Below are positions 1-64,000 of a stretch of DNA of 64,000 nt, one piece after another (positions within the stretch are counted from its first letter, which is position 1; each line of letters opens with the position of its first letter). Below the pieces are notes generated by a model, which was not told the origin of the DNA, made no database searches, and saw nothing but the letters and a program-made list of their open reading frames with translations. Both the position numbers and the translations under genes were made by a program. The stretch covers positions 40,907 to 104,906 of the forward strand of contig LADT01000042.1 of NCBI GenBank assembly GCA_000961765.1. The letters are read 5' to 3'. This DNA comes from Clostridiaceae bacterium BRH_c20a. Lineage in GTDB: Bacteria; Bacillota; Peptococcia; Peptococcales; BICA1-8.

Positions 1-890
1 TTACCTTCGGTGGGATATCCCAGGAAATTTGCTCTGCGCTGGGCAACACTTTCCGACTTAATGTGACCTAATAGTAAATCTTCCAGAAAGTCACTTCGAA
101 ACCCTTCGACAATATCTTTTAGCGTTTTACGTTGCAGTAAATCTATATTAAATATCGAAAGAGTACCTTTAACTAATAATAAAATGTTCTCTTCAATTTT
201 TCCAAAAAGTTCACCTAAAACTAAATAGCCTTCTACACAGCCTTCAATTATTAATGGAAATATATGATAAGACATGTCTTCGTAAATTGTACTAGTTTCG
301 GAAATTAAACCTGAATTTTTTATTTTTTCTATAATAGACGTAACCTTAAACCATGGCTTTGGACTTTCCGCAAGGATGTTACCCATTTTATCCAAAATTG
401 CTATAGGATTTTTAATATGCTCTGAAAGAACAGAGAGCCTTTGTTCTATTCCTCCCCCAGCTATTGCAATCTCGGTTAACTGCCGTTGAAAGCTTGCGGT
501 TTCTCTCGTTATTATTTCAGTAATAATAGGTCTGATTATGTCTATATATGAAATATTATGTTCTAATTCTACTAATGGCAGTTCATATTTATTAGCTGCT
601 TCTAGCATTGCTTTGGGTATTAGATCTAGAAAACGCTGTGTTTTAATGACTAATGCTGAGGCACCTTTTTTTGCTAGTTCCCGGATCAATGTGATTTGTT
701 CCCCTTCATCTTTAGAAATGGCAAAACCACTGGTCAAAATAAGTTCGCCACCTTTGAGCCACTGGATGATATCCGGAACTTCCAAAACTGTTACATGCTC
801 AATTTGCCGGTTCATTCCATTTAAACCGGCTATAACTTTTCCGTACCGCAGTCCTCCAATTTTTAATGCCTCATGTACAGTAATACCCAT
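1..890 (-). CDS. PucR-family transcriptional regulator, N-terminal ~296 codons (the 3' end of the gene lies left of the window)
   Basis: Absent from the ORF track because there is no stop in the window. My minus-strand translation from ATG 888-890 (GGGGAGG RBS upstream) reads MGITVHEALKIGGLRYGKVIAGLNGMNRQIEHVTVLEVPDIIQWLKGGELILTSGFA... It is colinear with the N-terminus of the PucR-type protein at 44275-45948, and the frame stays open to position 1 (...DFLEDLLLGHIKSESVAQRRANFLGYPTEG). Confidence 0.75.
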   Translation of the reverse strand, partial: MGITVHEALKIGGLRYGKVIAGLNGMNRQIEHVTVLEVPDIIQWLKGGELILTSGFAISKDEGEQITLIRELAKKGASALVIKTQRFLDLIPKAMLEAANKYELPLVELEHNISYIDIIRPIITEIITRETASFQRQLTEIAIAGGGIEQRLSVLSEHIKNPIAILDKMGNILAESPKPWFKVTSIIEKIKNSGLISETSTIYEDMSYHIFPLIIEGCVEGYLVLGELFGKIEENILLLVKGTLSIFNIDLLQRKTLKDIVEGFRSDFLEDLLLGHIKSESVAQRRANFLGYPTEG

Positions 891-976
891 TACCCAGCCT
901 CCCCATTGACCCTAGTTTATTATAAATATATCACAAATCTAACGTCTGCTGTAGCCAGGTCTTATACTTTAAGAGA

Positions 977-1879
977 TTATTCTTTAGTGGAGTTATTCCT
1001 ACTATTAGTTATCAATACACCATTAACTATAAGTATTCCTCCTATTAAATGAAAAACATATAGCCTTTCGCCAAGAAAAGTCATCCCTAATATTGAAGTG
1101 AACACTATTTGCAAATTCAAATAGATAGAAGCTTTTATAGGGCCTATCTCCAACACAGCTCTATTAAAAAATAAAAAGGAAAGTATAGTGGGAAAAATCC
1201 CAAAATATATAAGACTTAGATAGTGTATCAATTCTAGTTGGGCTATCCAGGATAAGCCATTTGAGTAGCTTTCCACAATAAGCAAAGGCAAACCTACAAC
1301 TAAGCCTCCTAAAATTGAGCCTAAAAACAGAATCTTAGGATGAACTAAATTTCCCCTTAATTTAAGGATTATAAAATATAGTGCGTTAAACCCTACTGCT
1401 AAAAGCATTATCAGATCTCCGGGATTAAAGGACATTTCCACAAGTTTTGCCAGGTTTCCTTTTATTATTATCCAAACAACTCCTGAAAAAGCCAACACAA
1501 TACCTAATCCCTGTTTCATGCTTAACTTTTCCTTTAAATAGAATAAAGCTAAAATTGCAGTAAACATAGGTGTGGAAGCATTGATAATAGTAGCATTAAT
1601 AGCAGTTGTATACTTTACAGCCGAATACACAAAGACATTGAAGCCCATCATCCCTGTAATACCTAACATGAAAAACAGCTGCCAGTTTTCTCTCATTTCT
1701 TTGTGATTTTCCCTTATTTCTTTTAAGCAAAAAGGCAAGAACAACACAAATGCCTGAAACCACCGTAAAAAAGACAGGGTCATGGGAGGAATAACCTGTA
1801 CCGCTATTTTACCGAGAAAGAAATTGCCGCTCCAAAAAAGAACAGCAAGTATAATTAAGAGCTTTGGAGATATCTTCAC
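977..1879 (-). CDS. EamA/DMT-family permease (10-TM drug/metabolite transporter)
   Basis: 300 aa, uniformly hydrophobic with about 10 predicted helices in two similar halves. GTG start preceded by AGGAGG. Confidence 0.75.
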   Translation of the reverse strand: MKISPKLLIILAVLFWSGNFFLGKIAVQVIPPMTLSFLRWFQAFVLFLPFCLKEIRENHKEMRENWQLFFMLGITGMMGFNVFVYSAVKYTTAINATIINASTPMFTAILALFYLKEKLSMKQGLGIVLAFSGVVWIIIKGNLAKLVEMSFNPGDLIMLLAVGFNALYFIILKLRGNLVHPKILFLGSILGGLVVGLPLLIVESYSNGLSWIAQLELIHYLSLIYFGIFPTILSFLFFNRAVLEIGPIKASIYLNLQIVFTSILGMTFLGERLYVFHLIGGILIVNGVLITNSRNNSTKE

Positions 1880-1901
1880 TTTTTGCCTCCTATTTTTAGA
1901 A

Positions 1902-1931
1902 AAGTCTAGTCTTTTAGCAAAGACTAGACTT
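1902..1931 (-). terminator. Hairpin (13-bp stem AAGUCUAGUCUUU/AAAGACUAGACUU) followed by UUUUCU, between the TRAP operon and the EamA gene
   Basis: Inverted repeat read directly from the sequence. The U-tract is short, so it could instead be a processing or attenuation hairpin. Confidence 0.4.
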
Positions 1932-2015
1932 CCTTAAACTAATTTATTAATAATCGCTGGCCTATTCTAATAATCCCACTACCAAATGTAATGGGATTAT
2001 TTTCTCTTAAACTAA

Positions 2016-3293
2016 TTACTTCATAAATAAATTTGGTAGAAATAATGCAACATTTGGAAAATAGGTAACAATTAATGCAACTAAGAACATAGCGGCTAGC
2101 ATTGGTATCATAGGCCTCACTGTTTTAGCAATAGGTACTTTTCCAATGGAGCAAGCTGTAAAAAGCGTTAATCCTAATGGTGGTGTGGCCATACCAATTA
2201 CTAGGTTAGTCGTCATTATTATTCCTAGATGTAGTGGAGATACTCCAATACTGTTAGCTAGTGGTAATAACGCAGGTACTGTCATTACTAAAGCTGACGT
2301 GGTATCAATAAAGCAACCTAATACAAATAACATTACGTTTATCATAAATAAGATAACGTACTTGTTGTCTGAGATTTGCTGAAATGCCATAATCAATTTC
2401 TGGGGCCCTTGTTCTACAGTTAATAACCACGAAAAACTTGCTGCATTAGCAACAATTATCATTACAACCGCAGTAGTAATTGCTGTCTCCTTAAAAATTA
2501 CAGGTAAATCTTTAACCTTAAGTGAACGATAAATAAATAAACAAACAACCATAGCATATACCACACTGATAACAGCAGCCTCAGTAGGTGTAAATACGCC
2601 ACCCATAATACCGCCAATTATTACAACAGGCATTCCCATTGCCCATAAACTATCTTTAAAGGCTCTAGCAAGAGATTTGAAATCTATATGATCGGCTTTT
2701 TCTACTATATTCATCTTTTTTGCTCGTATATGGGCTAAAATCATTAAAGTTGCTCCCACCATTATCCCAGGTACAATACCTGCAAGAAACAATGCACCAA
2801 TGGATGCTCCTGCCATGCCTCCGTAAATAACCATAGTGATACTAGGAGGTATGATTGGGCCAATTGTTCCGGCGGTAGCAATTAATGCAACCGACCATTC
2901 TTTACCGTAACCCTTTTCTTCTAAGGCTGGTAAAGTTGCGCCTCCAATTGCCGCTGTTGTTGCTGGACCTGAACCAGAAATAGATGCAAAAATCATCGAA
3001 GCTAAAGATACTGCCATAGCTAAACCACCGGTTAATCGGCAAAGCAGTAATGAAGATAAATCGATCAGCCGTTGAGAAATACCTCCCCGTGTCATCAATA
3101 CTCCCGACAAAATAAAAAATGGCACTGCTAAGTAAACGAAAGAATCCAATCCGGTGAACATCTGTTGAGGTAATACATCTAAAGAAAATTTACCGGTTAG
3201 TAACAAATATGCTGTGGGTGCAGTAGCTAATGCAAAAGCTACGGGCATATTAAACAATAATAAGACTAATAACAATATTATTAATATCGACAA
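2016..3293 (-). CDS. TRAP transporter large permease subunit (DctM family), system 1
   Basis: 425 aa polytopic membrane protein. It abuts a 4-TM DctQ-like ORF (3294) and lies downstream of a DctP-like lipoprotein. It is a paralog of 22971-24269. Confidence 0.9.
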   Translation of the reverse strand: MSILIILLLVLLLFNMPVAFALATAPTAYLLLTGKFSLDVLPQQMFTGLDSFVYLAVPFFILSGVLMTRGGISQRLIDLSSLLLCRLTGGLAMAVSLASMIFASISGSGPATTAAIGGATLPALEEKGYGKEWSVALIATAGTIGPIIPPSITMVIYGGMAGASIGALFLAGIVPGIMVGATLMILAHIRAKKMNIVEKADHIDFKSLARAFKDSLWAMGMPVVIIGGIMGGVFTPTEAAVISVVYAMVVCLFIYRSLKVKDLPVIFKETAITTAVVMIIVANAASFSWLLTVEQGPQKLIMAFQQISDNKYVILFMINVMLFVLGCFIDTTSALVMTVPALLPLANSIGVSPLHLGIIMTTNLVIGMATPPLGLTLFTACSIGKVPIAKTVRPMIPMLAAMFLVALIVTYFPNVALFLPNLFMK

Positions 3294-3767
3294 CTAGACT
3301 TCCTCCCTTCTTAAAAGGGTTCGATAAAGATTGTTAATCACCTCAAAAAGCATTAAGGCACTACCAACCGGTATGGCAGCATAAGGTATTTTCATGGAAA
3401 TCCTCATTGCCGGCGATAACTGGCGGGATACAAAATCCGCCATATTGTACCCTTTCCAAACAAATATCGCCAAAATGCTGCAGAGCAATAAGCTTATTAC
3501 AATACTAACTACCTTCTGTAAACCTTTAGGCATCATACTTGTAAAAAAGTCAATTCCTAGATGATTTCCTGAACGAAATGCCATTGCAGCTCCCAAAAAA
3601 GTCAGCCATACTGCTAAATACCGTGCCAGTTCTTCTGTCCATGCCGGAGGGTTTTGAAATATATAACGACCTATTACTTGTAGGAAAGTTACGCAAACCA
3701 GTACTATTAATATTAGTATAGTAGTAAAGTCTACACTTTTATCCAATATACGTTTTACTTTACCCAT
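3294..3767 (-). CDS. TRAP transporter small permease subunit (DctQ family), system 1
   Basis: About 157 aa with 4 TM. Start trimmed to the internal ATG (MGKVKRILDK) because it has an AAAGGGGGG RBS. Contiguous with DctM. Confidence 0.8.
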   Translation of the reverse strand: MGKVKRILDKSVDFTTILILIVLVCVTFLQVIGRYIFQNPPAWTEELARYLAVWLTFLGAAMAFRSGNHLGIDFFTSMMPKGLQKVVSIVISLLLCSILAIFVWKGYNMADFVSRQLSPAMRISMKIPYAAIPVGSALMLFEVINNLYRTLLRREEV

Positions 3768-3844
3768 TGAGTTCCCCCCTTTAATAATCAAAAATTTAAA
3801 GAGGAGGACAAGAAAAGTTTATTCTTGTCCCCTTAAATAAAATA

Positions 3845-4912
3845 TTACTTACTGCGACCTTCAGCTTCTAGAATCTTTTTCAGGTTCTCACCGCCGTCAG
3901 GAATATTTTTTATAACTTCATCCCAGCTTAATTGTGCTGCTTCATGAAAAGGAGTCATATCATCAATTTCATAAACTTGTACCCCAGCGTTCTTCATTTC
4001 CTCAAGGGCTTTAGCAATATCCTGCTCGATAAGGGTATCTTCATATTCCCTAGCTTCTTTTGCTGCTTGTACAACCATTTCCTGTAATTCAGCAGGCAGG
4101 CTTTGGTAGAATTTTTCACTAACCATATACATTACGTTGTTAAATACATGATTTGTTAGAGAATAATGCTTGGCAACCTCATACTGCTTAGATGCAGCTA
4201 ATACATCTGGCGAGTTTTCGGCTGCGTGTACTGTTCCCTGTTGTAAACCGGTATATAGCTCAGGCCATGCCATTGGTGTTGGGCTAGCACCTAAAGCTTT
4301 AAAAAGCGCTTGGTGTGCAGGGTTTTCCATGGTTCTAATTTTAATTCCAGCCAAGTCTGCAGGTGTTTTAATAGGTTTGTTGCCATACACACTACGAAAT
4401 TCATATTTAATAAAGCCTAAATTCCGGATACCAATATCCAGCATTTTTTTGGATAAATCTTCTCCAACAGGGCCGTTTAAAATCTTCATAGCTTCTGCAC
4501 TATCTCTAAACAGGTAACCTAGATCTAGAATACCAAATTCAGGTACAAAGCCACTTAAAGGGCCGGAGGTAATAATACCCATCTCAATTGTGCCCATCTG
4601 AAGTCCTTCAAGAATAGCACGTTCTCCACCTAACTGAGCATTTGGGAATATTTCTACTTTAATTTTGCCACCAGATCTTTCTTCAATAAGTTCTTTAAAC
4701 TTTGCAGCACCTTTAGTATAGTGATGGTTCTCTGCTAATACGTGTGTAATCTTAATTGAATATTGTTTATCTGTGTTCTTATCTCCGCCATCAGCAGCCT
4801 TCTTATCCTCTCCACCTGTTGCACCTTTGTCCGAGCCACCACATCCAAGTGTCAGAACACTTATTAGAACCAATACTAATAATAATATTATACTTTTTCT
4901 TACTTTCTTCAT
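3845..4912 (-). CDS. TRAP transporter substrate-binding protein (DctP family), lipoprotein, system 1
   Basis: Signal peptide plus lipobox (LTLGCGG), then a low-complexity linker and a DctP-like body (ITHVLAENHHYTKGAAKFKELIEERSGGKIKVEIFPNAQLGGE). Confidence 0.85.
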   Translation of the reverse strand: MKKVRKSIILLLVLVLISVLTLGCGGSDKGATGGEDKKAADGGDKNTDKQYSIKITHVLAENHHYTKGAAKFKELIEERSGGKIKVEIFPNAQLGGERAILEGLQMGTIEMGIITSGPLSGFVPEFGILDLGYLFRDSAEAMKILNGPVGEDLSKKMLDIGIRNLGFIKYEFRSVYGNKPIKTPADLAGIKIRTMENPAHQALFKALGASPTPMAWPELYTGLQQGTVHAAENSPDVLAASKQYEVAKHYSLTNHVFNNVMYMVSEKFYQSLPAELQEMVVQAAKEAREYEDTLIEQDIAKALEEMKNAGVQVYEIDDMTPFHEAAQLSWDEVIKNIPDGGENLKKILEAEGRSK

Positions 4913-5014
4913 GAATTCTCCTCCTTTTTTACATGCCTAAATTTATTAATCGATGATAACACTAAAGAACCTATATTCCACCTCCTCAACAATAATCCAC
5001 TAATAATTAGCTTA

Positions 5015-6229
5015 TTAAACTAAATGTATCTTTGATGGATATAACAATTTTTTAACATCTACTACTTTTTTCTTTTGGGTAATATATGAGGCAATCACAC
5101 CAATATCTCTAATGTCACCAACCATAATTGCTCCCACTAATTGGCCTTGTTTAACAATAAGTTGTCTTATCACTCGCTTGTCCCTTTTTTCGATAGCATA
5201 TACTTGGTAGGCATCAATAATAGGACCCGTATACCCTACGGAAGCGACCTTGAGACCGAAGATATTTAAAGTATTTCTTTTTAAACCTCCGGCATATACA
5301 GCTGCTCGACCGGCCATATTTATACCTGCCAGATAGCCTTGCTCCAAAGCAATAGGCCAAATGGCATTTACTTCCTGACCACCACTTAAAAAATCGGGAG
5401 CCTGTGCAACATCACCCGCAGCATAAATATCAGGTACATTAGTTTCTAAGTTACAACCCACCTTAATTCCGTACCCAATTTCAACAGTAGTGTGGGCCAA
5501 CATTCTCACATTAGGCTGTACACCTTTACCAACAATCACCAACTGACAGTCAAGTATCTCTCCGTTTTCCAAGTGTACTCCCTCTACGTGTTCTTTACCT
5601 ACAATAGCTATAACATTGGTACCCATCCTGAAAGTGATTCCCTGTTCTTCTGCCTGTTGTTGAACAAAAGATGCCGGCTCCTTACTAAGCATTTGTGATA
5701 ACAACCGCTGTGAACTAATAAGAATTTCTACTTGTATACCTGCCTTTTGTAGTGCTTCCGCTGCTTTACAACTCACCAAGCCTCCACCAATAACTACAGC
5801 TTTCTCTACTTTCGGGAGTAAGCATTTAATCGCCATTGCATCCTGCAAAGTGCGGATACCAAATACTCCTTGAAGATCAATACCCGGAATATCAGGAAAA
5901 GATGGTGATGCACCAGTAGCTACTAGTAATTTATTATATTTCCAACTGCGCCCATCAACAGCAAAAATTTCTTTTGCTTCCACATCAACTTTTGTCACCA
6001 AGGTATTTAATACCAAATCCACATTTTGTTGCTGATACCAGTGGAAATCTCGATATATAGTTTCCGCAACTGATAGCTGCCCGGCAATTAAATATGTGGT
6101 TAAAATAGGTGAATACGCCTCACAGTCCTCACTCCCAATAACCGTAATAGAAGCCTCCTTATCTACACTTCTAATACCTTCTACTGCCTTAACCGCTGCA
6201 GCACTATTCCCGATTATTACATGTTTCAT
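5015..6229 (-). CDS. FAD/NAD(P)-dependent pyridine-nucleotide-disulfide-type oxidoreductase (AorC-like electron-transfer subunit)
   Basis: Two dinucleotide folds (VIIGNSAAAVKA; VVIGGGLVSCKAAEAL) and the AAGDVA motif. Last gene of the ferredoxin-AOR-MoaD-like operon. Confidence 0.75.
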   Translation of the reverse strand: MKHVIIGNSAAAVKAVEGIRSVDKEASITVIGSEDCEAYSPILTTYLIAGQLSVAETIYRDFHWYQQQNVDLVLNTLVTKVDVEAKEIFAVDGRSWKYNKLLVATGASPSFPDIPGIDLQGVFGIRTLQDAMAIKCLLPKVEKAVVIGGGLVSCKAAEALQKAGIQVEILISSQRLLSQMLSKEPASFVQQQAEEQGITFRMGTNVIAIVGKEHVEGVHLENGEILDCQLVIVGKGVQPNVRMLAHTTVEIGYGIKVGCNLETNVPDIYAAGDVAQAPDFLSGGQEVNAIWPIALEQGYLAGINMAGRAAVYAGGLKRNTLNIFGLKVASVGYTGPIIDAYQVYAIEKRDKRVIRQLIVKQGQLVGAIMVGDIRDIGVIASYITQKKKVVDVKKLLYPSKIHLV

Positions 6230-6260
6230 GCTATCACCGCCTAGTTAAATAAAGCTCACC

Positions 6261-6548
6261 CTAACCACCGGCTAGAGGGATTGAAATTAAAACTTTATCA
6301 CCAGTATTAATTTCAGTTTGCAGACCCTTAAAACGATAAATATTACTCCCATTTATTAAAATCTGATAAAAAAATACGTTGTCTGGCGGAACTTTGGTGT
6401 AAATTTCTTGTTCAAACTTTGTCCCATAACGGGATATTAAAAAATCTATTAATTCCTGTACCGTTATTGGAGTGGGTAGATAATATTCTACAACCACCTT
6501 TTCCACCAAATCTTTAACAGGACCAACAAATTGCACATTAAAGCTCAT
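6261..6548 (-). CDS. MoaD/ThiS-like beta-grasp protein with C-terminal Gly-Gly
   Basis: 95 aa ending ...ISIPLAGG. Overlaps the upstream AOR gene by 11 nt, which suggests translational coupling. Confidence 0.7.
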   Translation of the reverse strand: MSFNVQFVGPVKDLVEKVVVEYYLPTPITVQELIDFLISRYGTKFEQEIYTKVPPDNVFFYQILINGSNIYRFKGLQTEINTGDKVLISIPLAGG

Positions 6549-8391
6549 CTAATCCCAGTTCCTTAAGCTTATCTTGTGTTGGTTTACCCGTAGCAATATC
6601 CCAACCACGAGCTTCATAGTAGTCATCAAGCATATTTGAGACATCTATGGTCATTCCTTTAGAAGGACCTTCTGGGATTGCTTCTTTGGCAAACCGCTCT
6701 GGAAGCACGTCATCTTTCCGGTCAAATTTCCTTCTCACATTAAACATTCTTTCCAAATTATTAATTCGCTCTCCCACATGCAATAAATTAGAAGCTTCCA
6801 GAGAAATTCCGGTAATTGGTGTTATTAACTTAGCAAGCTGTTCGGGCAGTAGATAGGCAGTGCGGGTGAAAAACTTACAAACCCCTAAACAGTCCGCTAG
6901 AGCTCTCACATCTTCACACCACTTGATAAGCTTACCTTTCCCTTCTTCAGCAGTACGATCTACTGCTTTCTCGGTCCCCCAGATTTCCTTGGCCCTTTCT
7001 GGTGTGAAAATATATTCTACAACTGGGTGAGCACGTAAATGATCGGCACCGCGGCTTGCAACAGCAAAAGCTAAGCCCCAACCCAGTAACCCTCTGGGAT
7101 CACATGAGATAATTGCCTGACCTTTTACATGAGCGGAAAAATATTCGGAACCCTTACCAATTCGTTTAGCAGCTCCATACGAACCCTCAGCTAATAGGTC
7201 ACCCAATCCTTCACGATAGGACATTTTCTTTAACAATACTTCTGCTAATTGGTTGTCTCCCCAATTAAGAGTTAACCCATCAATTTCTTCATTGCTAATT
7301 AGTCCCTTTTCGTAGACTTCCAAAATAAATCCTATAACATCACCAGCACCGATGGTATCTAAACCATAACGGTTACACAAGTGATTGGCTTTCAAAATGG
7401 ACGGGTAGTCTATCACCCCAATACGTGGTCCTAATGCACCAATAGACTCAAACTCTAATCCTTCCTCTTTATGACTGCCTTCAACTTCGTAAAAGTGGCT
7501 GCAATGAATTACACAATTGTAACATGCCTTATGTTTCTTGGAGTATTTTTTAAGAAATGTATCTCCACTAATTTTCTCAGCTTCTCCATCCGGTACCCAA
7601 GATTTTTGGAAGTTTTTCACAGGAACTACTCCACGGGAATTATAAACATCAACCAAGCCTGGAGTCCCATGTGTTCCGAATAGTTTAAAGGACCAATCTG
7701 TTTCAGCTAATTTACGGGTCTCGCTCAATATTTCGAAAGTCTTTTCTAAGTCAACGTTATCAACACCACCGTGACCTCTAACAGCAACTGCTTTTAAGTT
7801 TTTTGAACCCATTACTGCACCCATACCACATCTACCAATAGCCCGTGTCAAGTTATTAATAATACAGGCTATTTTTGCTAGGTTCTCACCAGCCTGTCCA
7901 ATACAAGCTACCTGTACTTCCAGATCACCTAATTCTTCTTTTATAAATGTATCAGTTTCCCAAGTATCTTTACCCCATAAATGAGAGGCATCTCTAATTT
8001 CCACTTTGTCATTTTCTATATAAACATAAACAGGTTTTTCAGCTTTTCCTAAAAAAATAATATGACTATATCCAGCATAACGCATTTCAGGACCAAAAAA
8101 CCCCCCCGAGTTACCATCGCCAAAACCACCTGTTAGAGGAGATATGGCTGTTACAGTATATCTCCCTGAACATGGAGCAGCAGAACCAGTTAATAAACCA
8201 TTACCAAAGATTAAAGGATTTTGCGGAGAAAGGGGTTCTTCCTCACCACTTGTTAAGTCGTATAAAAATTTAGCACTTAACCCCCGACCACCCATATAGT
8301 TGTATATTTCTTCCTCTGTAACAGGACGAGAGGAATATTGTCCTGTAGTCAAATCTATTTGAAGAACTTTGCCAAAATCAAATTTGCTCAT
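6538..8391 (-). CDS. Aldehyde:ferredoxin oxidoreductase family tungsten-pterin enzyme (AOR-1, AorB-like)
   Basis: 617 aa. N-terminal GGRGLSAKFLYD, the CxxCxxxC cluster motif (CYNCVIHC) plus a distal Cys (DCLGVCKF), and typical AOR length. Confidence 0.9.
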   Translation of the reverse strand: MSKFDFGKVLQIDLTTGQYSSRPVTEEEIYNYMGGRGLSAKFLYDLTSGEEEPLSPQNPLIFGNGLLTGSAAPCSGRYTVTAISPLTGGFGDGNSGGFFGPEMRYAGYSHIIFLGKAEKPVYVYIENDKVEIRDASHLWGKDTWETDTFIKEELGDLEVQVACIGQAGENLAKIACIINNLTRAIGRCGMGAVMGSKNLKAVAVRGHGGVDNVDLEKTFEILSETRKLAETDWSFKLFGTHGTPGLVDVYNSRGVVPVKNFQKSWVPDGEAEKISGDTFLKKYSKKHKACYNCVIHCSHFYEVEGSHKEEGLEFESIGALGPRIGVIDYPSILKANHLCNRYGLDTIGAGDVIGFILEVYEKGLISNEEIDGLTLNWGDNQLAEVLLKKMSYREGLGDLLAEGSYGAAKRIGKGSEYFSAHVKGQAIISCDPRGLLGWGLAFAVASRGADHLRAHPVVEYIFTPERAKEIWGTEKAVDRTAEEGKGKLIKWCEDVRALADCLGVCKFFTRTAYLLPEQLAKLITPITGISLEASNLLHVGERINNLERMFNVRRKFDRKDDVLPERFAKEAIPEGPSKGMTIDVSNMLDDYYEARGWDIATGKPTQDKLKELGLDEL

Positions 8392-8407
8392 TTTTTATCC
8401 CTCCAAT

Positions 8408-8884
8408 CTAATTACCTATTAAACGTATCATTCGTCCAAGACCTTTACGCTGTTTTTGCTTAGTTATTTTAGTAAGCTGCAGATATTCAAGGGCTTTTGT
8501 TGGACAATTAGCTGCACAACGAGGTTTCCCTTCGCACAAATTGCATTTTTTCATTTTCTTTTCATCTGTAACAACTATACCGCCAATTGGACAGGCCATA
8601 ACACACATGGCACATCCTATACATTTATTTTCATTAATTGAAACTATTCCAGTCTCAGTATCTTTTGTTAAAGCTAAAGTAGGGCAAACTTCTATACATA
8701 AAGGTTGTTCACATTGCTGACAAAAAACAGGAAAGTCAATACCGTTTTGCTCATCCTTGATTACAGATATTCGAGCTTTACTTGGAATTACCTTACCTTC
8801 ATGACCTAAAGAGCAGACTGTTTCACACATCCGGCAACCTGCACATTTATCAACATCTACAATTAAAGCATATTTTTCTGACAT
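8408..8884 (-). CDS. 4Fe-4S multi-cluster ferredoxin-like subunit (AorA-like)
   Basis: 158 aa with repeated CxxCxxCxxxC(P) motifs (CAGCRMCETVC, CQQCEQPLC..CP, CIGCAMCVMACP, CNLCEG..C..CP). Lies directly upstream of AOR-1. Confidence 0.85.
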   Translation of the reverse strand: MSEKYALIVDVDKCAGCRMCETVCSLGHEGKVIPSKARISVIKDEQNGIDFPVFCQQCEQPLCIEVCPTLALTKDTETGIVSINENKCIGCAMCVMACPIGGIVVTDEKKMKKCNLCEGKPRCAANCPTKALEYLQLTKITKQKQRKGLGRMIRLIGN

Positions 8885-8919
8885 ATCCTACCCTCCCTAA
8901 TCATTATTATAATGAACCC

Positions 8920-10101
8920 CTACTTAGCCAGATGTTTCAAGGCCAAATAGCTGTAAATATAAGTTCCTTTGAGTAAATCTTCCACAAAAAGCACTTCATT
9001 ATCTGTATGCCAATAATCCATACTGCCAGGCCCAAACATAACAGCAGGGATATTTTGCTTATTTAAATAACCAGCGTCTATGGCGCTATTTGAATAAAAC
9101 TTTTCAGCCTCTTTGCCAGTGACTGTTTTAATCGCATCACTAAGCCTAGTAATAATAATGGAGTTGTCTTTAACTTCAGAGGGCAGTGTAACTGGTCCCA
9201 GTTTTACTTCTACTTTATACGGTGGAATCTCACCGATAGCCTCGCGTATTTCTTTCACAGCATCTGCTGCTTGGTCTCCCGGGAGTAAACGTCTATCAAA
9301 AATTATGTGACATTCATTTTGGATAGTATGCGTTGCATTAGGATAGCTTTTTATGGCTGTAGAAGCCAAGGTTGGCTTACCTAAGTGGGCATGTTTACTT
9401 GTAAATTTCATTTCTTTTAGTTTTTCTATAACGGCGCAAGCACCTTCAATAGCATTGATACCCTCTATAGGAGAGCTACTGTGACATGATTTCCCGTATA
9501 CTATTACTTCAACATCTGCTCTCCCTTTATTTCCTTGTGAGATTTTATTGTTTGTACCAATACCGACAACACCAAGGTCCGCTTTTATATCGGCAAACTT
9601 GCACATATTATCCACAGCTAAGTGTCGTCCTGTTTCACCAGCTAAACTGACACCAAATATTAATTCTCCATTCAAAAGATGATCGTTTTTATTAATTAAT
9701 TCTACTGCAGCAATCATTGCAGCCAAGGACCCTTTTTGTTCAGATACACCTCGCCCCCGAAGGGCTTCCTTACCAGCCTCTTCCACTATTTCGCCAGTAA
9801 AAGGATCTTTCATGGACGATGCTGGATGAGTCATGGCATAACCAAGAAAAAAAACTTTTTTCTTACCATCTGTGTTCCCTACACGGCAGATTAGGTTTCC
9901 CATATCATCCAGTTCCACGCTGTTTAACCCGCGTTTTTTTAGTTCAGGCATTAATGTGTCGCTAATGAAGCTTTTAATTTCTGGGTCGTATTCCATTTTG
10001 TCTGTCTGAGTACTTGGCCTGCTTACTAAATCCAGTGTTAGCCTTTTGAGATCTTCAATGTTCACACTGGATTTAACTATTTCATATAACTGATCACTCA
10101 T
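8920..10101 (-). CDS. M20-family metallopeptidase/deacylase (ArgE/DapE/YgeY-like)
   Basis: About 393 aa. Motifs read GYAMTHPASS, GRGVSEQKGSLAAM and SLAGETG. Start trimmed to MSDQLYEIV. Confidence 0.8.
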   Translation of the reverse strand: MSDQLYEIVKSSVNIEDLKRLTLDLVSRPSTQTDKMEYDPEIKSFISDTLMPELKKRGLNSVELDDMGNLICRVGNTDGKKKVFFLGYAMTHPASSMKDPFTGEIVEEAGKEALRGRGVSEQKGSLAAMIAAVELINKNDHLLNGELIFGVSLAGETGRHLAVDNMCKFADIKADLGVVGIGTNNKISQGNKGRADVEVIVYGKSCHSSSPIEGINAIEGACAVIEKLKEMKFTSKHAHLGKPTLASTAIKSYPNATHTIQNECHIIFDRRLLPGDQAADAVKEIREAIGEIPPYKVEVKLGPVTLPSEVKDNSIIITRLSDAIKTVTGKEAEKFYSNSAIDAGYLNKQNIPAVMFGPGSMDYWHTDNEVLFVEDLLKGTYIYSYLALKHLAK

Positions 10102-10244
10102 AAAACAAACCGCCCTTCTCAATAAATTAAGACGTAAACGTATAAAAAATCAGGATATTCTAGTGATATATCATCAATATACTAAGATGGGTGGTTACCG
10201 TTATGATTTTCCCTAAATGCTTATAAATAAGTATAGTTTCAATT

Positions 10245-12104
10245 TCACCTTATAGTAAAAGCTAAACCCAACTCCAGTAATTTTTCCCGGGTTGGATGAC
10301 CTGTTTCCACATTCCATCCTCTAACAGTATAATATTTGTCTAATAGTTTATTAATATCAAAGCTCTGACCCTGGGAAGCTCCTTCTTTTAGGGGTTCTGC
10401 ATATCTTGGGGGTAGTTTATCATCTTTTTTACCCAGACCCAATCTAACATTATACATCCGTTCCAGGTTAACAATCCGTTCTCCAATCTTTAATAGTTCC
10501 TGCTCATCAATTTCCCAGCCTGTTACTGTCCATAAGGCTTTTGCTGTCATCTCTATGGGAATGGTTAAAGCCATTTGGGCAAATTTGCACATTTCCAGTG
10601 AATCGGTGAAGCCACTTACCTCTTCAGACCATTTGACCAGTTTTTCCTTTCCGGTATAAGCAAAACGATCGACTACTTCTTCTGATCCAAAGGCCCGTAC
10701 TGCGTCTTCCTTAGTCCAAGTGGTCTCGGCTAAGGGAAAGGCCCGCAAATGGTCTGCACCCCGGTTCGATACAGCCCAACCTAGCCCCCAGGCTTTCATG
10801 CCTCGCGGTTCTTGCTCTGCGGGCTCCAAACCTTTGACATGGATGGCAAAATCTTCGGAACCCTTTATTTCTTCAGAAAGCTTTCTAACTCCTTGAGCTA
10901 ACCAAGCTCCACAGCCCTCACGATAGGCTATCTTTCTAACCAATTCTATGATGGTTTCGACATTACCCCAGCTTAGATCAAGATTATCAACCTGTTCCTT
11001 GTTAATAAGCCCTCTCTGATAACATTCCATTATAAAGGATATTACTCCGCCGGTGGATATAGAATCCAAGCCAAACTGATTTAGAAGCTGGTTCAGTTTC
11101 AATATAGAGGGCAGGCTGTAATTTCCACATCTTGGTCCAATGGCTACAATTGTCTCATATTCCGGCCCTTCCGAGTATGCATCAGAATAAGGACCTTGTT
11201 CAGTATACTTAGTATACCTGCTGCAATGAATGGGACAGGCAAAACAACCCTTTAGACCAGTGGTATATGCCGCTATCTTATCTGATGTTAGCTTTTTAGT
11301 TTGTTCATCATAGGCTTTCTGAGCATTATTAATGGGCATAGTACCATTACGAATATATATATCTGTAATAGCCGTCGTCCCTAATGTGGATCTTATCGGA
11401 TAACCAGGCGCACTGTAGATATGCTTCAGCATTTCATCAACAACTTTTAGGTGTTCCTCAGGATGGGCAATTTTTACCGGTTGGGTTCCTCGTACTACAA
11501 CAGCTTTCAGGTTCTTAGAGCCCATTACCGCTCCCATACCGCAGCGCCCTACCGCCCGCTTTAAGTTATTGATAATAGCTGCATATTTGACCTGATTTTC
11601 CCCTGCTTGCCCAATTGCTGCTACTTGAATATTTGGACCCAAGGTTTCTTTTAGGCTAACTGTTGTCTCCCAGACATCCCGTCCCCAAAGGTGCGCTGCT
11701 TCTTTTATTTCTACTTGGCCGTCATTTATCCAGATATATACCGGTTTTTCAGATACCCCTGTTATTACCACTGTATCAAACCCTGCATATTTGAGCTCCG
11801 GTGCCCAAAATCCTGCCGAATTGCCATCACCAAAGATACCTGTTAGAGGTGACTTAGCTGTCACAGTATACCGACCATTGGTGGGTATAAGACTTCCGGT
11901 TAGAGGGCCGGTACTAAAAATTAACGGATTATCTGGTCCTAAAGGATCGGTTTCTGCTACAGTCATGTCATATAATATTTTAGCATTTAAGCCTCGCCCG
12001 CCGAGATATTGTTTTAATAGTTTTTCTGCTATATCTTCATGGTAAACCTTACTATTGCTTAAGTCGATAATGACCTTTTTACCTGTCCATCCATACATAT
12101 TCAA
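10245..12104 (-). CDS. Aldehyde:ferredoxin oxidoreductase family tungsten-pterin enzyme (AOR-2)
   Basis: 619 aa. GGRGLNAKILYD, CFACPIHC, and a distal Cys in SLEMCKF. Paralog of AOR-1. Confidence 0.9.
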   Translation of the reverse strand: MNMYGWTGKKVIIDLSNSKVYHEDIAEKLLKQYLGGRGLNAKILYDMTVAETDPLGPDNPLIFSTGPLTGSLIPTNGRYTVTAKSPLTGIFGDGNSAGFWAPELKYAGFDTVVITGVSEKPVYIWINDGQVEIKEAAHLWGRDVWETTVSLKETLGPNIQVAAIGQAGENQVKYAAIINNLKRAVGRCGMGAVMGSKNLKAVVVRGTQPVKIAHPEEHLKVVDEMLKHIYSAPGYPIRSTLGTTAITDIYIRNGTMPINNAQKAYDEQTKKLTSDKIAAYTTGLKGCFACPIHCSRYTKYTEQGPYSDAYSEGPEYETIVAIGPRCGNYSLPSILKLNQLLNQFGLDSISTGGVISFIMECYQRGLINKEQVDNLDLSWGNVETIIELVRKIAYREGCGAWLAQGVRKLSEEIKGSEDFAIHVKGLEPAEQEPRGMKAWGLGWAVSNRGADHLRAFPLAETTWTKEDAVRAFGSEEVVDRFAYTGKEKLVKWSEEVSGFTDSLEMCKFAQMALTIPIEMTAKALWTVTGWEIDEQELLKIGERIVNLERMYNVRLGLGKKDDKLPPRYAEPLKEGASQGQSFDINKLLDKYYTVRGWNVETGHPTREKLLELGLAFTIR

Positions 12105-12110
12105 CCCCCC

Positions 12111-12515
12111 CTATTCAACCAAACTCAGTGTTTTTGTCGGACAATATTTAACACAGGCCGGGTCCCCGCCACAGATATCACATTTTAATATTATGTTTAG
12201 GCTTTGATGAAACCAAATAGCATTAAAGGGACAAGCTTCTACACAGGCCTGACATTGGGTACATAAATCATTAATATAAAGCACAACACCTGTTTTTTCA
12301 TCTTTATACAGCGCACCGGTGGGACAAGCTTCTACACATTTGGGCTTACTACATTGCCTGCAAACAACAGGCTTTTCTGTTCCCCGTATTTCATCTTTCT
12401 CAATTTTAATTCTACCTCTTGATGGGTCACATACCTCACTTTTATTGAAACTGCATATCACTTCACAATAGCGACAGCCAGTACATGTATGTCTATCAAC
12501 CTTAATGAAACTCAT
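12111..12515 (-). CDS. 4Fe-4S dicluster/multicluster ferredoxin-like partner of AOR-2
   Basis: 134 aa with CTGCRYCEVIC, CRQCSKPKC..CP, CTQCQACVEACP and CDICGG..C..CP. Confidence 0.85.
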   Translation of the reverse strand: MSFIKVDRHTCTGCRYCEVICSFNKSEVCDPSRGRIKIEKDEIRGTEKPVVCRQCSKPKCVEACPTGALYKDEKTGVVLYINDLCTQCQACVEACPFNAIWFHQSLNIILKCDICGGDPACVKYCPTKTLSLVE

Positions 12516-12627
12516 ACTTTTCCCCCTTTAAAAAAAAGCAATTTTTCATAAACTTCTCCGAAGGATTTAAAAACACCTTTTCATTTTTAGATGAAATATC
12601 AGGAAAGTGTTTATCTTTAAATGATAA

Positions 12628-12655
12628 GAAAAAACCACCGGGAAATCTCCGGTGG
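12628..12655 (-). terminator. Rho-independent terminator after the VUT-like gene
   Basis: Minus-strand RNA reads CCACCGGAGAUUUCCCGGUGG followed by UUUUUUCUU. Confidence 0.6.
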
Positions 12656-12698
12656 AATAAAAAAGTAGGCGTATTTTAATAAAATTAGCTTTACTCGG

Positions 12699-13484
12699 TT
12701 ATAGTTTACTTATCGGTGCAACTATAATAGGATCATCGCTTTGCAGAATATAACCTTTATCTCTAAAGTAAGACATGCTGTAAAGGAAGACAATCTCTAA
12801 TACTCCAGTAATTAATCGAACAATTACGGATATTAAAATCATTTCAATTAATTTCGATGCTGGAACAACAAAGGCAAAGGCAAGCAGCGTAAATATTATG
12901 GCATTGACAAAAAGTCCTGTAGCTGTAGAAACAAACGTTCTTAACCAAAGCATACCGCCCTCTGTTCTGCGTTTAACAAAGTCAAATAAATTTACATTAA
13001 TTATACCGCCAACATAAGTCGCTAGCATACTGGAAATAGCTACCCTTGGCACTATCCCCATTAAGTTTTTAAATGTTCCAAAATTTTCTGAATTAAAAGA
13101 GGGAGCTGGTAGAAAAATTAACCAGATGAGGAACAGGGTGGAAAGGGCTCGCACTATAAACTGCGCATAGACGGAAGATTTAGCGATCTTTGGACCATAA
13201 AATTCATTTAAATAGTCTTCACCCAAGGCCAAAATGGGGTACATTAAAGACCCAGCAACTATAAAATATTCTACTCCCCCTACGGATAATCCCACGAATT
13301 TGGAGGAAGTAAAGGAAACCATGATCTGCAAACCGCCCATTAATCCTACAATAACAAATGGTGCATATTTCTTGCCAAATTTTTCTGCCAGCAAGCAACC
13401 TACGGAAATCGTTAATAAACCAAAAATACATGTTAATAAGAGATTTGGAACACCTGACCAAGGACCACTAATCCAAGGACCCAT
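12699..13484 (-). CDS. VUT/YhhQ-family (DUF165) transporter, queuosine-precursor-transporter-like
   Basis: 261 aa, about 6-7 TM. The segments SSMLATYVGGIINVNLFDFVKRR and TGLFVNAIIFTLLAF resemble E. coli YhhQ motifs as I remember them. Confidence 0.6.
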   Translation of the reverse strand: MGPWISGPWSGVPNLLLTCIFGLLTISVGCLLAEKFGKKYAPFVIVGLMGGLQIMVSFTSSKFVGLSVGGVEYFIVAGSLMYPILALGEDYLNEFYGPKIAKSSVYAQFIVRALSTLFLIWLIFLPAPSFNSENFGTFKNLMGIVPRVAISSMLATYVGGIINVNLFDFVKRRTEGGMLWLRTFVSTATGLFVNAIIFTLLAFAFVVPASKLIEMILISVIVRLITGVLEIVFLYSMSYFRDKGYILQSDDPIIVAPISKL

Positions 13485-13508
13485 GAAAAACCCTCCTTTA
13501 AATTTATA

Positions 13509-14387
13509 TTATATTTTTAAAATCTCCTTGCTAATCTCAAACCTTACAGTGCATAAAGGATTAACCACTTGACAAATTCTTAAATGAGCACACTGGCCTG
13601 TTAGAGCATAAGCCTCATCAAAAGTTATATTCAGTTTTTCCCGAATAAAACCAATCATTGACCGTGTCGCTTCTTTACAGGCTTCTACCAAATCTTCATT
13701 AGAAACAACTATTTCATAACTGTCTTTAGTCTCAATTAGTGGATGTTTTATACTTTTAGCTTTGATAACATTAACTGTTAGAGTTACTACACTTCCAATT
13801 TCAATTCCAGTTCCTAATACTTCCCCTTCACCCATGGCAGCATGAACATCACCCACCGCCAATAACGCTCCTTCAACACTTACCGGTAGATAAACCTTAC
13901 TACCAGGAGCAAGAGAAAGTACATCCATATTACCACCGTGATTACCTTGTCTTAAACAATCAATTTCTTCCAGGGGAGCAACTCCAATAGTGCCAATCAT
14001 GGGCTTAACAGGAAAGCTAATTTTCTCATTAAAAAATACTCTGCCATTTTCCACGTTTACCTTTTTCAAATAGGGCTTAGTGACCTCATCCATTAAAATA
14101 CCCATCCACTGCCCCATCCACATCTTACCCTGACTTTTCAAATCAATTTTGTCGATAGAAACTTCCAATAAATCGCCAGACTGAGCACCTTCAATATATA
14201 CAGGGCCCGTAATAGAGAGAATCCGTTGAGGATAATTACCGTCACTATAATCTTTTTCAAAGACTTCATCGGGAATTCCGGGAGAACGAGTTTCTATTTT
14301 AAAAGTTTCCCCATCTTCCACCTTAGCAATTGGTTCATTAAATGGTGACATGGTATGAATTATCTTTTCATCGGAAATAAACCGCAA
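13509..14387 (-). CDS. Acetamidase/formamidase-family amidohydrolase
   Basis: 292 aa. The N-terminal pattern (HTMSPFNEPIAKVEDGETFKIETR) and the GNHGGNMD / GDVHAAMGEGE segments are typical of the FmdA/AmdA family. Confidence 0.7.
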   Translation of the reverse strand: MRFISDEKIIHTMSPFNEPIAKVEDGETFKIETRSPGIPDEVFEKDYSDGNYPQRILSITGPVYIEGAQSGDLLEVSIDKIDLKSQGKMWMGQWMGILMDEVTKPYLKKVNVENGRVFFNEKISFPVKPMIGTIGVAPLEEIDCLRQGNHGGNMDVLSLAPGSKVYLPVSVEGALLAVGDVHAAMGEGEVLGTGIEIGSVVTLTVNVIKAKSIKHPLIETKDSYEIVVSNEDLVEACKEATRSMIGFIREKLNITFDEAYALTGQCAHLRICQVVNPLCTVRFEISKEILKI

Positions 14388-14557
14388 TTTTAGAACCTCC
14401 TTTTAGTATATTTATTAATACTCTTAGCCCAGGCTTTTTGATTTTCGAGTATTTTCACTATAAGTGTACAATTTATCACAATCCTCGACTATGGCAATTT
14501 ACACATATCTTTTTATTATTTTTGGTATATTAGCACAACATTATATATATTTTACAT

Positions 14558-14590
14558 AAAAAAACCCCCCACCAATTTACAATGGCAGGG
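14558..14590 (-). terminator. Rho-independent terminator after the flavoprotein gene
   Basis: Minus-strand RNA reads CCCUGCCAUUGUAAAUUGGUGGGG followed by GGUUUUUUU. Confidence 0.6.
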
Positions 14591-14691
14591 TTTGAAAGCA
14601 TGGGAAACTTCATATAAAGGGTTATAGTAATCCTTGCAGATAAGACCTAATTGCCTTTATTAAAAGCCGAAAGCTATCTAACACTTTGTAA

Positions 14692-15306
14692 TTAGCGAAG
14701 GCTTCTTGTGGCCAGGCTAACCTCGTAAATTCGCTTCACCATTACAGACAATTCAGCCTGGGCTCCCTGATCATCACTGGAGGGCTTTTGCGCTGCCACT
14801 CCGCAATGACCCGGCTTATCACTTCTATAGCTAGGATTGACTACAGTAATTCCTTGAATCAGCATAATATCCTGGATGGTACGCAAGGTTCCTTCCTGAC
14901 CTCCAAACCGCGAAGCACCCACGGCCACAGCACCACCAACTTTGTTTAGTAAAACCTTGCCCGTCCACATATAACGGGCCTTGTCCCAAAAGGCTTTTAG
15001 CTGAGCACTTACTGTGCCGAAGTATACCGGAGAGCCTACAATAATTCCATCTGCTTCCCTTAGCAGCTGGTGAACTTCATAGAGGGGACTGTCCACCACA
15101 CAGGCTCCCCTGCAGGGGGTTGAACAATTGGTGCAAAAGGGAACGGGAAACTGGTTCATGATTTCACCCGCCTGAATCAAGCAGGTAAGACCACCCATGG
15201 CCTCAACCTGTTCCATTGCTTTATTTAGCAGATATGCAGTGTTGCCATCTTTAATAGGGCTTCCATTTATACCCACAATAAATACAGGTTTCTCTCTTTC
15301 CAACAT
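14692..15306 (-). CDS. Flavodoxin-like FMN reductase / iron-sulfur flavoprotein family
   Basis: 204 aa. Contains VGINGSPIKDGNT, the Cys cluster CTNCSTPCRGAC, and GSPVYFGTVSAQLKAF. Confidence 0.65.
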   Translation of the reverse strand: MLEREKPVFIVGINGSPIKDGNTAYLLNKAMEQVEAMGGLTCLIQAGEIMNQFPVPFCTNCSTPCRGACVVDSPLYEVHQLLREADGIIVGSPVYFGTVSAQLKAFWDKARYMWTGKVLLNKVGGAVAVGASRFGGQEGTLRTIQDIMLIQGITVVNPSYRSDKPGHCGVAAQKPSSDDQGAQAELSVMVKRIYEVSLATRSLR

Positions 15307-15327
15307 TACCCACCTCTTTACTGCAAT

Positions 15328-16755
15328 TTATTTTAACTCTTTGAGGATCTGGACCACCCATTCCCTAGAAGTTCTGGTTTCCGCAGCCAGGAAGTCCACT
15401 TCCTCCTTACTTACATGGGTAATCTTGCTGCTTTCAAGTGAATTGCGGAGGTATGAGCGGCGTAATTTGCCCAAGGACTGGTCAGTCACTTGAAGCTGTG
15501 AAAAACGCTCCGGAATGACTATTGTTTTCCCCGGAACATTCTCTGCGGGGTCACCTCTTCTGATTTCAACGCCCATATTCTTGGCAAAATTCAACTGTGC
15601 CATAGGATGCTTTCCGGCCCCAGTGTATTCTGTTTCCTGGACAACAACTATTTCATCCTGGTCATATTCACTGGCAATTGCCAGGGCTGCAGCCAGGGAA
15701 GTATTGCCAGCGGGACCCCGCTCAAGTCCTTCTACTTCAGCCAAGGCCTGAGTGACATAGAAAACCTCTCCCTGGGTAACTGTAACATAACGGTCCAGGT
15801 AACGCAGAGGCCTAGCCGCACTCCGGGGAACATCGGTCCTGTCCGGCCAGGAAGCAAAGGGTACACCAAAGCCTGTATGCCCGGTGGTAAATGACTTACG
15901 GTTAAAATCATAGTCAGAGGCCATATGTAATCCCATCAGATCAACACTGACCCCAATTACCTTAGTATCAATACATCCGGCTTTCAACAGACCTCGAGCC
16001 GTTCCCGTTACATTGCCTCCCCCTGCGTGGGTGACAATAACAGCGGCCGGGTCCTGGCTATATCTTTCCCTTACCTGTCCGGCCAACTCATAGCCTAAAG
16101 TCTCCACCCCTGATATGCCTAGTGGGCTGTATAGGGATGCATTGAAAAATCCTGTCTCTTCTAAAAGAAGCAGAGACATGTAAAAAAGCTCCGGCCCAAC
16201 GGTCAACTGGATAACCTCCGCACCTAACGCCTCGCATTTACGGGTCTTTTCAATTATCTCAGGCTGTCCAATATGTTTGGAATCAAATACCTCTTGAACA
16301 ATGATGCACTTTAATCCCCTCATTGCAGCCTGAGAAGCGACAGCGGCCCCATAGTTGCCGCTGGTTGCAGCTATTACACCGGGATAACCTTTTTCACGGG
16401 CATGATAAACAGAGATGGAGGCCCGTCTGTCCTTAAAGCTCCCCGCAGGATTTGCGGCCTCGTCTTTGACCATAATCCGAGCCCCTTTTCCCGACGGCGA
16501 ATTGGCCCGGACCAGGGCTGTGAGATTTTTGAGCTCGAACAAGGGGGTATTGCCTACACCCGCCTGTTTCTGAATGGCCGCTGTTTCCTCCAGAGAATAA
16601 GCAGTATTATTCATCATTCCTTCATAATCAAAGGCTAGGGGCGATATTTCAAAGGCAGCGTAATCTATTCCTAAGGCTTTGTTCATTATGTCGTTTTTCC
16701 TGCCCAACACAGACCCATAAGATATGTCCTTTGTCAATTTTCCTTCACCCCCCAT
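15328..16755 (-). CDS. ortB: 2-amino-4-oxopentanoate thiolase beta subunit-like (PLP enzyme, OrtB family)
   Basis: 475 aa. Trp-synthase-beta-fold PLP motif NPAGSFKDRRA and ATSGNYGAA. Overlaps the upstream ~100-aa OrtA-like ORF by 22 nt. Confidence 0.8.
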   Translation of the reverse strand: MGGEGKLTKDISYGSVLGRKNDIMNKALGIDYAAFEISPLAFDYEGMMNNTAYSLEETAAIQKQAGVGNTPLFELKNLTALVRANSPSGKGARIMVKDEAANPAGSFKDRRASISVYHAREKGYPGVIAATSGNYGAAVASQAAMRGLKCIIVQEVFDSKHIGQPEIIEKTRKCEALGAEVIQLTVGPELFYMSLLLLEETGFFNASLYSPLGISGVETLGYELAGQVRERYSQDPAAVIVTHAGGGNVTGTARGLLKAGCIDTKVIGVSVDLMGLHMASDYDFNRKSFTTGHTGFGVPFASWPDRTDVPRSAARPLRYLDRYVTVTQGEVFYVTQALAEVEGLERGPAGNTSLAAALAIASEYDQDEIVVVQETEYTGAGKHPMAQLNFAKNMGVEIRRGDPAENVPGKTIVIPERFSQLQVTDQSLGKLRRSYLRNSLESSKITHVSKEEVDFLAAETRTSREWVVQILKELK

Positions 16756-17045
16756 AGCTGCTCCCGCAGTTCTGAACCGATACGCTGAAGTTCTGCCACC
16801 GCTGGCCCAAAACTCTGAGTATAACCGGGGTTGACCTCGGTTAGTTCTCCCTGGATTATCCGCCCTGTTACGGTTTTAATTGAGCAAAGCTGTCCTTTTT
16901 CACATTCATCCAGTGCAAAACCTTTTATCCACATTTCAAAGGGTACTGTACGTGTTTCTTCCGGCAGGGAAGCAAGCCTATCCTGAACTTCAAAAATTAT
17001 CCCATGAACCTCTACCCAGTCCCCTGGTTTACATTTTAAATCCAT
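16734..17045 (-). CDS. ortA: 2-amino-4-oxopentanoate thiolase alpha subunit-like (OrtA family)
   Basis: 103 aa. The pattern GDWVEVH...VPFEMWIKGF...TVTGR...G.L.EVNP.Y...FG matches my memory of OrtA. Sits directly upstream of OrtB. Confidence 0.7.
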   Translation of the reverse strand: MDLKCKPGDWVEVHGIIFEVQDRLASLPEETRTVPFEMWIKGFALDECEKGQLCSIKTVTGRIIQGELTEVNPGYTQSFGPAVAELQRIGSELREQLWGVKEN

Positions 17046-17061
17046 ACTTATCCCCCTTTCA

Positions 17062-18414
17062 TTACCACCCTTTAACCATATCTAAAACGTTGTCCGGCAC
17101 CTTACCACTAATGGCATCGGCAATTGCCCCTTCCAAAATAGATATTCCCCGGTCAAGCTCCTCTTGTGTAATTACTAGCGGCGGACAAATTCTTAAGACT
17201 GACCCGCTGAAGAAAGTAAGATAAAGTCCTTGTTCATAACAACGCCAGACTATTTTGGCCGCCAGATCCCGGGCTCTTTCCCGGGAAGATCTATCTTTAA
17301 CAAGATCCACACCTATCATAAAACCCTGTCCCCGTACCTGACTGATCTGTTCATATTCTTCCGCAAGACGGTTAAATCTTTCTCTGATGTAACGACCCAT
17401 TTCCTCCGTTTTCTTTAATAACCCTTCCCGGCGAATTATGCCAATAGTCGCTAGGGATGCAGCACAACAAATTGGATTACCTGAAGTACAGAAGACATGT
17501 CCCGGTGAAGTCCAGGCTTCAAAAATCTCCTTCCTAGCTACCAAGGCAGATAATGGCATCCCTGAGGCTAGTGCTTTGCCAATTACAATGATATCAGGCT
17601 CAAGATTAAAGTGTTCTATACCAAACCATTTCCCGGTGCGGCCCATGCCGGTCTGAACTTCTTCCGAGACAAAAAGAATCCCATGCTTCTTACAAAAATC
17701 ATAGAGATACTGCATATACTCCTGGGGCGGAATTATTATACCCGAATCTCCCTGAATGGGCTCCATGATTACAGCAGCCACTTCATCAGGTGAAAACAGA
17801 GTTTCAAACATCCCAAGAAAGTACTGATAGCAGGCTAAGCCGCATCTCTCGGCATTCTGGTGTCCTAGGGGGCACCGATAACAGTCAGGGTAGGGGACGT
17901 GATAAATTTCTGGTACCCCAGGACCGAAGTGATAACGCATGGGTAAACTGACCGCTGAAATGCCCATGGCGCCATAGGTATTGCCATGATAAGAACGCAA
18001 AAAGGCTATGATTTTCTGGCGTCCCGTATAAGCCCTGGCCGCTTTAATTGCCCCGTCATTGGCATCTCCACCGGAGACACCATATGCCACTCTTTTCTCA
18101 AAGTTCCCCGGGGTTATTACTGTTAGCTCTTCTGTAAGCTCTGTCAGTTTTTCGTGGAAAGCATATGCGGGGTTACAGTGGATTAAGGATTCTGCTTGTT
18201 CTTTAATTGCCTCTACCACTGCCGGGTGATTGTGGCCAACGTTTGAGATGGCGCCGAAGGAAAGGAAATCAATGTATTTCCTACCTTCCAGGTCCTCTAA
18301 AACAGCACCCCTGCCGGACTTCACAACTAAGGGAAAAAAGGGAATGCGGATAGAGCGGGAAAGCAGTTTCTCATCCTTATCAATTATAGACCGGGTTTTA
18401 TTACTGATATCCAT
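17062..18414 (-). CDS. Class-III (omega-) aminotransferase
   Basis: 450 aa. Contains SGGDANDGAIK, DEVQTG-type SEEVQTGMGRTG, and the PLP-lysine context IVIGKALASG. Confidence 0.85.
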   Translation of the reverse strand: MDISNKTRSIIDKDEKLLSRSIRIPFFPLVVKSGRGAVLEDLEGRKYIDFLSFGAISNVGHNHPAVVEAIKEQAESLIHCNPAYAFHEKLTELTEELTVITPGNFEKRVAYGVSGGDANDGAIKAARAYTGRQKIIAFLRSYHGNTYGAMGISAVSLPMRYHFGPGVPEIYHVPYPDCYRCPLGHQNAERCGLACYQYFLGMFETLFSPDEVAAVIMEPIQGDSGIIIPPQEYMQYLYDFCKKHGILFVSEEVQTGMGRTGKWFGIEHFNLEPDIIVIGKALASGMPLSALVARKEIFEAWTSPGHVFCTSGNPICCAASLATIGIIRREGLLKKTEEMGRYIRERFNRLAEEYEQISQVRGQGFMIGVDLVKDRSSRERARDLAAKIVWRCYEQGLYLTFFSGSVLRICPPLVITQEELDRGISILEGAIADAISGKVPDNVLDMVKGW

Positions 18415-18441
18415 AAACTAACCCCCTTTACACTTGATAAA

Positions 18442-19455
18442 TTAATCTAGTTTAACTTTTTGCCCAATCTTCCGGGCTAAGGCCTCTTGGTATACATGCC
18501 AGCCGCTCAGGACATCTTGGGCCGCTGTTCCGACACTCTTAAAAAGGGTGTAATCCTCCGGTGTGCGCCGCCCCTCTACTGAGCCCATCAGGACGTGCCC
18601 CAGTTCAATAACTTGTTCCTCTTTAATCAGGCCCTGGGCTAGCGGACGAGCCAGGTCTCCGGGGACAAAGGCAGCAGGCTTACTATCAACTGTAATAATA
18701 CTGGAGGCCTGTACCAGTTCCTCATCGATTTCCTGCATAGAGGAGCTAAATGAGCCAGTGGCATTAACATGGGTTCCCGGCTTTAGCCATTCTTTCCGGA
18801 CAATAGGCTCATAGGATGTAGTGCAAGCACAGATAACATCACTCTGGTTACATAATTCCGCAGCTGAAGTACAGATTATTATTTCTACGGGTCTGGCTGC
18901 TTTTTCCGTCAATTCCTTCAGTTGGCCGACTAGGGTTTCCACTTTACTAAGGGTCCGGGAATAGAGCAAAATCTTTTCGATGGGTCTTACTGCCAAGACA
19001 GCCTCGGCCTGATGGAAGGACATACTCCCTGCTCCCAGTACTCCCAAGGTAGACGCCTCTGGTCGGGCTAAGGCCGCGGTAGCCACAGCCGAAGCTGCTC
19101 CCGTTCGGATTGCCGTCAGGTAAGTAGCATCCATAACTGCTTCCAGTTGGCCAGTCTTATTATTAACAAGCATTAAAGATCCTATGGTTGCCGGTAGTCC
19201 CTGGGAGGGGTTTTCCGGAAACAGCGAAACGATTTTGACACTTAACAATTCTTCATCCCCCACCAAGCCGGACATAACCAGCATATCTGCTTCCTGTGAA
19301 GGGATGGAGACTTGGTGCCGTTGGGGAACGTTGACCTTTTTGTCTGCTATGTTAATAAACGCCTTGGATGTAGCTTCTATTGCTGCTTTTATTGGGAAAA
19401 GCTGTCGAACTTCAGCTTGGTTTAAAATTAACAAGCTATCAACTCCCGTTTTCAA
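18442..19455 (-). CDS. Ornithine cyclodeaminase / mu-crystallin family NAD(P) enzyme
   Basis: 337 aa. Contains DATYLTAIRTGAASAVAT and the Rossmann motif LGVLGAGSMSFHQ. Confidence 0.8.
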   Translation of the reverse strand: MKTGVDSLLILNQAEVRQLFPIKAAIEATSKAFINIADKKVNVPQRHQVSIPSQEADMLVMSGLVGDEELLSVKIVSLFPENPSQGLPATIGSLMLVNNKTGQLEAVMDATYLTAIRTGAASAVATAALARPEASTLGVLGAGSMSFHQAEAVLAVRPIEKILLYSRTLSKVETLVGQLKELTEKAARPVEIIICTSAAELCNQSDVICACTTSYEPIVRKEWLKPGTHVNATGSFSSSMQEIDEELVQASSIITVDSKPAAFVPGDLARPLAQGLIKEEQVIELGHVLMGSVEGRRTPEDYTLFKSVGTAAQDVLSGWHVYQEALARKIGQKVKLD

Positions 19456-20717
19456 TATTTGTTTTTATATGCCAACTGGCGAATGGCCTCTGCCAATACT
19501 GTCACCCCTGCCATGCATTGACTAGGGGATGTATACTCTTCCCCGCAATGGCTTCTGCCCCCAGTGCTGGGTACGAAGAGCATGCCGATTGGGGCAAAAC
19601 GAGCCGCCATAATGGCATCGTGCCCGGCACCACTAACCATTTCATGATAGTCAAGTCCGGCCTTACGAGCCGCCTCAGCTAAAATATCCCTTAATATTGG
19701 ACTACAAGGCACCGGTTCCACCGCCAGTATATTTTTCCATTCCACTAGTACGCCCGTTTGGGCTGCTACTTTTAGGGTCTCTTCCTCCAATTGACTATAC
19801 AAACCCTTTAGTTTTTTGGGATCAGGGTCCCGCATATCAATGGTAAAAACCGTCTCAGCGGCCACAACATTTACAGCCCCGGGGTTAGCTGAGATTCTGC
19901 CTACAGTAAATACGGTATCTCCCCCGGACTGTCGGACACATAAATCCATGGCCCCAATCATCTTGGCCGCGGCCAATAAAGCATCATGCCGCATTCCCAT
20001 GGGCGTAGTGCCCGCATGGTCACTGCGTCCCCTGATAGTGAGTTCTGCCTGTCTCATGCCCGTTATACCACTTACTATACCTATTGGACAACCCTTGGCT
20101 TCGAGTACGGGCCCTTGTTCAATGTGCAGTTCCAAAAAGGCTTCTACATCCGATCGTGGGGTAGAACCGGAAGGGGAGAGACTATAGCCAAATGCTTGAG
20201 CAGCGGCTTTCAGGGAAATACCGTTTTCATCCACTTTAACTAACTCTTTTTCTTCCAAATCACCGGCCATCCATTTACTGCCCATAAGACCGCTGAACCT
20301 GCTGCCCTCCTCGCCGATAAAGGCGATAACTTCAATAGGATTCTGCGGTCGGCCATAGGTTTTCAGCAGGTAGCCTGCTGCAATTATGCCACCTGCAACA
20401 CCCAGCATCCCATCATATATTCCTCCACCTCTAACTGTGTCAAGGTGTGAACCCATTGTGACAGCCCGGGCCTGGTTGTCTGTACCCTCAATACGGCCAA
20501 TTATGTTGCCAATACCGTCCTTTTTCACCTCAAAGCCGTGTTCTTTCATCCAGCCCGCTACAAGATTGGCCGCCTCCTCATATTCCTGAGTATAGGGGCT
20601 ACGCCACAGGCCAAATTCTCCAATGCCAACCTTTCCTAGTTCCTGCAGATAACTGGAAAGCAAAACTTCATACCCATGTGAATTGAGCTTTTGTAAATCT
20701 TTAGATATTTTCATCAA
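19452..20717 (-). CDS. M20 amidase of the hydantoinase/carbamoylase family (N-carbamoyl-amino-acid / beta-ureidopropionate / allantoate amidohydrolase type)
   Basis: 421 aa. Contains MGSHLDTVRGGGIYDGMLGV, IGEEGSRF and GRSDHAGTTPM. A 4-nt overlap links it to the downstream OCD gene. Confidence 0.8.
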   Translation of the reverse strand: MMKISKDLQKLNSHGYEVLLSSYLQELGKVGIGEFGLWRSPYTQEYEEAANLVAGWMKEHGFEVKKDGIGNIIGRIEGTDNQARAVTMGSHLDTVRGGGIYDGMLGVAGGIIAAGYLLKTYGRPQNPIEVIAFIGEEGSRFSGLMGSKWMAGDLEEKELVKVDENGISLKAAAQAFGYSLSPSGSTPRSDVEAFLELHIEQGPVLEAKGCPIGIVSGITGMRQAELTIRGRSDHAGTTPMGMRHDALLAAAKMIGAMDLCVRQSGGDTVFTVGRISANPGAVNVVAAETVFTIDMRDPDPKKLKGLYSQLEEETLKVAAQTGVLVEWKNILAVEPVPCSPILRDILAEAARKAGLDYHEMVSGAGHDAIMAARFAPIGMLFVPSTGGRSHCGEEYTSPSQCMAGVTVLAEAIRQLAYKNKY

Positions 20718-20720
20718 GTG

Positions 20721-21467
20721 CTAACCTCCCTGAAAAATTCCAAGCCCCTTTTTTAAGCTATCCATTAAGGCACAATCGGGAGCAGAGCCAGTATCTCGCA
20801 AACCTAAAATATCGAGAAATGCCCAGAAAATAGCTAGATTGGTAGAAACCACTGGGATGCCCAGGTCGTGCTCCAAGGGAGCTATTACTTCTAAGGTCCG
20901 TAAGTCTGTGGCCAGGATGCAGAGAGCATCAGCCCCTTTAAAACCCATAGCCCTAGCTTCCCGGTAGAGGCTTTCCGGGGTTACCCTTGTTACTGCATGA
21001 TAATCATCAATATCCAAACTTTTTAAGGCCACCGGGTTTAGACCCCATTCCTGAAAGTAAGGGGCTACAAGAGGCTGAATTGTAGAAGGATAAGGTGTAA
21101 GCACAGCCACATTTTTGGCCTGAAGCTCAATCAAGGCTTTGGCAGTGCATTGGGCGGCAGTAATCAATTCCACTCCCTGCCCCTGTATACGCTCCTGAAA
21201 GGAGCAATCCCACTGTTTTCCTTTGACCAGGCTGGTTGACATGCAGGCATAGACAATAACGTCCACCTGGGAAAGAGCAAGTTCACCAGTACCACGGGAA
21301 GCCTGGGTTTCCATGCGGTTCAAAGCTTCTGAATTAAAGGCTCCCTCCACAATCATTCGTGTGGCAAAAGCCGCCGCCCCTTCAGGTAAGACTTTACTCA
21401 TTTCGGGTTCAATAATAGTATTATTGGCAGGAATCAAAAGACCAAGTTTACCTCTCCACCCGTACAT
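20721..21467 (-). CDS. Asp/Glu/hydantoin-racemase superfamily enzyme (maleate-isomerase / arylmalonate-decarboxylase-like)
   Basis: About 248 aa from MYGWRGKLGLLIPANNTIIEPE (RBS GAAAGGA). Two candidate catalytic Cys (VYACMSTS; ALCILATDL) sit at the spacing known for maleate isomerase. Confidence 0.7.
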   Translation of the reverse strand: MYGWRGKLGLLIPANNTIIEPEMSKVLPEGAAAFATRMIVEGAFNSEALNRMETQASRGTGELALSQVDVIVYACMSTSLVKGKQWDCSFQERIQGQGVELITAAQCTAKALIELQAKNVAVLTPYPSTIQPLVAPYFQEWGLNPVALKSLDIDDYHAVTRVTPESLYREARAMGFKGADALCILATDLRTLEVIAPLEHDLGIPVVSTNLAIFWAFLDILGLRDTGSAPDCALMDSLKKGLGIFQGG

Positions 21468-21547
21468 TTTAACTATCATCCTTTCACTATGCCCAAGGCA
21501 CAAAAACTAATGATGTCATCTCATTCTCAATTCTCCATTTTCAATTT

Positions 21548-22912
21548 TCAATTCCTAGAAACACTCTCTCCGTAACCGGGTTTTACAATTATAGTGCCGC
21601 TGTCATATACCCATTTCCCCCGGACCATGGTTTTCTCAACCCTACCCTGGAGTGTTACTCCCTCAAAAGGAGTCCATTTCGATTTGCCCAGCAGTGCCTT
21701 TCCTTGGACCTTCAAACTGACCCTAGGGTCAACTATGGCTAGGTCAGCATCTACCCCCGCAGCTATGGTCCCCTTGCGGGGGTAAAGGCCTAGCCAACGG
21801 GCAGGCTGTTCAGACATAAGGTTGACGATATTCTCTATGGTAATTCTTCCTCGACTGGCGGCATCCAGCATTAGGGGCAAAGCTGTTTCTAAGGTGGGGA
21901 CACCACTGGCCCCTTTCCAGATATCCTCTTTTCCTGCTATCTTTTCTTCCCAGCTATGGGGTGCATGATCTCCGCCAATCATGTCGATTGTGCCATCAAC
22001 AAGCTCGGTCCACAGAGCTTTAACCATGTCTGCTTCCCTAAGAGGCGGAGCCATCTTAGCTGCCGGTCCTAAACGAAGCATGTCATCGGTGTTCAGAAAA
22101 AGATGATGGGGATTTACTTCGATCTTAATATCTGCCAAAGACTTTAAAGCTTTATAAGCTTTTATTACGTTAAGTGCCTCCATTGTGCTTATCTGCCGAA
22201 ATAGAAGCCGGACATTTGTTACCCTAGCTATTTGAGTGATGCGGGCCACCTCGGCAGCTTCCGCCACCGGTGGTCTGGCCTGTACCCAGGCCAGGGGATC
22301 TATCCGGCCACTATTTTGTAAGTGCTCTGTTTCGGCAGCAACTATGCTGGCATCGGTGGCATAAACAGCCACCGGCAGTCCCAGCTGGACCGCGTTCCTA
22401 AAAATTTGCAAGTAATGGGCTCCATCTCTAACCAACCACCCCTCAGGTACATCGCAGGCAGCAACATCCAAGATAATGGCTCCTGCATTTTTTAGAGCTA
22501 CCAAATTTTTGATGTTTTGAGGGGTCACTTGGGCACTCACCCCAAAGTCAACTACACAACGGTCCTGACCCAATTCCAGTAAATTCCTGATACTGGCGCT
22601 ATCGACAGCAGGGGGAGACGTATTAGGCTGTGCCACCACAGTTCCATACCCCCCGGCCGCAGCTGCACAGGTCCCGGTGTAGAAATCCTCCTTTTGGGTA
22701 TAGCCGGGGTCCCGCAGGTGTACATGTGTATCAACTAGAGCAGGAATTACCAGTTTACCCTCGGCATTATAATAGCCGTCAGCTTCCGGCACATTTGAAC
22801 AGTCGGAAATAGCAATGATACGGCCGTTCTTAATGGCGAGATTGGCTTTACCCCTCCAGGAGGAGGTTACTACCTCTCCATTCATCACCACATAATCAAA
22901 CAAACCTGTCAC
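21548..22912 (-). CDS. Cyclic amidohydrolase (dihydroorotase / dihydropyrimidinase / allantoinase-like)
   Basis: 454 aa. The metal motif VDTHVHLRDPG and ...AQPNTSP parallel the operon-encoded PyrC (IDMHVHLREPG...MPNTNP), but the protein is longer and divergent. Confidence 0.8.
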   Translation of the reverse strand: MTGLFDYVVMNGEVVTSSWRGKANLAIKNGRIIAISDCSNVPEADGYYNAEGKLVIPALVDTHVHLRDPGYTQKEDFYTGTCAAAAGGYGTVVAQPNTSPPAVDSASIRNLLELGQDRCVVDFGVSAQVTPQNIKNLVALKNAGAIILDVAACDVPEGWLVRDGAHYLQIFRNAVQLGLPVAVYATDASIVAAETEHLQNSGRIDPLAWVQARPPVAEAAEVARITQIARVTNVRLLFRQISTMEALNVIKAYKALKSLADIKIEVNPHHLFLNTDDMLRLGPAAKMAPPLREADMVKALWTELVDGTIDMIGGDHAPHSWEEKIAGKEDIWKGASGVPTLETALPLMLDAASRGRITIENIVNLMSEQPARWLGLYPRKGTIAAGVDADLAIVDPRVSLKVQGKALLGKSKWTPFEGVTLQGRVEKTMVRGKWVYDSGTIIVKPGYGESVSRN

Positions 22913-22970
22913 CCCTTCTTGAAACTAATATTCATGCTGCAATTATCTTACATCTCAGCTTTTTCTTTAA

Positions 22971-24269
22971 TTACCTGGTTATGCCCACGCTATCAGGATA
23001 GGTAATGCTAGGCAGATAAAGGGTCAATTCTGGCCAGTAGGTGATTAAAAGCAGGGCAATGAGAGTTACAGCTATAAAAGGCAGTACTGCTGGAATTATC
23101 TTGACCATAGGCACTTTGGTAACACCTGTAGCAACAAATAAGTTTAAGCCAAAGGGCGGTGTATACATACCAATTGCTAGATTTGCCGTCAGCACAACAC
23201 CCAGATGAACGGGGTTAATGCCCATTTTCATTGCCATTGGATAAATCAAAGGAGCAAGAATGGTAACCGCCGCCGCTCCATCCATAAACATCCCGGCAAC
23301 TAAAAAGAGAACGTTGATAGACAACCAGAAGACTATCTGAGTGGTATTGGGACCCAGCATCATTTCTGCTAAGAGCTGCGGGGCCTGGTTAACGGTAAGA
23401 ACCCAGCCAAAAACTGAAGCTCCAGCTACCAAAACCATGACACCCGCCAGGGTTATAGTGGACTCGAGAGCCGTTTCTAGCAGAGACTTCCAAGTGAACT
23501 CCTTGTAAACATACATCCCCACGAAGGCAGCATATACAGCCGAGACACCGGCTGACTCTGTGGGAGTAAAGACCCCTGTATAAATTCCACCGAGAATTAT
23601 AAAAGGAACTCCAAGAGCCCAAGCCGCATCCTTACCTGTCCGAACAATTTCCTTTAAGCTAAAATGTGAATCAGGCTGGCGCTTTCCTTTGACGGCTACA
23701 TAATAGGAGTAGGCTAGGATAGAAATTCCGAATATTATACCGGGTATAATGCCAGCCACAAATAAGGCGCCGATGGAAACTCCAGTAACCGTACCATAAA
23801 CTATCAGAGTTATGCTGGGGGGAATTAGAATAGCTACAGCACCGCTAGCAGTAATCAAACCAACGGCAAAGGCACTGTCATATCCCTTTTTTGTCATTTC
23901 GGGATACATAAACCCGCCCATGGCGGCAACAGTGGCTGGGCTTGAACCAGAAAGGGCTCCAAAAAACATACAAGCCAACTGGGTAGTAAGAGCCAGACCC
24001 CCACGCATAAAACCAGCTAAGCAGAGGGTAAACTCCAAAAGCCTTTGGGCAATACCTCCTCTACGCATTATGTCTGCAGCAAAAATAAAAAAGGGCATAG
24101 CCATCAAGGAAAACTTATCAATTCCGGCAAACATCCGCTGAGCCACAACGGAGGTTGGTATATCACTACCAAAGATTAATGCCAAAAGAGGGGCAAAGGA
24201 TAGTGCGATAAAAATAGGCACCCTAGCAAAAAGCATGAAAAAAAGAACCAAAAGCATAGAAAGAATCAT
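22971..24269 (-). CDS. TRAP transporter large permease subunit (DctM family), system 2
   Basis: 432 aa polytopic protein. Paralog of 2016-3293 and contiguous with a DctQ-like ORF. Confidence 0.9.
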   Translation of the reverse strand: MILSMLLVLFFMLFARVPIFIALSFAPLLALIFGSDIPTSVVAQRMFAGIDKFSLMAMPFFIFAADIMRRGGIAQRLLEFTLCLAGFMRGGLALTTQLACMFFGALSGSSPATVAAMGGFMYPEMTKKGYDSAFAVGLITASGAVAILIPPSITLIVYGTVTGVSIGALFVAGIIPGIIFGISILAYSYYVAVKGKRQPDSHFSLKEIVRTGKDAAWALGVPFIILGGIYTGVFTPTESAGVSAVYAAFVGMYVYKEFTWKSLLETALESTITLAGVMVLVAGASVFGWVLTVNQAPQLLAEMMLGPNTTQIVFWLSINVLFLVAGMFMDGAAAVTILAPLIYPMAMKMGINPVHLGVVLTANLAIGMYTPPFGLNLFVATGVTKVPMVKIIPAVLPFIAVTLIALLLITYWPELTLYLPSITYPDSVGITR

Positions 24270-24755
24270 TTACTGCTCCCCTCCTTCTTTAAAAGTTAAG
24301 TAAAAATGCTGAGAAAATCTAAGAGCTCCCAGACCAAAGCCCAGCGGCAGACAAAAGTACACCAAGTAAAAAGGCAGTTGTAAGGCAGGTGATTTCTGGG
24401 CTGTAGCCATCTGCTTACTCACCGTCTCAAAGCTGTAAAAAATCATCATTACACAAAAAACAATAGAGACCAGGTCAGCAAATAAAGTCATGTACCTCTG
24501 ATTCTTCTTGCTGAGAAATGCGGCAAAAAAATCGATGCTGACATGGGCATTCTTACGGGCATTGAGACCGATCCCAATAAAAGTAGCCCAAATAATAAGA
24601 TAGCGGATTAATTCTTCAGACCAAGGCAAACCCGCTTTAAAGACATAACGCAGAACCACGTTAATAAACATCAGCGCTGTGGCTAGTATAAAGCCCAGCG
24701 AACAAAACCATTCTTCAGCTTTGCCAATTAAAGTGTTAAGCTTTTCCATGGACAT
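24270..24755 (-). CDS. TRAP transporter small permease subunit (DctQ family), system 2
   Basis: 161 aa, 4 TM, positioned between the DctP-like and DctM-like genes. Confidence 0.8.
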   Translation of the reverse strand: MSMEKLNTLIGKAEEWFCSLGFILATALMFINVVLRYVFKAGLPWSEELIRYLIIWATFIGIGLNARKNAHVSIDFFAAFLSKKNQRYMTLFADLVSIVFCVMMIFYSFETVSKQMATAQKSPALQLPFYLVYFCLPLGFGLGALRFSQHFYLTFKEGGEQ

Positions 24756-24860
24756 ACCACCTTGTTGTTTTGAATTTTAATTTTTTTAAAAAAGGAGAGG
24801 CTCCTTCTGGCAGCCCCTCCCTGGAGGTCTTAATGGCATGATTCAATTCTTGGCTTCCTA

Positions 24861-25928
24861 TTATTTATTGGCTTCCTCAGCGGCTTTCTGGAGCTCAGTT
24901 ACCATATCTGCGCCAACGCGGCCGGAAACGAACTCAACAACAGGCTTGGAGGCAGCTTGGAAAGCCGTAAGTTCTTGCTCACTTGGAACGTATACTTCCA
25001 TCTTGTTCTTTTTCAGTTCTTCCAGCCACTTATCGGAGTTGGTCTTCATCTCTTCCCACTCGGACTTGGAAGCGAATATAGCAGCCTCACTAACATTCTT
25101 CTGAATATCTGCAGGCAGTCCGTCAAACCACTGCTTGTTGGCTACAGTAATATACAAGAAGGGAGCGTGGTTGGTCACGGTTACAACCTTCTGAACTTCC
25201 CAAAGCTTCAGCATGACAAGAGTCTGAAAGCCGTTCTCTTGCCCATCAACAACTTTTTGCTGGAGAGCGTTGTACATTTCACCGTACTCGATAGGAGTAG
25301 GATTTGCTCCAAAAGCCTTATAGGTCTCAATTAGGATAGGTGCTGGCATAACACGGAACTTCATACCTTTTAAAGCTGCCGGTCCTTTGATGGGGACGTT
25401 GGCTGTCATCTGCTTTAAACCACCGGTTTCCATTCCCAGTGCAACCATACCCTTTTCTTCTAGCCCCTTATTGATTTTAGCTGCGGCAGGACCAAACATA
25501 ACTTCCTGAGCTGCATCCATGTCTTTGAATAAGAAAGGAATATCATAAACCTCTAAGGCTTGGTTAAAGTTAGAAAGCACGGAAGTAGGCTGCTGGGTCA
25601 TTTCGATAGTACCGTTGGCAGCTTGCTCAGCTTGCTCTCTCATCTGTCCCAACTGCATATTGGGGAAAATAGTTACCTGAACCTGACCGTTACTGAGTTC
25701 TTCCACTTTTTGTTTAAAGGCTTCTACGCCGCGATGCTGCGGGCTGTTAGTATCCTGATTATGACCAAATTTAATTTTGTAAGTTTTTGCTTCCTTAGCA
25801 GGCGCCGGGTCAGACTTGGAGTCAGGCGCCGGAGCAGGTGTTGGATCAGGTTTTGAACAACCTGCCAATGCTAAAACTAAGACTGCTACCAAACACACAA
25901 CAATAAGCTTTTTAAAGTTAAACTTCAT
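24861..25928 (-). CDS. TRAP transporter substrate-binding protein (DctP family), lipoprotein, system 2
   Basis: Start trimmed to MKFNFKKLIVV (RBS AGAGGAGGAA). Lipobox LALAGCS, a Pro/Ala-rich linker, then a DctP-like body. Confidence 0.85.
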   Translation of the reverse strand: MKFNFKKLIVVCLVAVLVLALAGCSKPDPTPAPAPDSKSDPAPAKEAKTYKIKFGHNQDTNSPQHRGVEAFKQKVEELSNGQVQVTIFPNMQLGQMREQAEQAANGTIEMTQQPTSVLSNFNQALEVYDIPFLFKDMDAAQEVMFGPAAAKINKGLEEKGMVALGMETGGLKQMTANVPIKGPAALKGMKFRVMPAPILIETYKAFGANPTPIEYGEMYNALQQKVVDGQENGFQTLVMLKLWEVQKVVTVTNHAPFLYITVANKQWFDGLPADIQKNVSEAAIFASKSEWEEMKTNSDKWLEELKKNKMEVYVPSEQELTAFQAASKPVVEFVSGRVGADMVTELQKAAEEANK

Positions 25929-26062
25929 TTTTATTCCTCCTCTTTTTTTCAATCAAATTTTGTTTGTCTTAAATAGGAAAACGCAACACGGGACAGCTTC
26001 CTCTCATCACCTCCTTAAATGACCTGACCTTACTTTACTTAAAAACAAATCCGATGAATTGG

Positions 26063-26974
26063 TCAATTCCGAGTGTGGGCAGCTCCCACTAGGCTGTTAA
26101 CATCTTCTATCCCTTTTTCTTCTAAATATTGTTCAAGCCCTGCTAAAATTTTAGGCGCAGCCATGGGGTCGAAAAAGTTAACTACACCCAACGCCACTGC
26201 CTGAGACCCTGCCAAAAGAAACTCAATGACATCACGGACATTGGCAATTCCCCCCATCCCGATAATGGGTATCTTCACGTTTTGGTATACCTGGTAAACA
26301 AGGGCGACAGCAATGGGACGGATAGCTGGCCCCGAGAGGGCTCCCATCACATTTCCCAAAAATGGCTTTCTTGTTTCTATATCAATCATCATAGCCCTGG
26401 GAGAGTTGATCATAGAGATAGCATCAGCTCCAGCAGCTTCTACAGCCTTGGCAACCTCGATAATATTGGACTGATCAGGGGGAAGCTTGGGGATTAAGGT
26501 CAGCCCTGTTTTCTTTCGGGAAAGAGCTACCACCTTGTAAGCCATATCCTTGTTAGCCCCAAACTGCAGACCTCCTGCCTTCACATTGGGACAGGAAAGG
26601 TTTAATTCAATCCCCGCCAGAAAGCCCAACCCATCACTTAGTTCAACTATCTCGGCATATTCTTCTTCAGTCCGTCCCACAACACTTAAAATAACTGGGG
26701 TCTTAAGTGCTTTAAGCTTAGGTACATCCTCGCTGACAAACATTTCCCAGCCTTTACTGGGTATACCCACTGCGGAAAGGACCCCGGAGGGGGTTTCTGT
26801 TATCCTCGGAGGAGGATTGCCAGGCCAAGAATAAGCCCGGACTGTCTTTGGAACAAAGGCGCCGAGTATATCAGGAGAATAAAGGCTCTCATAATCCAGA
26901 CTATGGCAGCCTGAACCTGTTGTTATGGGATTTTGCATTTTTATTTTACCAATCTTTACGGAAAGATTAACCAT
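26063..26974 (-). CDS. pyrD: Dihydroorotate-dehydrogenase type 1B catalytic-subunit-like flavoenzyme (PyrD-like; possibly an orotate/pyrimidine reductase)
   Basis: Start trimmed to MVNLSVKIGKIKMQNPITTGSG, giving an 8-nt overlap with the pyrK-like stop. Contains the active-site motif IELNLSCPNVKAGG and the FMN-binding tail IIGMGGI. The IGLQNPG-type loop is divergent (VGIPSKG). Confidence 0.75.
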   Translation of the reverse strand: MVNLSVKIGKIKMQNPITTGSGCHSLDYESLYSPDILGAFVPKTVRAYSWPGNPPPRITETPSGVLSAVGIPSKGWEMFVSEDVPKLKALKTPVILSVVGRTEEEYAEIVELSDGLGFLAGIELNLSCPNVKAGGLQFGANKDMAYKVVALSRKKTGLTLIPKLPPDQSNIIEVAKAVEAAGADAISMINSPRAMMIDIETRKPFLGNVMGALSGPAIRPIAVALVYQVYQNVKIPIIGMGGIANVRDVIEFLLAGSQAVALGVVNFFDPMAAPKILAGLEQYLEEKGIEDVNSLVGAAHTRN

Positions 26975-27788
26975 TTGAGACCACCTCCCAGGACAAGAAA
27001 ACAGGTCCTTCTTTACATACCCGCTTATAACACCTGCTCTTCTGATCCTGACCTTGATATAGTTCAACCACACAACCCTGACAGGCTCCTAGTCCGCAGG
27101 CCATATACTGGTCTAGGGATATCTGGGCATTAATTCCCTGCCGGTGAGCCAGGTGGTGGATATTTTTAATTAAACTGCAGGAAGGACAGAAGTCGCATAA
27201 TCCTCCCATATAAATCTGATCCAGCTTGATCTTACCAGCTACCCGTTCCAACTCCTTTGTCATAAATGGACCACATCTCCAGGCACCGTTGTCCGGGTAG
27301 AATAACAATTCACCTTTTCCTTCAAGGAAGCTAAAAGAGTGCAAAAGCTCAGTGTATTTCGAGCTTAGGAAAGCATATACCCCCACTCCCTTTGCTGCAG
27401 CCTGATCAATTAAGGCAGCTAAGGGACCTATGCCTGTATCTCGACCCAAAACCGCAATATTTTTAGCTGAAGCAGGAAGGGTAAAGCCATTACCCAAGGG
27501 GCCCAATATTGAACAAGTATGACCTGGTTCCCAGGTCGTCATAATCTCAGTACCCTGGCCTACAACCTTGTATAGGATATCAATAACCCCTTCTTCCTTA
27601 TAGATTCTCGAGACCGTTAACGGCCTTCTGAACAAAGGATCGGTCTGTTCAGTTAGCCGGAGCATTACAAACTGTCCGGGAACAATGATGCGGGCTATTT
27701 CCGGGCACTCTAATTTAATCAGCCAGAAATTTTCCATAACTTTGCTATTTTCTAATACTTTACCACTGATATCATACTTTTTGTCCAT
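26967..27788 (-). CDS. pyrK: PyrK-like FAD / 2Fe-2S electron-transfer subunit
   Basis: 273 aa. Ferredoxin-reductase fold with the C-terminal motif MACGLGACQGC...C..GPVF. Confidence 0.75.
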   Translation of the reverse strand: MDKKYDISGKVLENSKVMENFWLIKLECPEIARIIVPGQFVMLRLTEQTDPLFRRPLTVSRIYKEEGVIDILYKVVGQGTEIMTTWEPGHTCSILGPLGNGFTLPASAKNIAVLGRDTGIGPLAALIDQAAAKGVGVYAFLSSKYTELLHSFSFLEGKGELLFYPDNGAWRCGPFMTKELERVAGKIKLDQIYMGGLCDFCPSCSLIKNIHHLAHRQGINAQISLDQYMACGLGACQGCVVELYQGQDQKSRCYKRVCKEGPVFLSWEVVSNG

Positions 27789-27846
27789 TTTTTACACCTC
27801 ACCTAAACATTTTTCCTGGCTAACAGCTCTTAGTCAGCCAAGATAA

Positions 27847-28056
27847 TCAAGAACGGCGTAAGCATAAAATAAAATTGCCTCGAGCATCCAGCCTGACCAA
27901 TAAGCCCAGTTCCTCCACATAAGGTTTGACTATGTTTTTAATAAATTCCTGGACCATAGGCTCATTTTCAAAGAGCTCCGCCTGAGGACTAGGAATCCCT
28001 AGGATCTTCTGGGTAATCTCAATTATTTTTGAGCCCTCACTTAGCTGTTCAACCAA
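27847..28056 (-). pseudogene. Remnant of an M20 peptidase gene (N-terminal ~65 codons only)
   Basis: The 69-aa ORF ITQKILGIPSPQAELFENEPMVQEFIKNIVKPYVEELGLLVRLDARGNFILCL aligns without gaps to LTLDLVSRPSTQTDKMEYDPEIKSFISDTLMPELKKRGLNSVELDDMGNLICRV of the M20 at 8920-10101. Like that gene, it lies directly downstream of an AOR gene. Confidence 0.5.
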
Positions 28057-28119
28057 CTCAACAAGATATCCTTCATTTTAACTATCATTCCTTTCGCTAT
28101 CCTCAAGGCCATTGGTTTA

Positions 28120-30021
28120 CTAGAGCTTTACCCACTCAAGGTTTAATTTTTCGAGAGTTTCTTTTTTAGGAATTCCTGTATCAGTATCCCAGTTCATAGC
28201 TGTATAATACTGCTCTAGCAAATTCCTTAAATCTTCTGGGCTCACTCTTTCTCCGCTGCCCGGTCCATCGGGAACAGGTTCTTCCATTAAACGTCCCGGC
28301 AAGGTATCATCTGCTGAAGTAAACCCTTCCCGGATGTTGTAGCAGCGCTCCAAGGTATTAATTCGGGCTGCCGCAGTGTAAAGATCCTCAATAGTATAAG
28401 TGTGGCCAAGGGCCGCACTGAGAAGTTCACTCCAGTTCTGCCAGTCAAAACTCCGGTTGTAAGCAAAAGTACAGTTGGGTCCGCTATCCTGAATAATCCT
28501 TAGGGCAGCATGCCTTTTCACCAGTTCCCCTTTGCCTTCTATCTCTTTGTGTATTCCCAACTTAAGTTCCTCAAAAACAGGAAGCCCAATGGCATGGTGG
28601 CAACCGCCTCGGTTGCCGGCGGCAAAGACTATTGCCTGTCCCTTGGCTGTCCTCGGTTCATATCCACCCAACTCCATACCTTTTACATGCATAGCAAAAT
28701 ATTCGCTGCCCTGACCGATTTGTTCAGCCGCCCGTTTGGTTCCCATAGCCAGAAGGGCACCAAACCCTCTCCTGTAAGCGATATCTTCAATAAGGGTCAA
28801 AACCACCTTGCTGTTTCCGAAGCGAACCTCCAACCCCCCTGTATCCTCCCTATCAAGATATCCCCTTTCGAAGCATTCCATGGCAAAAGCAATAGATACT
28901 CCCGCAGAAATGGTGTCAAGCCCCAGCTCATCACAGAGTTGATTTGCCGCTATAATTGCCTCCGGGTCTCCAATACCGCAAGCAGAACCCAAAGCAAAGA
29001 TAGATTCATACTCAGGTCCGTCGCAACTTGCCCCGGCAAAAGGGCCTTCTTTTACTAGGGTCAGCTTGCCGCAGCGCAAGGGGCACCCAAAGCAGCCTGT
29101 ATCTTTAACAACCAGCCCCAGGTTATCCCGCATATAATTCATGGAGATATCCCGAGCCTTAGAGAAGGTACATTGAGCCCAGTTGGATGTAGGCAGCCCT
29201 CCCAAAGCGCTGCGGGCTTCTTGGGACTCTCCTGTACCGTAGCGGGCAAAACTGTCGCCATTGCCGGGCTTTGCCTTAAAGTCTGTCATAATTCTTTTAA
29301 AAATCTGCTTATATTGCCCCGGATCAGCCATGCTAATCTGTTTATGTCCCTTTTCCACCATTATTGCTTTAAGGTTTTTACTTCCCATAACGGCGCCTAG
29401 ACCACCCCGGCCAAACTGGCGCCAATCATCGGTACTGACACCCGCATAAGGAATGAGGTTTTCCCCGGCAGGTCCTATGATGGCCCCGGAGAAACTTGAA
29501 CCAATTTCGTTTTTTAGATGGTATAGGGCTAGGGTGGTACCCATCCCCCACAAATATTGGGCTTCCCTGACTTTGATGCCATCGGGAGTAATCAGTAAAT
29601 TAACAGGCTTTTCTGCTTTTCCTTCAACTATGATAATATCATATCCTGCCTGGCGCATATTAGCTCCCAATCTTCCGCCAGCCATTGTGTACATATATGT
29701 CCCGGTAAGGGGGGATTTCGTTAGCATAATTACCCTAGAAGCTGTTGGAAAACCAGTGCCAGTAAGGGGTCCCGTAGCTAGAATCACCTTATTTTCAGGC
29801 GAAAGTGCCTCAATAGCTGGTCCCACTTCATCCCACATAATTTTAGCACCAAGGCCCCGGCCGCCAATAAATCTTGAGACGGTCTCTTGGTCAATCTTTT
29901 CGATTTTGCTGGTACCACTGCTTAAATCAACCCTTAACACTCTGCCGAAATCAGACACAATATTCACCCCTATTTTCCCCAAGATGTTTTTTCCAAAAAG
30001 TGAAAATACCACTTTCAACAA
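28120..30021 (-). CDS. Aldehyde:ferredoxin oxidoreductase family tungsten-pterin enzyme (AOR-3)
   Basis: 633 aa ORF. Contains GGRGLGAKIMWD and CFGCPLRC, with a distal Cys in GPNCTF. The true start may be the GTG near 29958 (RBS AGGGGTG), giving M-SDFGRVLRVDL. No adjacent ferredoxin gene. Confidence 0.85.
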   Translation of the reverse strand: MLKVVFSLFGKNILGKIGVNIVSDFGRVLRVDLSSGTSKIEKIDQETVSRFIGGRGLGAKIMWDEVGPAIEALSPENKVILATGPLTGTGFPTASRVIMLTKSPLTGTYMYTMAGGRLGANMRQAGYDIIIVEGKAEKPVNLLITPDGIKVREAQYLWGMGTTLALYHLKNEIGSSFSGAIIGPAGENLIPYAGVSTDDWRQFGRGGLGAVMGSKNLKAIMVEKGHKQISMADPGQYKQIFKRIMTDFKAKPGNGDSFARYGTGESQEARSALGGLPTSNWAQCTFSKARDISMNYMRDNLGLVVKDTGCFGCPLRCGKLTLVKEGPFAGASCDGPEYESIFALGSACGIGDPEAIIAANQLCDELGLDTISAGVSIAFAMECFERGYLDREDTGGLEVRFGNSKVVLTLIEDIAYRRGFGALLAMGTKRAAEQIGQGSEYFAMHVKGMELGGYEPRTAKGQAIVFAAGNRGGCHHAIGLPVFEELKLGIHKEIEGKGELVKRHAALRIIQDSGPNCTFAYNRSFDWQNWSELLSAALGHTYTIEDLYTAAARINTLERCYNIREGFTSADDTLPGRLMEEPVPDGPGSGERVSPEDLRNLLEQYYTAMNWDTDTGIPKKETLEKLNLEWVKL

Positions 30022-31442
30022 AGTTTTTGTAATATTGCTGACTGCCGTTCAACCTGGTCCTTGTGGGTCCTAAAAAAGGCATCCCTGATTCGTTGACCCC
30101 GTTTGGTGGTCTCATCCATAATTTTTTGCTCCGAATTATTCAGCAATCTTCCATTTAATAAAACCGGTTTACCCTGGACTATCACAGTTTCTACCGCAGA
30201 AACCGGTTCAGAATATATTAGCTGCCACATTACATTATTAAGAGGATTTAAAGAACAGTTTTCCAGATTCAACAAAACAAGATCAGCCTTTTGACCAGGT
30301 GCTATTGTACCCAGGTCATTTTGAAGCAAGACCTTGGGTCCATGGTGAGTAACCATCTCCCAGACATTATGGGGCTGTATCCAAGTATCGGGCTGTTCAT
30401 TTAAGGCATTGTGAATTAGCCCTGCCAGTTTCATAGATCCAAACATACTTAAACTACCTGAAACATTAGCTCCGTCAGTACCCAAGGCCACAGGCACTCC
30501 TTTTTCCCTGTACTTTGTTACCGGTGCAATACCGCTGCCAAGAATGGAATTACTAGCAGGACTGTGCACAACGGTAGCACCGCGGGATGCAACCAGGTCT
30601 ATTTCATCTTCCGAAAGCCAGATTGAGTGAACTAATGATGTACGTTCACTTATGCATCCCAGTTGATCCAAGTGAAAAATCATTGGTTTTCCATAAAGGG
30701 ATTCTGCGGTCCGAGCCTGGGCCCTTGTCTCCAAGACATGGGTGTGGAAACCGGTATCAAGCAGCATGGCCTGTCTTGCACATTCCCGCAGAAGCTGATC
30801 CGAACAGCGCTGCGGTCCCGAAGGCCCAAAAGCAACCTGGAGTCTCCCCTCTTTTGTATGCCATTTTTTATATAGTGAGGTTGTGAGTTCTAGTAAATCA
30901 TTAGCAGAAGGGACTTCTTGGTTCTTAAATTCAGCAGGAACAAGTTCTTCCCTTACAGGCAATGTTGCATAATAGGGCTTATCACTGATCATAGGAGCCA
31001 TGGTAACCCGTATTCCTATATCCCGATAGGCCTGCATTGCAGCATCAAGAGCCTCCGGCCCTTGGGCTAAGTGATCCATGCAACTTGTCGTCCCCGTCTT
31101 CAGCATTTCCATGGCTCCACTCAACACATTCCAATAGACGTCTTCCGGTGTTAAAAGGCCGCCTAGAGCCATGGTGTAAAGCATCCATTGTTCCAAGGCG
31201 ACTGTAGGGTTAAGTCCTTTTACAAAATTGGCATAGGAATGGTAATGGGCATTGATAAGGCCAGGCATTATTAGTTTGTTTTGCCCATCAATCACCATAT
31301 CAAAATTATCGGGTTCTATATATACCCCAGTTGTTACAGAAGCGATTTTTCCCTGTTCAATAGTAACACAACCCTCTAACAGTAAAGGGTTTTCTTTGTC
31401 TCCTGTAAATATAGAAATATTTCTTATAAGAATTTTCGACAT
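30015..31442 (-). CDS. Amidohydrolase-superfamily aminohydrolase (SsnA / chlorohydrolase / nucleobase-deaminase-like)
   Basis: 475 aa. Contains the HxH motif PGLINAHYHS, later HTHVLE, and GTDGA. Confidence 0.7.
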   Translation of the reverse strand: MSKILIRNISIFTGDKENPLLLEGCVTIEQGKIASVTTGVYIEPDNFDMVIDGQNKLIMPGLINAHYHSYANFVKGLNPTVALEQWMLYTMALGGLLTPEDVYWNVLSGAMEMLKTGTTSCMDHLAQGPEALDAAMQAYRDIGIRVTMAPMISDKPYYATLPVREELVPAEFKNQEVPSANDLLELTTSLYKKWHTKEGRLQVAFGPSGPQRCSDQLLRECARQAMLLDTGFHTHVLETRAQARTAESLYGKPMIFHLDQLGCISERTSLVHSIWLSEDEIDLVASRGATVVHSPASNSILGSGIAPVTKYREKGVPVALGTDGANVSGSLSMFGSMKLAGLIHNALNEQPDTWIQPHNVWEMVTHHGPKVLLQNDLGTIAPGQKADLVLLNLENCSLNPLNNVMWQLIYSEPVSAVETVIVQGKPVLLNGRLLNNSEQKIMDETTKRGQRIRDAFFRTHKDQVERQSAILQKLC

Positions 31443-31642
31443 ATAAAGTAATTCTCCTTTGCTGGAAGTTATCCAATCTTTAAGAATACATTATTCTTGC
31501 TAAAAAACGGGCCATTTGAGTGACTGTATTTTCTGAAAGTTCATCTTTTTTTATTCGCCATTTTTTATGTGAAGTCCTTTACTTTATTTGCGGAAAGAAT
31601 AGGAAGCTCTTTATCCAAAAGTGATAAACGAGATAAGAACAC

Positions 31643-31665
31643 CCTTCGGATATACTCCGAAGGGT
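31643..31665 (-). terminator. Hairpin CCCUUCGGAGUAUAUCCGAAGGG downstream of the TAXI-TRAP permease gene
   Basis: Perfect 8-bp GC-rich stem, but the following U-tract is weak (UGUUCUUAUCU). Confidence 0.45.
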
Positions 31666-31697
31666 TAAAAAGGGGGTAAGGAGTTTGTATACTAAAA

Positions 31698-33593
31698 TTA
31701 TGGGGAAGCCGTTTTAAGTTGTTCTTTTTTAGCTCTCAAATATTGAATAAACAATACTATAGCTAATGCAGCTAACCCAAGTATATCAGTTGTTTTTCCG
31801 TACATTACCAACATGATAGATGAAATTCCTAGCAAGCCTCTATCCATTAGAGTTGTTTTAGTTAATAAAAAGCCTTGCATAGCCGCTGAAAATGACAGTA
31901 CACCCAATAAGGCAGTAATAGATGCTCCTATAATTTGCATGGCTGTCCCTTGCCATAAAAGGAAGGGAATATACACAAACATAATTGGAATATAATAAAT
32001 GGAAAGTCCCATTCTTAGAGAATACCACCCGGTTTTCCAGGCATCAGCCTGTGCTATAGCAGCAGCAACATAGGCCGATATGCATACTGGAGGAGTTATT
32101 ACCGCTAGTTGACTGGCCCAGAATACGAAAAAATGGGCAGTTAATAGGGGTACTCCCATTTCCACTAATGCGGGAGCAGCCAAAGTTATTAAAACTAAAT
32201 AGGCAGAGGTAACATTCATACCCATCCCCAGTACAAAGCTGGCCACCATGACCAAGAAAAGGGCTATGGGTACACTGCCTCCGGATAACTTTAAAACTAT
32301 TAGGCTAAATTTCATACCCAACCCTGGCAGGGCAATGGCAGTAATAATAATCCCGACTACCCCTGCTGTTACGGCCATTATTAAAGAACTCTTAGCACCT
32401 TCTGCAAGGGTTTCAAAAACATCCCTAGGCGTCATTCTAGTTTCCTTTCTTACAAAAGAAACCAGAAAGGCGGTAACTATAGCCCAAAAGGCGACCATTG
32501 ATGGAGAGTTCCCCCTGAGAAGAAAGACAACAATTACCAAAATAGGAACGAGAGAATGCCAACCTGATTTTAATACCGTCCAAGGGTTGGGCAATTCTTC
32601 TACAGGCATACCCTTAAGTCCCATACGCTTTGCTTCTAGATACACCATAAAGATCATACTAAGGAAAAACAGTAAGGCAGGAATAAGTCCGGCTTTAACG
32701 ATTTCTATATAGGGTACTCCTATAAAGGCCGCCATCAGGAAGGCTGCTGCTCCCATTATCGGCGGCATAAATTGTCCGCCAATGGATACAACCGCTTCAA
32801 TTGCCGCAGCTACATGACGTTTATAACCCCTAGAGATCATTAAAGGAATAGTTACAGCCCCTGTTATGGCTGTATTAGCAGTAGAAGAGCCTATTACTGA
32901 ACCCAATATCCAGCTTGATACCACAGCAGCCTGAGCAGGGCCACCCGTAAATCTTCCCACAAAAGCTTTAGATAGTTCAATAAAAAACATCCCTGCACCA
33001 GACCTCTGCAAAAAGGTACCAAAGATAATGAATAAAAAGATAAAGGTAGAAAATATATACACAACAGACCCGAAAATCCCGTCAGTACTGGCATAAACTA
33101 CACTGATCACTCGGTTTAAATCATAACCTTTATGGGAAATTATCGCGGGTAATGATCTTCCATATAAGGTGTAAAATATAAAGACAATCCCAATAATCGG
33201 CAAGGCCCAGCCCACTATACGTCTAGCAGCCTCCAAAACGAGAATAACTGTGATAACTCCTAGATAAACATCAATAGATTCCAATTTTAACCCGGCCATA
33301 TCTGCATAATAATTAAACCTATACATAAAAGAAACTACCACCAGACAGGACAAAAGGACTAAGCCCAGATCAATAATTTCTGTGTATTTGTTAACTTTAT
33401 TTTTAATAAGGGGATAGATTAAAAATGTCAATACTAGTGTAAAGAGTATATAAAGCCCACGGCTAATATGAGCCTCCCAGACTCCAAAAGCAGCCTGGTA
33501 CAAAAATACTCCCGAAAAAGCTGCTGCGAGCAGATTAATTGCTTTATTCTTAATTTCTGAATATATCAAGATGAATATTCCCCTTTCTTCCAT
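31698..33593 (-). CDS. TRAP transporter fused 4TM/12TM permease (TAXI-type system)
   Basis: 631 aa, highly hydrophobic throughout. Sits directly downstream of a TAXI-like binding lipoprotein. Confidence 0.8.
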   Translation of the reverse strand: MEERGIFILIYSEIKNKAINLLAAAFSGVFLYQAAFGVWEAHISRGLYILFTLVLTFLIYPLIKNKVNKYTEIIDLGLVLLSCLVVVSFMYRFNYYADMAGLKLESIDVYLGVITVILVLEAARRIVGWALPIIGIVFIFYTLYGRSLPAIISHKGYDLNRVISVVYASTDGIFGSVVYIFSTFIFLFIIFGTFLQRSGAGMFFIELSKAFVGRFTGGPAQAAVVSSWILGSVIGSSTANTAITGAVTIPLMISRGYKRHVAAAIEAVVSIGGQFMPPIMGAAAFLMAAFIGVPYIEIVKAGLIPALLFFLSMIFMVYLEAKRMGLKGMPVEELPNPWTVLKSGWHSLVPILVIVVFLLRGNSPSMVAFWAIVTAFLVSFVRKETRMTPRDVFETLAEGAKSSLIMAVTAGVVGIIITAIALPGLGMKFSLIVLKLSGGSVPIALFLVMVASFVLGMGMNVTSAYLVLITLAAPALVEMGVPLLTAHFFVFWASQLAVITPPVCISAYVAAAIAQADAWKTGWYSLRMGLSIYYIPIMFVYIPFLLWQGTAMQIIGASITALLGVLSFSAAMQGFLLTKTTLMDRGLLGISSIMLVMYGKTTDILGLAALAIVLFIQYLRAKKEQLKTASP

Positions 33594-33646
33594 GTTACCT
33601 TCAGCCTAGGGATTTTTCCCTAGGCTGAAGGAATGCAAAAAACTAC

Positions 33647-34642
33647 CTATTTGTTTTCACTGTAGAATTTTTTTGCACCTGGATGGAGCTCTAAATTAAT
33701 CTTTTCAAAACGTTCAATTCCAGGTGACATTTCTTTAAAAGCAGCCTGAGTATTTTCTAAATATCCACGCCCTTTTTCTGAGAACATAACTTTTAACATT
33801 TTGTAAATAACCTCTTCAGGTATATCATCTCTAGCTACCCAGATAACCGTATAACCCACGGTTTTAACTGGTTCCTGCAAACTTTTATAGCCACCAACCG
33901 GGATGGTATATTCGACATGGTAGGGTCTGGCATCTAGAAATGTTTTTCTTCTGGCATCATCCACCGGCAATAAAACCATATCGTGGGTTGATTCCAGCTC
34001 AATTAATGCGGGAACCGGTGTATTGCCTCCGATTATAAACGCATCAAGATGACCATCTCTTAAGGAAGAAGCAGAGTCGCTAAAACTGAGGTAGCTTATT
34101 TCAATGTCATCAAATAATCCTACTATTTTAAGGAAATCTTCGGCAACAGCAGCACTTCCTGAGCCTTTAGGACCAATAGATACCTTTTTGCCTTTCAAAT
34201 CATCTAATGTTGTGATACCTGTTTTCTTTAAAGTTACAAAGTTCAATGCACCATCGTGAATATTAGCTACAGCTCTTAGGCCCTCGTATTTATTGTTTGC
34301 GAAGTCCCCTTCACCTCTGATCGCCTCATAAGCTGTAGAGCCATAGGAAAAGCCCATATCTGTCTGATTGGAAGCCATTAATCTTACATTTTCCACAACA
34401 CCTTTAGTTACTTCAGCTGTAACTTCTAGACCATCCACCTCACCACTAACAAGGCCGGCAATACCTGAAGCCGCAACATAAAAGGTACCGCCTTGTCCAC
34501 TACTAGCAAATGAAAAATATTGTTTTTCCTGTTTCTTCTCTTGAGCTTGAGGCTCATCTTTGGGAGTTTCACTGGAACAACCTACTAAACTGAGGCTAAC
34601 TAATAATGCAAAAACGATAAACAACAGCATTCTTTTTTTCAT
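33647..34642 (-). CDS. TAXI-family TRAP solute-binding lipoprotein
   Basis: Start trimmed to MKKRMLLFIV (RBS AAAGGAG). Lipobox SLVGCSS, then SGQGGTFYVAASGIAGLV, typical of the TAXI/Imp family. Confidence 0.8.
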   Translation of the reverse strand: MKKRMLLFIVFALLVSLSLVGCSSETPKDEPQAQEKKQEKQYFSFASSGQGGTFYVAASGIAGLVSGEVDGLEVTAEVTKGVVENVRLMASNQTDMGFSYGSTAYEAIRGEGDFANNKYEGLRAVANIHDGALNFVTLKKTGITTLDDLKGKKVSIGPKGSGSAAVAEDFLKIVGLFDDIEISYLSFSDSASSLRDGHLDAFIIGGNTPVPALIELESTHDMVLLPVDDARRKTFLDARPYHVEYTIPVGGYKSLQEPVKTVGYTVIWVARDDIPEEVIYKMLKVMFSEKGRGYLENTQAAFKEMSPGIERFEKINLELHPGAKKFYSENK

Positions 34643-34959
34643 TTGTTCGACTCCTTTATTTTTGATTTTGTACTTGAATAAAAGATTAATTCTAACAATA
34701 TTTCCTCCCTTCAATCAATCATCTAATTTATCTCGTAGCTTCAAAAAATATCTTTGTTTATCCTTAATGTACTATTTTTCTCATTCAAATCATATGTAAT
34801 AACGCACAATGAATCACGGGATTTTTGTTAAAACTGCATAAATGCCGTACTAATAGCTAACTTTATTGAGTTGAGATTAGCTTATAAGCGAGTGGCAGGC
34901 TGAAGAACCTACGTTCATGCTATTGAAATAAAAGGCTGGCTGTGTTGATAAATAATGCT

Positions 34960-34999
34960 AAAAAGGCCGTTGAAGCAAAACCCTTCAACAGCCTTTTTT
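34960..34999 (-). terminator. Rho-independent terminator after the carbamate kinase gene (A/U tracts on both sides)
   Basis: Minus-strand RNA reads GGCUGUUGAAGGGUUUUGCUUCAACGGCC followed by UUUUU. Confidence 0.7.
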
Positions 35000-35003
35000 A
35001 ATA

Positions 35004-35981
35004 CTAAATTACCTCTTCGAAAATACCATTTGCATCTGGAACTATAAATGTCCCGGCTTCACCTTTCAAGGCAGCTCCTACCATTTCCAGCGATGTTATC
35101 AGAGCTTTGCCACCTGTCTTTTCTACATAATCAATTGCGGCAGCAATTTTAGGTCCCATGCTGCCTGGTGGGAAATGCCCTTCATCATAATATTTTTTTG
35201 CTTCGAAAACCGTAAGTTGAGAAAGCAGCTCCATATTAGGGCGGCCGAAATTTATAGCTACTTTTTCCACACCAGTGATAATTACCAGTAAGTCAGATTT
35301 AATTTCTTGAGCGAGGACCGAGGATGCCCAGTCTTTGTCTATAACAGCTTCGATTCCCCTAAGCTCACCTTTCCCATCGGTAATTACCGGTATCCCACCA
35401 CCACCGGCTGTAATAACAATTTTTCCTTGTTCTACAAGGTCTTTAATTACATGGTTTTCAATAATGCCTATGGGTTTGGGCGAAGGGACAACCCTGCGGT
35501 AGCCTCTGCCGCTATCTTCTACAAATACAGCATTTTTTTCCAGCTTCAGCTTATTGGCCTGTTCCTCAGAATAAAAAGGACCAATTGGCTTAGTGGGGTC
35601 TTTAAAAGCGGGATCATTACTATCGACCAGTACCTGGGTCAAGATAGTCACAACTTCTTTGTCTAATCCCCGTTGTCTTATCTTATTGGTCAATGTTCTT
35701 TGAATTAAATACCCCAACTGCCCCTGACTTTCGGCGCCACAGACATCTAAAGGCATAGGGGGAACTATATGTGCAGCTGCCTCCATCCTTAGCAGTATAT
35801 TTCCTATTTGTGGCCCGTTACCATGGGTAAGAACTACTCGATAGCCCATAGCTATTATATCAATGATACTGTCAGCACTGCTTTCAATATTAGCTAGCTT
35901 TTCCTCTAAAGTCCCCTTTTGGTTTTCCTTAGTTATGGCATTACCACCGATGGCAATAACTATTGTTGATTGTTTGGCCAT
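35004..35981 (-). CDS. arcC: Carbamate kinase
   Basis: 325 aa. Contains IVIAIGGNAI, VLTHGNGPQIGN and ITAGGGGIPV. Confidence 0.9.
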   Translation of the reverse strand: MAKQSTIVIAIGGNAITKENQKGTLEEKLANIESSADSIIDIIAMGYRVVLTHGNGPQIGNILLRMEAAAHIVPPMPLDVCGAESQGQLGYLIQRTLTNKIRQRGLDKEVVTILTQVLVDSNDPAFKDPTKPIGPFYSEEQANKLKLEKNAVFVEDSGRGYRRVVPSPKPIGIIENHVIKDLVEQGKIVITAGGGGIPVITDGKGELRGIEAVIDKDWASSVLAQEIKSDLLVIITGVEKVAINFGRPNMELLSQLTVFEAKKYYDEGHFPPGSMGPKIAAAIDYVEKTGGKALITSLEMVGAALKGEAGTFIVPDANGIFEEVI

Positions 35982-36012
35982 TATACTCCCCCTATTTTGT
36001 CTTTATGCAATG

Positions 36013-36210
36013 TTATTTGTTTATTTTATACAGAAGGCCTATTAAAGGGTAAACCATACCCAGACCTAAAAGGATGAAAGCCACAATTAATAATCCTACC
36101 TGCCCCCTTGTCCCTGCTAGATAAAGAAAAGGAAAGGAGAGAAGCACCAAGGTGCTGGCTAAAGTATATTGCCCGAACTGAGTTTTAAGCCATTTTCCCA
36201 TATTACTCAA
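36013..36210 (-). CDS. Small 2-TM membrane protein of unknown function
   Basis: 65 aa with two hydrophobic helices. Tightly spaced after the LctP-like gene, but has no recognisable family. Confidence 0.35.
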   Translation of the reverse strand: MSNMGKWLKTQFGQYTLASTLVLLSFPFLYLAGTRGQVGLLIVAFILLGLGMVYPLIGLLYKINK

Positions 36211-36217
36211 GCCCCTT

Positions 36218-37834
36218 TCAGCGGAATATTAAATGAAAAACCAAGAGAAAGACTCCACTTAACCCGGTAATGAGAAGTGTAGGCGGTAAGATTTTACGCA
36301 TAACCTCACCTTCCAATCCCAGGATGCCGGTAGTAGTAGTTCCTAAGAGGACCTTGCCCGGGGCAATTACCGAACCAATGGCTCCGCCACCGGTCTGGGC
36401 CCCTAAAATAGCCGCTCTGTCTAGTCCCAAAAGTGAAGACATAGTATCCTGGAAGCTACCGAAAAGTATATTAGAGGACATATTGCTGGAGGTCATAAAA
36501 GAACCTAAAACACCGATAAAAGGGGCGATCACCGGATAAATAGCCTGGGTAGCATTAGCGGTTCCATAAGCTAAAACTACCGTCTGCCCAGTGCCATCCA
36601 TAATCTTGGACATTACAATCAAACCAATAGTAGCTATGGCGGCGGGCATAACCTTTTCCATAGTGCTCAGAAAAATTCTCCGACCGCCTCCGGTTGCAAT
36701 AGCTCCCATCTTTTTAAAAGAAAAGTAACCAATTAAGGCTGCTATTAAAAGAAAGGTGCCGGAATGGGTAAATACTGTAATTGGCGAGTACAATTGAACT
36801 GCTTTATTAACATGCCCAAAGGCTGTCAGCGTTTCCGGAAAGGCAAAACCTATCTTTAAAAAACTTAAGGCGTTTTCTACAGGTTTAATTAATAACACGA
36901 AGAGGGTAATAAAGGTTAAGGCATAATAAGGGATAAAGGCTTGATGTAAAGACATCTCCTTATCTACTTTTTCATCCCAGTCAACCTCCCTGCCTTTGCG
37001 GTCCATAATCATGCTATCTGGCTCTTGGTAGGGCTTATTGTACCAGGAAGTTTTACCCAGCAGAAATACAACAGCTAAGGCTATACAAGCCATGACGAAA
37101 TTTGCCAAGGTCGGATTGGCCTGGGAAAAGAGCATCTGTCCCCCCCCATGAATTAGAGAAATTATTAAGACCGCCGGCAGACCTGTTTTTAAACCCTTAC
37201 GACCACCGTAAAAGTAACAGATTAAAATACCTGCAGCGATATTTATGAGCCAATTAAAACCACTGGCCCATAAGGCAGTTGCCTTAATTAAAGCAGGGTC
37301 ACTTATCCCTGTTTGCAAAATCAAAGCGTCCCAAGCCACGGCTAATGTCCCAAAGGTATTGGCCCAAGCCTGACCATATAAAGAAATAATAACTGCCCAC
37401 AAGGGGGTTACCCCAATACCTACCAGTAAAGGTGCCCCAACAGCAACTGGTACACCAAAACCGGTTACCCCTTGGAGAAAGCTGACAAATACCCAGCCAA
37501 TAGCCAAGATCTGCAGCAATTCATTGGGAGAAAACTTCTGCATCCCTTTGCGAAAAGGCTCAAAAGCCTTTGCCTCGTTAGTCACTTCATAGATTAAAAT
37601 AGCTGGCAAGACAACGGTAAGAACCGCTATCCCGTTCCAGATCCCTTTGGCACTTTCCAAAGCAATTAAATCCCAGGGCGCCTTATAAAAAACAACCCCG
37701 CTTACCAGAGCGATGATAACCCCAACAGGGGCAGCCTCTGCCGCTCCCCACCGGAATTTAACCATCAAGAGCATTAACACTACAATCGGAAGTAATGCCA
37801 AAAGCCAGTAATTTAAGGTAATAGGTAGTGACAT
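36218..37834 (-). CDS. L-lactate/glycolate permease (LctP) family organic-anion transporter
   Basis: 538 aa, polytopic. Overall organisation and glycine-rich helices are typical of the LctP family. Confidence 0.75.
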   Translation of the reverse strand: MSLPITLNYWLLALLPIVVLMLLMVKFRWGAAEAAPVGVIIALVSGVVFYKAPWDLIALESAKGIWNGIAVLTVVLPAILIYEVTNEAKAFEPFRKGMQKFSPNELLQILAIGWVFVSFLQGVTGFGVPVAVGAPLLVGIGVTPLWAVIISLYGQAWANTFGTLAVAWDALILQTGISDPALIKATALWASGFNWLINIAAGILICYFYGGRKGLKTGLPAVLIISLIHGGGQMLFSQANPTLANFVMACIALAVVFLLGKTSWYNKPYQEPDSMIMDRKGREVDWDEKVDKEMSLHQAFIPYYALTFITLFVLLIKPVENALSFLKIGFAFPETLTAFGHVNKAVQLYSPITVFTHSGTFLLIAALIGYFSFKKMGAIATGGGRRIFLSTMEKVMPAAIATIGLIVMSKIMDGTGQTVVLAYGTANATQAIYPVIAPFIGVLGSFMTSSNMSSNILFGSFQDTMSSLLGLDRAAILGAQTGGGAIGSVIAPGKVLLGTTTTGILGLEGEVMRKILPPTLLITGLSGVFLLVFHLIFR

Positions 37835-37844
37835 CGTTTACCTC

Positions 37845-39284
37845 CTAAAGACCTTCATTTTTCATAAAAGCCCGCAATGCTTCCAAAAATATTTTCATGG
37901 GCGGTCTAACAATACCGGCACCTACCTGACCGATACCCGGTTTTTTATGAGCTATACCTGTATTAATAATTGGTAAAATTCCTGTTTCGACAACCTTGCT
38001 AATATCTATGCCGGTAGCCACCCCTTGGAAGTTTAGGTTAGGCATAGGCAAGTTGGCGTTACGGGTAACTGTGATTTCTCCCATACTCTCGGAATATTTG
38101 ATAGCCGCACTAACTGAGCCGGCTCCCACGAAGTTAACAACTGCCGGGGCACAGCCCATTGCAAAACCACCAATACCGATACATTCCACAATAGTGCTAT
38201 CACCCATATCGGGGTTAGCATCTTCCTCAGTATAGCCCGGGAAATATAAACCTTCCGGCATATTAACCGGTGCTGTAAACCAGCGGGAACCTAAACCACT
38301 GACATTGATACCAAATTCCACACCATTTCTGCTCATAGCTGTTACCACAGTGCTGTGAGGAATATCTCTAGCTGAATCCATTATGGCCTTTGAGGCTACC
38401 ATAGCCAAATTAAGGAAAAATTGATCATTTTTCTTAGCGATAAACTCTACTATATCTTTGGCATCTTCCCGGCCGGCTACCTCTTGGGATAATTCGCCAC
38501 TAATAGTACGATAAAAGAGCAGGCTTGCTGCTACGTTACGTTGATGCATTTCATCACCCATAGCTAGAGCTTGGGCTATAATGTTTTTAAGGTTAACCCC
38601 GCCGGCTTTTTTAATGGCTTTATCCAGCACAGGAGCTAAGACCTGTTCCAACCATTTTAAACGGGTAATAACCTTTTCGCCATTAGCGCCAAAACGCATA
38701 ACTTCGCCCAAACCTTCATTAATTGTACAATAGCCATAATTGCCATAAGTTTCATTTTTCACCACGAAGACAGGCATTGAATATGAAATCATCCCGGTCA
38801 TCGGGCCAACAGCACCGTGATTATGATTAGGACTATATTCTATTTTTCCTTGTTCCATTAAAGCTACTGCTTCTTCTTCAGTTTGGGCCAAGCCCTCATA
38901 GCGGATAGCTCCAATAAAGGCTCCTTGCATAGGTCCACACATGTCTCGCCAAGCCACAGGAGGTCCTGCATGAAAGATAGAATTTTTCTTCATTTCCGGA
39001 AAAACCTCATGAGCTGGTTTTACACCAATTAATATCGGCTGACTGGCCATTATTCTTTCCACAGCTATTTTATTTGCCTGTTCAACCCGGGTAAGGCAAT
39101 TTTCATCCTTTTCCATTAACTGCAGATGAAAAAGCAAATCAACAATCTCGGCATCACCCTGAGCAGGCGGTCTCCAGTCTAAGCCTATAAAGGGTGTATT
39201 TGTATCACTAAAGGCCTTAGTGAAGTTATCTAGGCCAATATTTACAACTCTCAGTTCTTCGGGTACATTTTTTAATTCAGTCAC
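37845..39284 (-). CDS. DUF1116 (YlbE-like) protein, copy 1
   Basis: 479 aa. Paralog of 40862-42301, sharing VVNIGLD, HAGPP, VGPMTG, NPDMGDS and MPNLNF. Each copy follows an FdrA-like gene, as with E. coli fdrA-ylbE. Confidence 0.75.
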   Translation of the reverse strand: MTELKNVPEELRVVNIGLDNFTKAFSDTNTPFIGLDWRPPAQGDAEIVDLLFHLQLMEKDENCLTRVEQANKIAVERIMASQPILIGVKPAHEVFPEMKKNSIFHAGPPVAWRDMCGPMQGAFIGAIRYEGLAQTEEEAVALMEQGKIEYSPNHNHGAVGPMTGMISYSMPVFVVKNETYGNYGYCTINEGLGEVMRFGANGEKVITRLKWLEQVLAPVLDKAIKKAGGVNLKNIIAQALAMGDEMHQRNVAASLLFYRTISGELSQEVAGREDAKDIVEFIAKKNDQFFLNLAMVASKAIMDSARDIPHSTVVTAMSRNGVEFGINVSGLGSRWFTAPVNMPEGLYFPGYTEEDANPDMGDSTIVECIGIGGFAMGCAPAVVNFVGAGSVSAAIKYSESMGEITVTRNANLPMPNLNFQGVATGIDISKVVETGILPIINTGIAHKKPGIGQVGAGIVRPPMKIFLEALRAFMKNEGL

Positions 39285-39299
39285 CTTTTGAAACCCCCT

Positions 39300-40865
39300 T
39301 TATATATTTTTAATTAGATCACCCGCTAGTTTGGCAGCATGGGCATTGGAAGGCATAACGATAACTCCCGCCGCTACTAACTTTGCTACCTGTTCTTTGC
39401 GGGAGGGACTATCATTATCTGTACCACAAACAGAAGTAACCAGACTAACACCCAGGCTTCCCGCTTTTTCTGCTTTAGCTTTGTTTATTATTTGCACAAC
39501 CTCTCCCGCTGGATCAGGGTGGGAACCATAGCCGATAACCAAGTCAAAAATCACAACTGCTGCGTCCGGATCAAGTATCTCCCGGTAGAGCCTGTTATTT
39601 TTCATAGTGGGGTCAATCATAGGATGGGGTTTGCCCACAGTAAATTCGTCTTCTCCCATATCCAAAAAAGTGTGTTTTTGACTTTTTTGATTATCAGGTA
39701 AAGAATGCATGCCTTTTAAGGGAATATTTGAATATATGTCTTCTTGAGGAAGAAGGGTACCCAGGATATTCATAGTTTCATAGCAGAGACTGCCCCCGCC
39801 AAAAATACCCCGCAAATATTTTCCTTTTTCTACCTGTTTTACCCCTTTTGCTAAAAGGGCATTATAGGCAGCAGCATCACTTATAGATACTTTATCCATT
39901 TCCAATTTAGCCGTTAGGGAGTTAACAGCTAGGGTTGCAGCTTCCTCTAAAGTGCTAGTTACTAGTGCTCCTGCAGTTTTTTCAGGAGTATAGTCTTCAC
40001 AACCGGCATAATTAATGATAAAAGGTTTAGAAGAATCCTTTATTACACTGCATATTTTTTCCCTAACCTGCTCTCCTGGTGGTTTAGAAATCAGAACAAT
40101 AACCTGGGTTTGGGGGTCATTGAGAAGATACTTTAATCCAGCCAAGGCAGTAATTCCGCCAATTACATCTTTTAGATCCCGTCCACCGGTACCAATAGCC
40201 TGACTAATTCCCTGACCTAAAGCATCGATAAGGCAAGTTACCTCTTGAATTCCCGTACCTGAAGCCCCCACAATACCGATACTCCCCGTACTGACTTTAT
40301 TTGCAAAAGCCAAAGGTATACCATTTAAAATGGCTGTTCCACAATCAGGTCCCATGACCATCAAGCCTCTGCTCTGTGCCATTTTCTTTAAACGGAGCTC
40401 GTCTTCTAAGGAAATATTGTCACTGTAGAGCATAACATTAAGACCTTTGCTTAAAGCTTTAGCCGCTTCATACTTGGCATAGTCGCCAGCCACGGAGATT
40501 AAAGCCAGATTAAGCTCAGCATCTTCCAGGAGGGCGTGCTCCAATGTATTAATTATTCTAGTATTGTCACCAGCATCTTTGCTTTTGACAGAGGCTGTTA
40601 GCATTTCATTAATTTTAGCCATTGCTGATGCTAAAACATCTTCATTTGCAGAACTCACAGCTATAGCTAAATCATCGGAGTTGGCCTGGGCTAATTCGTC
40701 GGTATATAAGCCCGCAACCTTAAACAGATCTTTATTTCTCTCCGTAGCCATCATTGCTGAAGCCACCGTTACACCTTCTAATTGGCTGGCTTGGCTGGAA
40801 ATTTTCATTAGAAATACAGAGTCCCGGTAAGTGTTCTTAACAATTAAACTTTTAATAAAACTCAT
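39300..40865 (-). CDS. fdrA: FdrA-like protein (succinyl-CoA-synthetase-alpha-like CoA-ligase fold), copy 1
   Basis: 521 aa. Contains GPDCGTA, VGASGTGIQE, IGTGGRDL and GKPHPMIDP. Confidence 0.8.
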   Translation of the reverse strand: MSFIKSLIVKNTYRDSVFLMKISSQASQLEGVTVASAMMATERNKDLFKVAGLYTDELAQANSDDLAIAVSSANEDVLASAMAKINEMLTASVKSKDAGDNTRIINTLEHALLEDAELNLALISVAGDYAKYEAAKALSKGLNVMLYSDNISLEDELRLKKMAQSRGLMVMGPDCGTAILNGIPLAFANKVSTGSIGIVGASGTGIQEVTCLIDALGQGISQAIGTGGRDLKDVIGGITALAGLKYLLNDPQTQVIVLISKPPGEQVREKICSVIKDSSKPFIINYAGCEDYTPEKTAGALVTSTLEEAATLAVNSLTAKLEMDKVSISDAAAYNALLAKGVKQVEKGKYLRGIFGGGSLCYETMNILGTLLPQEDIYSNIPLKGMHSLPDNQKSQKHTFLDMGEDEFTVGKPHPMIDPTMKNNRLYREILDPDAAVVIFDLVIGYGSHPDPAGEVVQIINKAKAEKAGSLGVSLVTSVCGTDNDSPSRKEQVAKLVAAGVIVMPSNAHAAKLAGDLIKNI

Positions 40866-42301
40866 GGTTTTCCCCCTTTCCCTTTAGAATTCTCCATATT
40901 TTCAGCAAAGGCCTGAAAAGCCCTAATAAATACATCCTTGGGTGCTCTAGCCATACCGGCTCCGATCATACCCACTCCCGGCTCCTTGTGGGAAATAGCT
41001 GTGTTGATGATAGGCTCAATTCCACTTTCCACCACTTTTAAAATATCAATTCCGGTAGGTGTACCCCGAAAATTCAAGTTAGGCATAATAAACTGCCGGT
41101 TTTCGGCAAGGGTTATTTCATACATTTCATGGGTGTTAGCAAAGGCATCATAAGCGGTACCTGTTCCTAAGAAGCGAATTATCGCCGGTGCCGTAGCCAT
41201 TGCAAAACCACCCAAGCTATAGGTTTCCATAATGGCACTATCACCCATGTCAGGATTAGCGTCTTCTTGAGAGTACCCTGAAAAATACAGGCCATTGATG
41301 CGATTAGCAGGTGCAGTAAACCACTGGTCTCCTAAACCGCTGACTTTTATGCCAAATTCGTAGCCATTCCTGGCCATAATAGTAACCAAGGTACTTCCCG
41401 GAATATTATGAGCAGCCTCCAAGGTAGCCTTACCAGCTGCCATAGCTAGATTTAAGAAAATCTGATCATTATTGATGGATATAAATTTCAAAATCCTAAT
41501 TAGCCTTTGCTGGTCAGTACAAACCTCAGCTAATAAGGGCGAGAGGTAACGGACATACAGTGCGGCAGTAGCAGCATTGCGCATATGCAATTCATCACCC
41601 ATAGTCACCGCCTGAGAAATAACCACCTTCAGATTTAAACCCCCTGAAAGTTGAATAGCCTTTTTCAATTCAGGAGCAAGTTCATTTTCTATCCACTTTA
41701 ACCTATCTACTACTTCTTGGGAATTAGCACCAAATCTTAAGACCTTACCCATCCCTTCATTGATAGTAGTGTAGCTGAAATTACCATAGGTCTTGTTTTC
41801 TACAACATAGAGGGGCATCGAATAGGAAGTAATACCTGTCATCGGACCAACTGTATGAAAATCATTACAGGAAGCAAATTTAATTTTGCCCTCTTTAAGG
41901 AGATTTTCGGCCTCCTGGTCATCTTTAGCCAGGCCTTCGTACTTCAAGGCCGCAAAGACACCGGCCCGCATAGGTCCGCACATGTTTTCCCAGCCTACAG
42001 GAGGGCCGGCATGGAGTAAAGTGTATTTGTCCATACCAGAAATAACCTCATGGGCCGGCAAAATATCCATTAACACGGGCTGGCCATTTTGCACTATTTC
42101 AATAGCCTTTTCATTAGCCTCGCTAATTCGGTCTTTACTGCTTTCCAATTTAGTTAATAGGTTAAGCATTTTTTTATCCCCAGCCGGTGGCCGCCAGCTA
42201 AGATTTATGTTGGGTACATTTTGTTCCTCCAGATCTTGAGGAAAAATATCTAAACCAATATTTACCACCTGTAATTCGCTGTTTAAAAGATTGTTCTTCA
42301 T
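40862..42301 (-). CDS. DUF1116 (YlbE-like) protein, copy 2
   Basis: 479 aa. 4-nt start/stop overlaps with both flanking fdrA-like genes. Confidence 0.75.
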   Translation of the reverse strand: MKNNLLNSELQVVNIGLDIFPQDLEEQNVPNINLSWRPPAGDKKMLNLLTKLESSKDRISEANEKAIEIVQNGQPVLMDILPAHEVISGMDKYTLLHAGPPVGWENMCGPMRAGVFAALKYEGLAKDDQEAENLLKEGKIKFASCNDFHTVGPMTGITSYSMPLYVVENKTYGNFSYTTINEGMGKVLRFGANSQEVVDRLKWIENELAPELKKAIQLSGGLNLKVVISQAVTMGDELHMRNAATAALYVRYLSPLLAEVCTDQQRLIRILKFISINNDQIFLNLAMAAGKATLEAAHNIPGSTLVTIMARNGYEFGIKVSGLGDQWFTAPANRINGLYFSGYSQEDANPDMGDSAIMETYSLGGFAMATAPAIIRFLGTGTAYDAFANTHEMYEITLAENRQFIMPNLNFRGTPTGIDILKVVESGIEPIINTAISHKEPGVGMIGAGMARAPKDVFIRAFQAFAENMENSKGKGGKP

Positions 42302-43869
42302 TTACCTCCCCCTTTATCTGTTAAATTTTGCACAATTTCCACCGCTAAACGGGCAGCCTCAGCATTAGAGTTCATAACAATAACACCGGCACTTTCCAGT
42401 TTTTCTATCTGCCCCTCATAGTCTTGGGGGTCATCTTTGGTACCACATAGGGAAGCAATAAAAGAGATGTGTCTTTCTTCCTGGAGGGCTATTTCCTGAG
42501 CCTTTTTAATTTTTGGCACCAACGCCCCAGCAGGGTCACTATGGGAACCATATCCCAGCACAACATCTAATAAAATGACCGCAGTCTCAGGGTCCTTGGC
42601 TTCCACCAGGATTTTTTCAGCTCTCAGACTAGGGTCAATCATGGGATGGGGTCTTCCTTGGGTAAACTCATCATCTCCTAAGTCAATAAACGTATTTTCC
42701 CGGGACTTATCTGAAGCACCTAGTTTTAACTGTGGTTTTAAAGGCACATTAGAATAAACATCACCGATGAAGCTCTGGGAAATTAAAAGAGCTTCATAGC
42801 AGAGGGTACCTCCCGAGAACAAACCCCTGATATATTTTTGCTCGGCATTAAACTTTTCACACTCACCATTAGCGATTTCCCTTAGTTCAAAGCATTCTTC
42901 ATTCAGACTTTTTTCAATATTAGCACTGCCCTTTGAAACTGCCAAAGCTAAAGCTGCTGTTTCTTCCAGAGTGTGGCCAAAATAAATATCCTTCTTCGCC
43001 ATAGTTAAAATACTGCCGCCTAAGAAACAGACCACAACAGGTTTCTCTATACTACTGATAGTTTCGATAATTTTCTTTTCTACCATAGGGGAGGGTGGTT
43101 TGGAAACCAAGACAATAACCTTGGTTTTCTCATCCTCGGTCAACATCTTAATCCCTTGCAGCATGGTACTACCGCCCACCGCCTCTTTTAAGTCCCTGCC
43201 CCCTGTACCGATGGCATGGGAAATACCTCCACCTTTTTCTGAAATCAAACAGGCTATTTCTTGCAGTCCAGTCCCCGAGGCAGCAACTATGCCGATATCA
43301 CCGTTTTTAACAACATTAGCAAAGCCAATACCCTTGCCGTTGATGTAGGCTGTACCACAATCAGGACCCATCACCAAAAGACCTTTTTTAGCACTTTTCT
43401 CTTTAAGCTCAATCTCTTCTTCCAGGGATACATTATCACTGAATAGAAAAACATTGAGCCCATTATCCAGAGCTTTATGGGCTTCTCGAGCTGCATATTC
43501 ACCAGGTATAGAAATAATAACTAGATTAGCCTCCGGCAATTTTTCTAAAGCTTTAGCTAAACTCCTAATGGGTACATTAGACCGTTCGACATCTGAGCCC
43601 GGTTTATTTAAAGCCTTGTCGATTTCTTCCAATACCTTTTGCTGACATTTTTCATCCAAACATTTAATACAAATAAGCATATCGGAAGATGAAGCCTTTT
43701 CACCTTCAGCATTTAATAGGTCAGCCTGCCTTAAAATTTCTTTGTTATTATCGGTAGCCATCATCACGGCTGCTTCTTCTACTTCTTCCAGAACAGACAC
43801 TTTTTGCGTAATGGACATTAATGTTACTGAATCATAGTAAGTGTTTAACTTAACTATATTAGTTAGCAT
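42298..43869 (-). CDS. fdrA: FdrA-like protein, copy 2
   Basis: Start trimmed to MLTNIVKLNTYYDSV (RBS AAAAGGAGGG). Contains GPDCGTA, VAASGTGLQE, IGTGGRDL and GRPHPMIDP. Confidence 0.8.
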   Translation of the reverse strand: MLTNIVKLNTYYDSVTLMSITQKVSVLEEVEEAAVMMATDNNKEILRQADLLNAEGEKASSSDMLICIKCLDEKCQQKVLEEIDKALNKPGSDVERSNVPIRSLAKALEKLPEANLVIISIPGEYAAREAHKALDNGLNVFLFSDNVSLEEEIELKEKSAKKGLLVMGPDCGTAYINGKGIGFANVVKNGDIGIVAASGTGLQEIACLISEKGGGISHAIGTGGRDLKEAVGGSTMLQGIKMLTEDEKTKVIVLVSKPPSPMVEKKIIETISSIEKPVVVCFLGGSILTMAKKDIYFGHTLEETAALALAVSKGSANIEKSLNEECFELREIANGECEKFNAEQKYIRGLFSGGTLCYEALLISQSFIGDVYSNVPLKPQLKLGASDKSRENTFIDLGDDEFTQGRPHPMIDPSLRAEKILVEAKDPETAVILLDVVLGYGSHSDPAGALVPKIKKAQEIALQEERHISFIASLCGTKDDPQDYEGQIEKLESAGVIVMNSNAEAARLAVEIVQNLTDKGGGK

Positions 43870-44018
43870 GTCATCCCTCCTTTTGTTAATCATCGGGATT
43901 AAGAGTTAATCCCATAAGCTTGCCTATTATCTAAAATTGTAGCACGACACTAATCCTCAGTCATTGTCAGTGGAATCAATTTTCGCCTTGGTTTGTTGTG
44001 CACATTGTACAAAAGGAA

Positions 44019-44231
44019 GGGGACACACCTGCTGATACTGAGACAGTTTTTTAGCCAGGAATGTCCCCATTAAAGTGAAAAAACCTGCCTCGGCAGGTTT
44101 TTTGGGCAAAAACAGTGAAAGGGGACACACCTCCCTACAGAGTAATACTTTGCGGTCAGAGGAATGTCCCCATTAAAAAGAAAGGGGACGCACCTGCTGA
44201 GACTGAAAGTTTTTTAGCCAGGAATGTCCCC
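44019..44231 (+). repeat. Three same-orientation copies (44019-44068, 44121-44171, 44184-44231) of a ~50-nt hairpin element GGGGACRCACCT-N24-27-AGGAATGTCCCCATTAAA
   Basis: Read directly from the sequence. Copies 1 and 3 are near-identical including the loop, while copy 2 has a different loop. Related copies lie at 58383-58430 and (degenerate) 58176-58208. Confidence 0.85.
44078..44103 (-). terminator. Rho-independent (bidirectional-looking) terminator downstream of the PucR gene
   Basis: AAAAAACCTGCCTCGGCAGGTTTTTT: a perfect GC-rich stem flanked by A and T runs. Confidence 0.75.
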
Positions 44232-44274
44232 ATTAAAATAGTGCTACAGAAAAAAATTAAGTGAAATAGAGGAG

Positions 44275-45948
44275 CTATTCTGTTTCATTGTTTAAAAGCC
44301 CCTTTAGTTTCAAGGCCAACTGCAGTTTGAGTAAAGTATTATAATCATTTAAATCCATATTTAATATTTCTTTAATCTTGTCTAAGCGATAGGTAAAGGT
44401 ATTGCGGTGAATAAACATCTCCTTGGCAGCCTCAGAATAATTAAAATTACAATGAAAATAGGTTTCTAAGGTTTTTACCAGATCCATTTTATTATCTTTG
44501 TCAAAAAGCATTAATTTTTCAATACTTTCATGATAAATTTCTTTAAGCTTAGCTTTATCCAGTGAGTTTAAGAGGTGTTCAACAAAAAAATCTTCAAAAT
44601 AGAGCAGACAATCCTTCTTTTGTTGCATCTTAGCCCCTAATTTGATTGCCTCTACAGCATTAGCATAGCTTTCATGGACCAACAGGGCATTTTTAATGGT
44701 ACCCACTCCGATGGAAACAGTTAACCCACTGATATTTTTATAAATATGAGACTTTATGTCATAGGCTAACTGTTTAGTAATTTCCCGACTTCTCTCCTTT
44801 GGATTGTGTTGCAGGATAATAACTATCTGGTCACTCTGACTAAAGGTTACCGCTTTAAGATTATTATTGGCTAATATTTCATCTACCAGGGCTGAAAGCT
44901 TTCTTTTCAACTTCTGGGCACGGAAATCACTGCCTTCCATTTCTTCCAAATAAATCTTTGTAAAATGGTCTACATCCAAGACCATACAAATATAAAAGGA
45001 ACTTGGATTGATTCCATAAGCGGTACCTCTTCTAGCTAAAATTTCCCGGGATTTTATATTGCCTGATAAATAATCACTAAAAAAGTCTACTTTTAGTCTA
45101 TTGCGCATTTCGGAAAAGGCCGTATTTTTTAACAACTCTAAGCCCACTACGGTAGCTGCATGTTCAATAGCGACAATATCCGGCTCCTCTAGTTCCTCCA
45201 CATTTTGCCAGATGGTAATATGTCCGTACAGTTTCTTTTCGGACATAACCAGATAAATTATCCGCTTAATCTCATGGTCATCAATAAAAATTTTGTCCTC
45301 TAGGTATTTCCTGTTTCCGTTGATAATCTCCTGCATAGTCTGATTATCAATAGGACTTTCAAAAATCAAAAGTTTACTTAAGGGAATTTGTGCTTCAGGA
45401 TGATTATACAAGCTTAAGCTTTTCCAGTTGGCATCAGAAATGGAAATGCTATTATTGACAAAGCTCGACAATAACTCGGCAATCTCATTGAGTCCGCCGC
45501 CCTTTAAAGCCAGTTTGGTAAACCAGTCATGTATTTGGTGGGACCTTTCAATTTTCCTGGCTTGACAGACTAATATTTCTTTCATCATCTCATTCATGAT
45601 TTCTGCAATATTATCTTCAAAGGGGATTTCTATCAAGGGTAAACCTTCCTGATCGGCCAAATCAATCATGTGTTGAGGAATGGTTCTAAAAAACCTTTTC
45701 ACTTTAATGCCTAAACCGGCACATTTTTTTTCGTTTAGATCGAGAATAAGCTGTTTTTGTTCATTAATATCATTACGAATAAAATATCCTGTGGTCACAA
45801 TAAACTGATTTTCCTTGGTCCAGTTAACAAAATCGGGGGCATCCATCTGATTGACCGAGCTGATCATTCTGTCTACGCCTCTGCTTCCGCCTATTACTTT
45901 ACACCCTTTTAATGCTTCCAACTTTAAGGCCTCAGACACCTTGATCAT
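44275..45948 (-). CDS. PucR-family transcriptional regulator
   Basis: 557 aa. N-terminal PucR-type domain, a GGDEF-like middle region, and a C-terminal HTH (YSEAAKEMFIHRNTFTYRLDKIKEIL). Confidence 0.85.
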   Translation of the reverse strand: MIKVSEALKLEALKGCKVIGGSRGVDRMISSVNQMDAPDFVNWTKENQFIVTTGYFIRNDINEQKQLILDLNEKKCAGLGIKVKRFFRTIPQHMIDLADQEGLPLIEIPFEDNIAEIMNEMMKEILVCQARKIERSHQIHDWFTKLALKGGGLNEIAELLSSFVNNSISISDANWKSLSLYNHPEAQIPLSKLLIFESPIDNQTMQEIINGNRKYLEDKIFIDDHEIKRIIYLVMSEKKLYGHITIWQNVEELEEPDIVAIEHAATVVGLELLKNTAFSEMRNRLKVDFFSDYLSGNIKSREILARRGTAYGINPSSFYICMVLDVDHFTKIYLEEMEGSDFRAQKLKRKLSALVDEILANNNLKAVTFSQSDQIVIILQHNPKERSREITKQLAYDIKSHIYKNISGLTVSIGVGTIKNALLVHESYANAVEAIKLGAKMQQKKDCLLYFEDFFVEHLLNSLDKAKLKEIYHESIEKLMLFDKDNKMDLVKTLETYFHCNFNYSEAAKEMFIHRNTFTYRLDKIKEILNMDLNDYNTLLKLQLALKLKGLLNNETE

Positions 45949-45981
45949 TTCTCAAACCCTCCCTAAATCAATCCATTTAAT

Positions 45982-46194
45982 CTAACCTCCGGCGAGAACT
46001 GGAAGGACCTGAATGAAATCATCTTCCTCCAGCTCAAAATCTAAATCATTTACTATTCCAACATTGTTTCTTAATACCAGCACATCATTAAAGGAAACCT
46101 CCAATAAGTCTAATAGTCCCTTTAGGTTCATGGGGCCTTCAATATCTAAATCCTTCCTGTATGGATGCAAAACTTTTATTTTCAGCTGCCTCAC
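45982..46194 (-). CDS. Small MoaD/ThiS-like beta-grasp protein with C-terminal Gly-Gly
   Basis: 70 aa ending ...IQVLPVLAGG, the same C-terminal signature as 6261-6548. Confidence 0.55.
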   Translation of the reverse strand: MRQLKIKVLHPYRKDLDIEGPMNLKGLLDLLEVSFNDVLVLRNNVGIVNDLDFELEEDDFIQVLPVLAGG

Positions 46195-46212
46195 CCCATT
46201 TTTTACTATTAA

Positions 46213-47124
46213 CTATCCCAAATATTTTCTTGCTAAAAAATCCAATCCTAAATAAACGCCAGTCAGAAAGTCCTTACCTGAGGAATGACCAATAACAGCA
46301 ATAACAGGTAAGCAATCCCTGAATTGTTCCAGGTTATCTTGGTTTAAAGCTTTTATAAGCAGGTATATGGGCTGAGAGTAATAGTTTTGAAAAAAGTAAG
46401 CAATAAATTCAAAACTAATTTCCGTAGTAGAGGCTCTAGCCAAATGTAAAATTTCATCTTTTATACTTTCTACTATTCTACTATATTTTTCTTGTACTGT
46501 AAGTATGGTTAAAAAGCCTAACAAAAGATCATCTCCACTGGGTGTCAAGCCTATACCCAAACCCAATAACTGATCTATCCCTTTAATTATGAGGGTTTTA
46601 TCCTGATTTAGAAAGCCCTGCTTAATTTCTTCAGCAGCTGCGGATATTTTTTGCGCTAAAGCCTTCTCAATAGCAGTTAAGGCATTACTCTGGTCCCAAG
46701 CTATCAGAAAATGATAAAGATTTACCGGGCTTTCCCGTAGAAAATCCTTCATAGCCTTTAGATAATCAGAATAACATATGCTGTGTTTTTTTATCTCAAT
46801 TTTAGTTGAAAACTCTTGGGCACCTGCTAGGGAAAATGTATTTTCCCCGATTTGTATGTTTTGGTCCACAAGGCTTAAAACGGCTGTCTCGCCGGGTTTA
46901 AGGGATAAAAGAGTAAAATCATCAATTTCTGGTGAGCATAAACAGCTCATGGGTGTCTTGGCAACTTTTGCATTTTGCAGGGTTAAGAGTGGGCCCATAC
47001 GGGTTTTAATATTACAGGAAGAATTAAAGACCGAATGAACGGCACCAAATAGTCCACTAGAAGAATTCAATAAAAGCTTTGCCATTGGTGAACTTATTTC
47101 TGTAATTGGATAAACTCTGCCCAT
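46213..47124 (-). CDS. DUF2877 (YlbF-like) protein
   Basis: 303 aa. The motif GLGIGLTPSGDDLLLGFL is the signature I associate with DUF2877, the third component of the E. coli fdrA-ylbE-ylbF set. Confidence 0.65.
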   Translation of the reverse strand: MGRVYPITEISSPMAKLLLNSSSGLFGAVHSVFNSSCNIKTRMGPLLTLQNAKVAKTPMSCLCSPEIDDFTLLSLKPGETAVLSLVDQNIQIGENTFSLAGAQEFSTKIEIKKHSICYSDYLKAMKDFLRESPVNLYHFLIAWDQSNALTAIEKALAQKISAAAEEIKQGFLNQDKTLIIKGIDQLLGLGIGLTPSGDDLLLGFLTILTVQEKYSRIVESIKDEILHLARASTTEISFEFIAYFFQNYYSQPIYLLIKALNQDNLEQFRDCLPVIAVIGHSSGKDFLTGVYLGLDFLARKYLG

Positions 47125-47179
47125 AAGCCCTTTCCTCTCATTTAGTTTTAAAAAAAGCGCCTTAAAAGACGCTTTTTTT

Positions 47180-48325
47180 TTAGAAGAACCTTTTTTCTAT
47201 AATCTGGGGACTACGAAAAATATCAGAAGGGTTATTACACCCTAGTAAAGTGAATTGAGCTTTGTTGCCTTCTTGGATGCTAAATCTTTTTACATCAACA
47301 AGGCCCTTGCCGTTTTGGATCAGCATTTGAAAAATATCTGCCTGTTCATCGTCACTATAAAAACGCTGTACATAAGTTAGTAACTGTGCTACTTCAAACA
47401 CATTACCATTACCTAAGGGATTAAATTGGTCCTGTATATTATCAGTACCCAAGCTTACATTAACTCCCGCTAGCAGCAGTTTCTTCACTTCGGTGAGCCG
47501 TCGAGTGGCGATGGCTGTAGGGCAGACAATAACATTAATACCCGCTTTCTTGATGCCTTCAATATCTTTGCTAGCCTCCTCTTCAGAGATAACCGGCAAA
47601 GAACAGCAGTGAATAGCATTTACCCGTCCCTGGTAGCCCTCATTTATAGTCTTTTCGATTAAATAGGGCAGCATATGATCATCAGGTCTACCTGTTTCAT
47701 CTGCATGAAAATCAATGTCCACATCAAAGGCTTTGCCTAGTGCAAAAATAGTATCTATGTGCTCCTTTTTCCTGTCGGCATCCATGCTTGTATGACCGCC
47801 AACGCTGTCAGCACCCATACGTAAGGCTTCTTCAAGGAGCTCTTTAGTTTCCGGGAACCTATTAAAGCCTTCCTGAGAGAAAGCAGTAACGTGGATATCC
47901 ATCATATCCCGGACTTCTGCTTTTAGTTCTAATACAGCCTCAATACCCTTTAAGCCAACCAGAGGGTCCACATCCACATTGGTTCTGATGCCGATCACAC
48001 CGTTTTGTCTAGACATCCTGATAACTTCCCGGGCCCGTTCCTTAATATCCTCTTTGGTAAAGGTTTCTTTTAGCTCCCTGACCCAGCCGGCCCGTACAGG
48101 GGGTGCTTCATCCTGGTACGGTTTTCGTCCAATAATTAAGGATTTATCAATATGGGCATGGGCATTAATTACACCGCTAATCACTATCTTTCCTTGGGCA
48201 TCAAAAACATCACACTGGTTAATGTCAATATTAGCGGCTATCTTTTTGATAATATTATTTTCCACATAAATATCCTGCAGTGTATTACCATCTAGGAGAT
48301 TAGCATTTTTAATAAGCTTGTTCAT
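47180..48325 (-). CDS. Amidohydrolase of the cytosine-deaminase / AtzC (N-isopropylammelide aminohydrolase) / creatinine-deaminase type
   Basis: Start trimmed to MNKLIKNANLL (RBS AGGAGTG). Contains GVINAHAHIDKS, RTNVDVD, VTAFSQEGF, DVDIDFHADE, AIHCCS and SLGTDNIQDQFNPLGNGN. Confidence 0.8.
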   Translation of the reverse strand: MNKLIKNANLLDGNTLQDIYVENNIIKKIAANIDINQCDVFDAQGKIVISGVINAHAHIDKSLIIGRKPYQDEAPPVRAGWVRELKETFTKEDIKERAREVIRMSRQNGVIGIRTNVDVDPLVGLKGIEAVLELKAEVRDMMDIHVTAFSQEGFNRFPETKELLEEALRMGADSVGGHTSMDADRKKEHIDTIFALGKAFDVDIDFHADETGRPDDHMLPYLIEKTINEGYQGRVNAIHCCSLPVISEEEASKDIEGIKKAGINVIVCPTAIATRRLTEVKKLLLAGVNVSLGTDNIQDQFNPLGNGNVFEVAQLLTYVQRFYSDDEQADIFQMLIQNGKGLVDVKRFSIQEGNKAQFTLLGCNNPSDIFRSPQIIEKRFF

Positions 48326-48335
48326 TAAGTCACTC

Positions 48336-49436
48336 CTATTCGGCCTTAACAATAACAGCCAAGAGATTTGCCCCCAGAGGACCTTGGTGCTCGGCTCCTG
48401 CAGAAGCTAAAATCATCGGATCACCGATTAGGGAAGCTACTACAGCATTAGCTACCGCTTTAGCCATAATCCCGGAATAGCCGGCTAAAAAGTCAGTTTT
48501 AATGGTATTTCTCCTGCCTCTGACTGCCCCTACGGAATCAGCCCCGGCGTTAACAAAGATATTAACAACTCTCTGCGCTTCTTCTTTGGAAGGCATACAG
48601 TCAAATTTAAGGCCAGCACTTCTTAAGGCATCTTTAGCTCCTTCTACATCTAGCTGATCCTTCATTACACCGCTGCCCACATAATATTTACTGTTAGATT
48701 TTGAAGAATTACCCATAAGAACTATACGGCAAGCTACCTGTTCGCCACCGGCAGAAGTAGATGCCTTATTTGAATAAAATCCCCAGTTGCTGCAGATATC
48801 TTCCTGCTTTAAAGCTGCAAAGTCAACTTCTCCTAAAGCCACAGCCACACCTAGGGCTGCAGCTCCTTTAGCCAGGCTGCTGGCTTTTCCTAAATCTTCC
48901 GAAACCACGGCTTGGCCCCTGTTTTTAGCATCATTAACCCTAGCGGCAGTCATAGCCGGTAGTTTTACTTCTACACAATGGACATCTTCAACATTATCAA
49001 TACCGGCATCCTGTATTGCCTCTTTAACAGCTTCAGCCACTAATCGCACCTGCTCTAAGGTCCCGTATTCTTCAGGTTTAAGTACCGGTGTGTTGGTAAT
49101 TCCTAAGGCAAAACACTTTTTAGTGTTATCCCCTTTTTCGGCTAGAACCTTCTTGGTAAATACTGTATAATGAGGACTCATAAGACCACCGGTCAAACCG
49201 ATCATCAACATAGGAATTCTATCAAAAACCTCTTGCCTGGTAATTCCCAGTTTTTCAGATAATAGAACCTGAAAAGCCAGAGTGGCATATCCCCTGTCAT
49301 GTCCATCTCCTTCAGTCTGAGCGATAATAGCTGCAATTTCTTCGGGAATAATTTCACCCTGATTAATCATTCTTTCCAACTCAGACACATCACCGGGATG
49401 AGCCATAGGCAATTTGTAAACATTAACATCAAACAT
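48336..49436 (-). CDS. Ring-opening amidohydrolase family protein (cyanuric acid hydrolase AtzD/TrzD / barbiturase family), divergent
   Basis: Start trimmed to MFDVNVYKLP (RBS GGAGGTG). Contains VHCVEVKLPAMT, ASTSAGGE and VRGRRNT, with the C-terminal SAGAEHQGP matching the family signature GGAEHQGP. Confidence 0.8.
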   Translation of the reverse strand: MFDVNVYKLPMAHPGDVSELERMINQGEIIPEEIAAIIAQTEGDGHDRGYATLAFQVLLSEKLGITRQEVFDRIPMLMIGLTGGLMSPHYTVFTKKVLAEKGDNTKKCFALGITNTPVLKPEEYGTLEQVRLVAEAVKEAIQDAGIDNVEDVHCVEVKLPAMTAARVNDAKNRGQAVVSEDLGKASSLAKGAAALGVAVALGEVDFAALKQEDICSNWGFYSNKASTSAGGEQVACRIVLMGNSSKSNSKYYVGSGVMKDQLDVEGAKDALRSAGLKFDCMPSKEEAQRVVNIFVNAGADSVGAVRGRRNTIKTDFLAGYSGIMAKAVANAVVASLIGDPMILASAGAEHQGPLGANLLAVIVKAE

Positions 49437-49575
49437 CAACTGCACCTCCAGAGCTTTTGTTTATATTATTCGTCACAAATATACCATACTACAACCCTTT
49501 GGTCATTGTAATTTATAACCCAAGGAAACCGTAAGCTATTGTGCATCTTGCCCAACTTGGTGCCATTTTAACAAC

Positions 49576-50148
49576 TTATTCTCTGCTGCCAGGTTTATAG
49601 ATGGGTATTCCTTGTTTGCATAAGGGGCAATCATTAGGGTCATAATTATTCATACTTATTGTTACCAAGGAGAAATACGGAACTGTCAGTTTAGCCAAAC
49701 CATTACTACGGTCAACTATAGAGCCTACAGCTAAAACTTCACCTCCCAATCCTTCCACTAAATCAATAACTTCCTGAGAGGAAAGTCCTGTTGTGATGAC
49801 ATCCTCGACCACTAAAACCTTTTGACCAGGTTTAATACTAAACATTCTTCTTAGCTGAGCTTTCCCCTCCACTTTTTCAGTGAAAATACCGGGGACCCCC
49901 AAATAACGAGCAACTTCATAAGCGACTATGATGCCTCCCATGGCAGGGCCAATGACGATATCCGGTTTATCTTGGCAAAAGTGCTCGGCAAGGGTAGTAC
50001 ACACCTTTTCAGATAAATCAGGTTCTTTTAATAGTTGTGCGCACTGTATATACACCTCACTATGTAAGCCGGAACTAAATTTGAAGTGCCCTTCTTTAAA
50101 AGCATCTACCTTTTTCAGCATTTCTAATACTTCATTGGAATCTAACAT
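49576..50148 (-). CDS. pyrE: Orotate phosphoribosyltransferase
   Basis: Start trimmed to MLDSNEVLEMLKK (RBS AGAGGAGA). Contains the PRPP loop VLVVEDVITTGLSS. Confidence 0.85.
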   Translation of the reverse strand: MLDSNEVLEMLKKVDAFKEGHFKFSSGLHSEVYIQCAQLLKEPDLSEKVCTTLAEHFCQDKPDIVIGPAMGGIIVAYEVARYLGVPGIFTEKVEGKAQLRRMFSIKPGQKVLVVEDVITTGLSSQEVIDLVEGLGGEVLAVGSIVDRSNGLAKLTVPYFSLVTISMNNYDPNDCPLCKQGIPIYKPGSRE

Positions 50149-50188
50149 AATTATCCATCTCCTCTTTGTAAATTTTTTATGCTTTAAC

Positions 50189-50296
50189 AAAAAAACCTTT
50201 TATCCAATCGCATAAGACTCCCTCTTCTATAAGCGGGAGATAAGGAATTAGGATAAGTCTCCCTAAGTTCAGGTGGAGTCAAAACTCCATCTGAAC
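50189..50296 (-). promoter_or_regulatory. Structured pyrF-pyrE spacer: a strong hairpin (50267-50296) plus a second composite stem ending in U7 (50189-50245); possible internal attenuator/terminator
   Basis: Minus-strand RNA reads GUUCAGAUGGAGUUUUGACUCCACCUGAAC, then CCUUAUCUCCC...GGGAGUCUUAUGCGAUUGGAUAAAAGG-UUUUUUU. Alternative GGGAG/CUCCC pairings are possible. Confidence 0.3.
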
Positions 50297-50306
50297 AAGT
50301 TCGGCT

Positions 50307-51017
50307 TTATATGGTCACCATTTCAGTGACAATGTCCTTGGCGGCCTGGTTAGGATTAATACTTTTCGTTATAGGTCGTCCTACTACAAGATAATCTGCA
50401 CCCATCTTTATTGCTTCCTGGGGTGTGGTAATCCTTTTTTGATCTTCGAGCAAGGTTCCCCGAGGCCGAACCCCCGGACAAACTGTCATAAATTCCTGAC
50501 CACATACTGTTTTTATTTGATTTGCTTCCTGGGGGGAACAAACTACACCATCCAGACCTGACTTTTGACAAAGCTGGGCTAGATTCATTACTGTTTCTGG
50601 GATAGTATATTTATAGCCTACCTGACTAAAGCTCTCTATATCAAAGCTTGTCAATACTGTAACACCGATTATCAAAGGAACCTTAAACCCGTTATTGAGA
50701 GCAGTATTTTTAACTGTTTCCACCGTAGTGGACATCATTACCCCCCCTCCGGAAGCATGAACATTAAACATATCAACACCTAAGCCCGCCGCCCACTTGG
50801 CAGCCTGGGTAACGGTATTGGGAATATCATGAAACTTTAGGTCCAGGAAAATCTTTTTTTCCTTAGTCTTTAAGTAATCTAGAATCTCCCCTCTGGTATT
50901 TAGAAATAATTCCAATCCTACTTTGTAAAAATTTGCTGCATCATCCAAAACATCAATAAGTTCTTTCGCCTTTGCTAGGCTTGGTACATCTAAGGCCACA
51001 ATTAATCTGTTTTCCAT
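50307..51017 (-). CDS. pyrF: Orotidine-5'-phosphate decarboxylase
   Basis: 236 aa. Contains LIVALDV, FLDLKFHDIPNTV and VVGRPI. Confidence 0.9.
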   Translation of the reverse strand: MENRLIVALDVPSLAKAKELIDVLDDAANFYKVGLELFLNTRGEILDYLKTKEKKIFLDLKFHDIPNTVTQAAKWAAGLGVDMFNVHASGGGVMMSTTVETVKNTALNNGFKVPLIIGVTVLTSFDIESFSQVGYKYTIPETVMNLAQLCQKSGLDGVVCSPQEANQIKTVCGQEFMTVCPGVRPRGTLLEDQKRITTPQEAIKMGADYLVVGRPITKSINPNQAAKDIVTEMVTI

Positions 51018-51075
51018 CTTCTCTCTCCTTTCTTTTGCTTAAGGGATATTTTGAATGTCAGTGTGATGACTAATG

Positions 51076-51113
51076 GGTAAGTCTGCACGACAGTGCTACA
51101 GTGCTACAGAAAA
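51076..51113 (-). repeat. 38-bp element TTTTCTGTAGCACTGTAGCACTGTCGTGCAGACTTACC (minus-strand reading); inverted partner of 54651-54688
   Basis: By direct comparison, 34/38 positions are identical to the plus-strand sequence at 54651-54688. Confidence 0.85.
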
Positions 51114-51185
51114 TGACAGGTTAAGGTTTCGCTTCGCTAGGCTGAGGTTAAGAAGAACCATAAGCAAGTCTGGACACTGAGCACT

Positions 51186-51260
51186 AATCACCAGTCACTA
51201 ATAGACCATAGACCATCGACTATAGACTATAGACTTTACTAGTCACCAGTCACCAGTCAC
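51186..51260. repeat. Short tandem repeats: (GACCATA/GACTATA)x5 at 51204-51238 and (AGTCACC)x3 at 51239-51260
   Basis: Read directly from the sequence. They lie immediately downstream of the carB stop. Confidence 0.8.
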
Positions 51261-51264
51261 TTTA

Positions 51265-54200
51265 CTAATACATCTGCAGCGGTTTGACTCTAATCATTGA
51301 TTCTAAAACCTGAACTATAGCCAAAACTAAATCTAGTGAGGTAAGACAGGGCACGTTGAACTCCACTGCCGCTCTCCGGATTCTAAACCCATCCCGGGCT
51401 GGAATTTTCCCTTTAGTCAAGGTATTGAGGACCAAATCTATTTCCCCTTTTTTAATCACATCAACCACATGGGGACTTCCTTCCTTAATTTTGTTCACTT
51501 CCCTGACCTCTAAGCCATGTTTTCGTAAAAGTTGGGCAGTTCCGCTGGTAGCAACTAAATTAAATCCTAAAGCCTTTAACCTTTTTATACTGGGTAAAGC
51601 CTCTTCTTTATCCTTATCAGCAATAGTTACCAGTACATTTCCCCTGCGGGGAATTACATATCCTGCAGCAATAAGAGCTTTATATAGAGCCTTATTAGGA
51701 TCTTTATCAAGTCCTAAAACCTCTCCAGTAGACTTCATTTCCGGACCTAAGGAGGTTTCTACATCGATAAGCTTACTAAAAGAAAACACCGGCATCTTTA
51801 CTGCTACAAGATCTTTAGCCTTAGCAAGTCCCGGGATATAATCTAATTCCCGTATAGTTTTGCCTAAAATAACCTCAGTTGCGATTTCCATCATAGGAAT
51901 TCCTGTTACTTTGCTTAAATATGGAACAGTCCGACTGGAGCGGGGATTGACCTCAATTACATAAACTTCATCTTCATGAATAACATATTGAATATTTAGT
52001 AACCCCTTAATTTTTAAAGCTATGGCCAGCTTTTCTGTCTTTTCTACCAGCTTATTTACTTCTTCTTCCTTTAAGGACATGGGAGGATATACAGCGGTAC
52101 TATCCCCAGAGTGGACACCAGCCCTTTCAATATGCTCCATTATTCCCGGAATCAAAACCTCGCTGCCATCACAGATGGCGTCTATTTCTACTTCCTTCCC
52201 AGTTAAATACCTATCAACCAGCACAGGATGGTCTGGGGAGATTTTAACAGCATTCGCCAAATACTCCTCTAGTTCCTCTAGTGAATAAACTATCTCCATA
52301 GCTCTTCCCCCCAAAACATAGGAGGGTCTGACTAAGACGGGAAAGCCTAATTGTTCTGCAATATTTTTAGCTTCCTTGACATTTCTGGCTGTTTTACCGG
52401 AAGGTCGGACAATGTTTAGCTCTTCTAAAATTGCTTCAAATTTTTCCCGATCTTCAGCCCCATCAATATTTTCCACTTGAGTGCCCAAAATCCTTATCCC
52501 TGCATCATGTAATGGTCTAGCCAGGTTGATGGCAGTCTGGCCGCCAAATTGGACAATTACACCCAGAGGCTTTTCTTTTTCTATAACATTTAACACGTCC
52601 TCTTTTGTTAAGGGTTCAAAATATAGCCTGTCAGATGTGTCAAAGTCTGTACTTACTGTTTCCGGATTGTTATTAATAACAATAGACTCATAGCCGGCAT
52701 TTCTTAGACCCCAGGCACAATGTACTGAGCAGTAGTCAAACTCTATGCCCTGTCCAATCCGGATGGGACCGCTCCCTAATACCACAACCTTTTTGTTGTT
52801 ATTTGTAGGTTCAACCTCATCTTTTTCATTGTAGCTGGAATAATAGTAGGGGGTAACTGCTTCAAATTCTCCTGCACAGGTATCAACCATTCTAAAAACT
52901 GCCCCAAGCTTTAATTGTTTTCTCAGCTCATATACCTCTTGCTCCGAAACACCCCAAGCCTCTGCAATCTGCAAATCACTAAAGCCTAATTCTTTAGCCT
53001 CTTTGAGTTTTTCACTATCAAATTTATTATTGGGCAGTATTGCTTTTTCCCAATTGACCAGCGTCGCAAATTTATTTAAAAAGAAGACATCAACATCTGT
53101 TAGTTTATGAATTTCTTTTATTAAGTAGCCTCTTCTTAAAGCTTCACCAAGGAGGAACAGTCTCTCATCATCAGGGTAAATGAGTCTTTCTTCAAGCTCC
53201 TCTTTACTGATGCTTTGGAATTGGGGATTTAGTAAACCCTTAACATCTAATTCTAAGGAACGGATTCCTTTCTGTAAAGCCATTTCAAAATTACGTCCTA
53301 TAGCCATAATTTCTCCGGTCGCCTTCATTTGTGAACCTAATTTTCTATTGCCTGATTGGAATTTATCAAAAGGCCAGCGGGGTATTTTGACAACTACATA
53401 ATCTAAAGCCGGCTCAAAAGCCGCTAAAGTTTTATCTGTTACACTATTAGGTATTTCATCTAAAAAATATCCTAAAGCAATCTTAGCCGCAATCTTGGCA
53501 ATTGGATAACCGGTTGCCTTAGAAGCAAGAGCACTAGATCTACTGACCCTGGGATTAACCTCTATCACAATATATTCCAGCTTATTAGGATTTAGGGCAA
53601 ACTGAACATTACAGCCTCCTTCAATCCCTAAAGCCCTAATTATTTTTATTGATGCAGTCCGTAATAGTTGATATTCTACATCCGTTAAGGTTTGACTAGG
53701 AGCTACCACAATACTGTCTCCTGTATGCACACCTACAGCATCAATGTTCTCCATATTACAAATAGTAATACAGGTATCATTGGCATCCCGCATTACTTCG
53801 TATTCTATTTCTTTCCAGCCCTTAACACTCTTTTCAATTAAGAGCTGGTTAATTGCACTATATTTTAAGCCTTTAGCTACAATCTCCTTAAGCTCAGCAT
53901 CAGTATGGGCAAAGCCACCCCCGGAGCCACCTAGGGTATAAGCAGGCCGGACAATAAGGGGATAGCCTATTTCCTCAGCCAAAAGTTTAGCTTCTTCATA
54001 ATTATTGGCAATACCACTCTCTGGTACCGGCTCATCTATTTCCTTTAATAAAGCTTTAAACATTTCCCTGTCTTCCGCTTTTCGGATAGCCTCCAAGGGC
54101 GTTCCTAAAAGTCTAACACCTGCTTTTTCCAAAATTCCGCTTTCCGCTAACTCTTGGGCCAGGTTAAGACCCACCTGTCCGCCTAGAGTGGCTAATAGCC

Positions 54201-54453
54201 CTTGAGGTCGTTCCGCATAAATAATTTCTTCTAAAAACTCTTTAGTTAAGGGCTCAATATATACACGGTCAGCCATGTTTTCATCGGTCATTATGGTGGC
54301 AGGATTGCTGTTTACTAATACTACCTCTATTCCTTCGTCCTTTAAGGCTCGGCAGGCCTGGGTACCAGCATAATCGAATTCCGCCGCCTGCCCGATTATT
54401 ATCGGACCAGAACCGATGACCATTACCTTTTTGATATCTTGACGTTTAGGCAT
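51265..54453 (-). CDS. carB: Carbamoyl-phosphate synthase large subunit
   Basis: 1062 aa from [30 protein letters not shown] (RBS GAAAGGAGA). Duplicated ATP-grasp halves and a C-terminal MGS-like domain. Confidence 0.95.
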
Positions 54454-54472
54454 GTGCTTTCTCCTTTCATGC

Positions 54473-54688
54473 TTAAGTGTGTAAGTGTTTAAGTGTTTAA
54501 GTTGAGATGTTGGGTCTGACAATGCTTTGGAGTGGACATTACGCGTCTGACAATACTACTGGGTAAATTTTTTGCGTCTGACAAATACTTTACGGGCATA
54601 CTAGTGCGTCTGACACAGGATTGGTTTGTGCAACATCCGGGTTTTAGTATTTTTCTGTAGCACTGTAGCACTGTCCTGCAGTCTAGCC
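54473..54688 (+). repeat. Repeat-filled carA-carB spacer: (TAAGTGTK)x4 at 54473-54506; four ~31-bp units with core GYGTCTGACA (cores at 54514, 54545, 54576, 54608); 38-bp CTGTAGCAC element at 54651-54688
   Basis: Read directly from the sequence. The spacer is 282 bp, where carA and carB are normally adjacent. Confidence 0.85.
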
Positions 54689-54735
54689 TGTGAGCCGTCA
54701 CACTAACATGCAGTTTATCCTATAAGCCTACACAC

Positions 54736-55812
54736 TTAAGTTTTATTTAGTTTGGCCAGAAATTCTTCAAACAAATATGCCGAATCTTGAGGACCTGGGG
54801 CTGCTTCGGGGTGATACTGTACACTGCCTACCGGCAGTCTTTTATGCCTTAATCCTTCGACCGTGCCATCATTTAGATTAATATGGGTTACTTCTACATC
54901 TTTATTCAGGCTTTCTGAGTCTACAGCAAAGCCATGATTTTGGGAGGTGATATATACCCGACCGGTTTGTAAATCTTTGACTGGATGGTTTCCACCTCGG
55001 TGACCAAATTTTAGTTTATAGGTTTTGCCGCCTAAGGCTAAGCCTAGCAGCTGGTGACCCATGCAAATACCAAACATAGGTATTTTTTGGGGTATTAACC
55101 TTTTAATGGTTTCTACAGCAAAAGCTACATCCTGAGGATCGCCCGGTCCGTTAGAGAGCAAAATCCCATTGGGTTTATGGGCTAATATCTCTTCTGCTTT
55201 TGTATCAGAAGGAACTACTATCACCGTACAGCCCTGTTCCTGTAATTTCCGTATTGAGTTGTTTTTAACACCAAAATCCATTACAACAACCCTTTTAGCC
55301 CCTCCCGGAAGGACATAGCTAAAAGGAGTGCTTACTTCCTTGACCAGCTGCTGTCCCGAGAGGGGTGGTATCCCTTCGGTCATACTTTTGAGCTCTTCTA
55401 TCCCCGTACCATCATTGGCAACTATGCCCGCCATTGTTCCGTGATACCGAAGATGCTTAGTAAGAGTCCGAGTATCTATGCCTTGTATTCCTACTAGTTT
55501 ATGTTCAACCAAAAACGCCTGAAAGCTTTGATTAGCCCGCCAACTACTAGGTTCCTCACAAGCTTCCTTAACTATCACACCCCGCCCGAAAACCTTGCGG
55601 CCTTCCCAGTCGGTAGTATTAGTTCCGTAGTTACCTATTAGGGGATAAGTAAAAGTAATGATTTCCCCAGCATAAGACGGGTCAGTAAGTATCTCTTGAT
55701 AGCCCACCATGCTTGTATTAAATACCACCTCGCCTTGAGTCCTGCCCCTCCAACCCAGGCCTTTTCCAGGGAAAACCGTACCATCTGCTAAGACAAGATA
55801 AGCCTTATTCAT
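54736..55812 (-). CDS. carA: Carbamoyl-phosphate synthase small (glutaminase) subunit
   Basis: Start trimmed to MNKAYLVLADGTVF. Contains the GATase triad Cys in FGICMGHQLL and the HPE tail (VQYHPEA). Confidence 0.95.
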   Translation of the reverse strand: MNKAYLVLADGTVFPGKGLGWRGRTQGEVVFNTSMVGYQEILTDPSYAGEIITFTYPLIGNYGTNTTDWEGRKVFGRGVIVKEACEEPSSWRANQSFQAFLVEHKLVGIQGIDTRTLTKHLRYHGTMAGIVANDGTGIEELKSMTEGIPPLSGQQLVKEVSTPFSYVLPGGAKRVVVMDFGVKNNSIRKLQEQGCTVIVVPSDTKAEEILAHKPNGILLSNGPGDPQDVAFAVETIKRLIPQKIPMFGICMGHQLLGLALGGKTYKLKFGHRGGNHPVKDLQTGRVYITSQNHGFAVDSESLNKDVEVTHINLNDGTVEGLRHKRLPVGSVQYHPEAAPGPQDSAYLFEEFLAKLNKT

Positions 55813-57094
55813 TGACTTCACCCTTTTCCATAACAATTTTTCCAGCTTTTATTGTTAGTATCGGCCACCCGGTAAGTTCCCAATCCTGAAAGGGAGTATT
55901 TTTGCCCAAGGAATAAAATGTTTCTCTTTTTACTTTTTGTGTAAGCTCTGGATCAATTACAGTGATATCAGCATTTTTTCCAGCTTGAACAGTGCCTCTA
56001 TCTATCCCCAATATTTTTGCCGGGGTTGTAGTAAATGTCTTTACCAGATCGAGCATACTAAGATGCCCCGCTAGATAAAGGTTTTGCCAGGCTAAAGGTA
56101 CAGCTGTTTCTAAGCCAGAGATACCATATGGTGCATAATCAAACTCTACATCTTTTTCCTCGCGAGCATGGGGCGCATGGTCAGTTGCAATGCAATCTAT
56201 AGTACCGTCCTGTAAACCCTGGATTAAGGCATAAACATCTTCCTCTGTTCTCAATGGAGGATTAACTTTAGTATTAGTGCAATAACCTTTTACAGCAGCA
56301 TCTGTCAAGGAAAAATGATGGGGTGTAACCTCAGCAGTCACCTTAACTCCTCTTTTTTTAGCGGCACGAATTAATTCTACTCCGCTTTTAGTTGACACAT
56401 GGGCAATATGAATTCGGCCTTTTGTTAGCTCCGCTAAGCGGATGTCCCGGTCGATAATAATATCCTCTACTTCTCTGGGAATACCAGCTAAGCCTAACTG
56501 AGTGCTGATTAACCCTTCATGCATTACGCCGGAGCCAGCTAGCTCCTCATCTTCACAGTGACTAATAATCAATAGATCCAGCATTTTTGCATAATCTAAT
56601 GCTCTACGCATAACACCACTATTCCTTACAGAATGTCCATCCTCAGATAAAGCTATAGCACCACACTCATGTAATATAGCAAACTCGGTCAACTCTTTCC
56701 CTTCCTGACCTTTAGTTATACTTGCTATTGGATAAACCTCTACTAGGTCATACCGCTTTGCTCGAGCTAGGATAAGCTCGATTACTCCTTCTGTGTCAGC
56801 AACCGGATTGGTATTGGGCATACAGGCTATTCCAGTAAAGCCTCCCCGAGCTGCAGCCCGGCAGCCACTTAGAATTGTTTCTTTATGCTCAAAGCCCGGT
56901 TCTCTAAGATGAACATGCATATCAATAAATCCGGGAGCAACTATTTTTTCATTAACATCTATTACCTTGATATCAGGAGAAGCTTTAATATCCTTTCCTA
57001 ACTCCACTACTTTACTATTTGCTATAAGAATATCCATTTTCTCACAGATGTTCTGACTGGGGTCAACCAACAACCCATTCTTAAGCAGTAACAT
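55805..57094 (-). CDS. pyrC: Dihydroorotase
   Basis: Start trimmed to MLLLKNGLLVDP (RBS GGGGGAGG). Contains FIDMHVHLREPG and ATDHAPH. Overlaps both the pyrB stop and the carA start. Confidence 0.9.
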   Translation of the reverse strand: MLLLKNGLLVDPSQNICEKMDILIANSKVVELGKDIKASPDIKVIDVNEKIVAPGFIDMHVHLREPGFEHKETILSGCRAAARGGFTGIACMPNTNPVADTEGVIELILARAKRYDLVEVYPIASITKGQEGKELTEFAILHECGAIALSEDGHSVRNSGVMRRALDYAKMLDLLIISHCEDEELAGSGVMHEGLISTQLGLAGIPREVEDIIIDRDIRLAELTKGRIHIAHVSTKSGVELIRAAKKRGVKVTAEVTPHHFSLTDAAVKGYCTNTKVNPPLRTEEDVYALIQGLQDGTIDCIATDHAPHAREEKDVEFDYAPYGISGLETAVPLAWQNLYLAGHLSMLDLVKTFTTTPAKILGIDRGTVQAGKNADITVIDPELTQKVKRETFYSLGKNTPFQDWELTGWPILTIKAGKIVMEKGEVNE

Positions 57095-58016
57095 TAAATT
57101 TACCTCCCCCCATGGCATATAATAACGCCATTCGTATTGCTACACCATTGGTCACCTGCTCTTCTATTACTGATTGAGAGGACTCAGCAACCTCAGCAGT
57201 TATTTCAATTCCCCGATTCATGGGACCGGGATGCATAACCAAAGCATTATCCTGGGCAAGCTTCAGCTTTTCTTGATTAAGTCCATAAAGCTTTGCGTAC
57301 TCTCTAGTGGAAGGAAACAGCCCTTTCTTCTGCCTTTCCAGTTGAATCCTAAGCACCATTACTACATCTGCTCCCTCTAGAGCTTTTTTCATATCCCAGG
57401 TAACCTTTACTCCCAGCTTTTCCACCTGTGCGGGTAAAAGGGTTGGTGGTGCACAAACCCAGACATCAGCACCAAAGGCATTTAAACCCAATATATTTGA
57501 ACGGGCAACCCTACTGTGCAAAACATCCCCAATTATAGCAATTTTTTTTCCGCTAAGTGTACCTAGGTGACCTAGCATAGTAAACATGTCCAAGAGTGCC
57601 TGTGTAGGATGCTCATGGGTTCCATCACCGGCATTGATCACTCGAGCGTTTATGGCTTTAGCCAAGATATGGTGGGCACCACTGGCAGGATGGCGCATTA
57701 TAACTACATCAGCTCCCATCCTCTCAATGGTTTTAGCTGTATCCCGCAGACTTTCACCCTTAGCGACACTTGAAGTGCCGGCACTGATATTAATTACATC
57801 GGCACCCATGTATTTGCCTGCTAGTTCAAAGGAGCTTCGAGTCCGAGTACTATTTTCATAAAAAAGATTAATGATTGCCTTTCCCCTAAGGGTAGGTACC
57901 TTTTTAATTTCCCGGTGAATAATTTCTTTCATGGATTTTGCATTAATGAATATTTCCTTCATTTCTTCAACAGATAAATCAGATAAGCTTATGAGGTCTT
58001 TACTTTTAATTCCCAT
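57081..58016 (-). CDS. pyrB: Aspartate carbamoyltransferase catalytic subunit
   Basis: 311 aa. Contains ENSTRTRSSFE, HEHPTQALLD and HPGPMNRG. Confidence 0.95.
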   Translation of the reverse strand: MGIKSKDLISLSDLSVEEMKEIFINAKSMKEIIHREIKKVPTLRGKAIINLFYENSTRTRSSFELAGKYMGADVINISAGTSSVAKGESLRDTAKTIERMGADVVIMRHPASGAHHILAKAINARVINAGDGTHEHPTQALLDMFTMLGHLGTLSGKKIAIIGDVLHSRVARSNILGLNAFGADVWVCAPPTLLPAQVEKLGVKVTWDMKKALEGADVVMVLRIQLERQKKGLFPSTREYAKLYGLNQEKLKLAQDNALVMHPGPMNRGIEITAEVAESSQSVIEEQVTNGVAIRMALLYAMGGGKFNVTA

Positions 58017-58046
58017 GGTTAAACCTCCTTTTAGTTGCTGGTGGCG

Positions 58047-58084
58047 CTAGTTGTTAGTGGCTAGTGGCTAGTGACTGGTTACTG
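58047..58084. repeat. Tandem heptamers CTAGTTG-TTAGTGG-CTAGTGG-CTAGTGA-CTGGTTA in the pyrB 5' leader
   Basis: Read directly from the sequence. The reverse complement is related to the (AGTCACC)n run at 51239-51260. Confidence 0.75.
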
Positions 58085-58211
58085 ATAATTAGTCTATGGT
58101 CTTCTTTTATCATGTGGTCTAGTGATTGTTATTAGTAACTAGTTTTTGGTAAAACACTAAAATATATTATGGATCGGGGGAACACCTCTTCACTTTGAGG
58201 AATTCCCCTAA

Positions 58212-58359
58212 TTAATAAAGCCGGGTCAGAGGACCCGGCAGGTAGACTAGTTATACTACAGCCAGCTTTACAGTAAAAACTGTAGTACTGTAGCACTGTA
58301 GCACTGCTAGAACTGAGCTACAGTTTCTCCTTGCCGGACTCTCAGGACCGATTTAAAGG
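58212..58359 (-). promoter_or_regulatory. PyrR-type transcription attenuator 1 (binding loop + terminator), proximal to pyrB
   Basis: Minus-strand RNA reads CCUUUAAAUCGGUCCUGAGAGUCCGGCAAGG, against the B. subtilis PyrR loop consensus UUUAA..RUCCAGAGAGGYU..AAGG. It is followed by the terminator GCCGGGUCCUCUGACCCGGC-UUUAUU. Confidence 0.7.
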
Positions 58360-58382
58360 GAATAATATTCAATTATATGCAC

Positions 58383-58430
58383 GGGGACACACCTCTTTTA
58401 TGGTTTATCATTGGGATGAGGAATGTCCCC
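58383..58430 (+). repeat. Copy of the GGGGACAC...GGAATGTCCCC hairpin element between the two attenuators
   Basis: GGGGACACACCT-N24-AGGAATGTCCCC, with the same termini as the 44019-44231 copies. Confidence 0.8.
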
Positions 58431-58460
58431 AAATAATTATGGGCGCGATAAACTTTATAT

Positions 58461-58610
58461 TAATAAAGCCGGGTCTTAAAAGACCCGGCAGGTAGACTAA
58501 TTATACTACAGTCAGCTTTACAGTAAAAACTGTAGAACTGTAGAACTGTAGAACTGCTAGAACTAACTACAGATTCTTCCTTGCCAGCCTCACAGGACCG
58601 AACTTAAAGG
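58461..58610 (-). promoter_or_regulatory. PyrR-type transcription attenuator 2 (distal; first after the promoter)
   Basis: Minus-strand RNA reads CCUUUAAGUUCGGUCCUGUGAGGCUGGCAAGG, followed by the terminator GCCGGGUCUUUUAAGACCCGGC-UUUAUU. By eye it is about 85-90% identical to attenuator 1. Confidence 0.7.
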
Positions 58611-58627
58611 ACTATTTATTTTTATTA

Positions 58628-58656
58628 ATTATAACCTTCCAAAATAAAATTGACAA
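58628..58656 (-). promoter_or_regulatory. Sigma-A-type promoter of the pyr operon (-35 TTGTCA, 17-nt spacer, -10 TATAAT)
   Basis: Minus-strand reading TTGTCAattttattttggaaggtTATAAT, lying about 15-20 nt upstream of the first PyrR loop. Confidence 0.6.
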
Positions 58657-58713
58657 GTTAAATTTACTAAAAATATGTTTACTGCTATAATTTTGGCTAG
58701 TGGGTAATTTTTG

Positions 58714-58963
58714 GAGTGACATATACTACAGGGTGAACATTATTGGGCTGACATTCTTCTGGGCGAATATTACGCGTCTGACATATACTTTTGGGTGATC
58801 ATTATGGGTCTGACATACTCCTACGCCATATTTTGCGTCTGACACAACCATTAACAGATATTCTATCAGATGCTAAACTAAACCCTTAAGCTATTGTCAG
58901 ACGCGAAAGACTGTCCCCATAGCAATGTCAGACCCATAAGTTAAACCCCTTAGTCTATCAGAC
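58714..58963. repeat. Head-to-head array of ~31-bp units with core G(C/G)GTCTGACA: five direct units (cores 58714, 58746, 58776, 58808, 58837) facing three inverted units (TGTCAGAC at 58895, 58926; TATCAGAC at 58956)
   Basis: Read directly from the sequence. The unit is the same as in the carA-carB spacer. Confidence 0.85.
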
Positions 58964-59029
58964 GTATTATCTTCACCCAGAAGTACATTTAACCAATGAA
59001 CTAGACCCATTAGCAAAAAGGAGGACAAA

Positions 59030-59674
59030 ATGAGGAAAATCAAAGGAATACTATTTGACCTAGACGGTACTTTAATCAATACCAACGAGCTAATAATTGA
59101 AACCTTCCAATACACTTATAAAAATATTCTAAACCTAGATATCCCCCGTGAGGAAATTGTCCAGTATTTTGGTGAACCCCTTATTGATACCCTTGCCAAA
59201 TACGGTCCTGACAAGGTTGAACTATTGCTAAAAACCTACCGTGATTATAACTTCCAGAGACATGATGAAGTAACTACCATTTTTCCCGGTGTCAAAGATA
59301 CAGTCATTACCCTAAAAAATCAAGGCTATCAATTGGCAGTTGTAACCTCAAAAAAAAATATTGGAGCCCGCAAGGGCTTAGATCTATTTGGGTTAACCCC
59401 ATATATTGATTTTTTTGTAGGATATGATGACACAGATAAACATAAGCCCAATCCTGACCCTGCTCTAAAAGCTTTATCTGGCTTAAAATTAACACCCCAG
59501 GAAGCACTCATGATTGGAGACAGCCCTTATGATATCTTATGTGGTAAAAATGCTGGGACCCATACTGCTGTAGTTAAATATAGCGAGCATTCCTTGGAAA
59601 AACTAATGGAATTAAAACCTGATTATGTATTAAATCATTTGGCAGATTTACTCCAAATACTAAATCGTCCGTGA
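59030..59674 (+). CDS. HAD-IA family phosphatase (PpaX / phosphoglycolate-phosphatase-like)
   Basis: 214 aa. Contains ILFDLDGTLINT, VVTSK and MIGDSPYDILCG. RBS AAAGGAGGA. This is the only convincing plus-strand gene in the window. Confidence 0.8.
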   Translation: MRKIKGILFDLDGTLINTNELIIETFQYTYKNILNLDIPREEIVQYFGEPLIDTLAKYGPDKVELLLKTYRDYNFQRHDEVTTIFPGVKDTVITLKNQGYQLAVVTSKKNIGARKGLDLFGLTPYIDFFVGYDDTDKHKPNPDPALKALSGLKLTPQEALMIGDSPYDILCGKNAGTHTAVVKYSEHSLEKLMELKPDYVLNHLADLLQILNRP

Positions 59675-59736
59675 TCAGTGATCAGTGCTCCGTGTCCAGA
59701 TCACGGGGCGGCGTGGAAACCGCCCCCTACAATATA

Positions 59737-59779
59737 AAAGCCCTCCGCCAGTATATTGTGCAACTGGCGGAGGGCTTTT
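59737..59779. terminator. Bidirectional rho-independent terminator between the convergent HAD and ATPase genes
   Basis: AAAAGCCCTCCGCCAG-N12-CTGGCGGAGGGCTTTT. Confidence 0.8.
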
Positions 59780-59781
59780 AA

Positions 59782-62475
59782 TTATTTTTTGAAACTTCTT
59801 TTAAAGATTTTAGCAATTTCCACTATCACCAGTGGTGCAAGGCTTAAAAGCAGTACCATTAACAATTCTTGTGTTGTTAGTACAGCTGTTTCGAATATTC
59901 CCCTTAAGAAAGGAACATAGACTACAGCTAACTGAAGACCTGCCGAGAGTAGGAAAGCATACACTAATGCTCTATTAGTACCTATGCCCATTTTAAAGAG
60001 TGACTGGTCAAAGCTTCGGGCGTTAAAAGATTGCACTAATTGGGAGAAGGCCATAGTCATAAAAGCCATAGTATGAGCTTCTTCTATACTCTGTCCCCAC
60101 CGGAGACCCAGCCAATAGGCAAAAAAGGATAACAAACCAATTGCGAAACCTTGATAAAGAATAGCTCCACCCACACCACCTGCAAAAACTGTTTCCTTAG
60201 AACTTCGGGGCGGATTATTCATAACTCCTTTTTCCGGTGGCTCCAAGCCTAAAGCTAGAGCAGGCGGACCATCAGTAACCAGGTTCAGCCATAATATCTG
60301 AATGGGTGTCAACGGACTTCCATAACCCAAGAGAATAGCGGTAAAAATGGCAACAATTTCCCCAGTATTACACGATAACAGATAATGAATAGACTTTCTA
60401 ATATTAGAGTATATAGTTCTGCCTTCTTCAACTGCATTAACAATAGTTGCAAAGTTATCATCAAGAAGCACCATGTCAGCGGCTTCTTTAGCCACTTCTG
60501 TACCTGTAATCCCCATGGCAGCACCGATATCAGCCCTTTTTAAAGCGGGGGCATCGTTAACACCATCTCCAGTCATTGCAACAACATGACCATGGGCTTT
60601 CAATGCACCTACAATCCGCAGCTTATGCTCCGGAGAAACCCTTGCATAAACTGTTGTCTTAGTAACATGTTTTTTTAATTCTTCTTCATCCATTTTTTCT
60701 AGCTGTGAACCGGTAAGAACACCATCACCTTTCTGCCAGATATTCAGCTCTTTGGCAATAGCTAAAGCTGTATCCTGGTGGTCACCGGTAATCATTACAG
60801 TTTTAATACCCGCCTTACGACTTATTTCCACGGCATCTTTAACTTCATCCCGTGCTGGGTCCAAGATAGCAAAGAAACCAATAAAGATAAGTTTATCTTC
60901 TACTGTATCCGAGTTTGGCTTTTCAGGGACTTCCGGCCATTTGCGGAAAGCCAGAGCGAGAACCCGTTGCCCTTGGGAAGCAATACTAGAATTCACCTTT
61001 AAAATCTTATCAAGAACCTCTTTACTTAATGCCTTTACTCCATCTTTTGTAAGCATTTCGCTGCAACGGGATAAAAGAACATCAGGGGCTCCTTTGGTAA
61101 AAGAAATAATTTCACCGTCAATTTTATTGAAGGTAGTCATCATTTTCCGAGCTGAATCAAAGGGAATTTCTTCTAAACGAGGATACTTTTTATCTATTTC
61201 GTCTTTGGTAAGTCCCGCTTTACCGGCAGCTACCACTAAAGCACCTTCTGTGGGGTCACCTATTACTTCATAGGCTTTTTCTGTTTTTTCAACCCGGGCA
61301 TCACTATTTAGAACACCACCCCTGAGCATTAGTTCCAAATTTTTATCAGCTAAAGGTGATAATTTCCCGTCTTTTTGATCTAAAAATTCCCCTTCCGGTT
61401 GATAACCAGTTCCTGTTAATTTAATAAAATTCTCGTCCTGATAAATTTGTATAACTGTCATCTCATTTTTAGTAAGGGTACCTGTTTTATCAGAACAGAT
61501 ATAGGTTGCTACACCCAAGGTTTCTACTGCCGGCAGCTTTCTGATAATAGCATTACGACGGCTCATCCTGGTCACACCTAAAGCTAACACTATGGTAACA
61601 ACTGAAGGTAAACCTTCTGGAATAGCTGCTACTGCTAAGGCAATAGAGGTCATAAACATTTCTAGAATTTCTTCACCCCGCCATAAACCAGTTGCAAAGA
61701 CTACAGCCACAATAACTCCAGCGGCAATTCCCAGGATTTTACCTAAAGCTGCTAACTGACGCTGTAATGGTGTAGGGTCCGGAGGTGATTCTTGGAGCAT
61801 TTGGGCAATTTTACCTAATTCACTATTCATACCAGTACCGGTAACTATCATTTTCGCCCGACCACCGGTTACAGTAGTTCCTCGGAAAACCATATTTTTC
61901 CGGTCGCCAATAGAAACATCTTCACCTTGGATTACTTTTAACTCTTTTTCTACCGGTACCGATTCACCAGTTAGAGCAGCTTCATTCACCCTTAAGGATG
62001 CGGACTCAAACAATCGAGCATCAGCTGGGATGGAGTCACCAGCATCTAGTAGTACTATATCACCTGGAACTAGTTGATCGACCTCAACCTGAGTCACTTT
62101 ACCGTTTCGCAGTACCTTAACCATAGCCTTGGTCATTTCTTTTAGTGCCTTGAGAGCTTGTTCAGCTTTGTTTTCCTGAAATACACCTAAAGCAGCATTT
62201 AAAACAACTATAATAAGGATAACTATTGAATCTGCCACTTCGCCTAGTGCTCCAGATACAACTGCAGCAACAATTAGGATTAACACCAAGACTTCCTTGA
62301 GCTGGGCAATAAACATAGAAATTAGACTGCGGGGCGGTGGCTCTTTTAAAGCATTTGGACCGTAAGAATTTAACCGTTTATTAACTTCTTCGGTACTTAG
62401 CCCTTTTTCCAGGTCCCCATTTAATTCCTGGGTAACCTGGGTGACCTCCTGTGAATACCACTTTTTGTCCTTCAA
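59782..62475 (-). CDS. P-type ATPase, type IIA (SERCA/PMR-like Ca2+/Mn2+ transporter)
   Basis: 897 aa. Contains CSDKTGTLT, TGES, MITGD and MTGDGVNDAPALKRAD, with 10 TM. TTG start with a GGGAGG RBS. Confidence 0.9.
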   Translation of the reverse strand: MKDKKWYSQEVTQVTQELNGDLEKGLSTEEVNKRLNSYGPNALKEPPPRSLISMFIAQLKEVLVLILIVAAVVSGALGEVADSIVILIIVVLNAALGVFQENKAEQALKALKEMTKAMVKVLRNGKVTQVEVDQLVPGDIVLLDAGDSIPADARLFESASLRVNEAALTGESVPVEKELKVIQGEDVSIGDRKNMVFRGTTVTGGRAKMIVTGTGMNSELGKIAQMLQESPPDPTPLQRQLAALGKILGIAAGVIVAVVFATGLWRGEEILEMFMTSIALAVAAIPEGLPSVVTIVLALGVTRMSRRNAIIRKLPAVETLGVATYICSDKTGTLTKNEMTVIQIYQDENFIKLTGTGYQPEGEFLDQKDGKLSPLADKNLELMLRGGVLNSDARVEKTEKAYEVIGDPTEGALVVAAGKAGLTKDEIDKKYPRLEEIPFDSARKMMTTFNKIDGEIISFTKGAPDVLLSRCSEMLTKDGVKALSKEVLDKILKVNSSIASQGQRVLALAFRKWPEVPEKPNSDTVEDKLIFIGFFAILDPARDEVKDAVEISRKAGIKTVMITGDHQDTALAIAKELNIWQKGDGVLTGSQLEKMDEEELKKHVTKTTVYARVSPEHKLRIVGALKAHGHVVAMTGDGVNDAPALKRADIGAAMGITGTEVAKEAADMVLLDDNFATIVNAVEEGRTIYSNIRKSIHYLLSCNTGEIVAIFTAILLGYGSPLTPIQILWLNLVTDGPPALALGLEPPEKGVMNNPPRSSKETVFAGGVGGAILYQGFAIGLLSFFAYWLGLRWGQSIEEAHTMAFMTMAFSQLVQSFNARSFDQSLFKMGIGTNRALVYAFLLSAGLQLAVVYVPFLRGIFETAVLTTQELLMVLLLSLAPLVIVEIAKIFKRSFKK

Positions 62476-62719
62476 ATTAATACCTCCCTATTTATTTAAA
62501 GCAATTTATTCTCTAAACCTTAATTAATTACTGTCGACTAGCGACTAGCTATTAGTTATTATTCCAAAAATGTAGGCTTAGATTTATTTATTTGTCTTTG
62601 TTAGACAAAAAATTACTAGAAAAATTTACTTCTTCCTGTAAATAAGACATTAAGGGGACAATTAACTCAATAATCATTAACATTTCCATTTGAATTACTA
62701 TTAATCCTTTTATTCAGAT

Positions 62720-62862
62720 ATTAAAAAGACCTCTACCCTGATATTATTAATCAAGGTAAAGGTCTGGCTTTAGCAATATACTAAGGTAACACCGGGCTTT
62801 TTAGGGCCGAGAAATGTCGACGTTACCACCAAAGAACTGGCAGTTACTCCCCTTTACGGAGG
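62720..62862 (-). promoter_or_regulatory. yybP-ykoY-like (Mn2+) riboswitch with a terminator expression platform
   Basis: Minus-strand RNA reads GUAAAGGGGAGUAACUGCC...GUCGACAUUUCUCGGCCC...UUGCUAAAGCCAGACCUUUACC. The 5' AAAGGGGAGUA and 3' AGACCUUU form the hallmark P1/L1 elements. The 3' P1 strand can instead pair in the terminator AGACCUUUACCUUGAU...AUCAGGGUAGAGGUCU-UUUUU. Confidence 0.65.
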
Positions 62863-62974
62863 GTTATTTAATTTGCATATTTATTGTAAACTATGTTTTA
62901 AAAAACTGCAATAGCATTTGCATAATTGGTAAAAGTCGTTAATACGTCTATTTGTCAACTCACTTTTAGCGTTT

Positions 62975-63131
62975 CATCGTGACATCGTGTCGCCGTGTCA
63001 TCGATTAAAAGGCATCTGCTATTGGGTTGAGATATTGGGATGCATCTCATGCAAGTGGAGATTACTGGATGCATCTGCTTAAAGGTCTAGCTTAAGGGAT
63101 GCATCAAAAAGATTGGCATTCATCTGATGCC
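62975..63131 (+). repeat. Tandem octamers (CATCGTGA-CATCGTGT-CGCCGTGT-CATCGATT, 62975-63006), then a ~30-bp-period array with core GG(G)ATGCATCT (GCATC at 63012, 63042, 63071, 63101, and CATCT at 63121)
   Basis: Read directly from the sequence. It lies between the riboswitch promoter region and the stop of the M20D gene. Confidence 0.8.
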
Positions 63132-63166
63132 ATAACTATTAACTCGCCCACTGACTCACTTTGAGA

Positions 63167-64000
63167 CTAATTTAGTCGTTCTTCAACTATTGCGGCTAAT
63201 ATCTTCGCCCCATGGATCAGTGCTTCCAAATTAAATTTCATTTCGGGATGATGGAGACCTGGAGCTAAATCAGCACCTAGACCTATATAGGCTGTTTTAA
63301 TTTGTCCCTTGGTACTATAGTAGTGAAAATCCTCGCCACCGGGAGTAATAACGGGATCCATGGTTTCTCCTAAAACTTTTTGAATAGCTTTAGAGGTTAA
63401 ATCAATTAATCCCTGGTCATAACTCGCTCCCGGAACACCTCCTAGTACTGAAATCCGGGAAGAGGCTCCAAGAGCAGCAGCCCCATTTTCTACAGCACGC
63501 TGAACCCTTTTCTGCAGTTCCTCCATTGCTTCATTAGTTTGGGCTCTTAAATCAAAAACCATTTCTGCCCTATCAGGAATAATATTATTTGCCCCATTAT
63601 TTGCCAACAGTTTAGTGGTTTTTACAGAAAAAGGCACAGTAGGATTAAGTCTAATAGCATTAACTGCGTTGACAACTGCTGCCGCTGCATCAATAGCATT
63701 AATTCCCAAATGAGGTCTCGCACCATGAGCTGGTAAACCTTTAATTTCGGCCCACATAATATAAGAAGACCCATGACATAATGCAGGCGTAGCTTGGCCA
63801 AGCTTACCCTCTTGGATAGGCCTCAGGTGTATCCCAAACATTTCCTCAACATCAGCCAAAATACCACTTTTTAGCATTGCCTCAGCCCCACCAAGGGCTT
63901 CTTCGGCTGGCTGAAACAATATTTTTAAGGTCCCCCTTTTGATTCTCCTTTTAGCCCATACTAAAGCTGCCATCAATACCATAGTACTGTTAGCATCGTG
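63167..64000 (-). CDS. M20D-family amidohydrolase (N-acyl-amino-acid amidohydrolase / hippurate-hydrolase-like), C-terminal 277 codons (the 5' end lies right of the window)
   Basis: The frame is open to position 64000 (...HDANSTMVLMAALVW...). Contains LFQPAEEALGGA and the dimerisation-domain pattern GLPAHGARPHLGINAI. Confidence 0.8.
   Translation of the reverse strand, partial: HDANSTMVLMAALVWAKRRIKRGTLKILFQPAEEALGGAEAMLKSGILADVEEMFGIHLRPIQEGKLGQATPALCHGSSYIMWAEIKGLPAHGARPHLGINAIDAAAAVVNAVNAIRLNPTVPFSVKTTKLLANNGANNIIPDRAEMVFDLRAQTNEAMEELQKRVQRAVENGAAALGASSRISVLGGVPGASYDQGLIDLTSKAIQKVLGETMDPVITPGGEDFHYYSTKGQIKTAYIGLGADLAPGLHHPEMKFNLEALIHGAKILAAIVEERLN

Follow-up and report, generated by a model that had tools for sequence, protein, structure and literature searches.

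A GC-rich, 16.7-kb block of 15 co-oriented genes and one pseudogene remnant, a gene set for the catabolism of nitrogen compounds, lies within the window, by which we mean the whole 64,000-nt stretch of Clostridiaceae bacterium BRH_c20a DNA that we analyzed (Table 1). Judged by sequence comparison, this block is an old feature common to BRH_c20a and a sister species, and not a recent foreign insertion. The best reading we have, and one that we hold with moderate confidence, is that the block was acquired long ago from a Bacillota source richer in GC and that its left edge was made by a later insertion. As a mosaic bacterial gene neighborhood, the region is an ordinary one.

The block (14692-31442) has a GC content of 47.0%, or 46.9% over the span 14692-31300, compared with 38.2% on the left (1-14691) and ~40.8-40.9% on the right (31301-64000). 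Unsupervised binary segmentation divided the 64-kb window into three segments and no more, and placed the change points at ~14,700 and ~31,210. The best three-segment log-likelihood ratio was 134.4, with breakpoints at 14,750/31,250; in 200 shuffles of 1-kb chunks it averaged 29.5 and never exceeded 62.1. When we extended the window by 9 kb and 8.5 kb past its ends to 81.5 kb, no 16.6-kb stretch exceeded 44-45% GC unless it overlapped the block, and the non-block DNA came to 39.7% GC over 64.7 kb, a baseline for host composition that takes in the pyr operon, spore-germination genes and an SLH protein but is drawn from 81.5 kb of a 4.5-Mb genome. Segmentation, the likelihood ratio and GC3 all confirm the GC-rich block of ~16.6 kb claimed in the preliminary description, and the GC and GC3 profiles step at ~14.7 and ~31.3 kb, where it had placed them. 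The ten 60-nt lines counted by hand for that description were all counted correctly (57-62% GC inside, 32-42% outside), but they are local extremes, so the true contrast is 6-9 points and not ~20.

The compositional shift is greatest at third codon positions, with a GC3 of 0.45 in the block vs 0.29-0.35 in the flanks. Gene by gene, all 15 block genes have a GC3 of 0.39-0.48, against 0.21-0.355 for left-flank and 0.30-0.43 for right-flank genes (block vs flanks, Mann-Whitney p = 1e-5 and 1e-6); GC3 is also lower in the left flank than in the right (0.29 vs 0.35, p=0.0009). The block copy was GC-richer in 9/9 family-matched paralogue pairs, with an excess of +0.13 in GC3 and +0.03 in GC1+2. In practically every codon family the G/C-ending codons are up, GGG, CCC, CGG, AGG and CTG among them, while GGT and CGT are down; among amino acids, Ala, Arg, Pro and Gln are up and Ile, Lys and Asn are down. 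The five codons just named are normally non-optimal in low-GC Firmicutes, and the pattern in the block resembles mutational bias more than translational selection. By its GC-normalised dinucleotides, the block is no farther from the flanks (delta* x1000 of 43 to the left and 40 to the right) than the flanks are from each other (35 left to right, 50 between the halves of the right flank), so GC content alone looks foreign. This host-like signature fits old residence and native origin equally well. Intergenic DNA within the block has a GC of 0.383 over 648 bp, no higher than the 0.387 of the right flank.

The same block is found in Betzabe_MAG005, a metagenome-assembled genome (MAG) of a sister lineage, at the same site and with the same gene order, GC elevation and a homologous right junction, whose spacer has ~70% identity with conserved blocks. 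Collinearity extends over EamA, PucR, DHOase2, PyrK2, PyrD2 and SsnA2. Segmentation of the Betzabe_MAG005 sequence gave a block of 45.1% GC between flanks of 37.9-41% and 36.5%. At 4-fold sites the two genomes have an identity of 0.43 across the block, compared with 0.44 and 0.46 across its flanks; amino-acid identity of orthologues is 68-90% in the block and 72-91% in the flanks, and synonymous divergence is the same in both, ~1 substitution/site. Equal synonymous divergence means that the block is older than the split of the two lineages; the comparison shows that the module was already at this site in their common ancestor and then diverged with its flanks. Presence at the site was not sporadic in the synteny comparison: we found no close relative without the block, and the only close relative that we did find, Betzabe_MAG005, carries it there. 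With a protein divergence of 10-30%, the Betzabe_MAG005 contig cannot be a misassembly, nor can it be contamination by DNA of the same population.

The preliminary description had placed a module edge at 14.7 kb, marked by an AT-rich spacer of ~300 bp and a terminator. Both elements are present (Table 1), but they belong to the later FmdA-Vut_1 insertion and do not bound the module. FmdA-Vut_1 is not at this position in the sister MAG, which has a 30-nt spacer between FMN_red and Fer4, nor in a third MAG (L014). Fer4-AOR directly follows FMN_red or OrtB in the sister MAG (77% and 86% identity) and in L014 (63% and 72%), and it falls inside the GC-rich segment of the sister; in BRH_c20a its GC is intermediate, 0.39-0.43. 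The comparison shows the sharp left edge to be secondary: in the BRH_c20a lineage, the FmdA-Vut_1 cassette with its own terminators entered the 30-nt FMN_red-Fer4 spacer and thereby separated Fer4-AOR from the rest of the module. Since the module continues into Fer4-AOR, the block is not the complete module that it had been taken for. FmdA and Vut_1 are also neighbors in Natronincola (70% and 75% identity). We rejected an assembly chimera at the left junction, since independent assemblies, at least 8 of them and made with several assemblers in several projects, read across it.

Table 1. Features of the GC-rich block and its edges, in positions of the window.
Feature	Position	Strand	Description or basis
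GC-rich block	14692..31442	-	15 co-oriented genes and one pseudogene remnant; composition, segmentation, Pfam
Right junction spacer	31443..31697	-	255 bp
Terminator of upstream TAXI-TRAP operon	31665-31641	-	Inside right spacer
Conserved inverted repeat AAGAATA-N3-TATTCTT	31482-31498		Inside right spacer
TRZ/ATZ/SsnA-type amidohydrolase	30015..31442	-	Pfam Amidohydro_1
Aldehyde:ferredoxin oxidoreductase AOR-3	28120..30021	-	Pfam AFOR_N + AFOR_C; 85% to sister MAG
M20 peptidase pseudogene remnant	27837..28065	-	~300 codons deleted internally
PyrK-like + PyrD-like class-1B dihydroorotate-dehydrogenase-type pair	26063..27788	-	Pfam, NCBIfam
PyrK-like	26967-27788	-	
PyrD-like	26063-27073	-	As ORF (called gene shorter)
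TRAP transporter 2	22971..25952	-	Pfam; 83-90% to sister MAG
TRAP 2 DctP	24861-25952	-	
TRAP 2 DctQ	24270-24755	-	
TRAP 2 DctM	22971-24269	-	
Ring-opening triad	19452..22912	-	Pfam, NCBIfam
Dihydroorotase/allantoinase-type cyclic amidohydrolase	21548-22912	-	Pfam Amidohydro_1, DHOase domain
EutA/Amdase-family isomerase or racemase	20721-21503	-	Amdase/Asp-Glu-racemase superfamily, Pfam E=1e-23
M20 carbamoylase-family amidase	19452-20717	-	Pfam, NCBIfam
OCD/mu-crystallin family enzyme	18442-19455	-	Pfam
Class-III aminotransferase	17062-18414	-	Pfam
OrtA	16734-17045	-	Pfam E=9e-31
OrtB	15328-16755	-	NCBIfam equivalog passed, 826 > 550
FMN reductase/WrbA-like flavoprotein (FMN_red)	14692-15306	-	Pfam
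Left junction spacer	14388..14691	-	304 bp, 30.3% GC, including FmdA promoter region
Intrinsic terminator 3' of FMN reductase gene	14590-14567	-	
Inserted low-GC DNA	12545..14675	-	~2.1 kb, in FMN_red-Fer4 spacer
FmdA	13509-14387	-	
Vut_1	12699-13484	-	
Second terminator	~12655-12629	-	Hairpin + T-run; within FmdA-Vut_1 insert
Displaced module end	10245..12515	-	Fer4 and AOR
Fer4	12111-12515	-	
AOR	10245-12104	-	

Four more distant genomes (Liberiplasma, Natronincola, an Izimaplasma MAG and a Clostridia MAG) have the catabolic cluster that adjoins the block on the right, but not the block, and their gene orders differ. Beyond the sister pair, the nearest homologues of the block are on GC-richer contigs and in unrelated contexts: the module core on a contig of 47% GC (L014), and SsnA and PyrK homologues on one of 51% GC (L018). 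As the preliminary description had noted, Pfam found no integrase or transposase in the block and its surroundings, nor any conjugation genes; all ORFs of at least 100 aa there have metabolic or transport domains, and intergenic gaps are at most 331 bp. The 64-kb window has no tRNA or tmRNA gene, and no direct repeats were found that pair the two block edges.

From these data we infer a module of ~19-20 kb, of which the block is the larger part, with the order SsnA-type amidohydrolase, AOR, PyrK/PyrD-like, TRAP, cyclic amidohydrolase, EutA-like, carbamoylase, OCD, aminotransferase, OrtAB, FMN reductase and Fer4-AOR. It would have come from a somewhat GC-richer Bacillota genome and been joined to an independent PucR/AtzD/AllFGH/carbamate-kinase cluster, whichever of the two was at the site first; the responsible mobile element, if any, would have been lost and the GC excess partly ameliorated. 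What stands of the horizontal acquisition first proposed is the distinct composition, the coherent catabolic genes and the separability from the neighbor cluster, but not a genome-specific insertion or a complete module. Lawrence and Ochman reportedly provided the amelioration framework for horizontally acquired genes. Like an ameliorated island, the block is contiguous, co-oriented and functionally coherent, deviates in GC, GC3, codon and amino-acid usage, is separable from neighbor clusters and has homologous modules in unrelated contexts. It differs from one in having no integrase, transposase, tRNA or direct repeats, in its host-like GC-normalised signature and in occupying the same site, as a fixed feature, in two species. 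Under simple amelioration the ancestral GC4 comes to ~0.53, but the fit of this one-parameter model is marginal (G=8.8, p=0.012). Giving the block an equilibrium of its own yields a good fit (p=0.35, delta-AIC ~6). We do not regard acquisition as proven, since a GC optimum kept up locally explains the data about equally well.

A serious competitor, although clearly the less likely one, is that the region is native and was never foreign, its higher GC being maintained locally by codon, expression or mRNA selection or by a regional mutation or repair bias. Apart from the better fit of the own-equilibrium model, this would agree with a GC excess that survives in two lineages after ~1 synonymous substitution/site, with the host-like dinucleotides and missing mobility genes, and with intergenic GC no higher than in the right flank. 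Against it are the rise of non-optimal codons and fall of GGT/CGT, which are unlike translational selection, the shift in GC1+2 and amino-acid usage relative to same-family paralogues, the 47-51% GC contigs and unrelated contexts of the nearest non-sister homologues, and the occurrence of the adjacent cluster elsewhere without the block. It is quite improbable that the block is the normal part and the low-GC flanks are foreign, AT-rich islands. Two low-GC segments are indeed indels relative to the sister (FmdA-Vut_1 at 12.5-14.7 kb, and 2.0-10.1 kb), and GC3 in the left flank is significantly under that in the right; however, housekeeping genes and others that are typically native, among them pyrB, pyrC, carA, carB, pyrF and pyrE, as well as the P-type ATPase, GerA, GerAC and SLH-GH18 genes, have 39-43% GC and a GC3 of 0.30-0.40, and the low values extend to the non-block average of 39.7% over 64.7 kb and to the sister's own flanks (36-41%). 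Sharp steps at both edges, with an AT-rich spacer and terminators, could suggest a recent insertion of a complete module into BRH_c20a between 14.7 and 31.3 kb, but we consider this very unlikely: in Betzabe_MAG005 the block sits at the same site and the junction spacer is homologous, block orthologues are no more alike than flank orthologues, the signature is host-like, and the left edge is due to FmdA-Vut_1, with the module going on into Fer4-AOR. We give almost no credence to an assembler having joined contigs of two organisms; the source is a metagenome-assembled genome, but the left junction is found in at least 8 independent assemblies and both junctions are kept in a MAG of another species.

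Returning to the genes of the module, Pfam bears out the gene content listed earlier for the block. The SsnA-type amidohydrolase is the first block gene in the direction of transcription and has the lowest GC3 of the block (0.39); it is under all NCBIfam cutoffs (SsnA 189 vs 444) and 78% identical to its sister orthologue. The suspected M20 remnant was verified by tblastn, matching the sister's intact 393-aa M20 at residues 5-73 (65% identity) and 376-393. PyrD-like is above the NCBIfam DHOD equivalog cutoff (338 > 269) and PyrK-like is under all cutoffs (127 and 123 vs 314 and 219); the pair is in a catabolic context, outside the pyr operon. The cyclic amidohydrolase is above the pyrC_multi subfamily cutoff (331 > 279) and scores below those for D-hydantoinase (254 < 393), allantoinase (303 < 358) and ErtD (278 < 650). 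The M20 amidase passes as hydantoinase/carbamoylase family (402 > 204) and allantoate amidohydrolase subfamily (418 > 399).

With low confidence, we predict that the module is for catabolism of a cyclic ureide and ends in OrtAB. The TRAP system would import a carboxylated cyclic ureide of the orotate or hydantoin type, the PyrD/PyrK-like pair would reduce the ring, the cyclic amidohydrolase would open it and the M20 amidase would then take off the carbamoyl group. The EutA-like, OCD and aminotransferase proteins would turn the amino acid into a 2-amino-4-oxo acid, which OrtAB would cleave with CoA. It seems rather doubtful to us that this is an undescribed anaerobic ureide pathway that recruited OrtAB and that, in addition, both lineages actively keep the GC excess at an equilibrium specific to the region. 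If that were true, the OrtAB thiolase, which is otherwise tied to ornithine fermentation, would act downstream of enzymes that reduce, open and decarbamoylate a cyclic ureide resembling orotate or hydantoin, and the GC excess would not be the fading scar of a transfer but come from, for example, selection or recurrent recombination with GC-richer carriers.

Clostridium oroticum ferments orotate reductively with an NAD-dependent orotate reductase, dihydroorotase and ureidosuccinase. As in that system and in hydantoinase/carbamoylase/racemase sets, the block has a cyclic amidohydrolase, an M20 carbamoylase-family amidase, an Asp/Glu/hydantoin-racemase-superfamily protein and a class-1B DHOD-type PyrD/PyrK pair. 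Unlike in those systems, the cyclic amidohydrolase fails the dihydroorotase, allantoinase, dihydropyrimidinase and ErtD equivalog cutoffs, and the EutA-like and PyrK-like proteins are under theirs. The literature that we searched describes no counterpart for a triad linked to OCD, aminotransferase and OrtAB. Ectoine/hydroxyectoine utilisation (EutA, EutC and a DoeD-type aminotransferase) shares the class-III aminotransferase with the block, and two block proteins have as their top NCBIfam names EutA (94 bits, for the EutA-like protein) and, among others, EutC (187 bits); in L014, moreover, a creatinase/M24 (DoeA-like) gene adjoins the module. These scores are far under the equivalog cutoffs of 318 and 472, and Pfam and NCBIfam found no DoeA or DoeB in the block.

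The canonical ornithine cluster of Clostridia is ord-ortA-ortB-oraS-oraE-reactivase-orr, and the block shares with it OrtA and OrtB, true family members. They are the subunits of 2-amino-4-oxopentanoate thiolase, and both family matches are found in the block; OrtB is 70-74% identical to OrtB of canonical clusters. Pfam found no Ord (DapB_N/DAP_DH_C), OraS/OraE aminomutase or ornithine racemase in the block or the window, and the block also has no reactivase; Ord, OraS/OraE and ornithine racemase are all beside OrtB homologues of at most 74% identity (L099-L101). In the block, OrtAB instead comes after a class-III aminotransferase, an OCD-family enzyme and the ring-opening triad, an arrangement that we saw only in the window, the sister MAG and L014/L015.

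The GC-rich block that the preliminary description had placed at 14692-31300 is real at those positions. The composition profile and direct counts gave 46.9% GC there, against 38.2% on its left side and 40.9% on its right. That description had relied on ten hand-counted 60-nt lines; the counts are right (57-62% inside, 32-42% outside), but the lines are local extremes; the block as a whole stands 6-9 points above its flanks. Given no starting coordinates, binary segmentation divided the window into exactly three segments, with breaks at 14,700 and 31,210. The best three-segment split (14,750/31,250) had a log-likelihood ratio of 134, compared with a mean of 29.5 and a maximum of 62 in the null of 200 shuffles of 1-kb chunks. 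GC3 per gene also steps near 14.7 and 31.3 kb, with 15 of the 15 block genes at 0.39-0.48, the left flank at 0.21-0.355 and the right flank at 0.30-0.43 (Mann-Whitney p = 1e-5 and 1e-6, block versus flanks). A further 17.5 kb beyond both window ends, including spore-germination and SLH genes, is at 37.4% and 40.1% GC, and once the pyr operon and a P-type ATPase gene are counted in, non-block DNA averages 39.7% over 64.7 kb. Within the sampled region the outlier is the block, not its surroundings.

The flanks also differ from each other, both in median GC3 (0.29 left, 0.35 right, p=0.0009) and in intergenic GC (28.9% left, 38.7% right), so the neighbourhood has at least three compositional classes and not two.

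We looked at the kind of compositional difference as well. Codons ending in G or C are favoured in the block in essentially every family (GGG, CCC, CGG, AGG and CTG are up; GGT, CGT, TTA and CCA are down), and its proteins have more Ala, Arg, Pro and Gln and less Ile, Lys and Asn. Nine families are represented in the block as well as outside it (AOR, DctP, DctQ, DctM, M20, PyrD, PyrK, SsnA-type and DHOase-type), and the block copy was GC-richer every time, with a mean difference of +0.133 in GC3 (p=0.004) and +0.029 in GC1+2 (p=0.012). Once base composition is normalised, the block has a dinucleotide signature like that of the host, with delta* at 40-43 between block and flanks, 35-50 between flank segments, and 80-134 between the block and GC-richer contigs with homologous genes. 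The 648 bp of intergenic DNA in the block are 38.3% GC, no richer than in the right flank.

Features of the locus (window positions, except in the last row)
Feature	Position	Content
Low-GC stretch	2016-10122	TRAP system 1, Pyr_redox_2, ThiS-like, AOR, Fer4, M20
Fer4-AOR	10245-12515	
Terminator	14590-14567	
GC-rich block	14692-31442 (-)	FMN reductase, OrtB, OrtA, class-III aminotransferase, OCD/mu-crystallin, M20 amidase, Amdase/EutA-like protein, cyclic amidohydrolase, TRAP DctMQP, PyrD-like, PyrK-like, AOR, SsnA/TRZ-ATZ-type amidohydrolase (Pfam)
PyrK/PyrD-type pair, block	26063-27788	
M20 remnant	27837-28065	~70 first and ~18 last codons left
Inverted repeat	31482-31498	AAGAATA-N3-TATTCTT
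Right-flank cluster	31698-49445	PucR, NMT1_3/TAXI-TRAP, two FdrA-AllG pairs, LctP-type permease, AllH, amidohydrolase, AtzD/TrzD-type ring-opening amidohydrolase, carbamate kinase
pyr operon	49576-58016	pyrB, pyrC, carA, carB, pyrF, pyrE
Upstream of pyrB	58017-59029	1,013 bp
PyrK/PyrD-type pair, L111 (DNA left of the window)	15268-16966	Low-GC; beside DHOase-like and SsnA-like genes, downstream of PucR regulator

Pfam bore out the gene list previously drawn up for the block. OrtB exceeds the NCBIfam equivalog cutoff and the PyrD-like protein exceeds the DHOD cutoff; NCBIfam assigns the M20 of the block to the hydantoinase/carbamoylase family and places the cyclic amidohydrolase only in the dihydroorotase subfamily. 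The M20 remnant reported between PyrK and AOR-3 exists, and the copy in the sister MAG is intact (393 aa). As had been stated, no integrase or transposase is visible in the block or its surroundings. We found no tRNA genes and, in an Rfam scan, no families in the window, and no repeats that pair the two edges of the block. A tblastn search of 72,556 plasmids found no plasmid-borne cyclic amidohydrolase (best match 38% identity). A metagenome scan seeded with the cyclic amidohydrolase alignment gave no further copies of the module, with matches of at most 36% identity and peptide patterns that were too generic.

BRH_c20a is a 4.5-Mb, 98%-complete MAG with a 16S rRNA that matches Proteiniborus at only 85% identity (PMC5067608). 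Many contigs, assembled independently from Mont Terri rock-porewater and other subsurface metagenomes, encode identical proteins, and these many assemblies exclude an assembly chimera.

The best homologues of OrtB (88%) and of the SsnA-type protein (78%) share one 345-kb contig of 'Bacillota bacterium Betzabe_MAG005' (GCA_049323895.1), the sister MAG, in which 37 kb are collinear with the window (two loci merged). The shared order starts in the right flank with AllG-FdrA-AllG-LctP-carbamate kinase-NMT1_3-DctM (fused), enters the module with SsnA-AOR-M20-PyrK-PyrD-DctPQM-cyclic amidohydrolase-EutA-like-M20, continues with OCD-aminotransferase-OrtA-OrtB-FMN_red-Fer4-AOR, and goes on beyond it with EamA-PucR-DHOase2-PyrK2-PyrD2-SsnA2. 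The right-junction spacer is homologous too, at ~70% identity with conserved blocks. At the orthologous place, segmentation found a GC-rich segment of 45.1%, with flanks of 37.9-41% and 36.5%. Between the two genomes, block proteins are 68-90% identical and flank proteins 72-91%. For 4-fold degenerate sites the identity is 0.43 across the block, compared with 0.44 and 0.46 for its flanks, which is too near the ~0.27 expected at saturation for reliable parsimony with the third MAG locus (L014) as outgroup. These near-equal values imply that the block has diverged in step with its flanks, at roughly one synonymous substitution per site.

The horizontal acquisition that the preliminary description proposed would, as a recent event, be an insertion into BRH_c20a itself; the co-divergence of block and flanks and the same site in the relative rule that out. 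The comparison shows instead that the block was already in place in the common ancestor of BRH_c20a and Betzabe_MAG005. Synteny with close relatives lacking the block had been suggested as a check; Betzabe_MAG005 could be compared and is collinear, but it carries the block. A genome scan with the right-flank TAXI-TRAP permease, which recovered neither BRH_c20a itself nor Natronincola, gave only one close relative (89%), with the block present; no close relative showed an empty site. The next matches (57-62%) have the flank cluster without the block, but these genomes are too remotely related to count as an 'empty site'.

An inverted repeat (Table) lies right before the SsnA-type gene, on its upstream side, and is kept, with several other blocks, in the spacer of the sister MAG. 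It could be an operator for the promoter of the block.

The left edge has a different history. In the relative there are 30 nt between the FMN_red stop codon and the Fer4 start codon, and the third MAG has OrtB followed by Fer4-AOR. In the window this spacer holds ~2.1 kb consisting of a terminator, FmdA, Vut_1 and a second hairpin with a T-run, and its ribosome-binding part is kept upstream of Fer4. FmdA and Vut_1 are adjacent in Natronincola ferrireducens (70% and 75% identity), in DNA of 35% GC. The AT-rich spacer and terminator thought to mark the left edge do exist, but since the spacer is uninterrupted in the relative they belong to a later low-GC insertion. The apparent left boundary is secondary, with the block split by this two-gene insertion. 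The block was also said to hold a complete module, yet the module runs on into Fer4-AOR, which is of intermediate GC in the window and at block level in the relative. With the block split in this way, a sharp GC edge need not mark the edge of a transferred unit.

Three further differences separate this genome from the relative. The window has 8 kb of extra DNA, there is an additional M20/M28 gene to its left, and one M20 gene in the block is internally deleted. The extra 8 kb is the low-GC stretch (Table); the sister MAG lacks it between AOR and EamA, and it is a second large indel of the locus. Homologues of its TRAP system (47-64% identity) adjoin an SsnA homologue on a 51% GC contig (L018). 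The locus is a mosaic.

As for origin, the parts of the locus also occur apart. The right-flank cluster is found without the block, as a unit, in Liberiplasma (34% GC), an Izimaplasma MAG (48%) and a Clostridia MAG (52%), and partly in Natronincola; it has the look of a widely exchanged gene set for breaking down barbiturate- or cyanurate-type rings and leading to an oxamate-carbamoyltransferase-like ATP-yielding branch. The block core lies elsewhere on a 47% GC contig (L014/L015), beside Nramp, an amino-acid permease and a creatinase-like gene, and L018 has homologues of SsnA and PyrK (69% and 65% identity). OrtB homologues of at most 74% identity sit in canonical ornithine-fermentation clusters (ord-ortAB-oraSE-reactivase), which makes the arrangement of the block a rare variant; these clusters share OrtAB with the block but differ in gene arrangement. 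In two unrelated Bacillota (L099 and L101, 8600-16500) the canonical cluster is directly downstream of the ribosomal-protein region with rpsM-rpsK-rpsD-rpoA-rplQ and rplM-rpsI.

This distribution fits a module that was transferred long ago from a Bacillota lineage of higher GC and joined to an independent cluster. The GC excess would then be what amelioration has left, or it could be an optimum maintained in the block itself. We compared these with a two-state model calibrated on flank 4-fold sites (decay factor 0.40 per lineage). The host substitution process gives an ancestral block GC4 of ~0.53 with a marginal fit (p=0.012), so simple amelioration is marginally rejected, while the fit is good (p=0.35) when the block is given an equilibrium of its own (0.48 for the window, 0.38 for the relative), in both cases from two taxa only and in a setting where a version with unequal lineage rates would be saturated. 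Two taxa do not separate the two explanations.

The block is a catabolic module of distinct composition; it is old, shared with the sister MAG and free of mobility features. The horizontal-acquisition reading is partly supported, in that a distinct catabolic block without mobility genes is there; any such event is not recent, and the left edge is not that of the module. Old acquired clusters without mobility genes are common in bacteria, and bacterial catabolic neighbourhoods are mosaic, so as a compositional anomaly the block is ordinary. The useful outcome is its corrected timing and boundaries.

The gene content may be worth more than the GC step, and the candidate pathway is the most promising lead. 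In the literature that we searched for the gene combination and for orotate-degradation clusters, we found no description of anything like the conserved set of PyrD/PyrK-like reductase, cyclic amidohydrolase, carbamoylase, OCD, aminotransferase and OrtAB. With low confidence, we propose that the TRAP system would take up a carboxylated cyclic ureide, the PyrD/PyrK-type pair would reduce its ring, the cyclic amidohydrolase would hydrolyse the reduced ring and the M20 amidase would take off the carbamoyl group. Further processing of the product would fall to the EutA-like, OCD-family and class-III aminotransferase enzymes, with thiolytic cleavage by OrtAB as the last step and AOR, ferredoxin and flavoprotein serving the redox steps. 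This combination could mark a new anaerobic route of N-heterocycle breakdown in deep-subsurface Firmicutes.

The pyr operon has no pyrK/pyrD between carB and pyrF. A PyrR-type leader might be expected upstream of pyrB; the stretch there has no ORF of at least 100 aa and no Rfam match. The only PyrK/PyrD-type pairs that we saw are the one in the block and the one in L111 (Table), both in catabolic-looking contexts; one of them may be biosynthetic, or both may run in the reductive direction.

Follow-up and report, generated by a model that had tools for sequence, protein, structure and literature searches.

Genes for an OrtAB-type 2-amino-4-oxopentanoate thiolase lie in a putative ureide-degradation operon of Clostridiaceae bacterium BRH_c20a

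We analysed a 64-kb stretch of DNA (hereafter, the window; 64,000 nucleotides of contig LADT01000042.1) in which genes for both subunits of 2-amino-4-oxopentanoate (AKP) thiolase, ortB and ortA, lie on the minus strand with those for a class-III-fold PLP enzyme, an OCD/mu-crystallin family enzyme and an M20 ureidohydrolase (Table 1). The first four of these make up the tail end of a putative operon of 15 genes, which encodes an amidohydrolase, an AOR-family enzyme, PyrK/PyrD, a TRAP transporter, a hydantoinase/dihydroorotase-like enzyme, an Amdase/EutA-like protein, the M20 carbamoylase, the OCD enzyme, the class-III-fold enzyme (a probable racemase, see below), OrtAB and a flavoprotein, whose gene also follows ortB in a second lineage (L005). 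The genes are closely spaced, run in one direction and have a terminator-like hairpin at either end; the hairpin upstream of the amidohydrolase gene is likely the 5' boundary of the operon, and terminator-like sites in the region were not more numerous than expected from shuffled sequence. The amidohydrolase and AOR genes, the first of the putative operon, overlap by 7 nt, and a carbamate kinase gene lies near the cluster. The operon is GC-richer than its flanks, which is compatible with mobility. A first-pass annotation had noted OrtA-OrtB beside OCD and class-III enzymes with the ornithine genes absent from the window, and NCBI equivalog models, Pfam and tblastn confirmed this: proteins of a canonical locus (L008) found no homologues of Ord, OraS or OraE in the 64-kb window, and the B12-binding, DapB_N, Ala_racemase_N and glycyl-radical families were absent among the window ORFs of at least 120 aa scanned against Pfam (short antisense ORFs inside genes were left out).

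Table 1. Features of the putative operon and its borders (paired numbers: score vs model cut-off).
Feature	Coordinates	Strand	Basis
Terminator-like hairpin and T-run, 3' of flavoprotein gene	14567..14590	-	consensus match only
FMN_red/WrbA-like flavoprotein, final gene of putative operon	14692..15306	-	PF03358, 101 bits
ortB, PLP-dependent beta subunit of AKP thiolase	15328..16755	-	PALP fold; NCBIfam NF040741 equivalog, 826 bits vs 550
ortA, small subunit of AKP thiolase	16734..17045	-	PF22010, 106 bits; NF040739, 109 vs 70
Class-III-fold PLP enzyme	17062..18414	-	PF00202, 377 bits; NF006228, 631 vs 608
OCD/mu-crystallin family NAD(P) enzyme	18442..19455	-	PF02423, 226 bits
M20 ureidohydrolase (N-carbamoyl-L-amino-acid hydrolase/allantoate amidohydrolase type)	19452..20717	-	TIGR01879, 402 vs 204; NF006771, 418 vs 399
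Amdase/EutA/maleate-isomerase-like protein	20721..21467	-	PF17645, 85 bits; EutA model, 94 vs 318
Cyclic amidohydrolase, between dihydroorotase, L-hydantoinase and allantoinase	21548..22912	-	TIGR00857, 331 vs 279; allantoinase model, 303 vs 358
TRAP transporter DctP-DctQ-DctM, carboxylate uptake	22971..25952	-	Pfam DctP/DctQ/DctM
PyrD (ORF 26063-27073) and PyrK (26967-27788), class-1B dihydroorotate dehydrogenase-type flavoenzyme	26063..27788	-	PyrD NF005574, 338 vs 269; PyrK DHODB Fe-S and FAD domains
AOR-family tungsto/molybdoenzyme	28120-30021	-	Pfam AFOR_N/AFOR_C
ATZ/TRZ/SsnA-superfamily amidohydrolase, 475 aa	30015-31442	-	Pfam Amidohydro_1; SsnA model, 189 vs 444
Terminator-like hairpin, 10-bp stem, between upstream TAXI-TRAP genes and amidohydrolase gene	31641..31665	-	consensus match only

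Window OrtB is ~72% identical to OrtB of canonical clusters, and OrtA ~49% identical to OrtA of canonical loci. Comparison of 120 OrtB homologues revealed only five clade-specific changes, all conservative, and no OrtA column conserved in at least 80% of 139 family representatives is altered in all four OrtAs from this gene context; the window OrtA alone has Gln at position 77, where His is 82%-conserved. With no indication in either subunit that the active site has changed, we expect the window OrtAB to act on AKP, and the earlier suggestion of a new substrate finds no support at these conserved positions. Two start codons are candidates for ortB: ATG 16755, which gives a 22-nt overlap with ortA, and TTG 16737, which overlaps the ortA stop as TTGA. 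The latter is possibly the true start; GGTGAAGGA precedes it and the L098 OrtB orthologue starts at the equivalent position. Translational coupling of the two genes, as proposed before, holds with either start, and the proposed overlap of 22 nt would not hold with TTG 16737.

The class-III-fold enzyme had been taken for an omega-aminotransferase, of which the fold stands and the function probably does not. Its top PDB matches were isoleucine 2-epimerase (431 bits), the P. horikoshii broad-specificity racemase (416 bits) and an Ala/Ser racemase (355 bits), as against at most 289 bits for annotated aminotransferases among the matches listed; models for diaminobutyrate and GABA transaminases matched less well. 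Asp223 and Lys280 align with D222 and K280 of ILEP (PMC6047364), and all orthologues carry the motif QGD[SA]G where 23 of 23 other homologues carry QGE. We therefore class the protein as a probable ILEP/BAR-type amino-acid racemase/epimerase and not as an omega-transaminase. Given the racemase-type Asp, and with isoleucine 2-epimerase and archaeal amino-acid racemases heading its characterised relatives, formation of a 4-oxo group through transamination by this enzyme is unlikely.

The OCD enzyme reached no NCBIfam equivalog cut-off (best 290 vs 417), and its PDB matches were Pyr2C reductase (209 bits), an archaeal alanine dehydrogenase (158 bits), iminosuccinate reductase (112 bits) and true ornithine cyclodeaminase (88 bits). 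The overlap of its start with the carbamoylase stop, reported previously, is 4 nt long and rests on the most upstream start, TTG 19455. With a length of 328-330 aa in orthologues and in the public gene call, and with GGGAG ahead of TTG 19434 (330 aa), the latter is the probable start and would leave a gap of ~17 nt to the M20 gene in place of the overlap.

The M20 enzyme, one of two ureidohydrolase-type M20 proteins encoded in the island, matched the L-carbamoylase 3n5f (265 bits) and AllC (243 bits), and the cyclic amidohydrolase matched the L-hydantoinase 1gkr (260 bits), allantoinase (201 bits) and dihydroorotase (190 bits); the nearest relatives of both are thus L-specific enzymes. The cyclic amidohydrolase carries an acidic residue (Asp/Glu) at the position that we take to be the carbamylated Lys of hydantoinases. 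The Amdase-like ORF extends to 21503 and its orthologues begin at MYGWRG; the first catalytic Cys (YACMSTS) is conserved and the second position is Ala in 6/6 orthologues. PyrK/PyrD, probably a reductase running in the catabolic direction, accompanies the cluster not only in the window but also in L005, L006, L014, L094, L096 and L101; in two of these, L014 and L101, AOR gives way to an XDH-family Mo enzyme beside the same amidohydrolase. For the TRAP binding protein the second-best PDB match was the orotate-bound 4NN3 (157 bits), with C4-dicarboxylate binders scoring about equally (PMC11668362).

Four lineages (the window, L005, L006 and L098) share the order TRAP, ring hydrolase, Amdase-like protein, M20, OCD, class-III enzyme, OrtA, OrtB. 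As OCD identity among them falls to 64%, this arrangement is not due to chance. OrtB identity ranges from 78% to 100%, ortAB always directly follows the class-III gene, and the OrtBs from this context group as a single clade in step with the cluster. The OrtAB-bearing operon occurs in a few rare anaerobic Bacillota. A sister lineage (L014/L094/L101) keeps the OCD and class-III enzymes with no OrtAB nearby, and another (L092/L103) keeps the core without OrtAB or the class-III enzyme; OrtAB is therefore either dispensable for the core or encoded elsewhere.

OrtA and OrtB are orthologous, by the equivalog models, to the subunits found in the oxidative L-ornithine pathway of Clostridium sticklandii and C. 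difficile (orr, oraSE, ord, ortAB), where a D-ornithine-derived substrate, AKP, is cleaved with CoA to acetyl-CoA and D-alanine (PMC8803604, PMC13397332). In contrast to that pathway, ord, oraS, oraE and orr are absent from the window and from the surroundings of ortAB in the four lineages, and the neighbours here are a hydantoinase/carbamoylase module, the OCD enzyme and the racemase-type class-III enzyme. OrtAB outside an ornithine context already has a precedent in the HplG hydroxyproline route, which can supply AKP to OrtAB without D-ornithine aminomutase (PMC13450708); here the context is a putative ureide operon, the window has no glycyl radical enzyme or activase, and the upstream chemistry would be ureide hydrolysis. 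The reductive uric-acid (2,8-dioxopurine) pathway (XdhD, YgfK/UacX, SsnA, HyuA, YgeY, YgeW/YqeA, YgeX) has the same logic and superfamilies: a Mo/W oxidoreductase, a PF01180 flavin reductase by an SsnA-superfamily amidohydrolase, a hydantoinase, M20 ureidohydrolases, a carbamate kinase nearby and a terminal PALP-fold PLP enzyme (PMC12507026). However, no window protein reaches the SsnA, YgeY or D-hydantoinase models, AOR stands in for XdhD, the reductase comes with a PyrK partner and falls under the DHODH-1B model, and the terminal PLP enzyme is OrtAB instead of diaminopropionate ammonia-lyase. The only named NCBIfam similarities of the Amdase-like and OCD proteins lie partly with EutA and EutC of ectoine/hydroxyectoine catabolism, although at scores far under the cut-offs (94 vs 318 and 187 vs 472); the DoeA/DoeB pair is absent from the window, and ectoine breakdown has no use for PyrK/PyrD or a carbamoylase.

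The hydantoin-utilisation (hyu) trio of Arthrobacter consists of hydantoin racemase, L-hydantoinase and L-N-carbamoylase. The window resembles it in its ring hydrolase, whose top structural match, 1gkr, is the L-hydantoinase of Arthrobacter, and in its M20 enzyme, with a racemase-superfamily protein between them, but differs in the missing second Cys of that protein and in the Asp/Glu of the ring hydrolase. Clostridium oroticum ferments orotate via dihydroorotate and carbamoyl-aspartate to aspartate, a pathway that needs no OCD, racemase, Amdase-like, AOR or OrtAB protein and produces no AKP. Its counterparts here would be PyrK/PyrD as an NADH-linked class-1B-type orotate reductase, the ring hydrolase, the M20 enzyme as a ureidosuccinase-type hydrolase, and a TRAP binding protein related to an orotate binder (PMC11668362).

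Our best explanation, held tentatively, is that OrtAB is a bona fide AKP thiolase and the terminal, energy-conserving step of the operon's ureide pathway, with the racemase setting stereochemistry and the OCD enzyme acting as an amino-acid dehydrogenase. We infer that AKP is produced within this pathway, as we infer all substrates and the order of steps. The operon would catabolise a cyclic ureide with a carboxyl group, similar to orotate or to a 5-substituted hydantoin and taken up via TRAP; the AOR-family enzyme, PyrK/PyrD and the SsnA-superfamily amidohydrolase would carry out ring modification, reduction and a first hydrolysis, the hydantoinase/dihydroorotase-like enzyme would open the ring, the one-Cys Amdase/EutA-like protein would isomerise or decarboxylate the product, and the L-carbamoylase would free an L-amino acid. 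In the end-module, formed by the four tail genes, the racemase/epimerase would convert the L form to the (2R) form for OrtAB and/or D-alanine to L-alanine, OrtAB would cleave a 2-amino-4-oxo acid with CoA to acetyl-CoA and D-alanine, and the OCD enzyme would be an NAD(P)-dependent imine-forming dehydrogenase, the final amino group leaving as ammonia. A racemase would make stereochemical sense here, since OrtAB yields D-alanine (PMC13397332) and the ring hydrolase and M20 enzyme are closest to L-specific enzymes. The parallel with the architecture of the reductive uric-acid pathway also speaks for this explanation. Because OrtAB is conserved in one operon together with OCD, a class-III-fold enzyme and a hydantoinase/carbamoylase module, it is reasonable to suppose, as the first-pass annotation did, that a 2-amino-4-oxo acid is made here without D-ornithine aminomutase, and this hints at an undescribed source of AKP; transamination by the class-III enzyme, also part of that proposal, is unlikely. 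Among natural pyrimidines, purines and hydantoins we know of none whose breakdown would leave AKP's linear C5 skeleton. PyrK/PyrD, the ring hydrolase, the carbamoylase and OCD, which make up the conserved core, are better suited to a path from orotate through dihydroorotate, carbamoyl-aspartate and aspartate to oxaloacetate than to any AKP-yielding route, and that path makes no AKP, which counts against AKP from a ureide.

This fit of the core favours a second reading, less probable than the first, in which the ureide operon ends in alanine/aspartate and OrtAB cleaves AKP from elsewhere (D-ornithine aminomutase/Ord or HplG), its D-alanine passing through the adjacent racemase to L-alanine and through an OCD-type alanine dehydrogenase to pyruvate and ammonia, which would be why ortAB lies here. 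It agrees with archaeal alanine dehydrogenase as second-best structural relative of the OCD enzyme, with the kinship of the class-III enzyme to Ala/Ser and broad-specificity racemases, with the retention of the core in two sister lineages from which OrtAB is missing, and with there being only two known AKP sources (PMC8803604, PMC13450708). However, ord and oraSE directly flank ortAB in 6/6 canonical loci examined, so that the split would be unusual, yet it is kept in four lineages, and the window contains no ornithine or hydroxyproline genes. The class-III and OCD enzymes also persist without OrtAB, and D-alanine disposal is therefore not their primary role.

In the scheme first put forward, the carbamoylase frees a diamino acid (2,4-diaminopentanoate, for example), a class-III omega-transaminase or an OCD 4-dehydrogenase (in place of Ord) makes the 4-oxo group, and OrtAB cleaves AKP. 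The class-III fold with its weaker transaminase-model matches, the NAD(P)-dependent amine/imine oxidoreductases of the OCD family and the adjoining M20 and OCD genes are in line with it, and two ureidohydrolase-type M20 genes would suit a diureido/diamino intermediate (PMC12507026). The racemase-type Asp223, Glu in all 23 other homologues, and nearest characterised relatives that are all racemases make this scheme improbable. Moreover, we know of no natural hydantoin or pyrimidine that leads to 2,4-diaminopentanoate. Still less probable is cleavage by OrtAB of another 2-amino-4-oxo acid, either aspartate 4-semialdehyde (from a dehydroxylated orotate; yielding formyl-CoA and alanine) or 2-amino-4-oxoadipate: an AOR or XDH-family enzyme always accompanies the cluster, suggesting an aldehyde or (de)hydroxylation step, and the context OrtBs form a separate clade, but conserved positions of OrtB and OrtA show no non-conservative change and both proteins clear the equivalog cut-offs by wide margins. 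That ortAB entered this operon by insertion and shares its transcript with no functional link is very improbable, given its fixed position after the class-III gene in four lineages and an OrtB tree that tracks the cluster, even though OrtAB is an add-on missing in sister lineages and the raised GC is in line with mobility.

In more distant variants of the cluster, the Amdase-like and OCD pair co-occurs and aspartate-aminotransferase-like genes are present, the latter counting against our best explanation and in favour of orotate to aspartate. One of them (L162) speaks for our best explanation: the ring hydrolase is followed there by an aminotransferase and by a C-C hydrolase/decarboxylase of the FAH family, which suggests that the pathway's amino acid needs C3-C4 cleavage.

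The ortA and ortB genes lie near the downstream end of 15 tightly spaced genes bounded by minus-strand terminator-like hairpins at 31665-31641 and 14590-14567 (consensus matches only). In order, these genes encode a 475-aa ATZ/TRZ/SsnA-superfamily amidohydrolase, an AOR-family enzyme (whose gene overlaps the amidohydrolase gene by 7 nt), PyrK, PyrD, DctP, DctQ, DctM, a cyclic amidohydrolase (the ring hydrolase), an Amdase/EutA-like protein, an M20 hydrolase, an OCD/mu-crystallin (OCD) enzyme, a class-III-fold PLP enzyme, OrtA, OrtB, and an FMN_red flavoprotein. The GC content of this putative operon (14700-31400) is ~0.45-0.50 versus ~0.36-0.42 in its flanks, as could result from horizontal transfer. 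Contigs from Opalinus Clay rock-porewater metagenomes were identical to the window. A riboswitch or leader that might hint at the substrate was not found, as nothing in the window matched Rfam at gathering thresholds. The match to the beta-subunit model, the coupling with OrtA, and the conserved residues place the pair in the 2-amino-4-oxopentanoate (AKP) thiolase family OrtAB (EC 2.3.1.263).

Genes near the downstream end of the putative operon and their model matches (vs, bit score versus model cut-off)
Feature	Position	Strand	Evidence
OrtB	15328-16755	minus	PALP fold; NF040741 equivalog, 826.2 bits vs 550
OrtA	16734-17045	minus	PF22010; NF040739, 109 vs 70; directly upstream of ortB
Class-III-fold PLP enzyme	17062-18414	minus	PF00202, 377 bits
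OCD/mu-crystallin enzyme	18442-19455	minus	PF02423, 226 bits
M20 hydrolase, carbamoylase/allantoate-amidohydrolase type	19452-20717	minus	TIGR01879, 402 vs 204; NF006771, 418 vs 399

The first-pass annotation had reported that the ornithine-pathway genes are missing around ortAB, and the 64-kb window bears this out. Searches by tblastn with Ord, OraS, and OraE from a canonical locus gave no match in the window, and a Pfam scan of its large ORFs (excluding those nested antisense in longer genes) detected no DapB_N or DAP_DH_C (Ord), OAM_alpha, Lys-AminoMut_A or B12-binding (OraS/OraE), Ala_racemase_N (Orr), or glycyl radical enzyme domain. The locus is thus not an oxidative ornithine cluster, with ord, oraS, oraE, and orr beside ortAB; these four genes were likewise not adjacent to ortAB in the three other OrtAB-positive lineages (L005, L006, and L098), and ord, oraS, and oraE were beside ortAB in all six canonical loci examined. 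Only two routes are described as feeding AKP thiolase, namely D-ornithine aminomutase/Ord and the glycyl radical enzyme HplG (PMC8803604, PMC13450708), and the latter already provides a precedent for OrtAB away from the ornithine cluster (PMC13450708).

The class-III enzyme had been called an omega-aminotransferase. The fold is upheld, with a fold-type-I class-III PLP domain and Lys280 as the Schiff-base lysine; the transaminase function probably is not. Its top PDB relatives were isoleucine 2-epimerase (ILEP, 431 bits), the Pyrococcus horikoshii broad-specificity racemase (BAR, 416 bits), Ala/Ser racemase (ASR, 355 bits), and an amino-acid amide racemase (308 bits), and further down the list came alpha-amino-epsilon-caprolactam racemase (264 bits) and GABA and ornithine transaminases (at most 289 bits). 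The protein also passed model NF006228 (631 vs 608). Instead of the transaminase-typical Glu of EP(I/V)QGEGG it carries Asp223 (EPIQGDSG) within EPIQGD[SA]G, as do six of six orthologues, whereas QGE was present in all 23 other homologues with a readable motif. In ILEP and ASR, an essential Asp (D222 and D234, respectively) located 57-58 residues before the Schiff-base Lys lies beside the C-alpha of the substrate; in the same study, a Pyrococcus paralogue belonging to this racemase group showed no racemase activity (PMC6047364). Because of the racemase relatives, the Asp223/Lys280 pair, equivalent to that of ILEP/BAR-type racemases, and the QGD motif, we read the enzyme as probably a racemase or epimerase, in a gene that automatic annotation would label an aminotransferase.

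Given the operon structure, the conservation in four lineages, the stereochemical logic, and the lack of ornithine genes in the window, we tentatively prefer, at somewhat below an even chance, that the operon has a pathway of its own that ends with OrtAB, with the racemase and the OCD enzyme in finishing roles. The racemase would convert an L-product to the (2R) substrate of OrtAB and D-alanine to L-alanine, and the OCD enzyme would take off the last amino group. An alanine hub, in which AKP would come from ornithine or hydroxyproline genes elsewhere and the racemase and an OCD-type alanine dehydrogenase would finish the D-alanine made by OrtAB, appears unlikely. The closest PDB relatives of the OCD enzyme were Pyr2C reductase (209 bits), archaeal alanine dehydrogenase (158 bits), and iminosuccinate reductase (112 bits). 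It passed no equivalog model (best 290 vs 417), those for true ornithine cyclodeaminase included (NF005762, 132 vs 350; P. putida OCD, 88 bits). Its start overlaps the carbamoylase stop only if translation begins at the TTG farthest upstream (19455). A length of 328-330 aa in the public gene call and in all orthologues, together with the GGGAG preceding the TTG at 19434, favors the latter start, which leaves a gap of ~17 nt to the M20 gene. We consider it improbable that a transaminase or dehydrogenase acts on a diamino acid, as initially proposed, since the class-III enzyme bears a racemase signature. What endures of the suggested alternative route to a 2-amino-4-oxo acid is an ornithine-free and conserved context, while transamination and a new thiolase substrate have both lost ground.

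That OrtAB uses a different substrate is less probable still, and the residue analyses count against it. OrtB is ~72% identical to the OrtBs of canonical Ord, OrtA, OrtB, OraS, OraE, MutL(, Orr) clusters. In a clade-specific analysis of 120 sequences, the five OrtBs from this context formed a single clade and differed from the other 115 at five well-conserved columns, all conservatively (M17L, V240I, A261C, A269V, and E336Q); no solved OrtB structure was found on which to map such residues. Because OrtA is a short query, a word-indexed search for its homologues yielded only four proteins; an exhaustive HMMER search gave 139 family representatives, and in their alignment no column conserved at ≥80% was altered in all four context OrtAs. 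An apparent Cys-to-Met loss in OrtA, seen against four canonical sequences, disappeared in this alignment, where Met is the commonest residue. Neither subunit thus points to a functional shift and, with the conserved columns undiverged, the substrate should remain AKP, with the products known from the ornithine pathway, acetyl-CoA and D-alanine (PMC8803604, PMC13397332). Translational coupling of ortA and ortB holds with either OrtB start, and the 22-nt overlap noted in the first-pass annotation requires ATG 16755; TTG 16737, which lies behind GGTGAAGGA and is where the L098 orthologue begins, would reduce it to 4 nt, the start and the OrtA stop sharing TTGA.

The order TRAP, ring hydrolase, Amdase/EutA-like, M20, OCD, class-III, OrtA, OrtB also occurs in GCA_049323895.1 (OrtB 88% identical), in GCA_012839295.1 (OrtB 80%; here following genes for an amino-acid permease and for an M24 protein), and on the L098 contig (OCD 64%). 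The arrangement is non-random, and its conserved position makes pure hitch-hiking of ortAB highly improbable. The system is rare: a scan with the class-III protein over 185,579 species, represented by one genome apiece, found just three close relatives (80-90% identity; next best 43%), and the OCD enzyme had only ~11 clusters at ≥55% identity among 5.8 billion proteins. Two sister lineages keep the core and lack OrtAB. Contigs L014, L094, and L101 carry PyrK, PyrD, TRAP, ring hydrolase, Amdase/EutA-like, OCD, class-III, and amidohydrolase genes followed by 2Fe-2S and XDH subunits; L092 and L103 carry AllF, AllG, AllG, AtzD, amidohydrolase, MFS, ring hydrolase, Amdase/EutA-like, M20, OCD, and M20 genes, then a fumarate-reductase-like flavoprotein, TRAP, amidohydrolase, Fer4, and AOR. 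On L096 and L097, PyrK/PyrD, ring hydrolase, M20, and OCD genes occur together.

Among the enzymes upstream of OrtAB, the M20 hydrolase is of the N-carbamoyl-L-amino-acid/allantoate amidohydrolase family, with an L-carbamoylase as its closest structural relative. The ring hydrolase (21548-22912) passed the pyrC_multi model (331 vs 279), and its best structural relative was the Arthrobacter L-hydantoinase (260 bits), followed by allantoinase (201 bits) and dihydroorotase (190 bits). It and its orthologues have Asp or Glu (ILD or SFE) at an aligned site that we take to be that of the carbamylated Lys of hydantoinases and allantoinases, as well as a 6-residue insertion relative to PyrC, and look like a distinct cyclic amidohydrolase subfamily. 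The Amdase/EutA-like protein retains the first catalytic Cys; because the second catalytic position is Ala in all six orthologues, it does not qualify as a classical two-Cys racemase. PyrD and its PyrK partner belong to class-1B dihydroorotate dehydrogenase (PyrD, NF005574, 338 vs 269); PyrK has the DHODB Fe-S/FAD domains yet scores below the equivalog cut-offs (127 vs 314). For the TRAP binding protein (24861-25952), orotate-bound 4NN3 was the second-best structural match, and C4-dicarboxylate binders score alike (PMC11668362), so that this match is not decisive for the ligand.

If OrtAB does end the operon's own pathway, the result could be a third AKP route, without B12 or glycyl radical chemistry and linked to N-heterocycle fermentation, which we regard as possible and rather doubtful. 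Such a route would lead from a carboxylated compound of the pyrimidine or hydantoin type to L-AKP by way of reduction, hydrolysis, decarboxylation or isomerisation, and loss of the carbamoyl group; the fold-I racemase would then epimerise L-AKP for cleavage by OrtAB. If true, this would be a new N-heterocycle fermentation with energy conserved as acetyl-CoA. The simplest chemistry for the conserved core would run from orotate through dihydroorotate, carbamoyl-aspartate, and aspartate to oxaloacetate, and would be redox-neutral if the OCD enzyme were an aspartate (iminosuccinate-forming) dehydrogenase. The steps from orotate to aspartate are those of the classical Clostridium oroticum pathway. 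This core chemistry gives no AKP, and we could name no common heterocycle as its source. On paper, none of the thymine, uracil, isoorotate, thiamine-pyrimidine, 7-deazaguanine, pterin/lumazine, creatinine, histidine-derived, and lathyrine-type substrates yields a linear 2-amino-4-oxo C5 acid from a common metabolite. 5-Acyl-orotates, 5-acetonylhydantoin, and pyrimidinyl-alanines would work, and we know of none as a metabolite of such habitats. Literature searches returned no match to this gene combination. The joining of OrtAB to a conserved hydantoinase/carbamoylase operon points to either a new AKP source, and therefore a new fermentable N-heterocycle, or an unrecognised organisation of alanine-centred nitrogen catabolism in the necromass-recycling anaerobes of deep clay porewater, digesters, and hydrocarbon-degrading consortia.

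Several known pathways were weighed and set aside. The island architecture parallels that of the recently reported reductive uric-acid pathway. Besides a Mo enzyme and a hydantoinase, that pathway has an SsnA hydrolase to which a PF01180 or YgfK reductase is coupled, M20 and carbamoyl-transfer/carbamate-kinase steps, and, at its end, a PALP-fold lyase (PMC12507026). The likeness ends with architecture: no orthologue passes the corresponding model (SsnA, 189 vs 444; YgeY, 173 vs 321; D-hydantoinase, 254 vs 393), XDH and Dap ammonia-lyase (XdhD, YgeX) were not found in the window, and purines give a C3 rather than a C5 unit. In an allantoin degradation scheme, the ring hydrolase would be allantoinase and the M20 hydrolase AllC, and the OCD or the class-III enzyme would act on ureidoglycine. 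This scheme suits the M20 and AllFGH genes well (the window has AllFGH and carbamate kinase) and leaves the PyrK/PyrD-TRAP linkage and OrtAB unexplained. Ectoine/hydroxyectoine catabolism, hinted at by EutA-/EutC-like matches, TRAP, and the class-III gene, scored far under the cut-offs, would leave PyrK/PyrD and the carbamoylase without a role, and cannot supply AKP from ectoine carbon.

A pyrimidine biosynthesis operon at 49576-58016 (pyrB, pyrC, carA, carB, pyrF, and pyrE) lacks pyrK and pyrD. As the only PyrK/PyrD in the window (26063-27788) lies inside the catabolic operon, either this pair may function in both directions or another copy may exist elsewhere. The region at 35004-49445 encodes a carbamate kinase, an LctP-like permease, two AllF(FdrA)-AllG pairs, a PucR regulator, AllH, a cytosine-deaminase-like amidohydrolase, and an AtzD/barbiturase-type ring-opening amidohydrolase; on L092 and L103 the same AllF-AllG-AllG-AtzD-amidohydrolase block adjoins the ring-hydrolase/Amdase/M20/OCD genes. 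By analogy with oxalurate cleavage, this suggests that an acyl-urea, as the product of a barbiturate- or cyanurate-type ring, is cleaved by phosphorolysis with a gain of ATP.

A second M20 gene (8920-10122) has weak YgeY/ArgE/DapE-like similarity (173 bits, below the YgeY cut-off of 321) and accompanies the cluster in three comparison loci (L006, L092, and L094); two ureidohydrolase-type enzymes could mean a diureido intermediate. Three AOR-family genes occur in the 64 kb (within 5015-12515 and 28120-30021). The one at 6538-8391, accompanied by a polyferredoxin, a ThiS/MoaD-like ORF, and a Pyr_redox_2 flavoprotein, resembles NAD-linked AorABC-type aldehyde oxidoreductases. Beside the SsnA-like amidohydrolase, sister lineages have an XDH-family Mo enzyme instead of AOR. 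Just after the operon, in this lineage only, a separate small unit (12699-14387) with its own terminator-like hairpin (12655-12635) encodes a formamidase/acetamidase-family protein and a Vut_1 family protein (in Pfam, a putative vitamin uptake transporter), presumably of the YhhQ queuosine-precursor type.

The analysis also exposed a wider uncharacterised module of ring hydrolase, Amdase/EutA-like protein, OCD, and SsnA-like amidohydrolase that is widespread in marine and sediment metagenomes. Distant Amdase/EutA-like homologues from these sources (33-44% identity) again lie with ring hydrolase, OCD, and SsnA-like amidohydrolase genes, and their loci add aspartate-aminotransferase-like genes, AtzE amidase, and F420/LLM oxidoreductases; one of them also has an FAH-family hydrolase. 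On nine such contigs (L105, L108, L114, L128, L146, L147, L154, L158, and L162) the module comprises a ring hydrolase, one or two Amdase/EutA-like proteins, an OCD-like enzyme, an SsnA-superfamily amidohydrolase, and in some cases M20, and its partners vary among AspAT-like aminotransferases, AtzE amidase with an isochorismatase-family hydrolase, F420/LLM oxidoreductases, FAH-family hydrolase, and ABC or TRAP transporters.

Follow-up and report, generated by a model that had tools for sequence, protein, structure and literature searches.

What compound is handled by a set of genes that joins hydantoinase-like hydrolases to a transporter and a dihydroorotate dehydrogenase (DHODH)-like reductase? 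The question is raised by a 64,000-nucleotide stretch of DNA (the window) from Clostridiaceae bacterium BRH_c20a, an anaerobe with a clay-rock source. A sequence-only reading had proposed that eight of its genes form a hydantoin-utilisation (hyu)-type triad, a TRAP transporter and a PyrK/PyrD-like pair, acting together on orotate, uracil/thymine or hydantoins.

Eight genes at the centre of a conserved operon

Gene calls and family profile matches place all eight reading frames, co-oriented, on the minus strand between positions 19452 and 27788, and their families are as proposed (Table 1). The extent of the unit had been set too small, however: these genes form the middle part of a minus-strand operon of ~17 kb that starts near 31.6 kb and ends near 14.57 kb. 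Downstream (14692–19434) the operon continues through genes for an OCD-family enzyme, a class-III-fold enzyme, OrtA, OrtB and an FMN reductase, which overlap or lie no more than ~30 bp apart; upstream (28120–31442) it takes in an overlapping amidohydrolase and AOR pair. Terminator-like hairpins are found only at 31665–31641 and 14590–14567, the latter strong, and bound the operon at either end.

The operon is also found in three further Bacillota MAGs. The first (L007) keeps the entire gene order, with proteins 68–89% identical to those of the window, including a flavoprotein gene after OrtB (82% identity). The second (L004) mostly keeps the order, with OrtAB and the 420-aa carbamoylase missing from its cluster, so that these may be accessory; the third (L013) keeps the block from hydrolase to OrtB, and its cluster has no PyrKD, no TRAP genes and no reductase of any kind. 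The order PyrK–PyrD–DctPQM–hydrolase is kept in three lineages (PyrD 83–89% identity), and the hydrolase, Amdase-family and OCD genes co-occur repeatedly across several phyla. Since the same gene order recurs in independent MAGs, the arrangement is not due to chance.

Table 1. Features of the operon and its flanks in the window, with supporting profile matches (score vs cut-off where both are given)
Feature	Position	Strand	Match
TRZ/ATZ-type amidohydrolase ('Deam'), first gene past hairpin	30015..31442	-	PRK06038 275 bits, SsnA 189 bits, all below cut-offs
Aldehyde:ferredoxin oxidoreductase-family protein (AOR1), overlaps amidohydrolase gene	28120..30018	-	PF02730/PF01314
69-codon remnant of YgeY/ArgE-DapE-like M20 gene ('M20b')	27847..28056	-	L007 M20b
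PyrK-like FAD/NAD + [2Fe-2S] electron-transfer subunit	26967..27788	-	PF10418 52 bits, PF00970 27 bits
Class-1B DHODH-like FMN subunit (PyrD-like), Ser/Thr-type subfamily	26063..26974	-	NF005574 338 bits vs 269
DctP-type TRAP solute-binding protein	24861..25928	-	PF03480 261 bits
DctQ small TRAP membrane subunit	24270..24749	-	PF04290 119 bits
DctM large TRAP membrane subunit	22971..24269	-	PF06808 389 bits
Cyclic amidohydrolase ('DHOl')	21548..22903	-	TIGR00857 331 bits vs 279
Amdase/maleate-isomerase/EutA-family protein	20721..21467	-	PF17645 85 bits; EutA 94 bits, below cut-off
M20 ureido-amidohydrolase, L-carbamoylase/allantoate amidohydrolase type ('M20c')	19452..20714	-	TIGR01879 402 bits vs 204
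Ornithine cyclodeaminase/mu-crystallin-family (OCD) NAD(P) enzyme	18442..19434	-	PF02423 226 bits
Class-III-aminotransferase-fold PLP enzyme	17062..18414	-	PRK08360 631 bits vs 608
OrtA, small subunit, 2-amino-4-oxopentanoate thiolase	16734..17045	-	NF040739 109 bits vs 70
OrtB, PLP subunit, 2-amino-4-oxopentanoate thiolase	15328..16755	-	NF040741 826 bits vs 550
FMN-reductase/WrbA-like flavoprotein, last operon gene	14692..15306	-	PF03358 101 bits
Fer4 protein + AOR2	10245..12515	-	Pfam
Intact YgeY/ArgE-DapE-like M20 ('M20b')	8920..10122	-	YgeY model 173 bits, below 321

A class 1B-like reductase with a substituted Asn

The reductase resembles class 1B DHODH (Lactococcus lactis DHODB, PDB 1EP1-3), the type to which the 'orotate reductase' of Clostridium oroticum also belongs, in its two subunits, its overlapping genes and the Fe–S domain of PyrK, whose Cys cluster motif is seen in the translation. 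Unlike that system, the pair lies amid transport and hydrolase genes, outside a pyr operon, and the PyrK-like protein, at 127 bits, reaches none of the four equivalog cut-offs for PyrK (219–314). The PyrD-like protein aligns with 1EP1 from end to end (244 bits, 42% identity), keeping the catalytic Cys and Lys and three of the four substrate Asn residues; Asn72, in the 'LNAIG' motif, has given way to Ser, and a segment 'SPRA' stands after the fourth Asn where proteins of the 1EP1 type have 'TLMG'. Judging by DHODH–orotate structures, the lost Asn would be an orotate contact, and its loss may bear on specificity; one paper places Asn67 among the residues that contact orotate.

The change to Ser or Thr is seen in 109 of the 120 nearest PyrD relatives. 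In Proteobacteria, where pyrimidine biosynthesis generally uses class-2 DHODH, relatives of this type adjoin Mo hydroxylases, M20b and TRZ/ATZ-type amidohydrolases; the Ser-type trait characterises a large subfamily associated with Mo enzymes. Those relatives examined that keep the Asn are located with canonical PyrC/PyrB, as is one at 56% identity that adjoins both, or in the orotate-linked operons described below.

Hydrolases and the gene between them

The best PDB matches of the two hydrolases are L-hydantoinase 1GKR for the cyclic amidohydrolase (259 bits) and L-carbamoylase 3N5F for M20c (265 bits, with metal and catalytic motifs all aligned), and a racemase-superfamily gene lies between them, all as in the hyu triad of Arthrobacter aurescens. 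M20c reads as an intact enzyme of the L-carbamoylase type, and this part of the proposed triad stands. The cyclic amidohydrolase, however, is atypical: it keeps the substrate (carboxylate-binding) motifs of dihydroorotases (HVHLRDPG; PNT within QPNTSPP; DHAPH within GDHAPH) and has lost both His ligands of the second (beta) metal, one to Tyr (AVYATD) and one to Gln (FRQIST). A canonical PyrC, paralogous to this hydrolase, is encoded elsewhere in the window. The middle gene, too, departs from the triad: its product is of the Amdase/maleate-isomerase branch and has one canonical Cys, where hydantoin racemase has two; Cys75 is invariant, the position of maleate isomerase Cys194 is Ala, and a Cys lies three residues upstream, so that the two-Cys maleate isomerase arrangement once ascribed to this protein does not hold.

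The transporter and the orotate-binding precedent

The DctP of the window keeps the equivalents of the carboxylate-binding residues Arg173 and Asn213. A single TRAP binding protein is known to bind orotate, from a family crystallised with this ligand (4NN3; PMC11668362). The window DctP is only 34% identical to 4NN3 and equally similar to C4-dicarboxylate DctPs; the two share Lys at position 152 and the absence of an acidic residue at 76, with Lys152 not discriminating for orotate because the C4-dicarboxylate DctP 4MX6 also has it.

Operons of the 4NN3 family (Maridesulfovibrio salexigens; Pseudooceanicola marinus) combine TRAP genes with PyrK/PyrD, an M20 carbamoylase and PyrC or PyrE. They share with the window DctPQM, PyrK/PyrD and an M20 ureido-amidohydrolase of the NF006771 subfamily (M20c, 418 bits vs 399), with or without a dihydroorotase. 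They differ in their canonical Asn-type PyrD, only 39% identical to that of the window, in having a dimer-type PyrC or PyrE of their own, and in lacking Amdase, OCD, class-III and OrtAB genes; overall, the proteins are only 30–43% identical to those of the window. The literature searched yielded no description of a pathway in these operons.

Downstream enzymes

Among PDB matches, the class-III-fold enzyme is closest to amino-acid racemases and epimerases (isoleucine 2-epimerase 431 bits, broad-specificity racemase 416 bits, Ala/Ser racemase 355 bits), well ahead of transaminases (at most 289 bits). The PDB matches of the OCD-family enzyme are led by pyrroline-2-carboxylate reductase (6T3E, 209 bits), followed by alanine dehydrogenase (1OMO, 158 bits). 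OrtA and OrtB, both above their equivalog cut-offs, recall the oxidative ornithine degradation of Stickland-fermenting clostridia (orr, oraSE, ord, ortAB); genes for ornithine aminomutase, 2,4-diaminopentanoate dehydrogenase and ornithine racemase are absent from the annotated window ORFs, so another source of the keto-amino acid is needed. There is also a likeness to ectoine/hydroxyectoine genes (UehABC/TeaABC, EutA, EutC, DoeD) in the company of TRAP genes with EutA-like, EutC-like (OCD) and class-III PLP proteins, and in an extra M24 hydrolase of L013 with weak similarity to DoeA; unlike in those systems, the scores in the window are far under the EutA/EutC/DoeA cut-offs, EutB is missing, and ring opening and deacylation fall to other families.

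A proposed pathway and its alternatives

The logic of import, flavin/Fe–S reduction, ring hydrolysis and decarbamoylation proposed at the outset still gives the best reading of the operon, with precedent in the 4NN3-family operons and support from the dihydroorotase motifs of the hydrolase and the intact M20c. We lean, tentatively, towards the anaerobic, reductive breakdown of an orotate-like ring compound, a pyrimidine-type heterocycle bearing a carboxyl group; three key enzymes lack hallmark residues of their families, and the substrate is thus probably not orotate itself. The catabolic pathway is most likely an undescribed variant.

Judging from family membership, DctPQM would import the acid; PyrK would pass electrons from NADH through FAD and [2Fe-2S] to the FMN subunit, which, with its conserved catalytic Cys and Lys, would saturate a ring C=C beside a carbonyl, as DHODH in reverse. 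The dihydroorotase-like hydrolase, with its carboxylate-holding residues and one metal site, would then open the ring, possibly attacking a C=N or otherwise activated bond and not a plain amide because only that one site is present. The Amdase-family protein, always beside the hydrolase, may invert a stereocentre or remove a malonate-type carboxyl, and M20c would remove the carbamoyl group of its presumed substrate as CO2 and NH3, releasing an L-amino acid for the class-III-fold enzyme to racemise. OrtAB with CoA would convert an alpha-amino-gamma-keto acid to an acyl-CoA and alanine (acetyl-CoA in the case of 2-amino-4-oxopentanoate), and the OCD-family dehydrogenase might oxidise an amino acid or reduce a cyclic imine, balancing NADH. 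The upstream amidohydrolase and AOR pair, recurrent in related clusters, may act before or after these steps, on a form of the compound that carries an aldehyde or amino group. Against this preferred pathway, a ring like that of dihydroorotate, cut as by a dihydroorotase, should yield an aspartate derivative, which would not feed OrtAB, and we know of no natural compound that would give 2-amino-4-oxopentanoate by the proposed route.

Plain orotate fermentation, from orotate through L-dihydroorotate and N-carbamoyl-L-aspartate to aspartate, CO2 and NH3, seems to us unlikely. The OCD-family dehydrogenase would here oxidise aspartate or alanine and return NADH, the Amdase-family and class-III proteins would serve as aspartate/alanine racemases, and OrtAB would act on an aspartate-derived D-amino acid. 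The architecture shared with operons around the orotate-binding family, a PyrD above its DHODH equivalog cut-off with most active-site residues in place, the dihydroorotase Arg/Asn/His motifs, the M20 subfamily and the two DctP positions shared with 4NN3 all speak for it. The identity with orotate fermentation is nevertheless not borne out: the PyrD has Ser for the Asn that the orotate-linked operons keep, the DctP is distant from 4NN3 and its Lys152 uninformative, the beta-metal ligands on which dihydroorotases rely are both missing from the hydrolase, and L013 manages without a reductase. No role is known for OrtAB downstream of aspartate; a route from orotate to aspartate, like uracil/thymine reduction, would not account for its genes or for the racemase-like and OCD genes transcribed with them.

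An improbable alternative makes PyrK/PyrD a displaced biosynthetic DHODH, and the remainder a hydantoin or N-carbamoyl-amino-acid cluster with its own transporter. The pyr operon of the window (49576–58016; pyrB, pyrC, carA, carB, pyrF, pyrE) contains no pyrK or pyrD, a point that the sequence-only reading had missed, the carB–pyrF gap being only about 250 bp, and hence leaves room for a housekeeping role; the PyrD score, the PyrKD-free block of L013 and the Asn-keeping relative beside canonical PyrC and PyrB point the same way. Against it stand the gene order kept in three lineages, the abundance of the Ser/Thr subfamily in catabolic-looking Mo hydroxylase clusters of Proteobacteria, the lost Asn and a PyrK far under its cut-offs.

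Pyd-type reduction of uracil or thymine is very improbable: M20 beta-alanine synthases/carbamoyl-beta-alanine amidohydrolases are among the PDB matches of M20c (171–190 bits), and the scheme would be completed by the hydrolase as dihydropyrimidinase, M20c as beta-ureidopropionase, the class-III enzyme as beta-alanine/beta-aminoisobutyrate transaminase, the OCD protein as an alanine dehydrogenase (cf. 1OMO) recycling pyruvate and AOR oxidising the semialdehyde, but DctP-type proteins with the conserved Arg take carboxylates as ligands, and neither uracil nor thymine has a carboxyl group. In addition, the hydrolase has retained the residues for holding the dihydroorotate carboxylate, the class-III enzyme matches racemases far better than transaminases, and OrtAB is unaccounted for.

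The upstream pair and flanking genes

The amidohydrolase that opens the operon has aminohydrolases as relatives and SsnA as a distant one; its homologues in L004/L013 are 38–39% identical and that of a Rhizobiales cluster (L094) 34%. AOR1 is 85% identical to its counterpart at the same position in L007, and in L004 and L013 a Fer2 + MoCoBD enzyme replaces or accompanies it. Families of this kind meet in the reductive urate pathway, which employs a Mo enzyme, a PF01180 reductase, a TRZ/ATZ-like ring opener, a hydantoinase, an M20 enzyme and a PLP enzyme (PMC12507026). The window resembles that pathway (XdhD, YgfK/UacX, SsnA, HyuA, YgeW/UacY, YgeY, YgeX) in families and logic, including a terminal PLP enzyme of fold-type II, and in a carbamate kinase nearby; it differs in that its proteins all fall under the SsnA and YgeY equivalog cut-offs, a PyrK/PyrD pair serves as reductase, a carboxylate transporter accompanies the enzymes, and the final PLP enzyme is OrtB as opposed to diaminopropionate ammonia-lyase.

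Between AOR1 and PyrK lies the M20b remnant, which matches the N-terminal part of L007 M20b with 66% identity over 65 aa; in L007 the gene at this position is intact. The intact M20b of the window, beyond the operon, is 44–45% identical to M20b of L004/L007 and 40–44% to that of L094/L011, and is a paralogue of the M20b copy that related clusters carry inside the operon. The neighbouring AOR2 is 86% identical to AOR2 of L007 and 72% to the AOR of L013; in both genomes the Fer4 + AOR2 orthologues lie directly 3' of the operon, with a formamidase-like gene and a Vut_1 transporter gene intervening in the window.

Extent and boundaries of the operon

Every long open reading frame from ~2 kb to 58 kb of the window lies on the minus strand. 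The eight co-oriented genes at 19452-27788 described in the sequence-only reading are real, all eight reading frames and their families being recovered; the unit proposed there was, however, too small, as five further genes lie downstream and an amidohydrolase and an aldehyde:ferredoxin oxidoreductase (AOR) upstream. Terminator-like hairpins follow both a TAXI-TRAP permease and the terminal flavoprotein gene and, given these bounds, the transcription unit is likely to be ~17 kb long with 15 intact genes. The true start of the Amdase/maleate-isomerase-family (hereafter Amdase-family) gene is a later Met, not that of the longest reading frame.

Features of the operon (window positions) and the loci encoding relatives of the orotate binder 4NN3
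Feature	Position	Strand	Remark
Terminator-like hairpin	31665-31641	minus	after TAXI-TRAP permease
TRZ/ATZ-type amidohydrolase	30015-31442	minus	overlapping pair with AOR, upstream
AOR	28120-30018	minus	overlapping pair with TRZ/ATZ-type amidohydrolase, upstream
69-codon ORF, N-terminal M20b remnant	27847-28056	minus	66% identity over 65 aa to intact L007 gene
PyrK-like	26967-27788	minus	
PyrD-like	26063-26974	minus	start overlaps pyrK end
DctP	24861-25928	minus	
DctQ	24270-24749	minus	
DctM	22971-24269	minus	
Cyclic amidohydrolase	21548-22903	minus	
Amdase/maleate-isomerase-family protein	20721-21467	minus	
M20 hydantoinase/carbamoylase-family amidase	19452-20714	minus	
OCD/mu-crystallin-family enzyme	18442-19434	minus	
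Class-III-aminotransferase-fold enzyme	17062-18414	minus	
OrtA	16734-17045	minus	109 bits vs equivalog cut-off 70
OrtB	15328-16755	minus	826 bits vs equivalog cut-off 550
FMN-reductase-like flavoprotein	14692-15306	minus	
Terminator-like hairpin	14590-14567	minus	after flavoprotein; clean T-run
Orotate-SBP operons (4NN3 family)	L092 10001-16090 and 4621-6333; L093 10001-16676		

The G+C content is 0.44-0.49 in window 14001-30000, as against 0.35-0.42 over most of the remainder, a difference that would fit acquisition of the operon as a block by horizontal transfer. An identical contig is present in Opalinus-clay rock-porewater metagenomes, and the Amdase-family protein matches one from 'Clostridiaceae bacterium BRH_c20a' at 100% identity. 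An Rfam search of the whole window at gathering thresholds returned no riboswitch or other RNA that might hint at a ligand, and one of 27.7-35.1 kb gave only a chance-level match; a promoter scan was likewise without signal (26 sites found, 26.8 expected).

Fit of the encoded proteins to an orotate route

The most likely role of the operon is to degrade the ring of a heterocyclic carboxylate resembling orotate, reductively and without oxygen. The sequence-only reading had proposed import, reduction, hydrolysis and decarbamoylation of orotate, while noting that uracil/thymine reduction would also fit, a scheme that we find partly supported: its outline has a precedent in the operons of a known orotate binder, in dihydroorotase motifs and in an intact M20 enzyme, whereas plain orotate as the substrate sits poorly with several of the proteins considered below.

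PyrD scores above curated cut-offs (NF005574, 338 bits against 269; TIGR01037, 298 against 270) and, aligned to L. lactis DHODB, retains both the catalytic Cys of the 'SCPN' loop and the FMN/carboxylate Lys ('ELNLSCPNVK', 'VPKT'). Of the four Asn residues that hydrogen-bond the orotate ring, three are also kept; against plain orotate, the one in 'MLNAIG' is replaced by Ser ('VLSAVG'), and past the fourth Asn an 'SPRA' segment takes the place of 'TLMG'. Published orotate contacts include Asn67 (class 1A numbering), the equivalent of this lost residue (PMC12060061). Ser or Thr occupies the position in 109 of the 120 nearest PyrD cluster representatives, many of them proteobacterial; the Asn is kept in L. 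lactis DHODB and in the PyrDs of both orotate-SBP operons (see table). The partner PyrK, in which the Fe-S domain PF10418 is present, also counts against plain orotate, falling below every PyrK equivalog cut-off (best 127 bits, against 219-314). The clostridial ferredoxin-dependent PydAc was rejected as a model: it is built differently, as a PreA-like protein that carries ferredoxin domains.

The cyclic amidohydrolase is nearest overall to L-hydantoinase (259 bits, versus 189 for dihydroorotases) and yet, in favour of an orotate route, carries the dihydroorotase motifs 'HVHLRDPG', 'QPNTSPP' and 'GDHAPH', all absent from L-hydantoinase; in dihydroorotases, the Arg after HxH, the Asn of 'PNT' and the His of 'DHAPH' clamp the substrate/ring carboxylate. 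The alpha-metal ligands (HxH, bridging carboxylate and strand-8 Asp) align as 'DTHVH', 'ILDVA' and 'GDHAPH'. Both His ligands of the beta-metal, by contrast, are lost, to Tyr ('AVYATD') and Gln ('FRQIST'), as read from three alignments (1GKR, 3HM7 and Aquifex DHOase), a change that speaks against plain orotate and is shared by close homologues of the hydrolase; the window's own PyrC keeps both.

In the Amdase-family protein the two-Cys arrangement of maleate isomerase, noted in the sequence-only reading, proved to be incomplete: Cys75 is present, but Ala stands where maleate isomerase has Cys194, here and in all close relatives, a further point against plain orotate. The two-thiol members of this superfamily, maleate isomerase and hydantoin racemase, carry their catalytic Cys pair on opposite faces. 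Distant relatives read 'SCT' at the second-Cys position, and a Cys three residues upstream of the Ala co-varies with loss of the second Cys. The protein also differs from arylmalonate decarboxylase, scoring 74 bits for NF052327 against 225 and keeping the first Cys, not the second. The M20 enzyme, on the other hand, supports the scheme: it scores 402 bits for TIGR01879 (cut-off 204) and, aligned to L-carbamoylase 3N5F, has every metal and catalytic motif intact ('GSHLDTV', 'YDG', 'GEEGSRF', 'ELHIEQG', 'DHAGTTPM', 'GAGHDA').

The TRAP binding protein DctP has as its second-best solved relative the orotic-acid co-crystal structure 4NN3 (PMC11668362). It retains the equivalents of the carboxylate-clamping Arg173 ('KFRVM') and Asn213 ('GQEN'), but is only 34% identical to 4NN3, whose own family stays at about 70% identity or above, and scores equally to C4-dicarboxylate DctPs, which tells against plain orotate. 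We considered Lys152 together with a missing acidic residue 76 as an 'orotate signature', and rejected it: Lys152 is likewise found in 4MX6, a DctP of the succinate type.

Support for the scheme also comes from the 4NN3 family itself, whose operons were located by searching with the 4NN3 sequence and then inspecting the encoding loci. Pseudooceanicola marinus has an operon ordered DctPQM-PyrK-PyrD-M20-PyrE; in Maridesulfovibrio, DctPQM is found with an M20 ureido-amidohydrolase and a dimer-type dihydroorotase, PyrK/PyrD lying a few kb off. The combination of TRAP transporter, class-1B-type reductase and carbamoylase around an orotate binder therefore exists in nature, and these operons offer candidate genes for the catabolism or salvage of orotate. 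Our literature search did not find the arrangement described as a pathway, nor did it return anything relevant on orotate reductase, ureidosuccinase or a gene cluster for orotate catabolism. The enzymology of orotate fermentation dates from the 1950s; with the window locus and these plainer operons, the question of its gene set can now be tested with defined genes.

The downstream genes also fit plain orotate poorly. OrtA and OrtB (2-amino-4-oxopentanoate thiolase) both exceed their equivalog cut-offs; OrtAB cleaves an alpha-amino-gamma-keto acid, which an orotate-to-aspartate route does not supply. Of the usual partners of OrtAB in ornithine degradation, neither an ornithine aminomutase nor a diaminopentanoate dehydrogenase gene was found among the annotated window ORFs or in the related Bacillota MAG loci L007 and L013; a literature search for OrtAB outside ornithine metabolism found only C. 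difficile/ornithine papers. The class-III-fold enzyme likewise argues against plain orotate: it resembles epimerases and racemases far more than transaminases, with 355-431 bits for isoleucine 2-epimerase and archaeal amino-acid racemases and at most 289 bits for transaminases.

A possible housekeeping role for PyrK/PyrD

At 49576-58016 (minus strand) the window encodes pyrB, pyrC, carA, carB, pyrF and pyrE; the usual order in Bacillota puts pyrK/pyrD between carB and pyrF, where here there is a gap of ~250 bp. In the 64-kb window analysed, the pair studied lies outside this operon, which is without its own pyrK/pyrD; the pair could therefore also, or only, be the housekeeping DHODH. Against an exclusively housekeeping role stand its conserved synteny with transport and hydrolase genes, the existence of proteobacterial second copies and the loss of the conserved Asn. 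Automated pipelines will give the names 'dihydroorotate dehydrogenase' and 'dihydroorotase' to this PyrD and to the hydrolase, respectively; pyrimidine biosynthesis may therefore be mis-inferred in such genomes.

Relatives of the pair form a large subfamily of DHODH-like reductases that has no name of its own. In Bacillota and many Proteobacteria its members belong to catabolic clusters that also encode molybdenum or tungsten enzymes, which suggests that the Ser/Thr-type reductases serve a widespread oxygen-independent dearomatisation of N-heterocyclic acids. Two such clusters, around a Pusillimonas caeni protein (L011 280-10963) and in a Rhizobiales MAG (L094 874-12522), combine PyrK/PyrD with a three-domain XDH-type Mo hydroxylase, a TRAP or MFS transporter, a YgeY/ArgE-DapE-like M20 enzyme (M20b), GntR and asparaginase; the latter also has a TRZ/ATZ-type amidohydrolase homologous to that of the window. 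A high-G+C metagenome contig (L096 7450-13211) encodes an Asn-type PyrD 56% identical to ours, in the order class-III PLP enzyme, small ORF, PyrK, PyrD, canonical PyrC and ATCase-like protein, the reverse of the usual biosynthetic order, with a divergent PucR-family regulator adjoining.

Conservation in related genomes

One locus, L007 (= L012; Bacillota MAG), has the gene order of the window, with proteins 68-89% identical. It has two additions: an intact M20b gene that separates AOR from pyrK, and a Fer4 + AOR pair behind the flavoprotein gene. The M20b remnant at the matching position in the window indicates that a ~1 kb deletion removed most of the in-operon gene in this lineage; an intact paralogue lies downstream of the operon at 8920-10122. 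The window's Fer4 + AOR pair at 10245-12515 is orthologous to that of L007 (AOR 86% identical). Inserted between it and the flavoprotein, and absent from the matching position in L007, are genes for a formamidase/acetamidase-like protein and a Vut_1 (queuosine-precursor transporter family) protein (12699-14387, minus).

Other loci vary the theme. L004, a further Bacillota MAG locus, encodes PucR, M20b, PyrK/D, DctPQM, the hydrolase, the Amdase-family protein, the ornithine cyclodeaminase/mu-crystallin-family (OCD) and class-III enzymes, a TRZ/ATZ amidohydrolase and a Fer2 + MoCoBD enzyme; its cluster is without OrtAB and the 420-aa carbamoylase. In L013, an APC permease and M24 hydrolase occupy the place of PyrK/D and TRAP, followed by the hydrolase, Amdase-family protein, carbamoylase, OCD, class-III enzyme, OrtAB, Fer4-AOR and TRZ/ATZ amidohydrolase. 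At greater distance, Proteobacteria, Chloroflexota and Acidobacteria also have the hydrolase together with the Amdase-family protein, accompanied by OCD, carbamoylase or both. Among the loci L066 1610-3815 and L014 242-2849, a Thermococci MAG has a class-III-fold PLP gene directly after the Amdase-family gene, and on an Armatimonadetes contig the Amdase-family gene adjoins OrtAB in convergent orientation.

Proposed route

From the family assignments, residue changes and synteny observed here, we infer substrates and step order as follows. The TRAP system would import a heterocyclic acid, whose ring PyrK/PyrD would saturate at the expense of NADH and the one-metal dihydroorotase-like enzyme would open; the Amdase-family protein may then perform a stereochemical or decarboxylating step, the M20 enzyme remove the carbamoyl group and the class-III-fold enzyme racemise the product, such that OrtAB could cleave it with CoA to acyl-CoA and alanine. 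The OCD-family dehydrogenase might balance reducing equivalents, and the amidohydrolase and AOR pair handle an amino- or aldehyde-bearing precursor or product. Ring degradation is a reasonable reading since these enzyme families are combined by the same logic in the reductive urate pathway already described (PMC12507026), although the window proteins fall below the cut-offs for its components (SsnA, 189 bits against 444; YgeY, 173 against 321). We judge the locus to be an uncharacterised member of a reductive cyclic-ureide catabolism theme, assembled from paralogues of pyrimidine-biosynthesis and hydantoin-utilisation enzymes that have since diverged.

Among the candidates considered, we could name no natural substrate that uses every enzyme of the operon. 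A more ambitious version, which we regard as rather improbable when taken whole, would have a previously unknown anaerobic N-heterocycle route: a new NADH-dependent dearomatising PyrK/PyrD of the Ser/Thr type acting on an acid altered at the ring position that the lost Asn contacts, the hydrolase attacking a ring C=N, the Amdase-family protein serving as decarboxylase or epimerase, and OrtAB yielding acyl-CoA outside ornithine metabolism. One conceivable substrate is a pyrimidine carboxylate with a 2-methyl or 2-amino group, for instance the oxidised thiamine pyrimidine; another is 4-methyl-2-oxopyrimidine-6-carboxylate, whose reduced form would open to N-carbamoyl-2-amino-4-oxopentanoate; if true, the reductase/M20/amidohydrolase core would be common to many Proteobacteria. 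Dipicolinate, at first sight an attractive substrate, was dropped because it offers no ureido group to the intact carbamoylase; the dip cluster published for aerobic degradation relies on oxygenases and is unrelated.

Neighbouring genes in the window

The minus-strand region 977-12515 encodes EamA, a second DctPQM, an NADH-type flavin oxidoreductase, two Fer4 + AOR pairs and the intact M20b, the window holding three AOR paralogues in all. On the other side, a second ureide island (35004-49445, minus) contains carbamate kinase, an LctP-family permease and, as oxamate carbamoyltransferase components, two FdrA + AllG pairs and AllH. Its other members are a PucR/CdaR-type regulator, a cytosine-deaminase-like amidohydrolase and a ring-opening amidohydrolase of the AtzD/barbiturase family, which scores 352 bits where the cut-off is 360.
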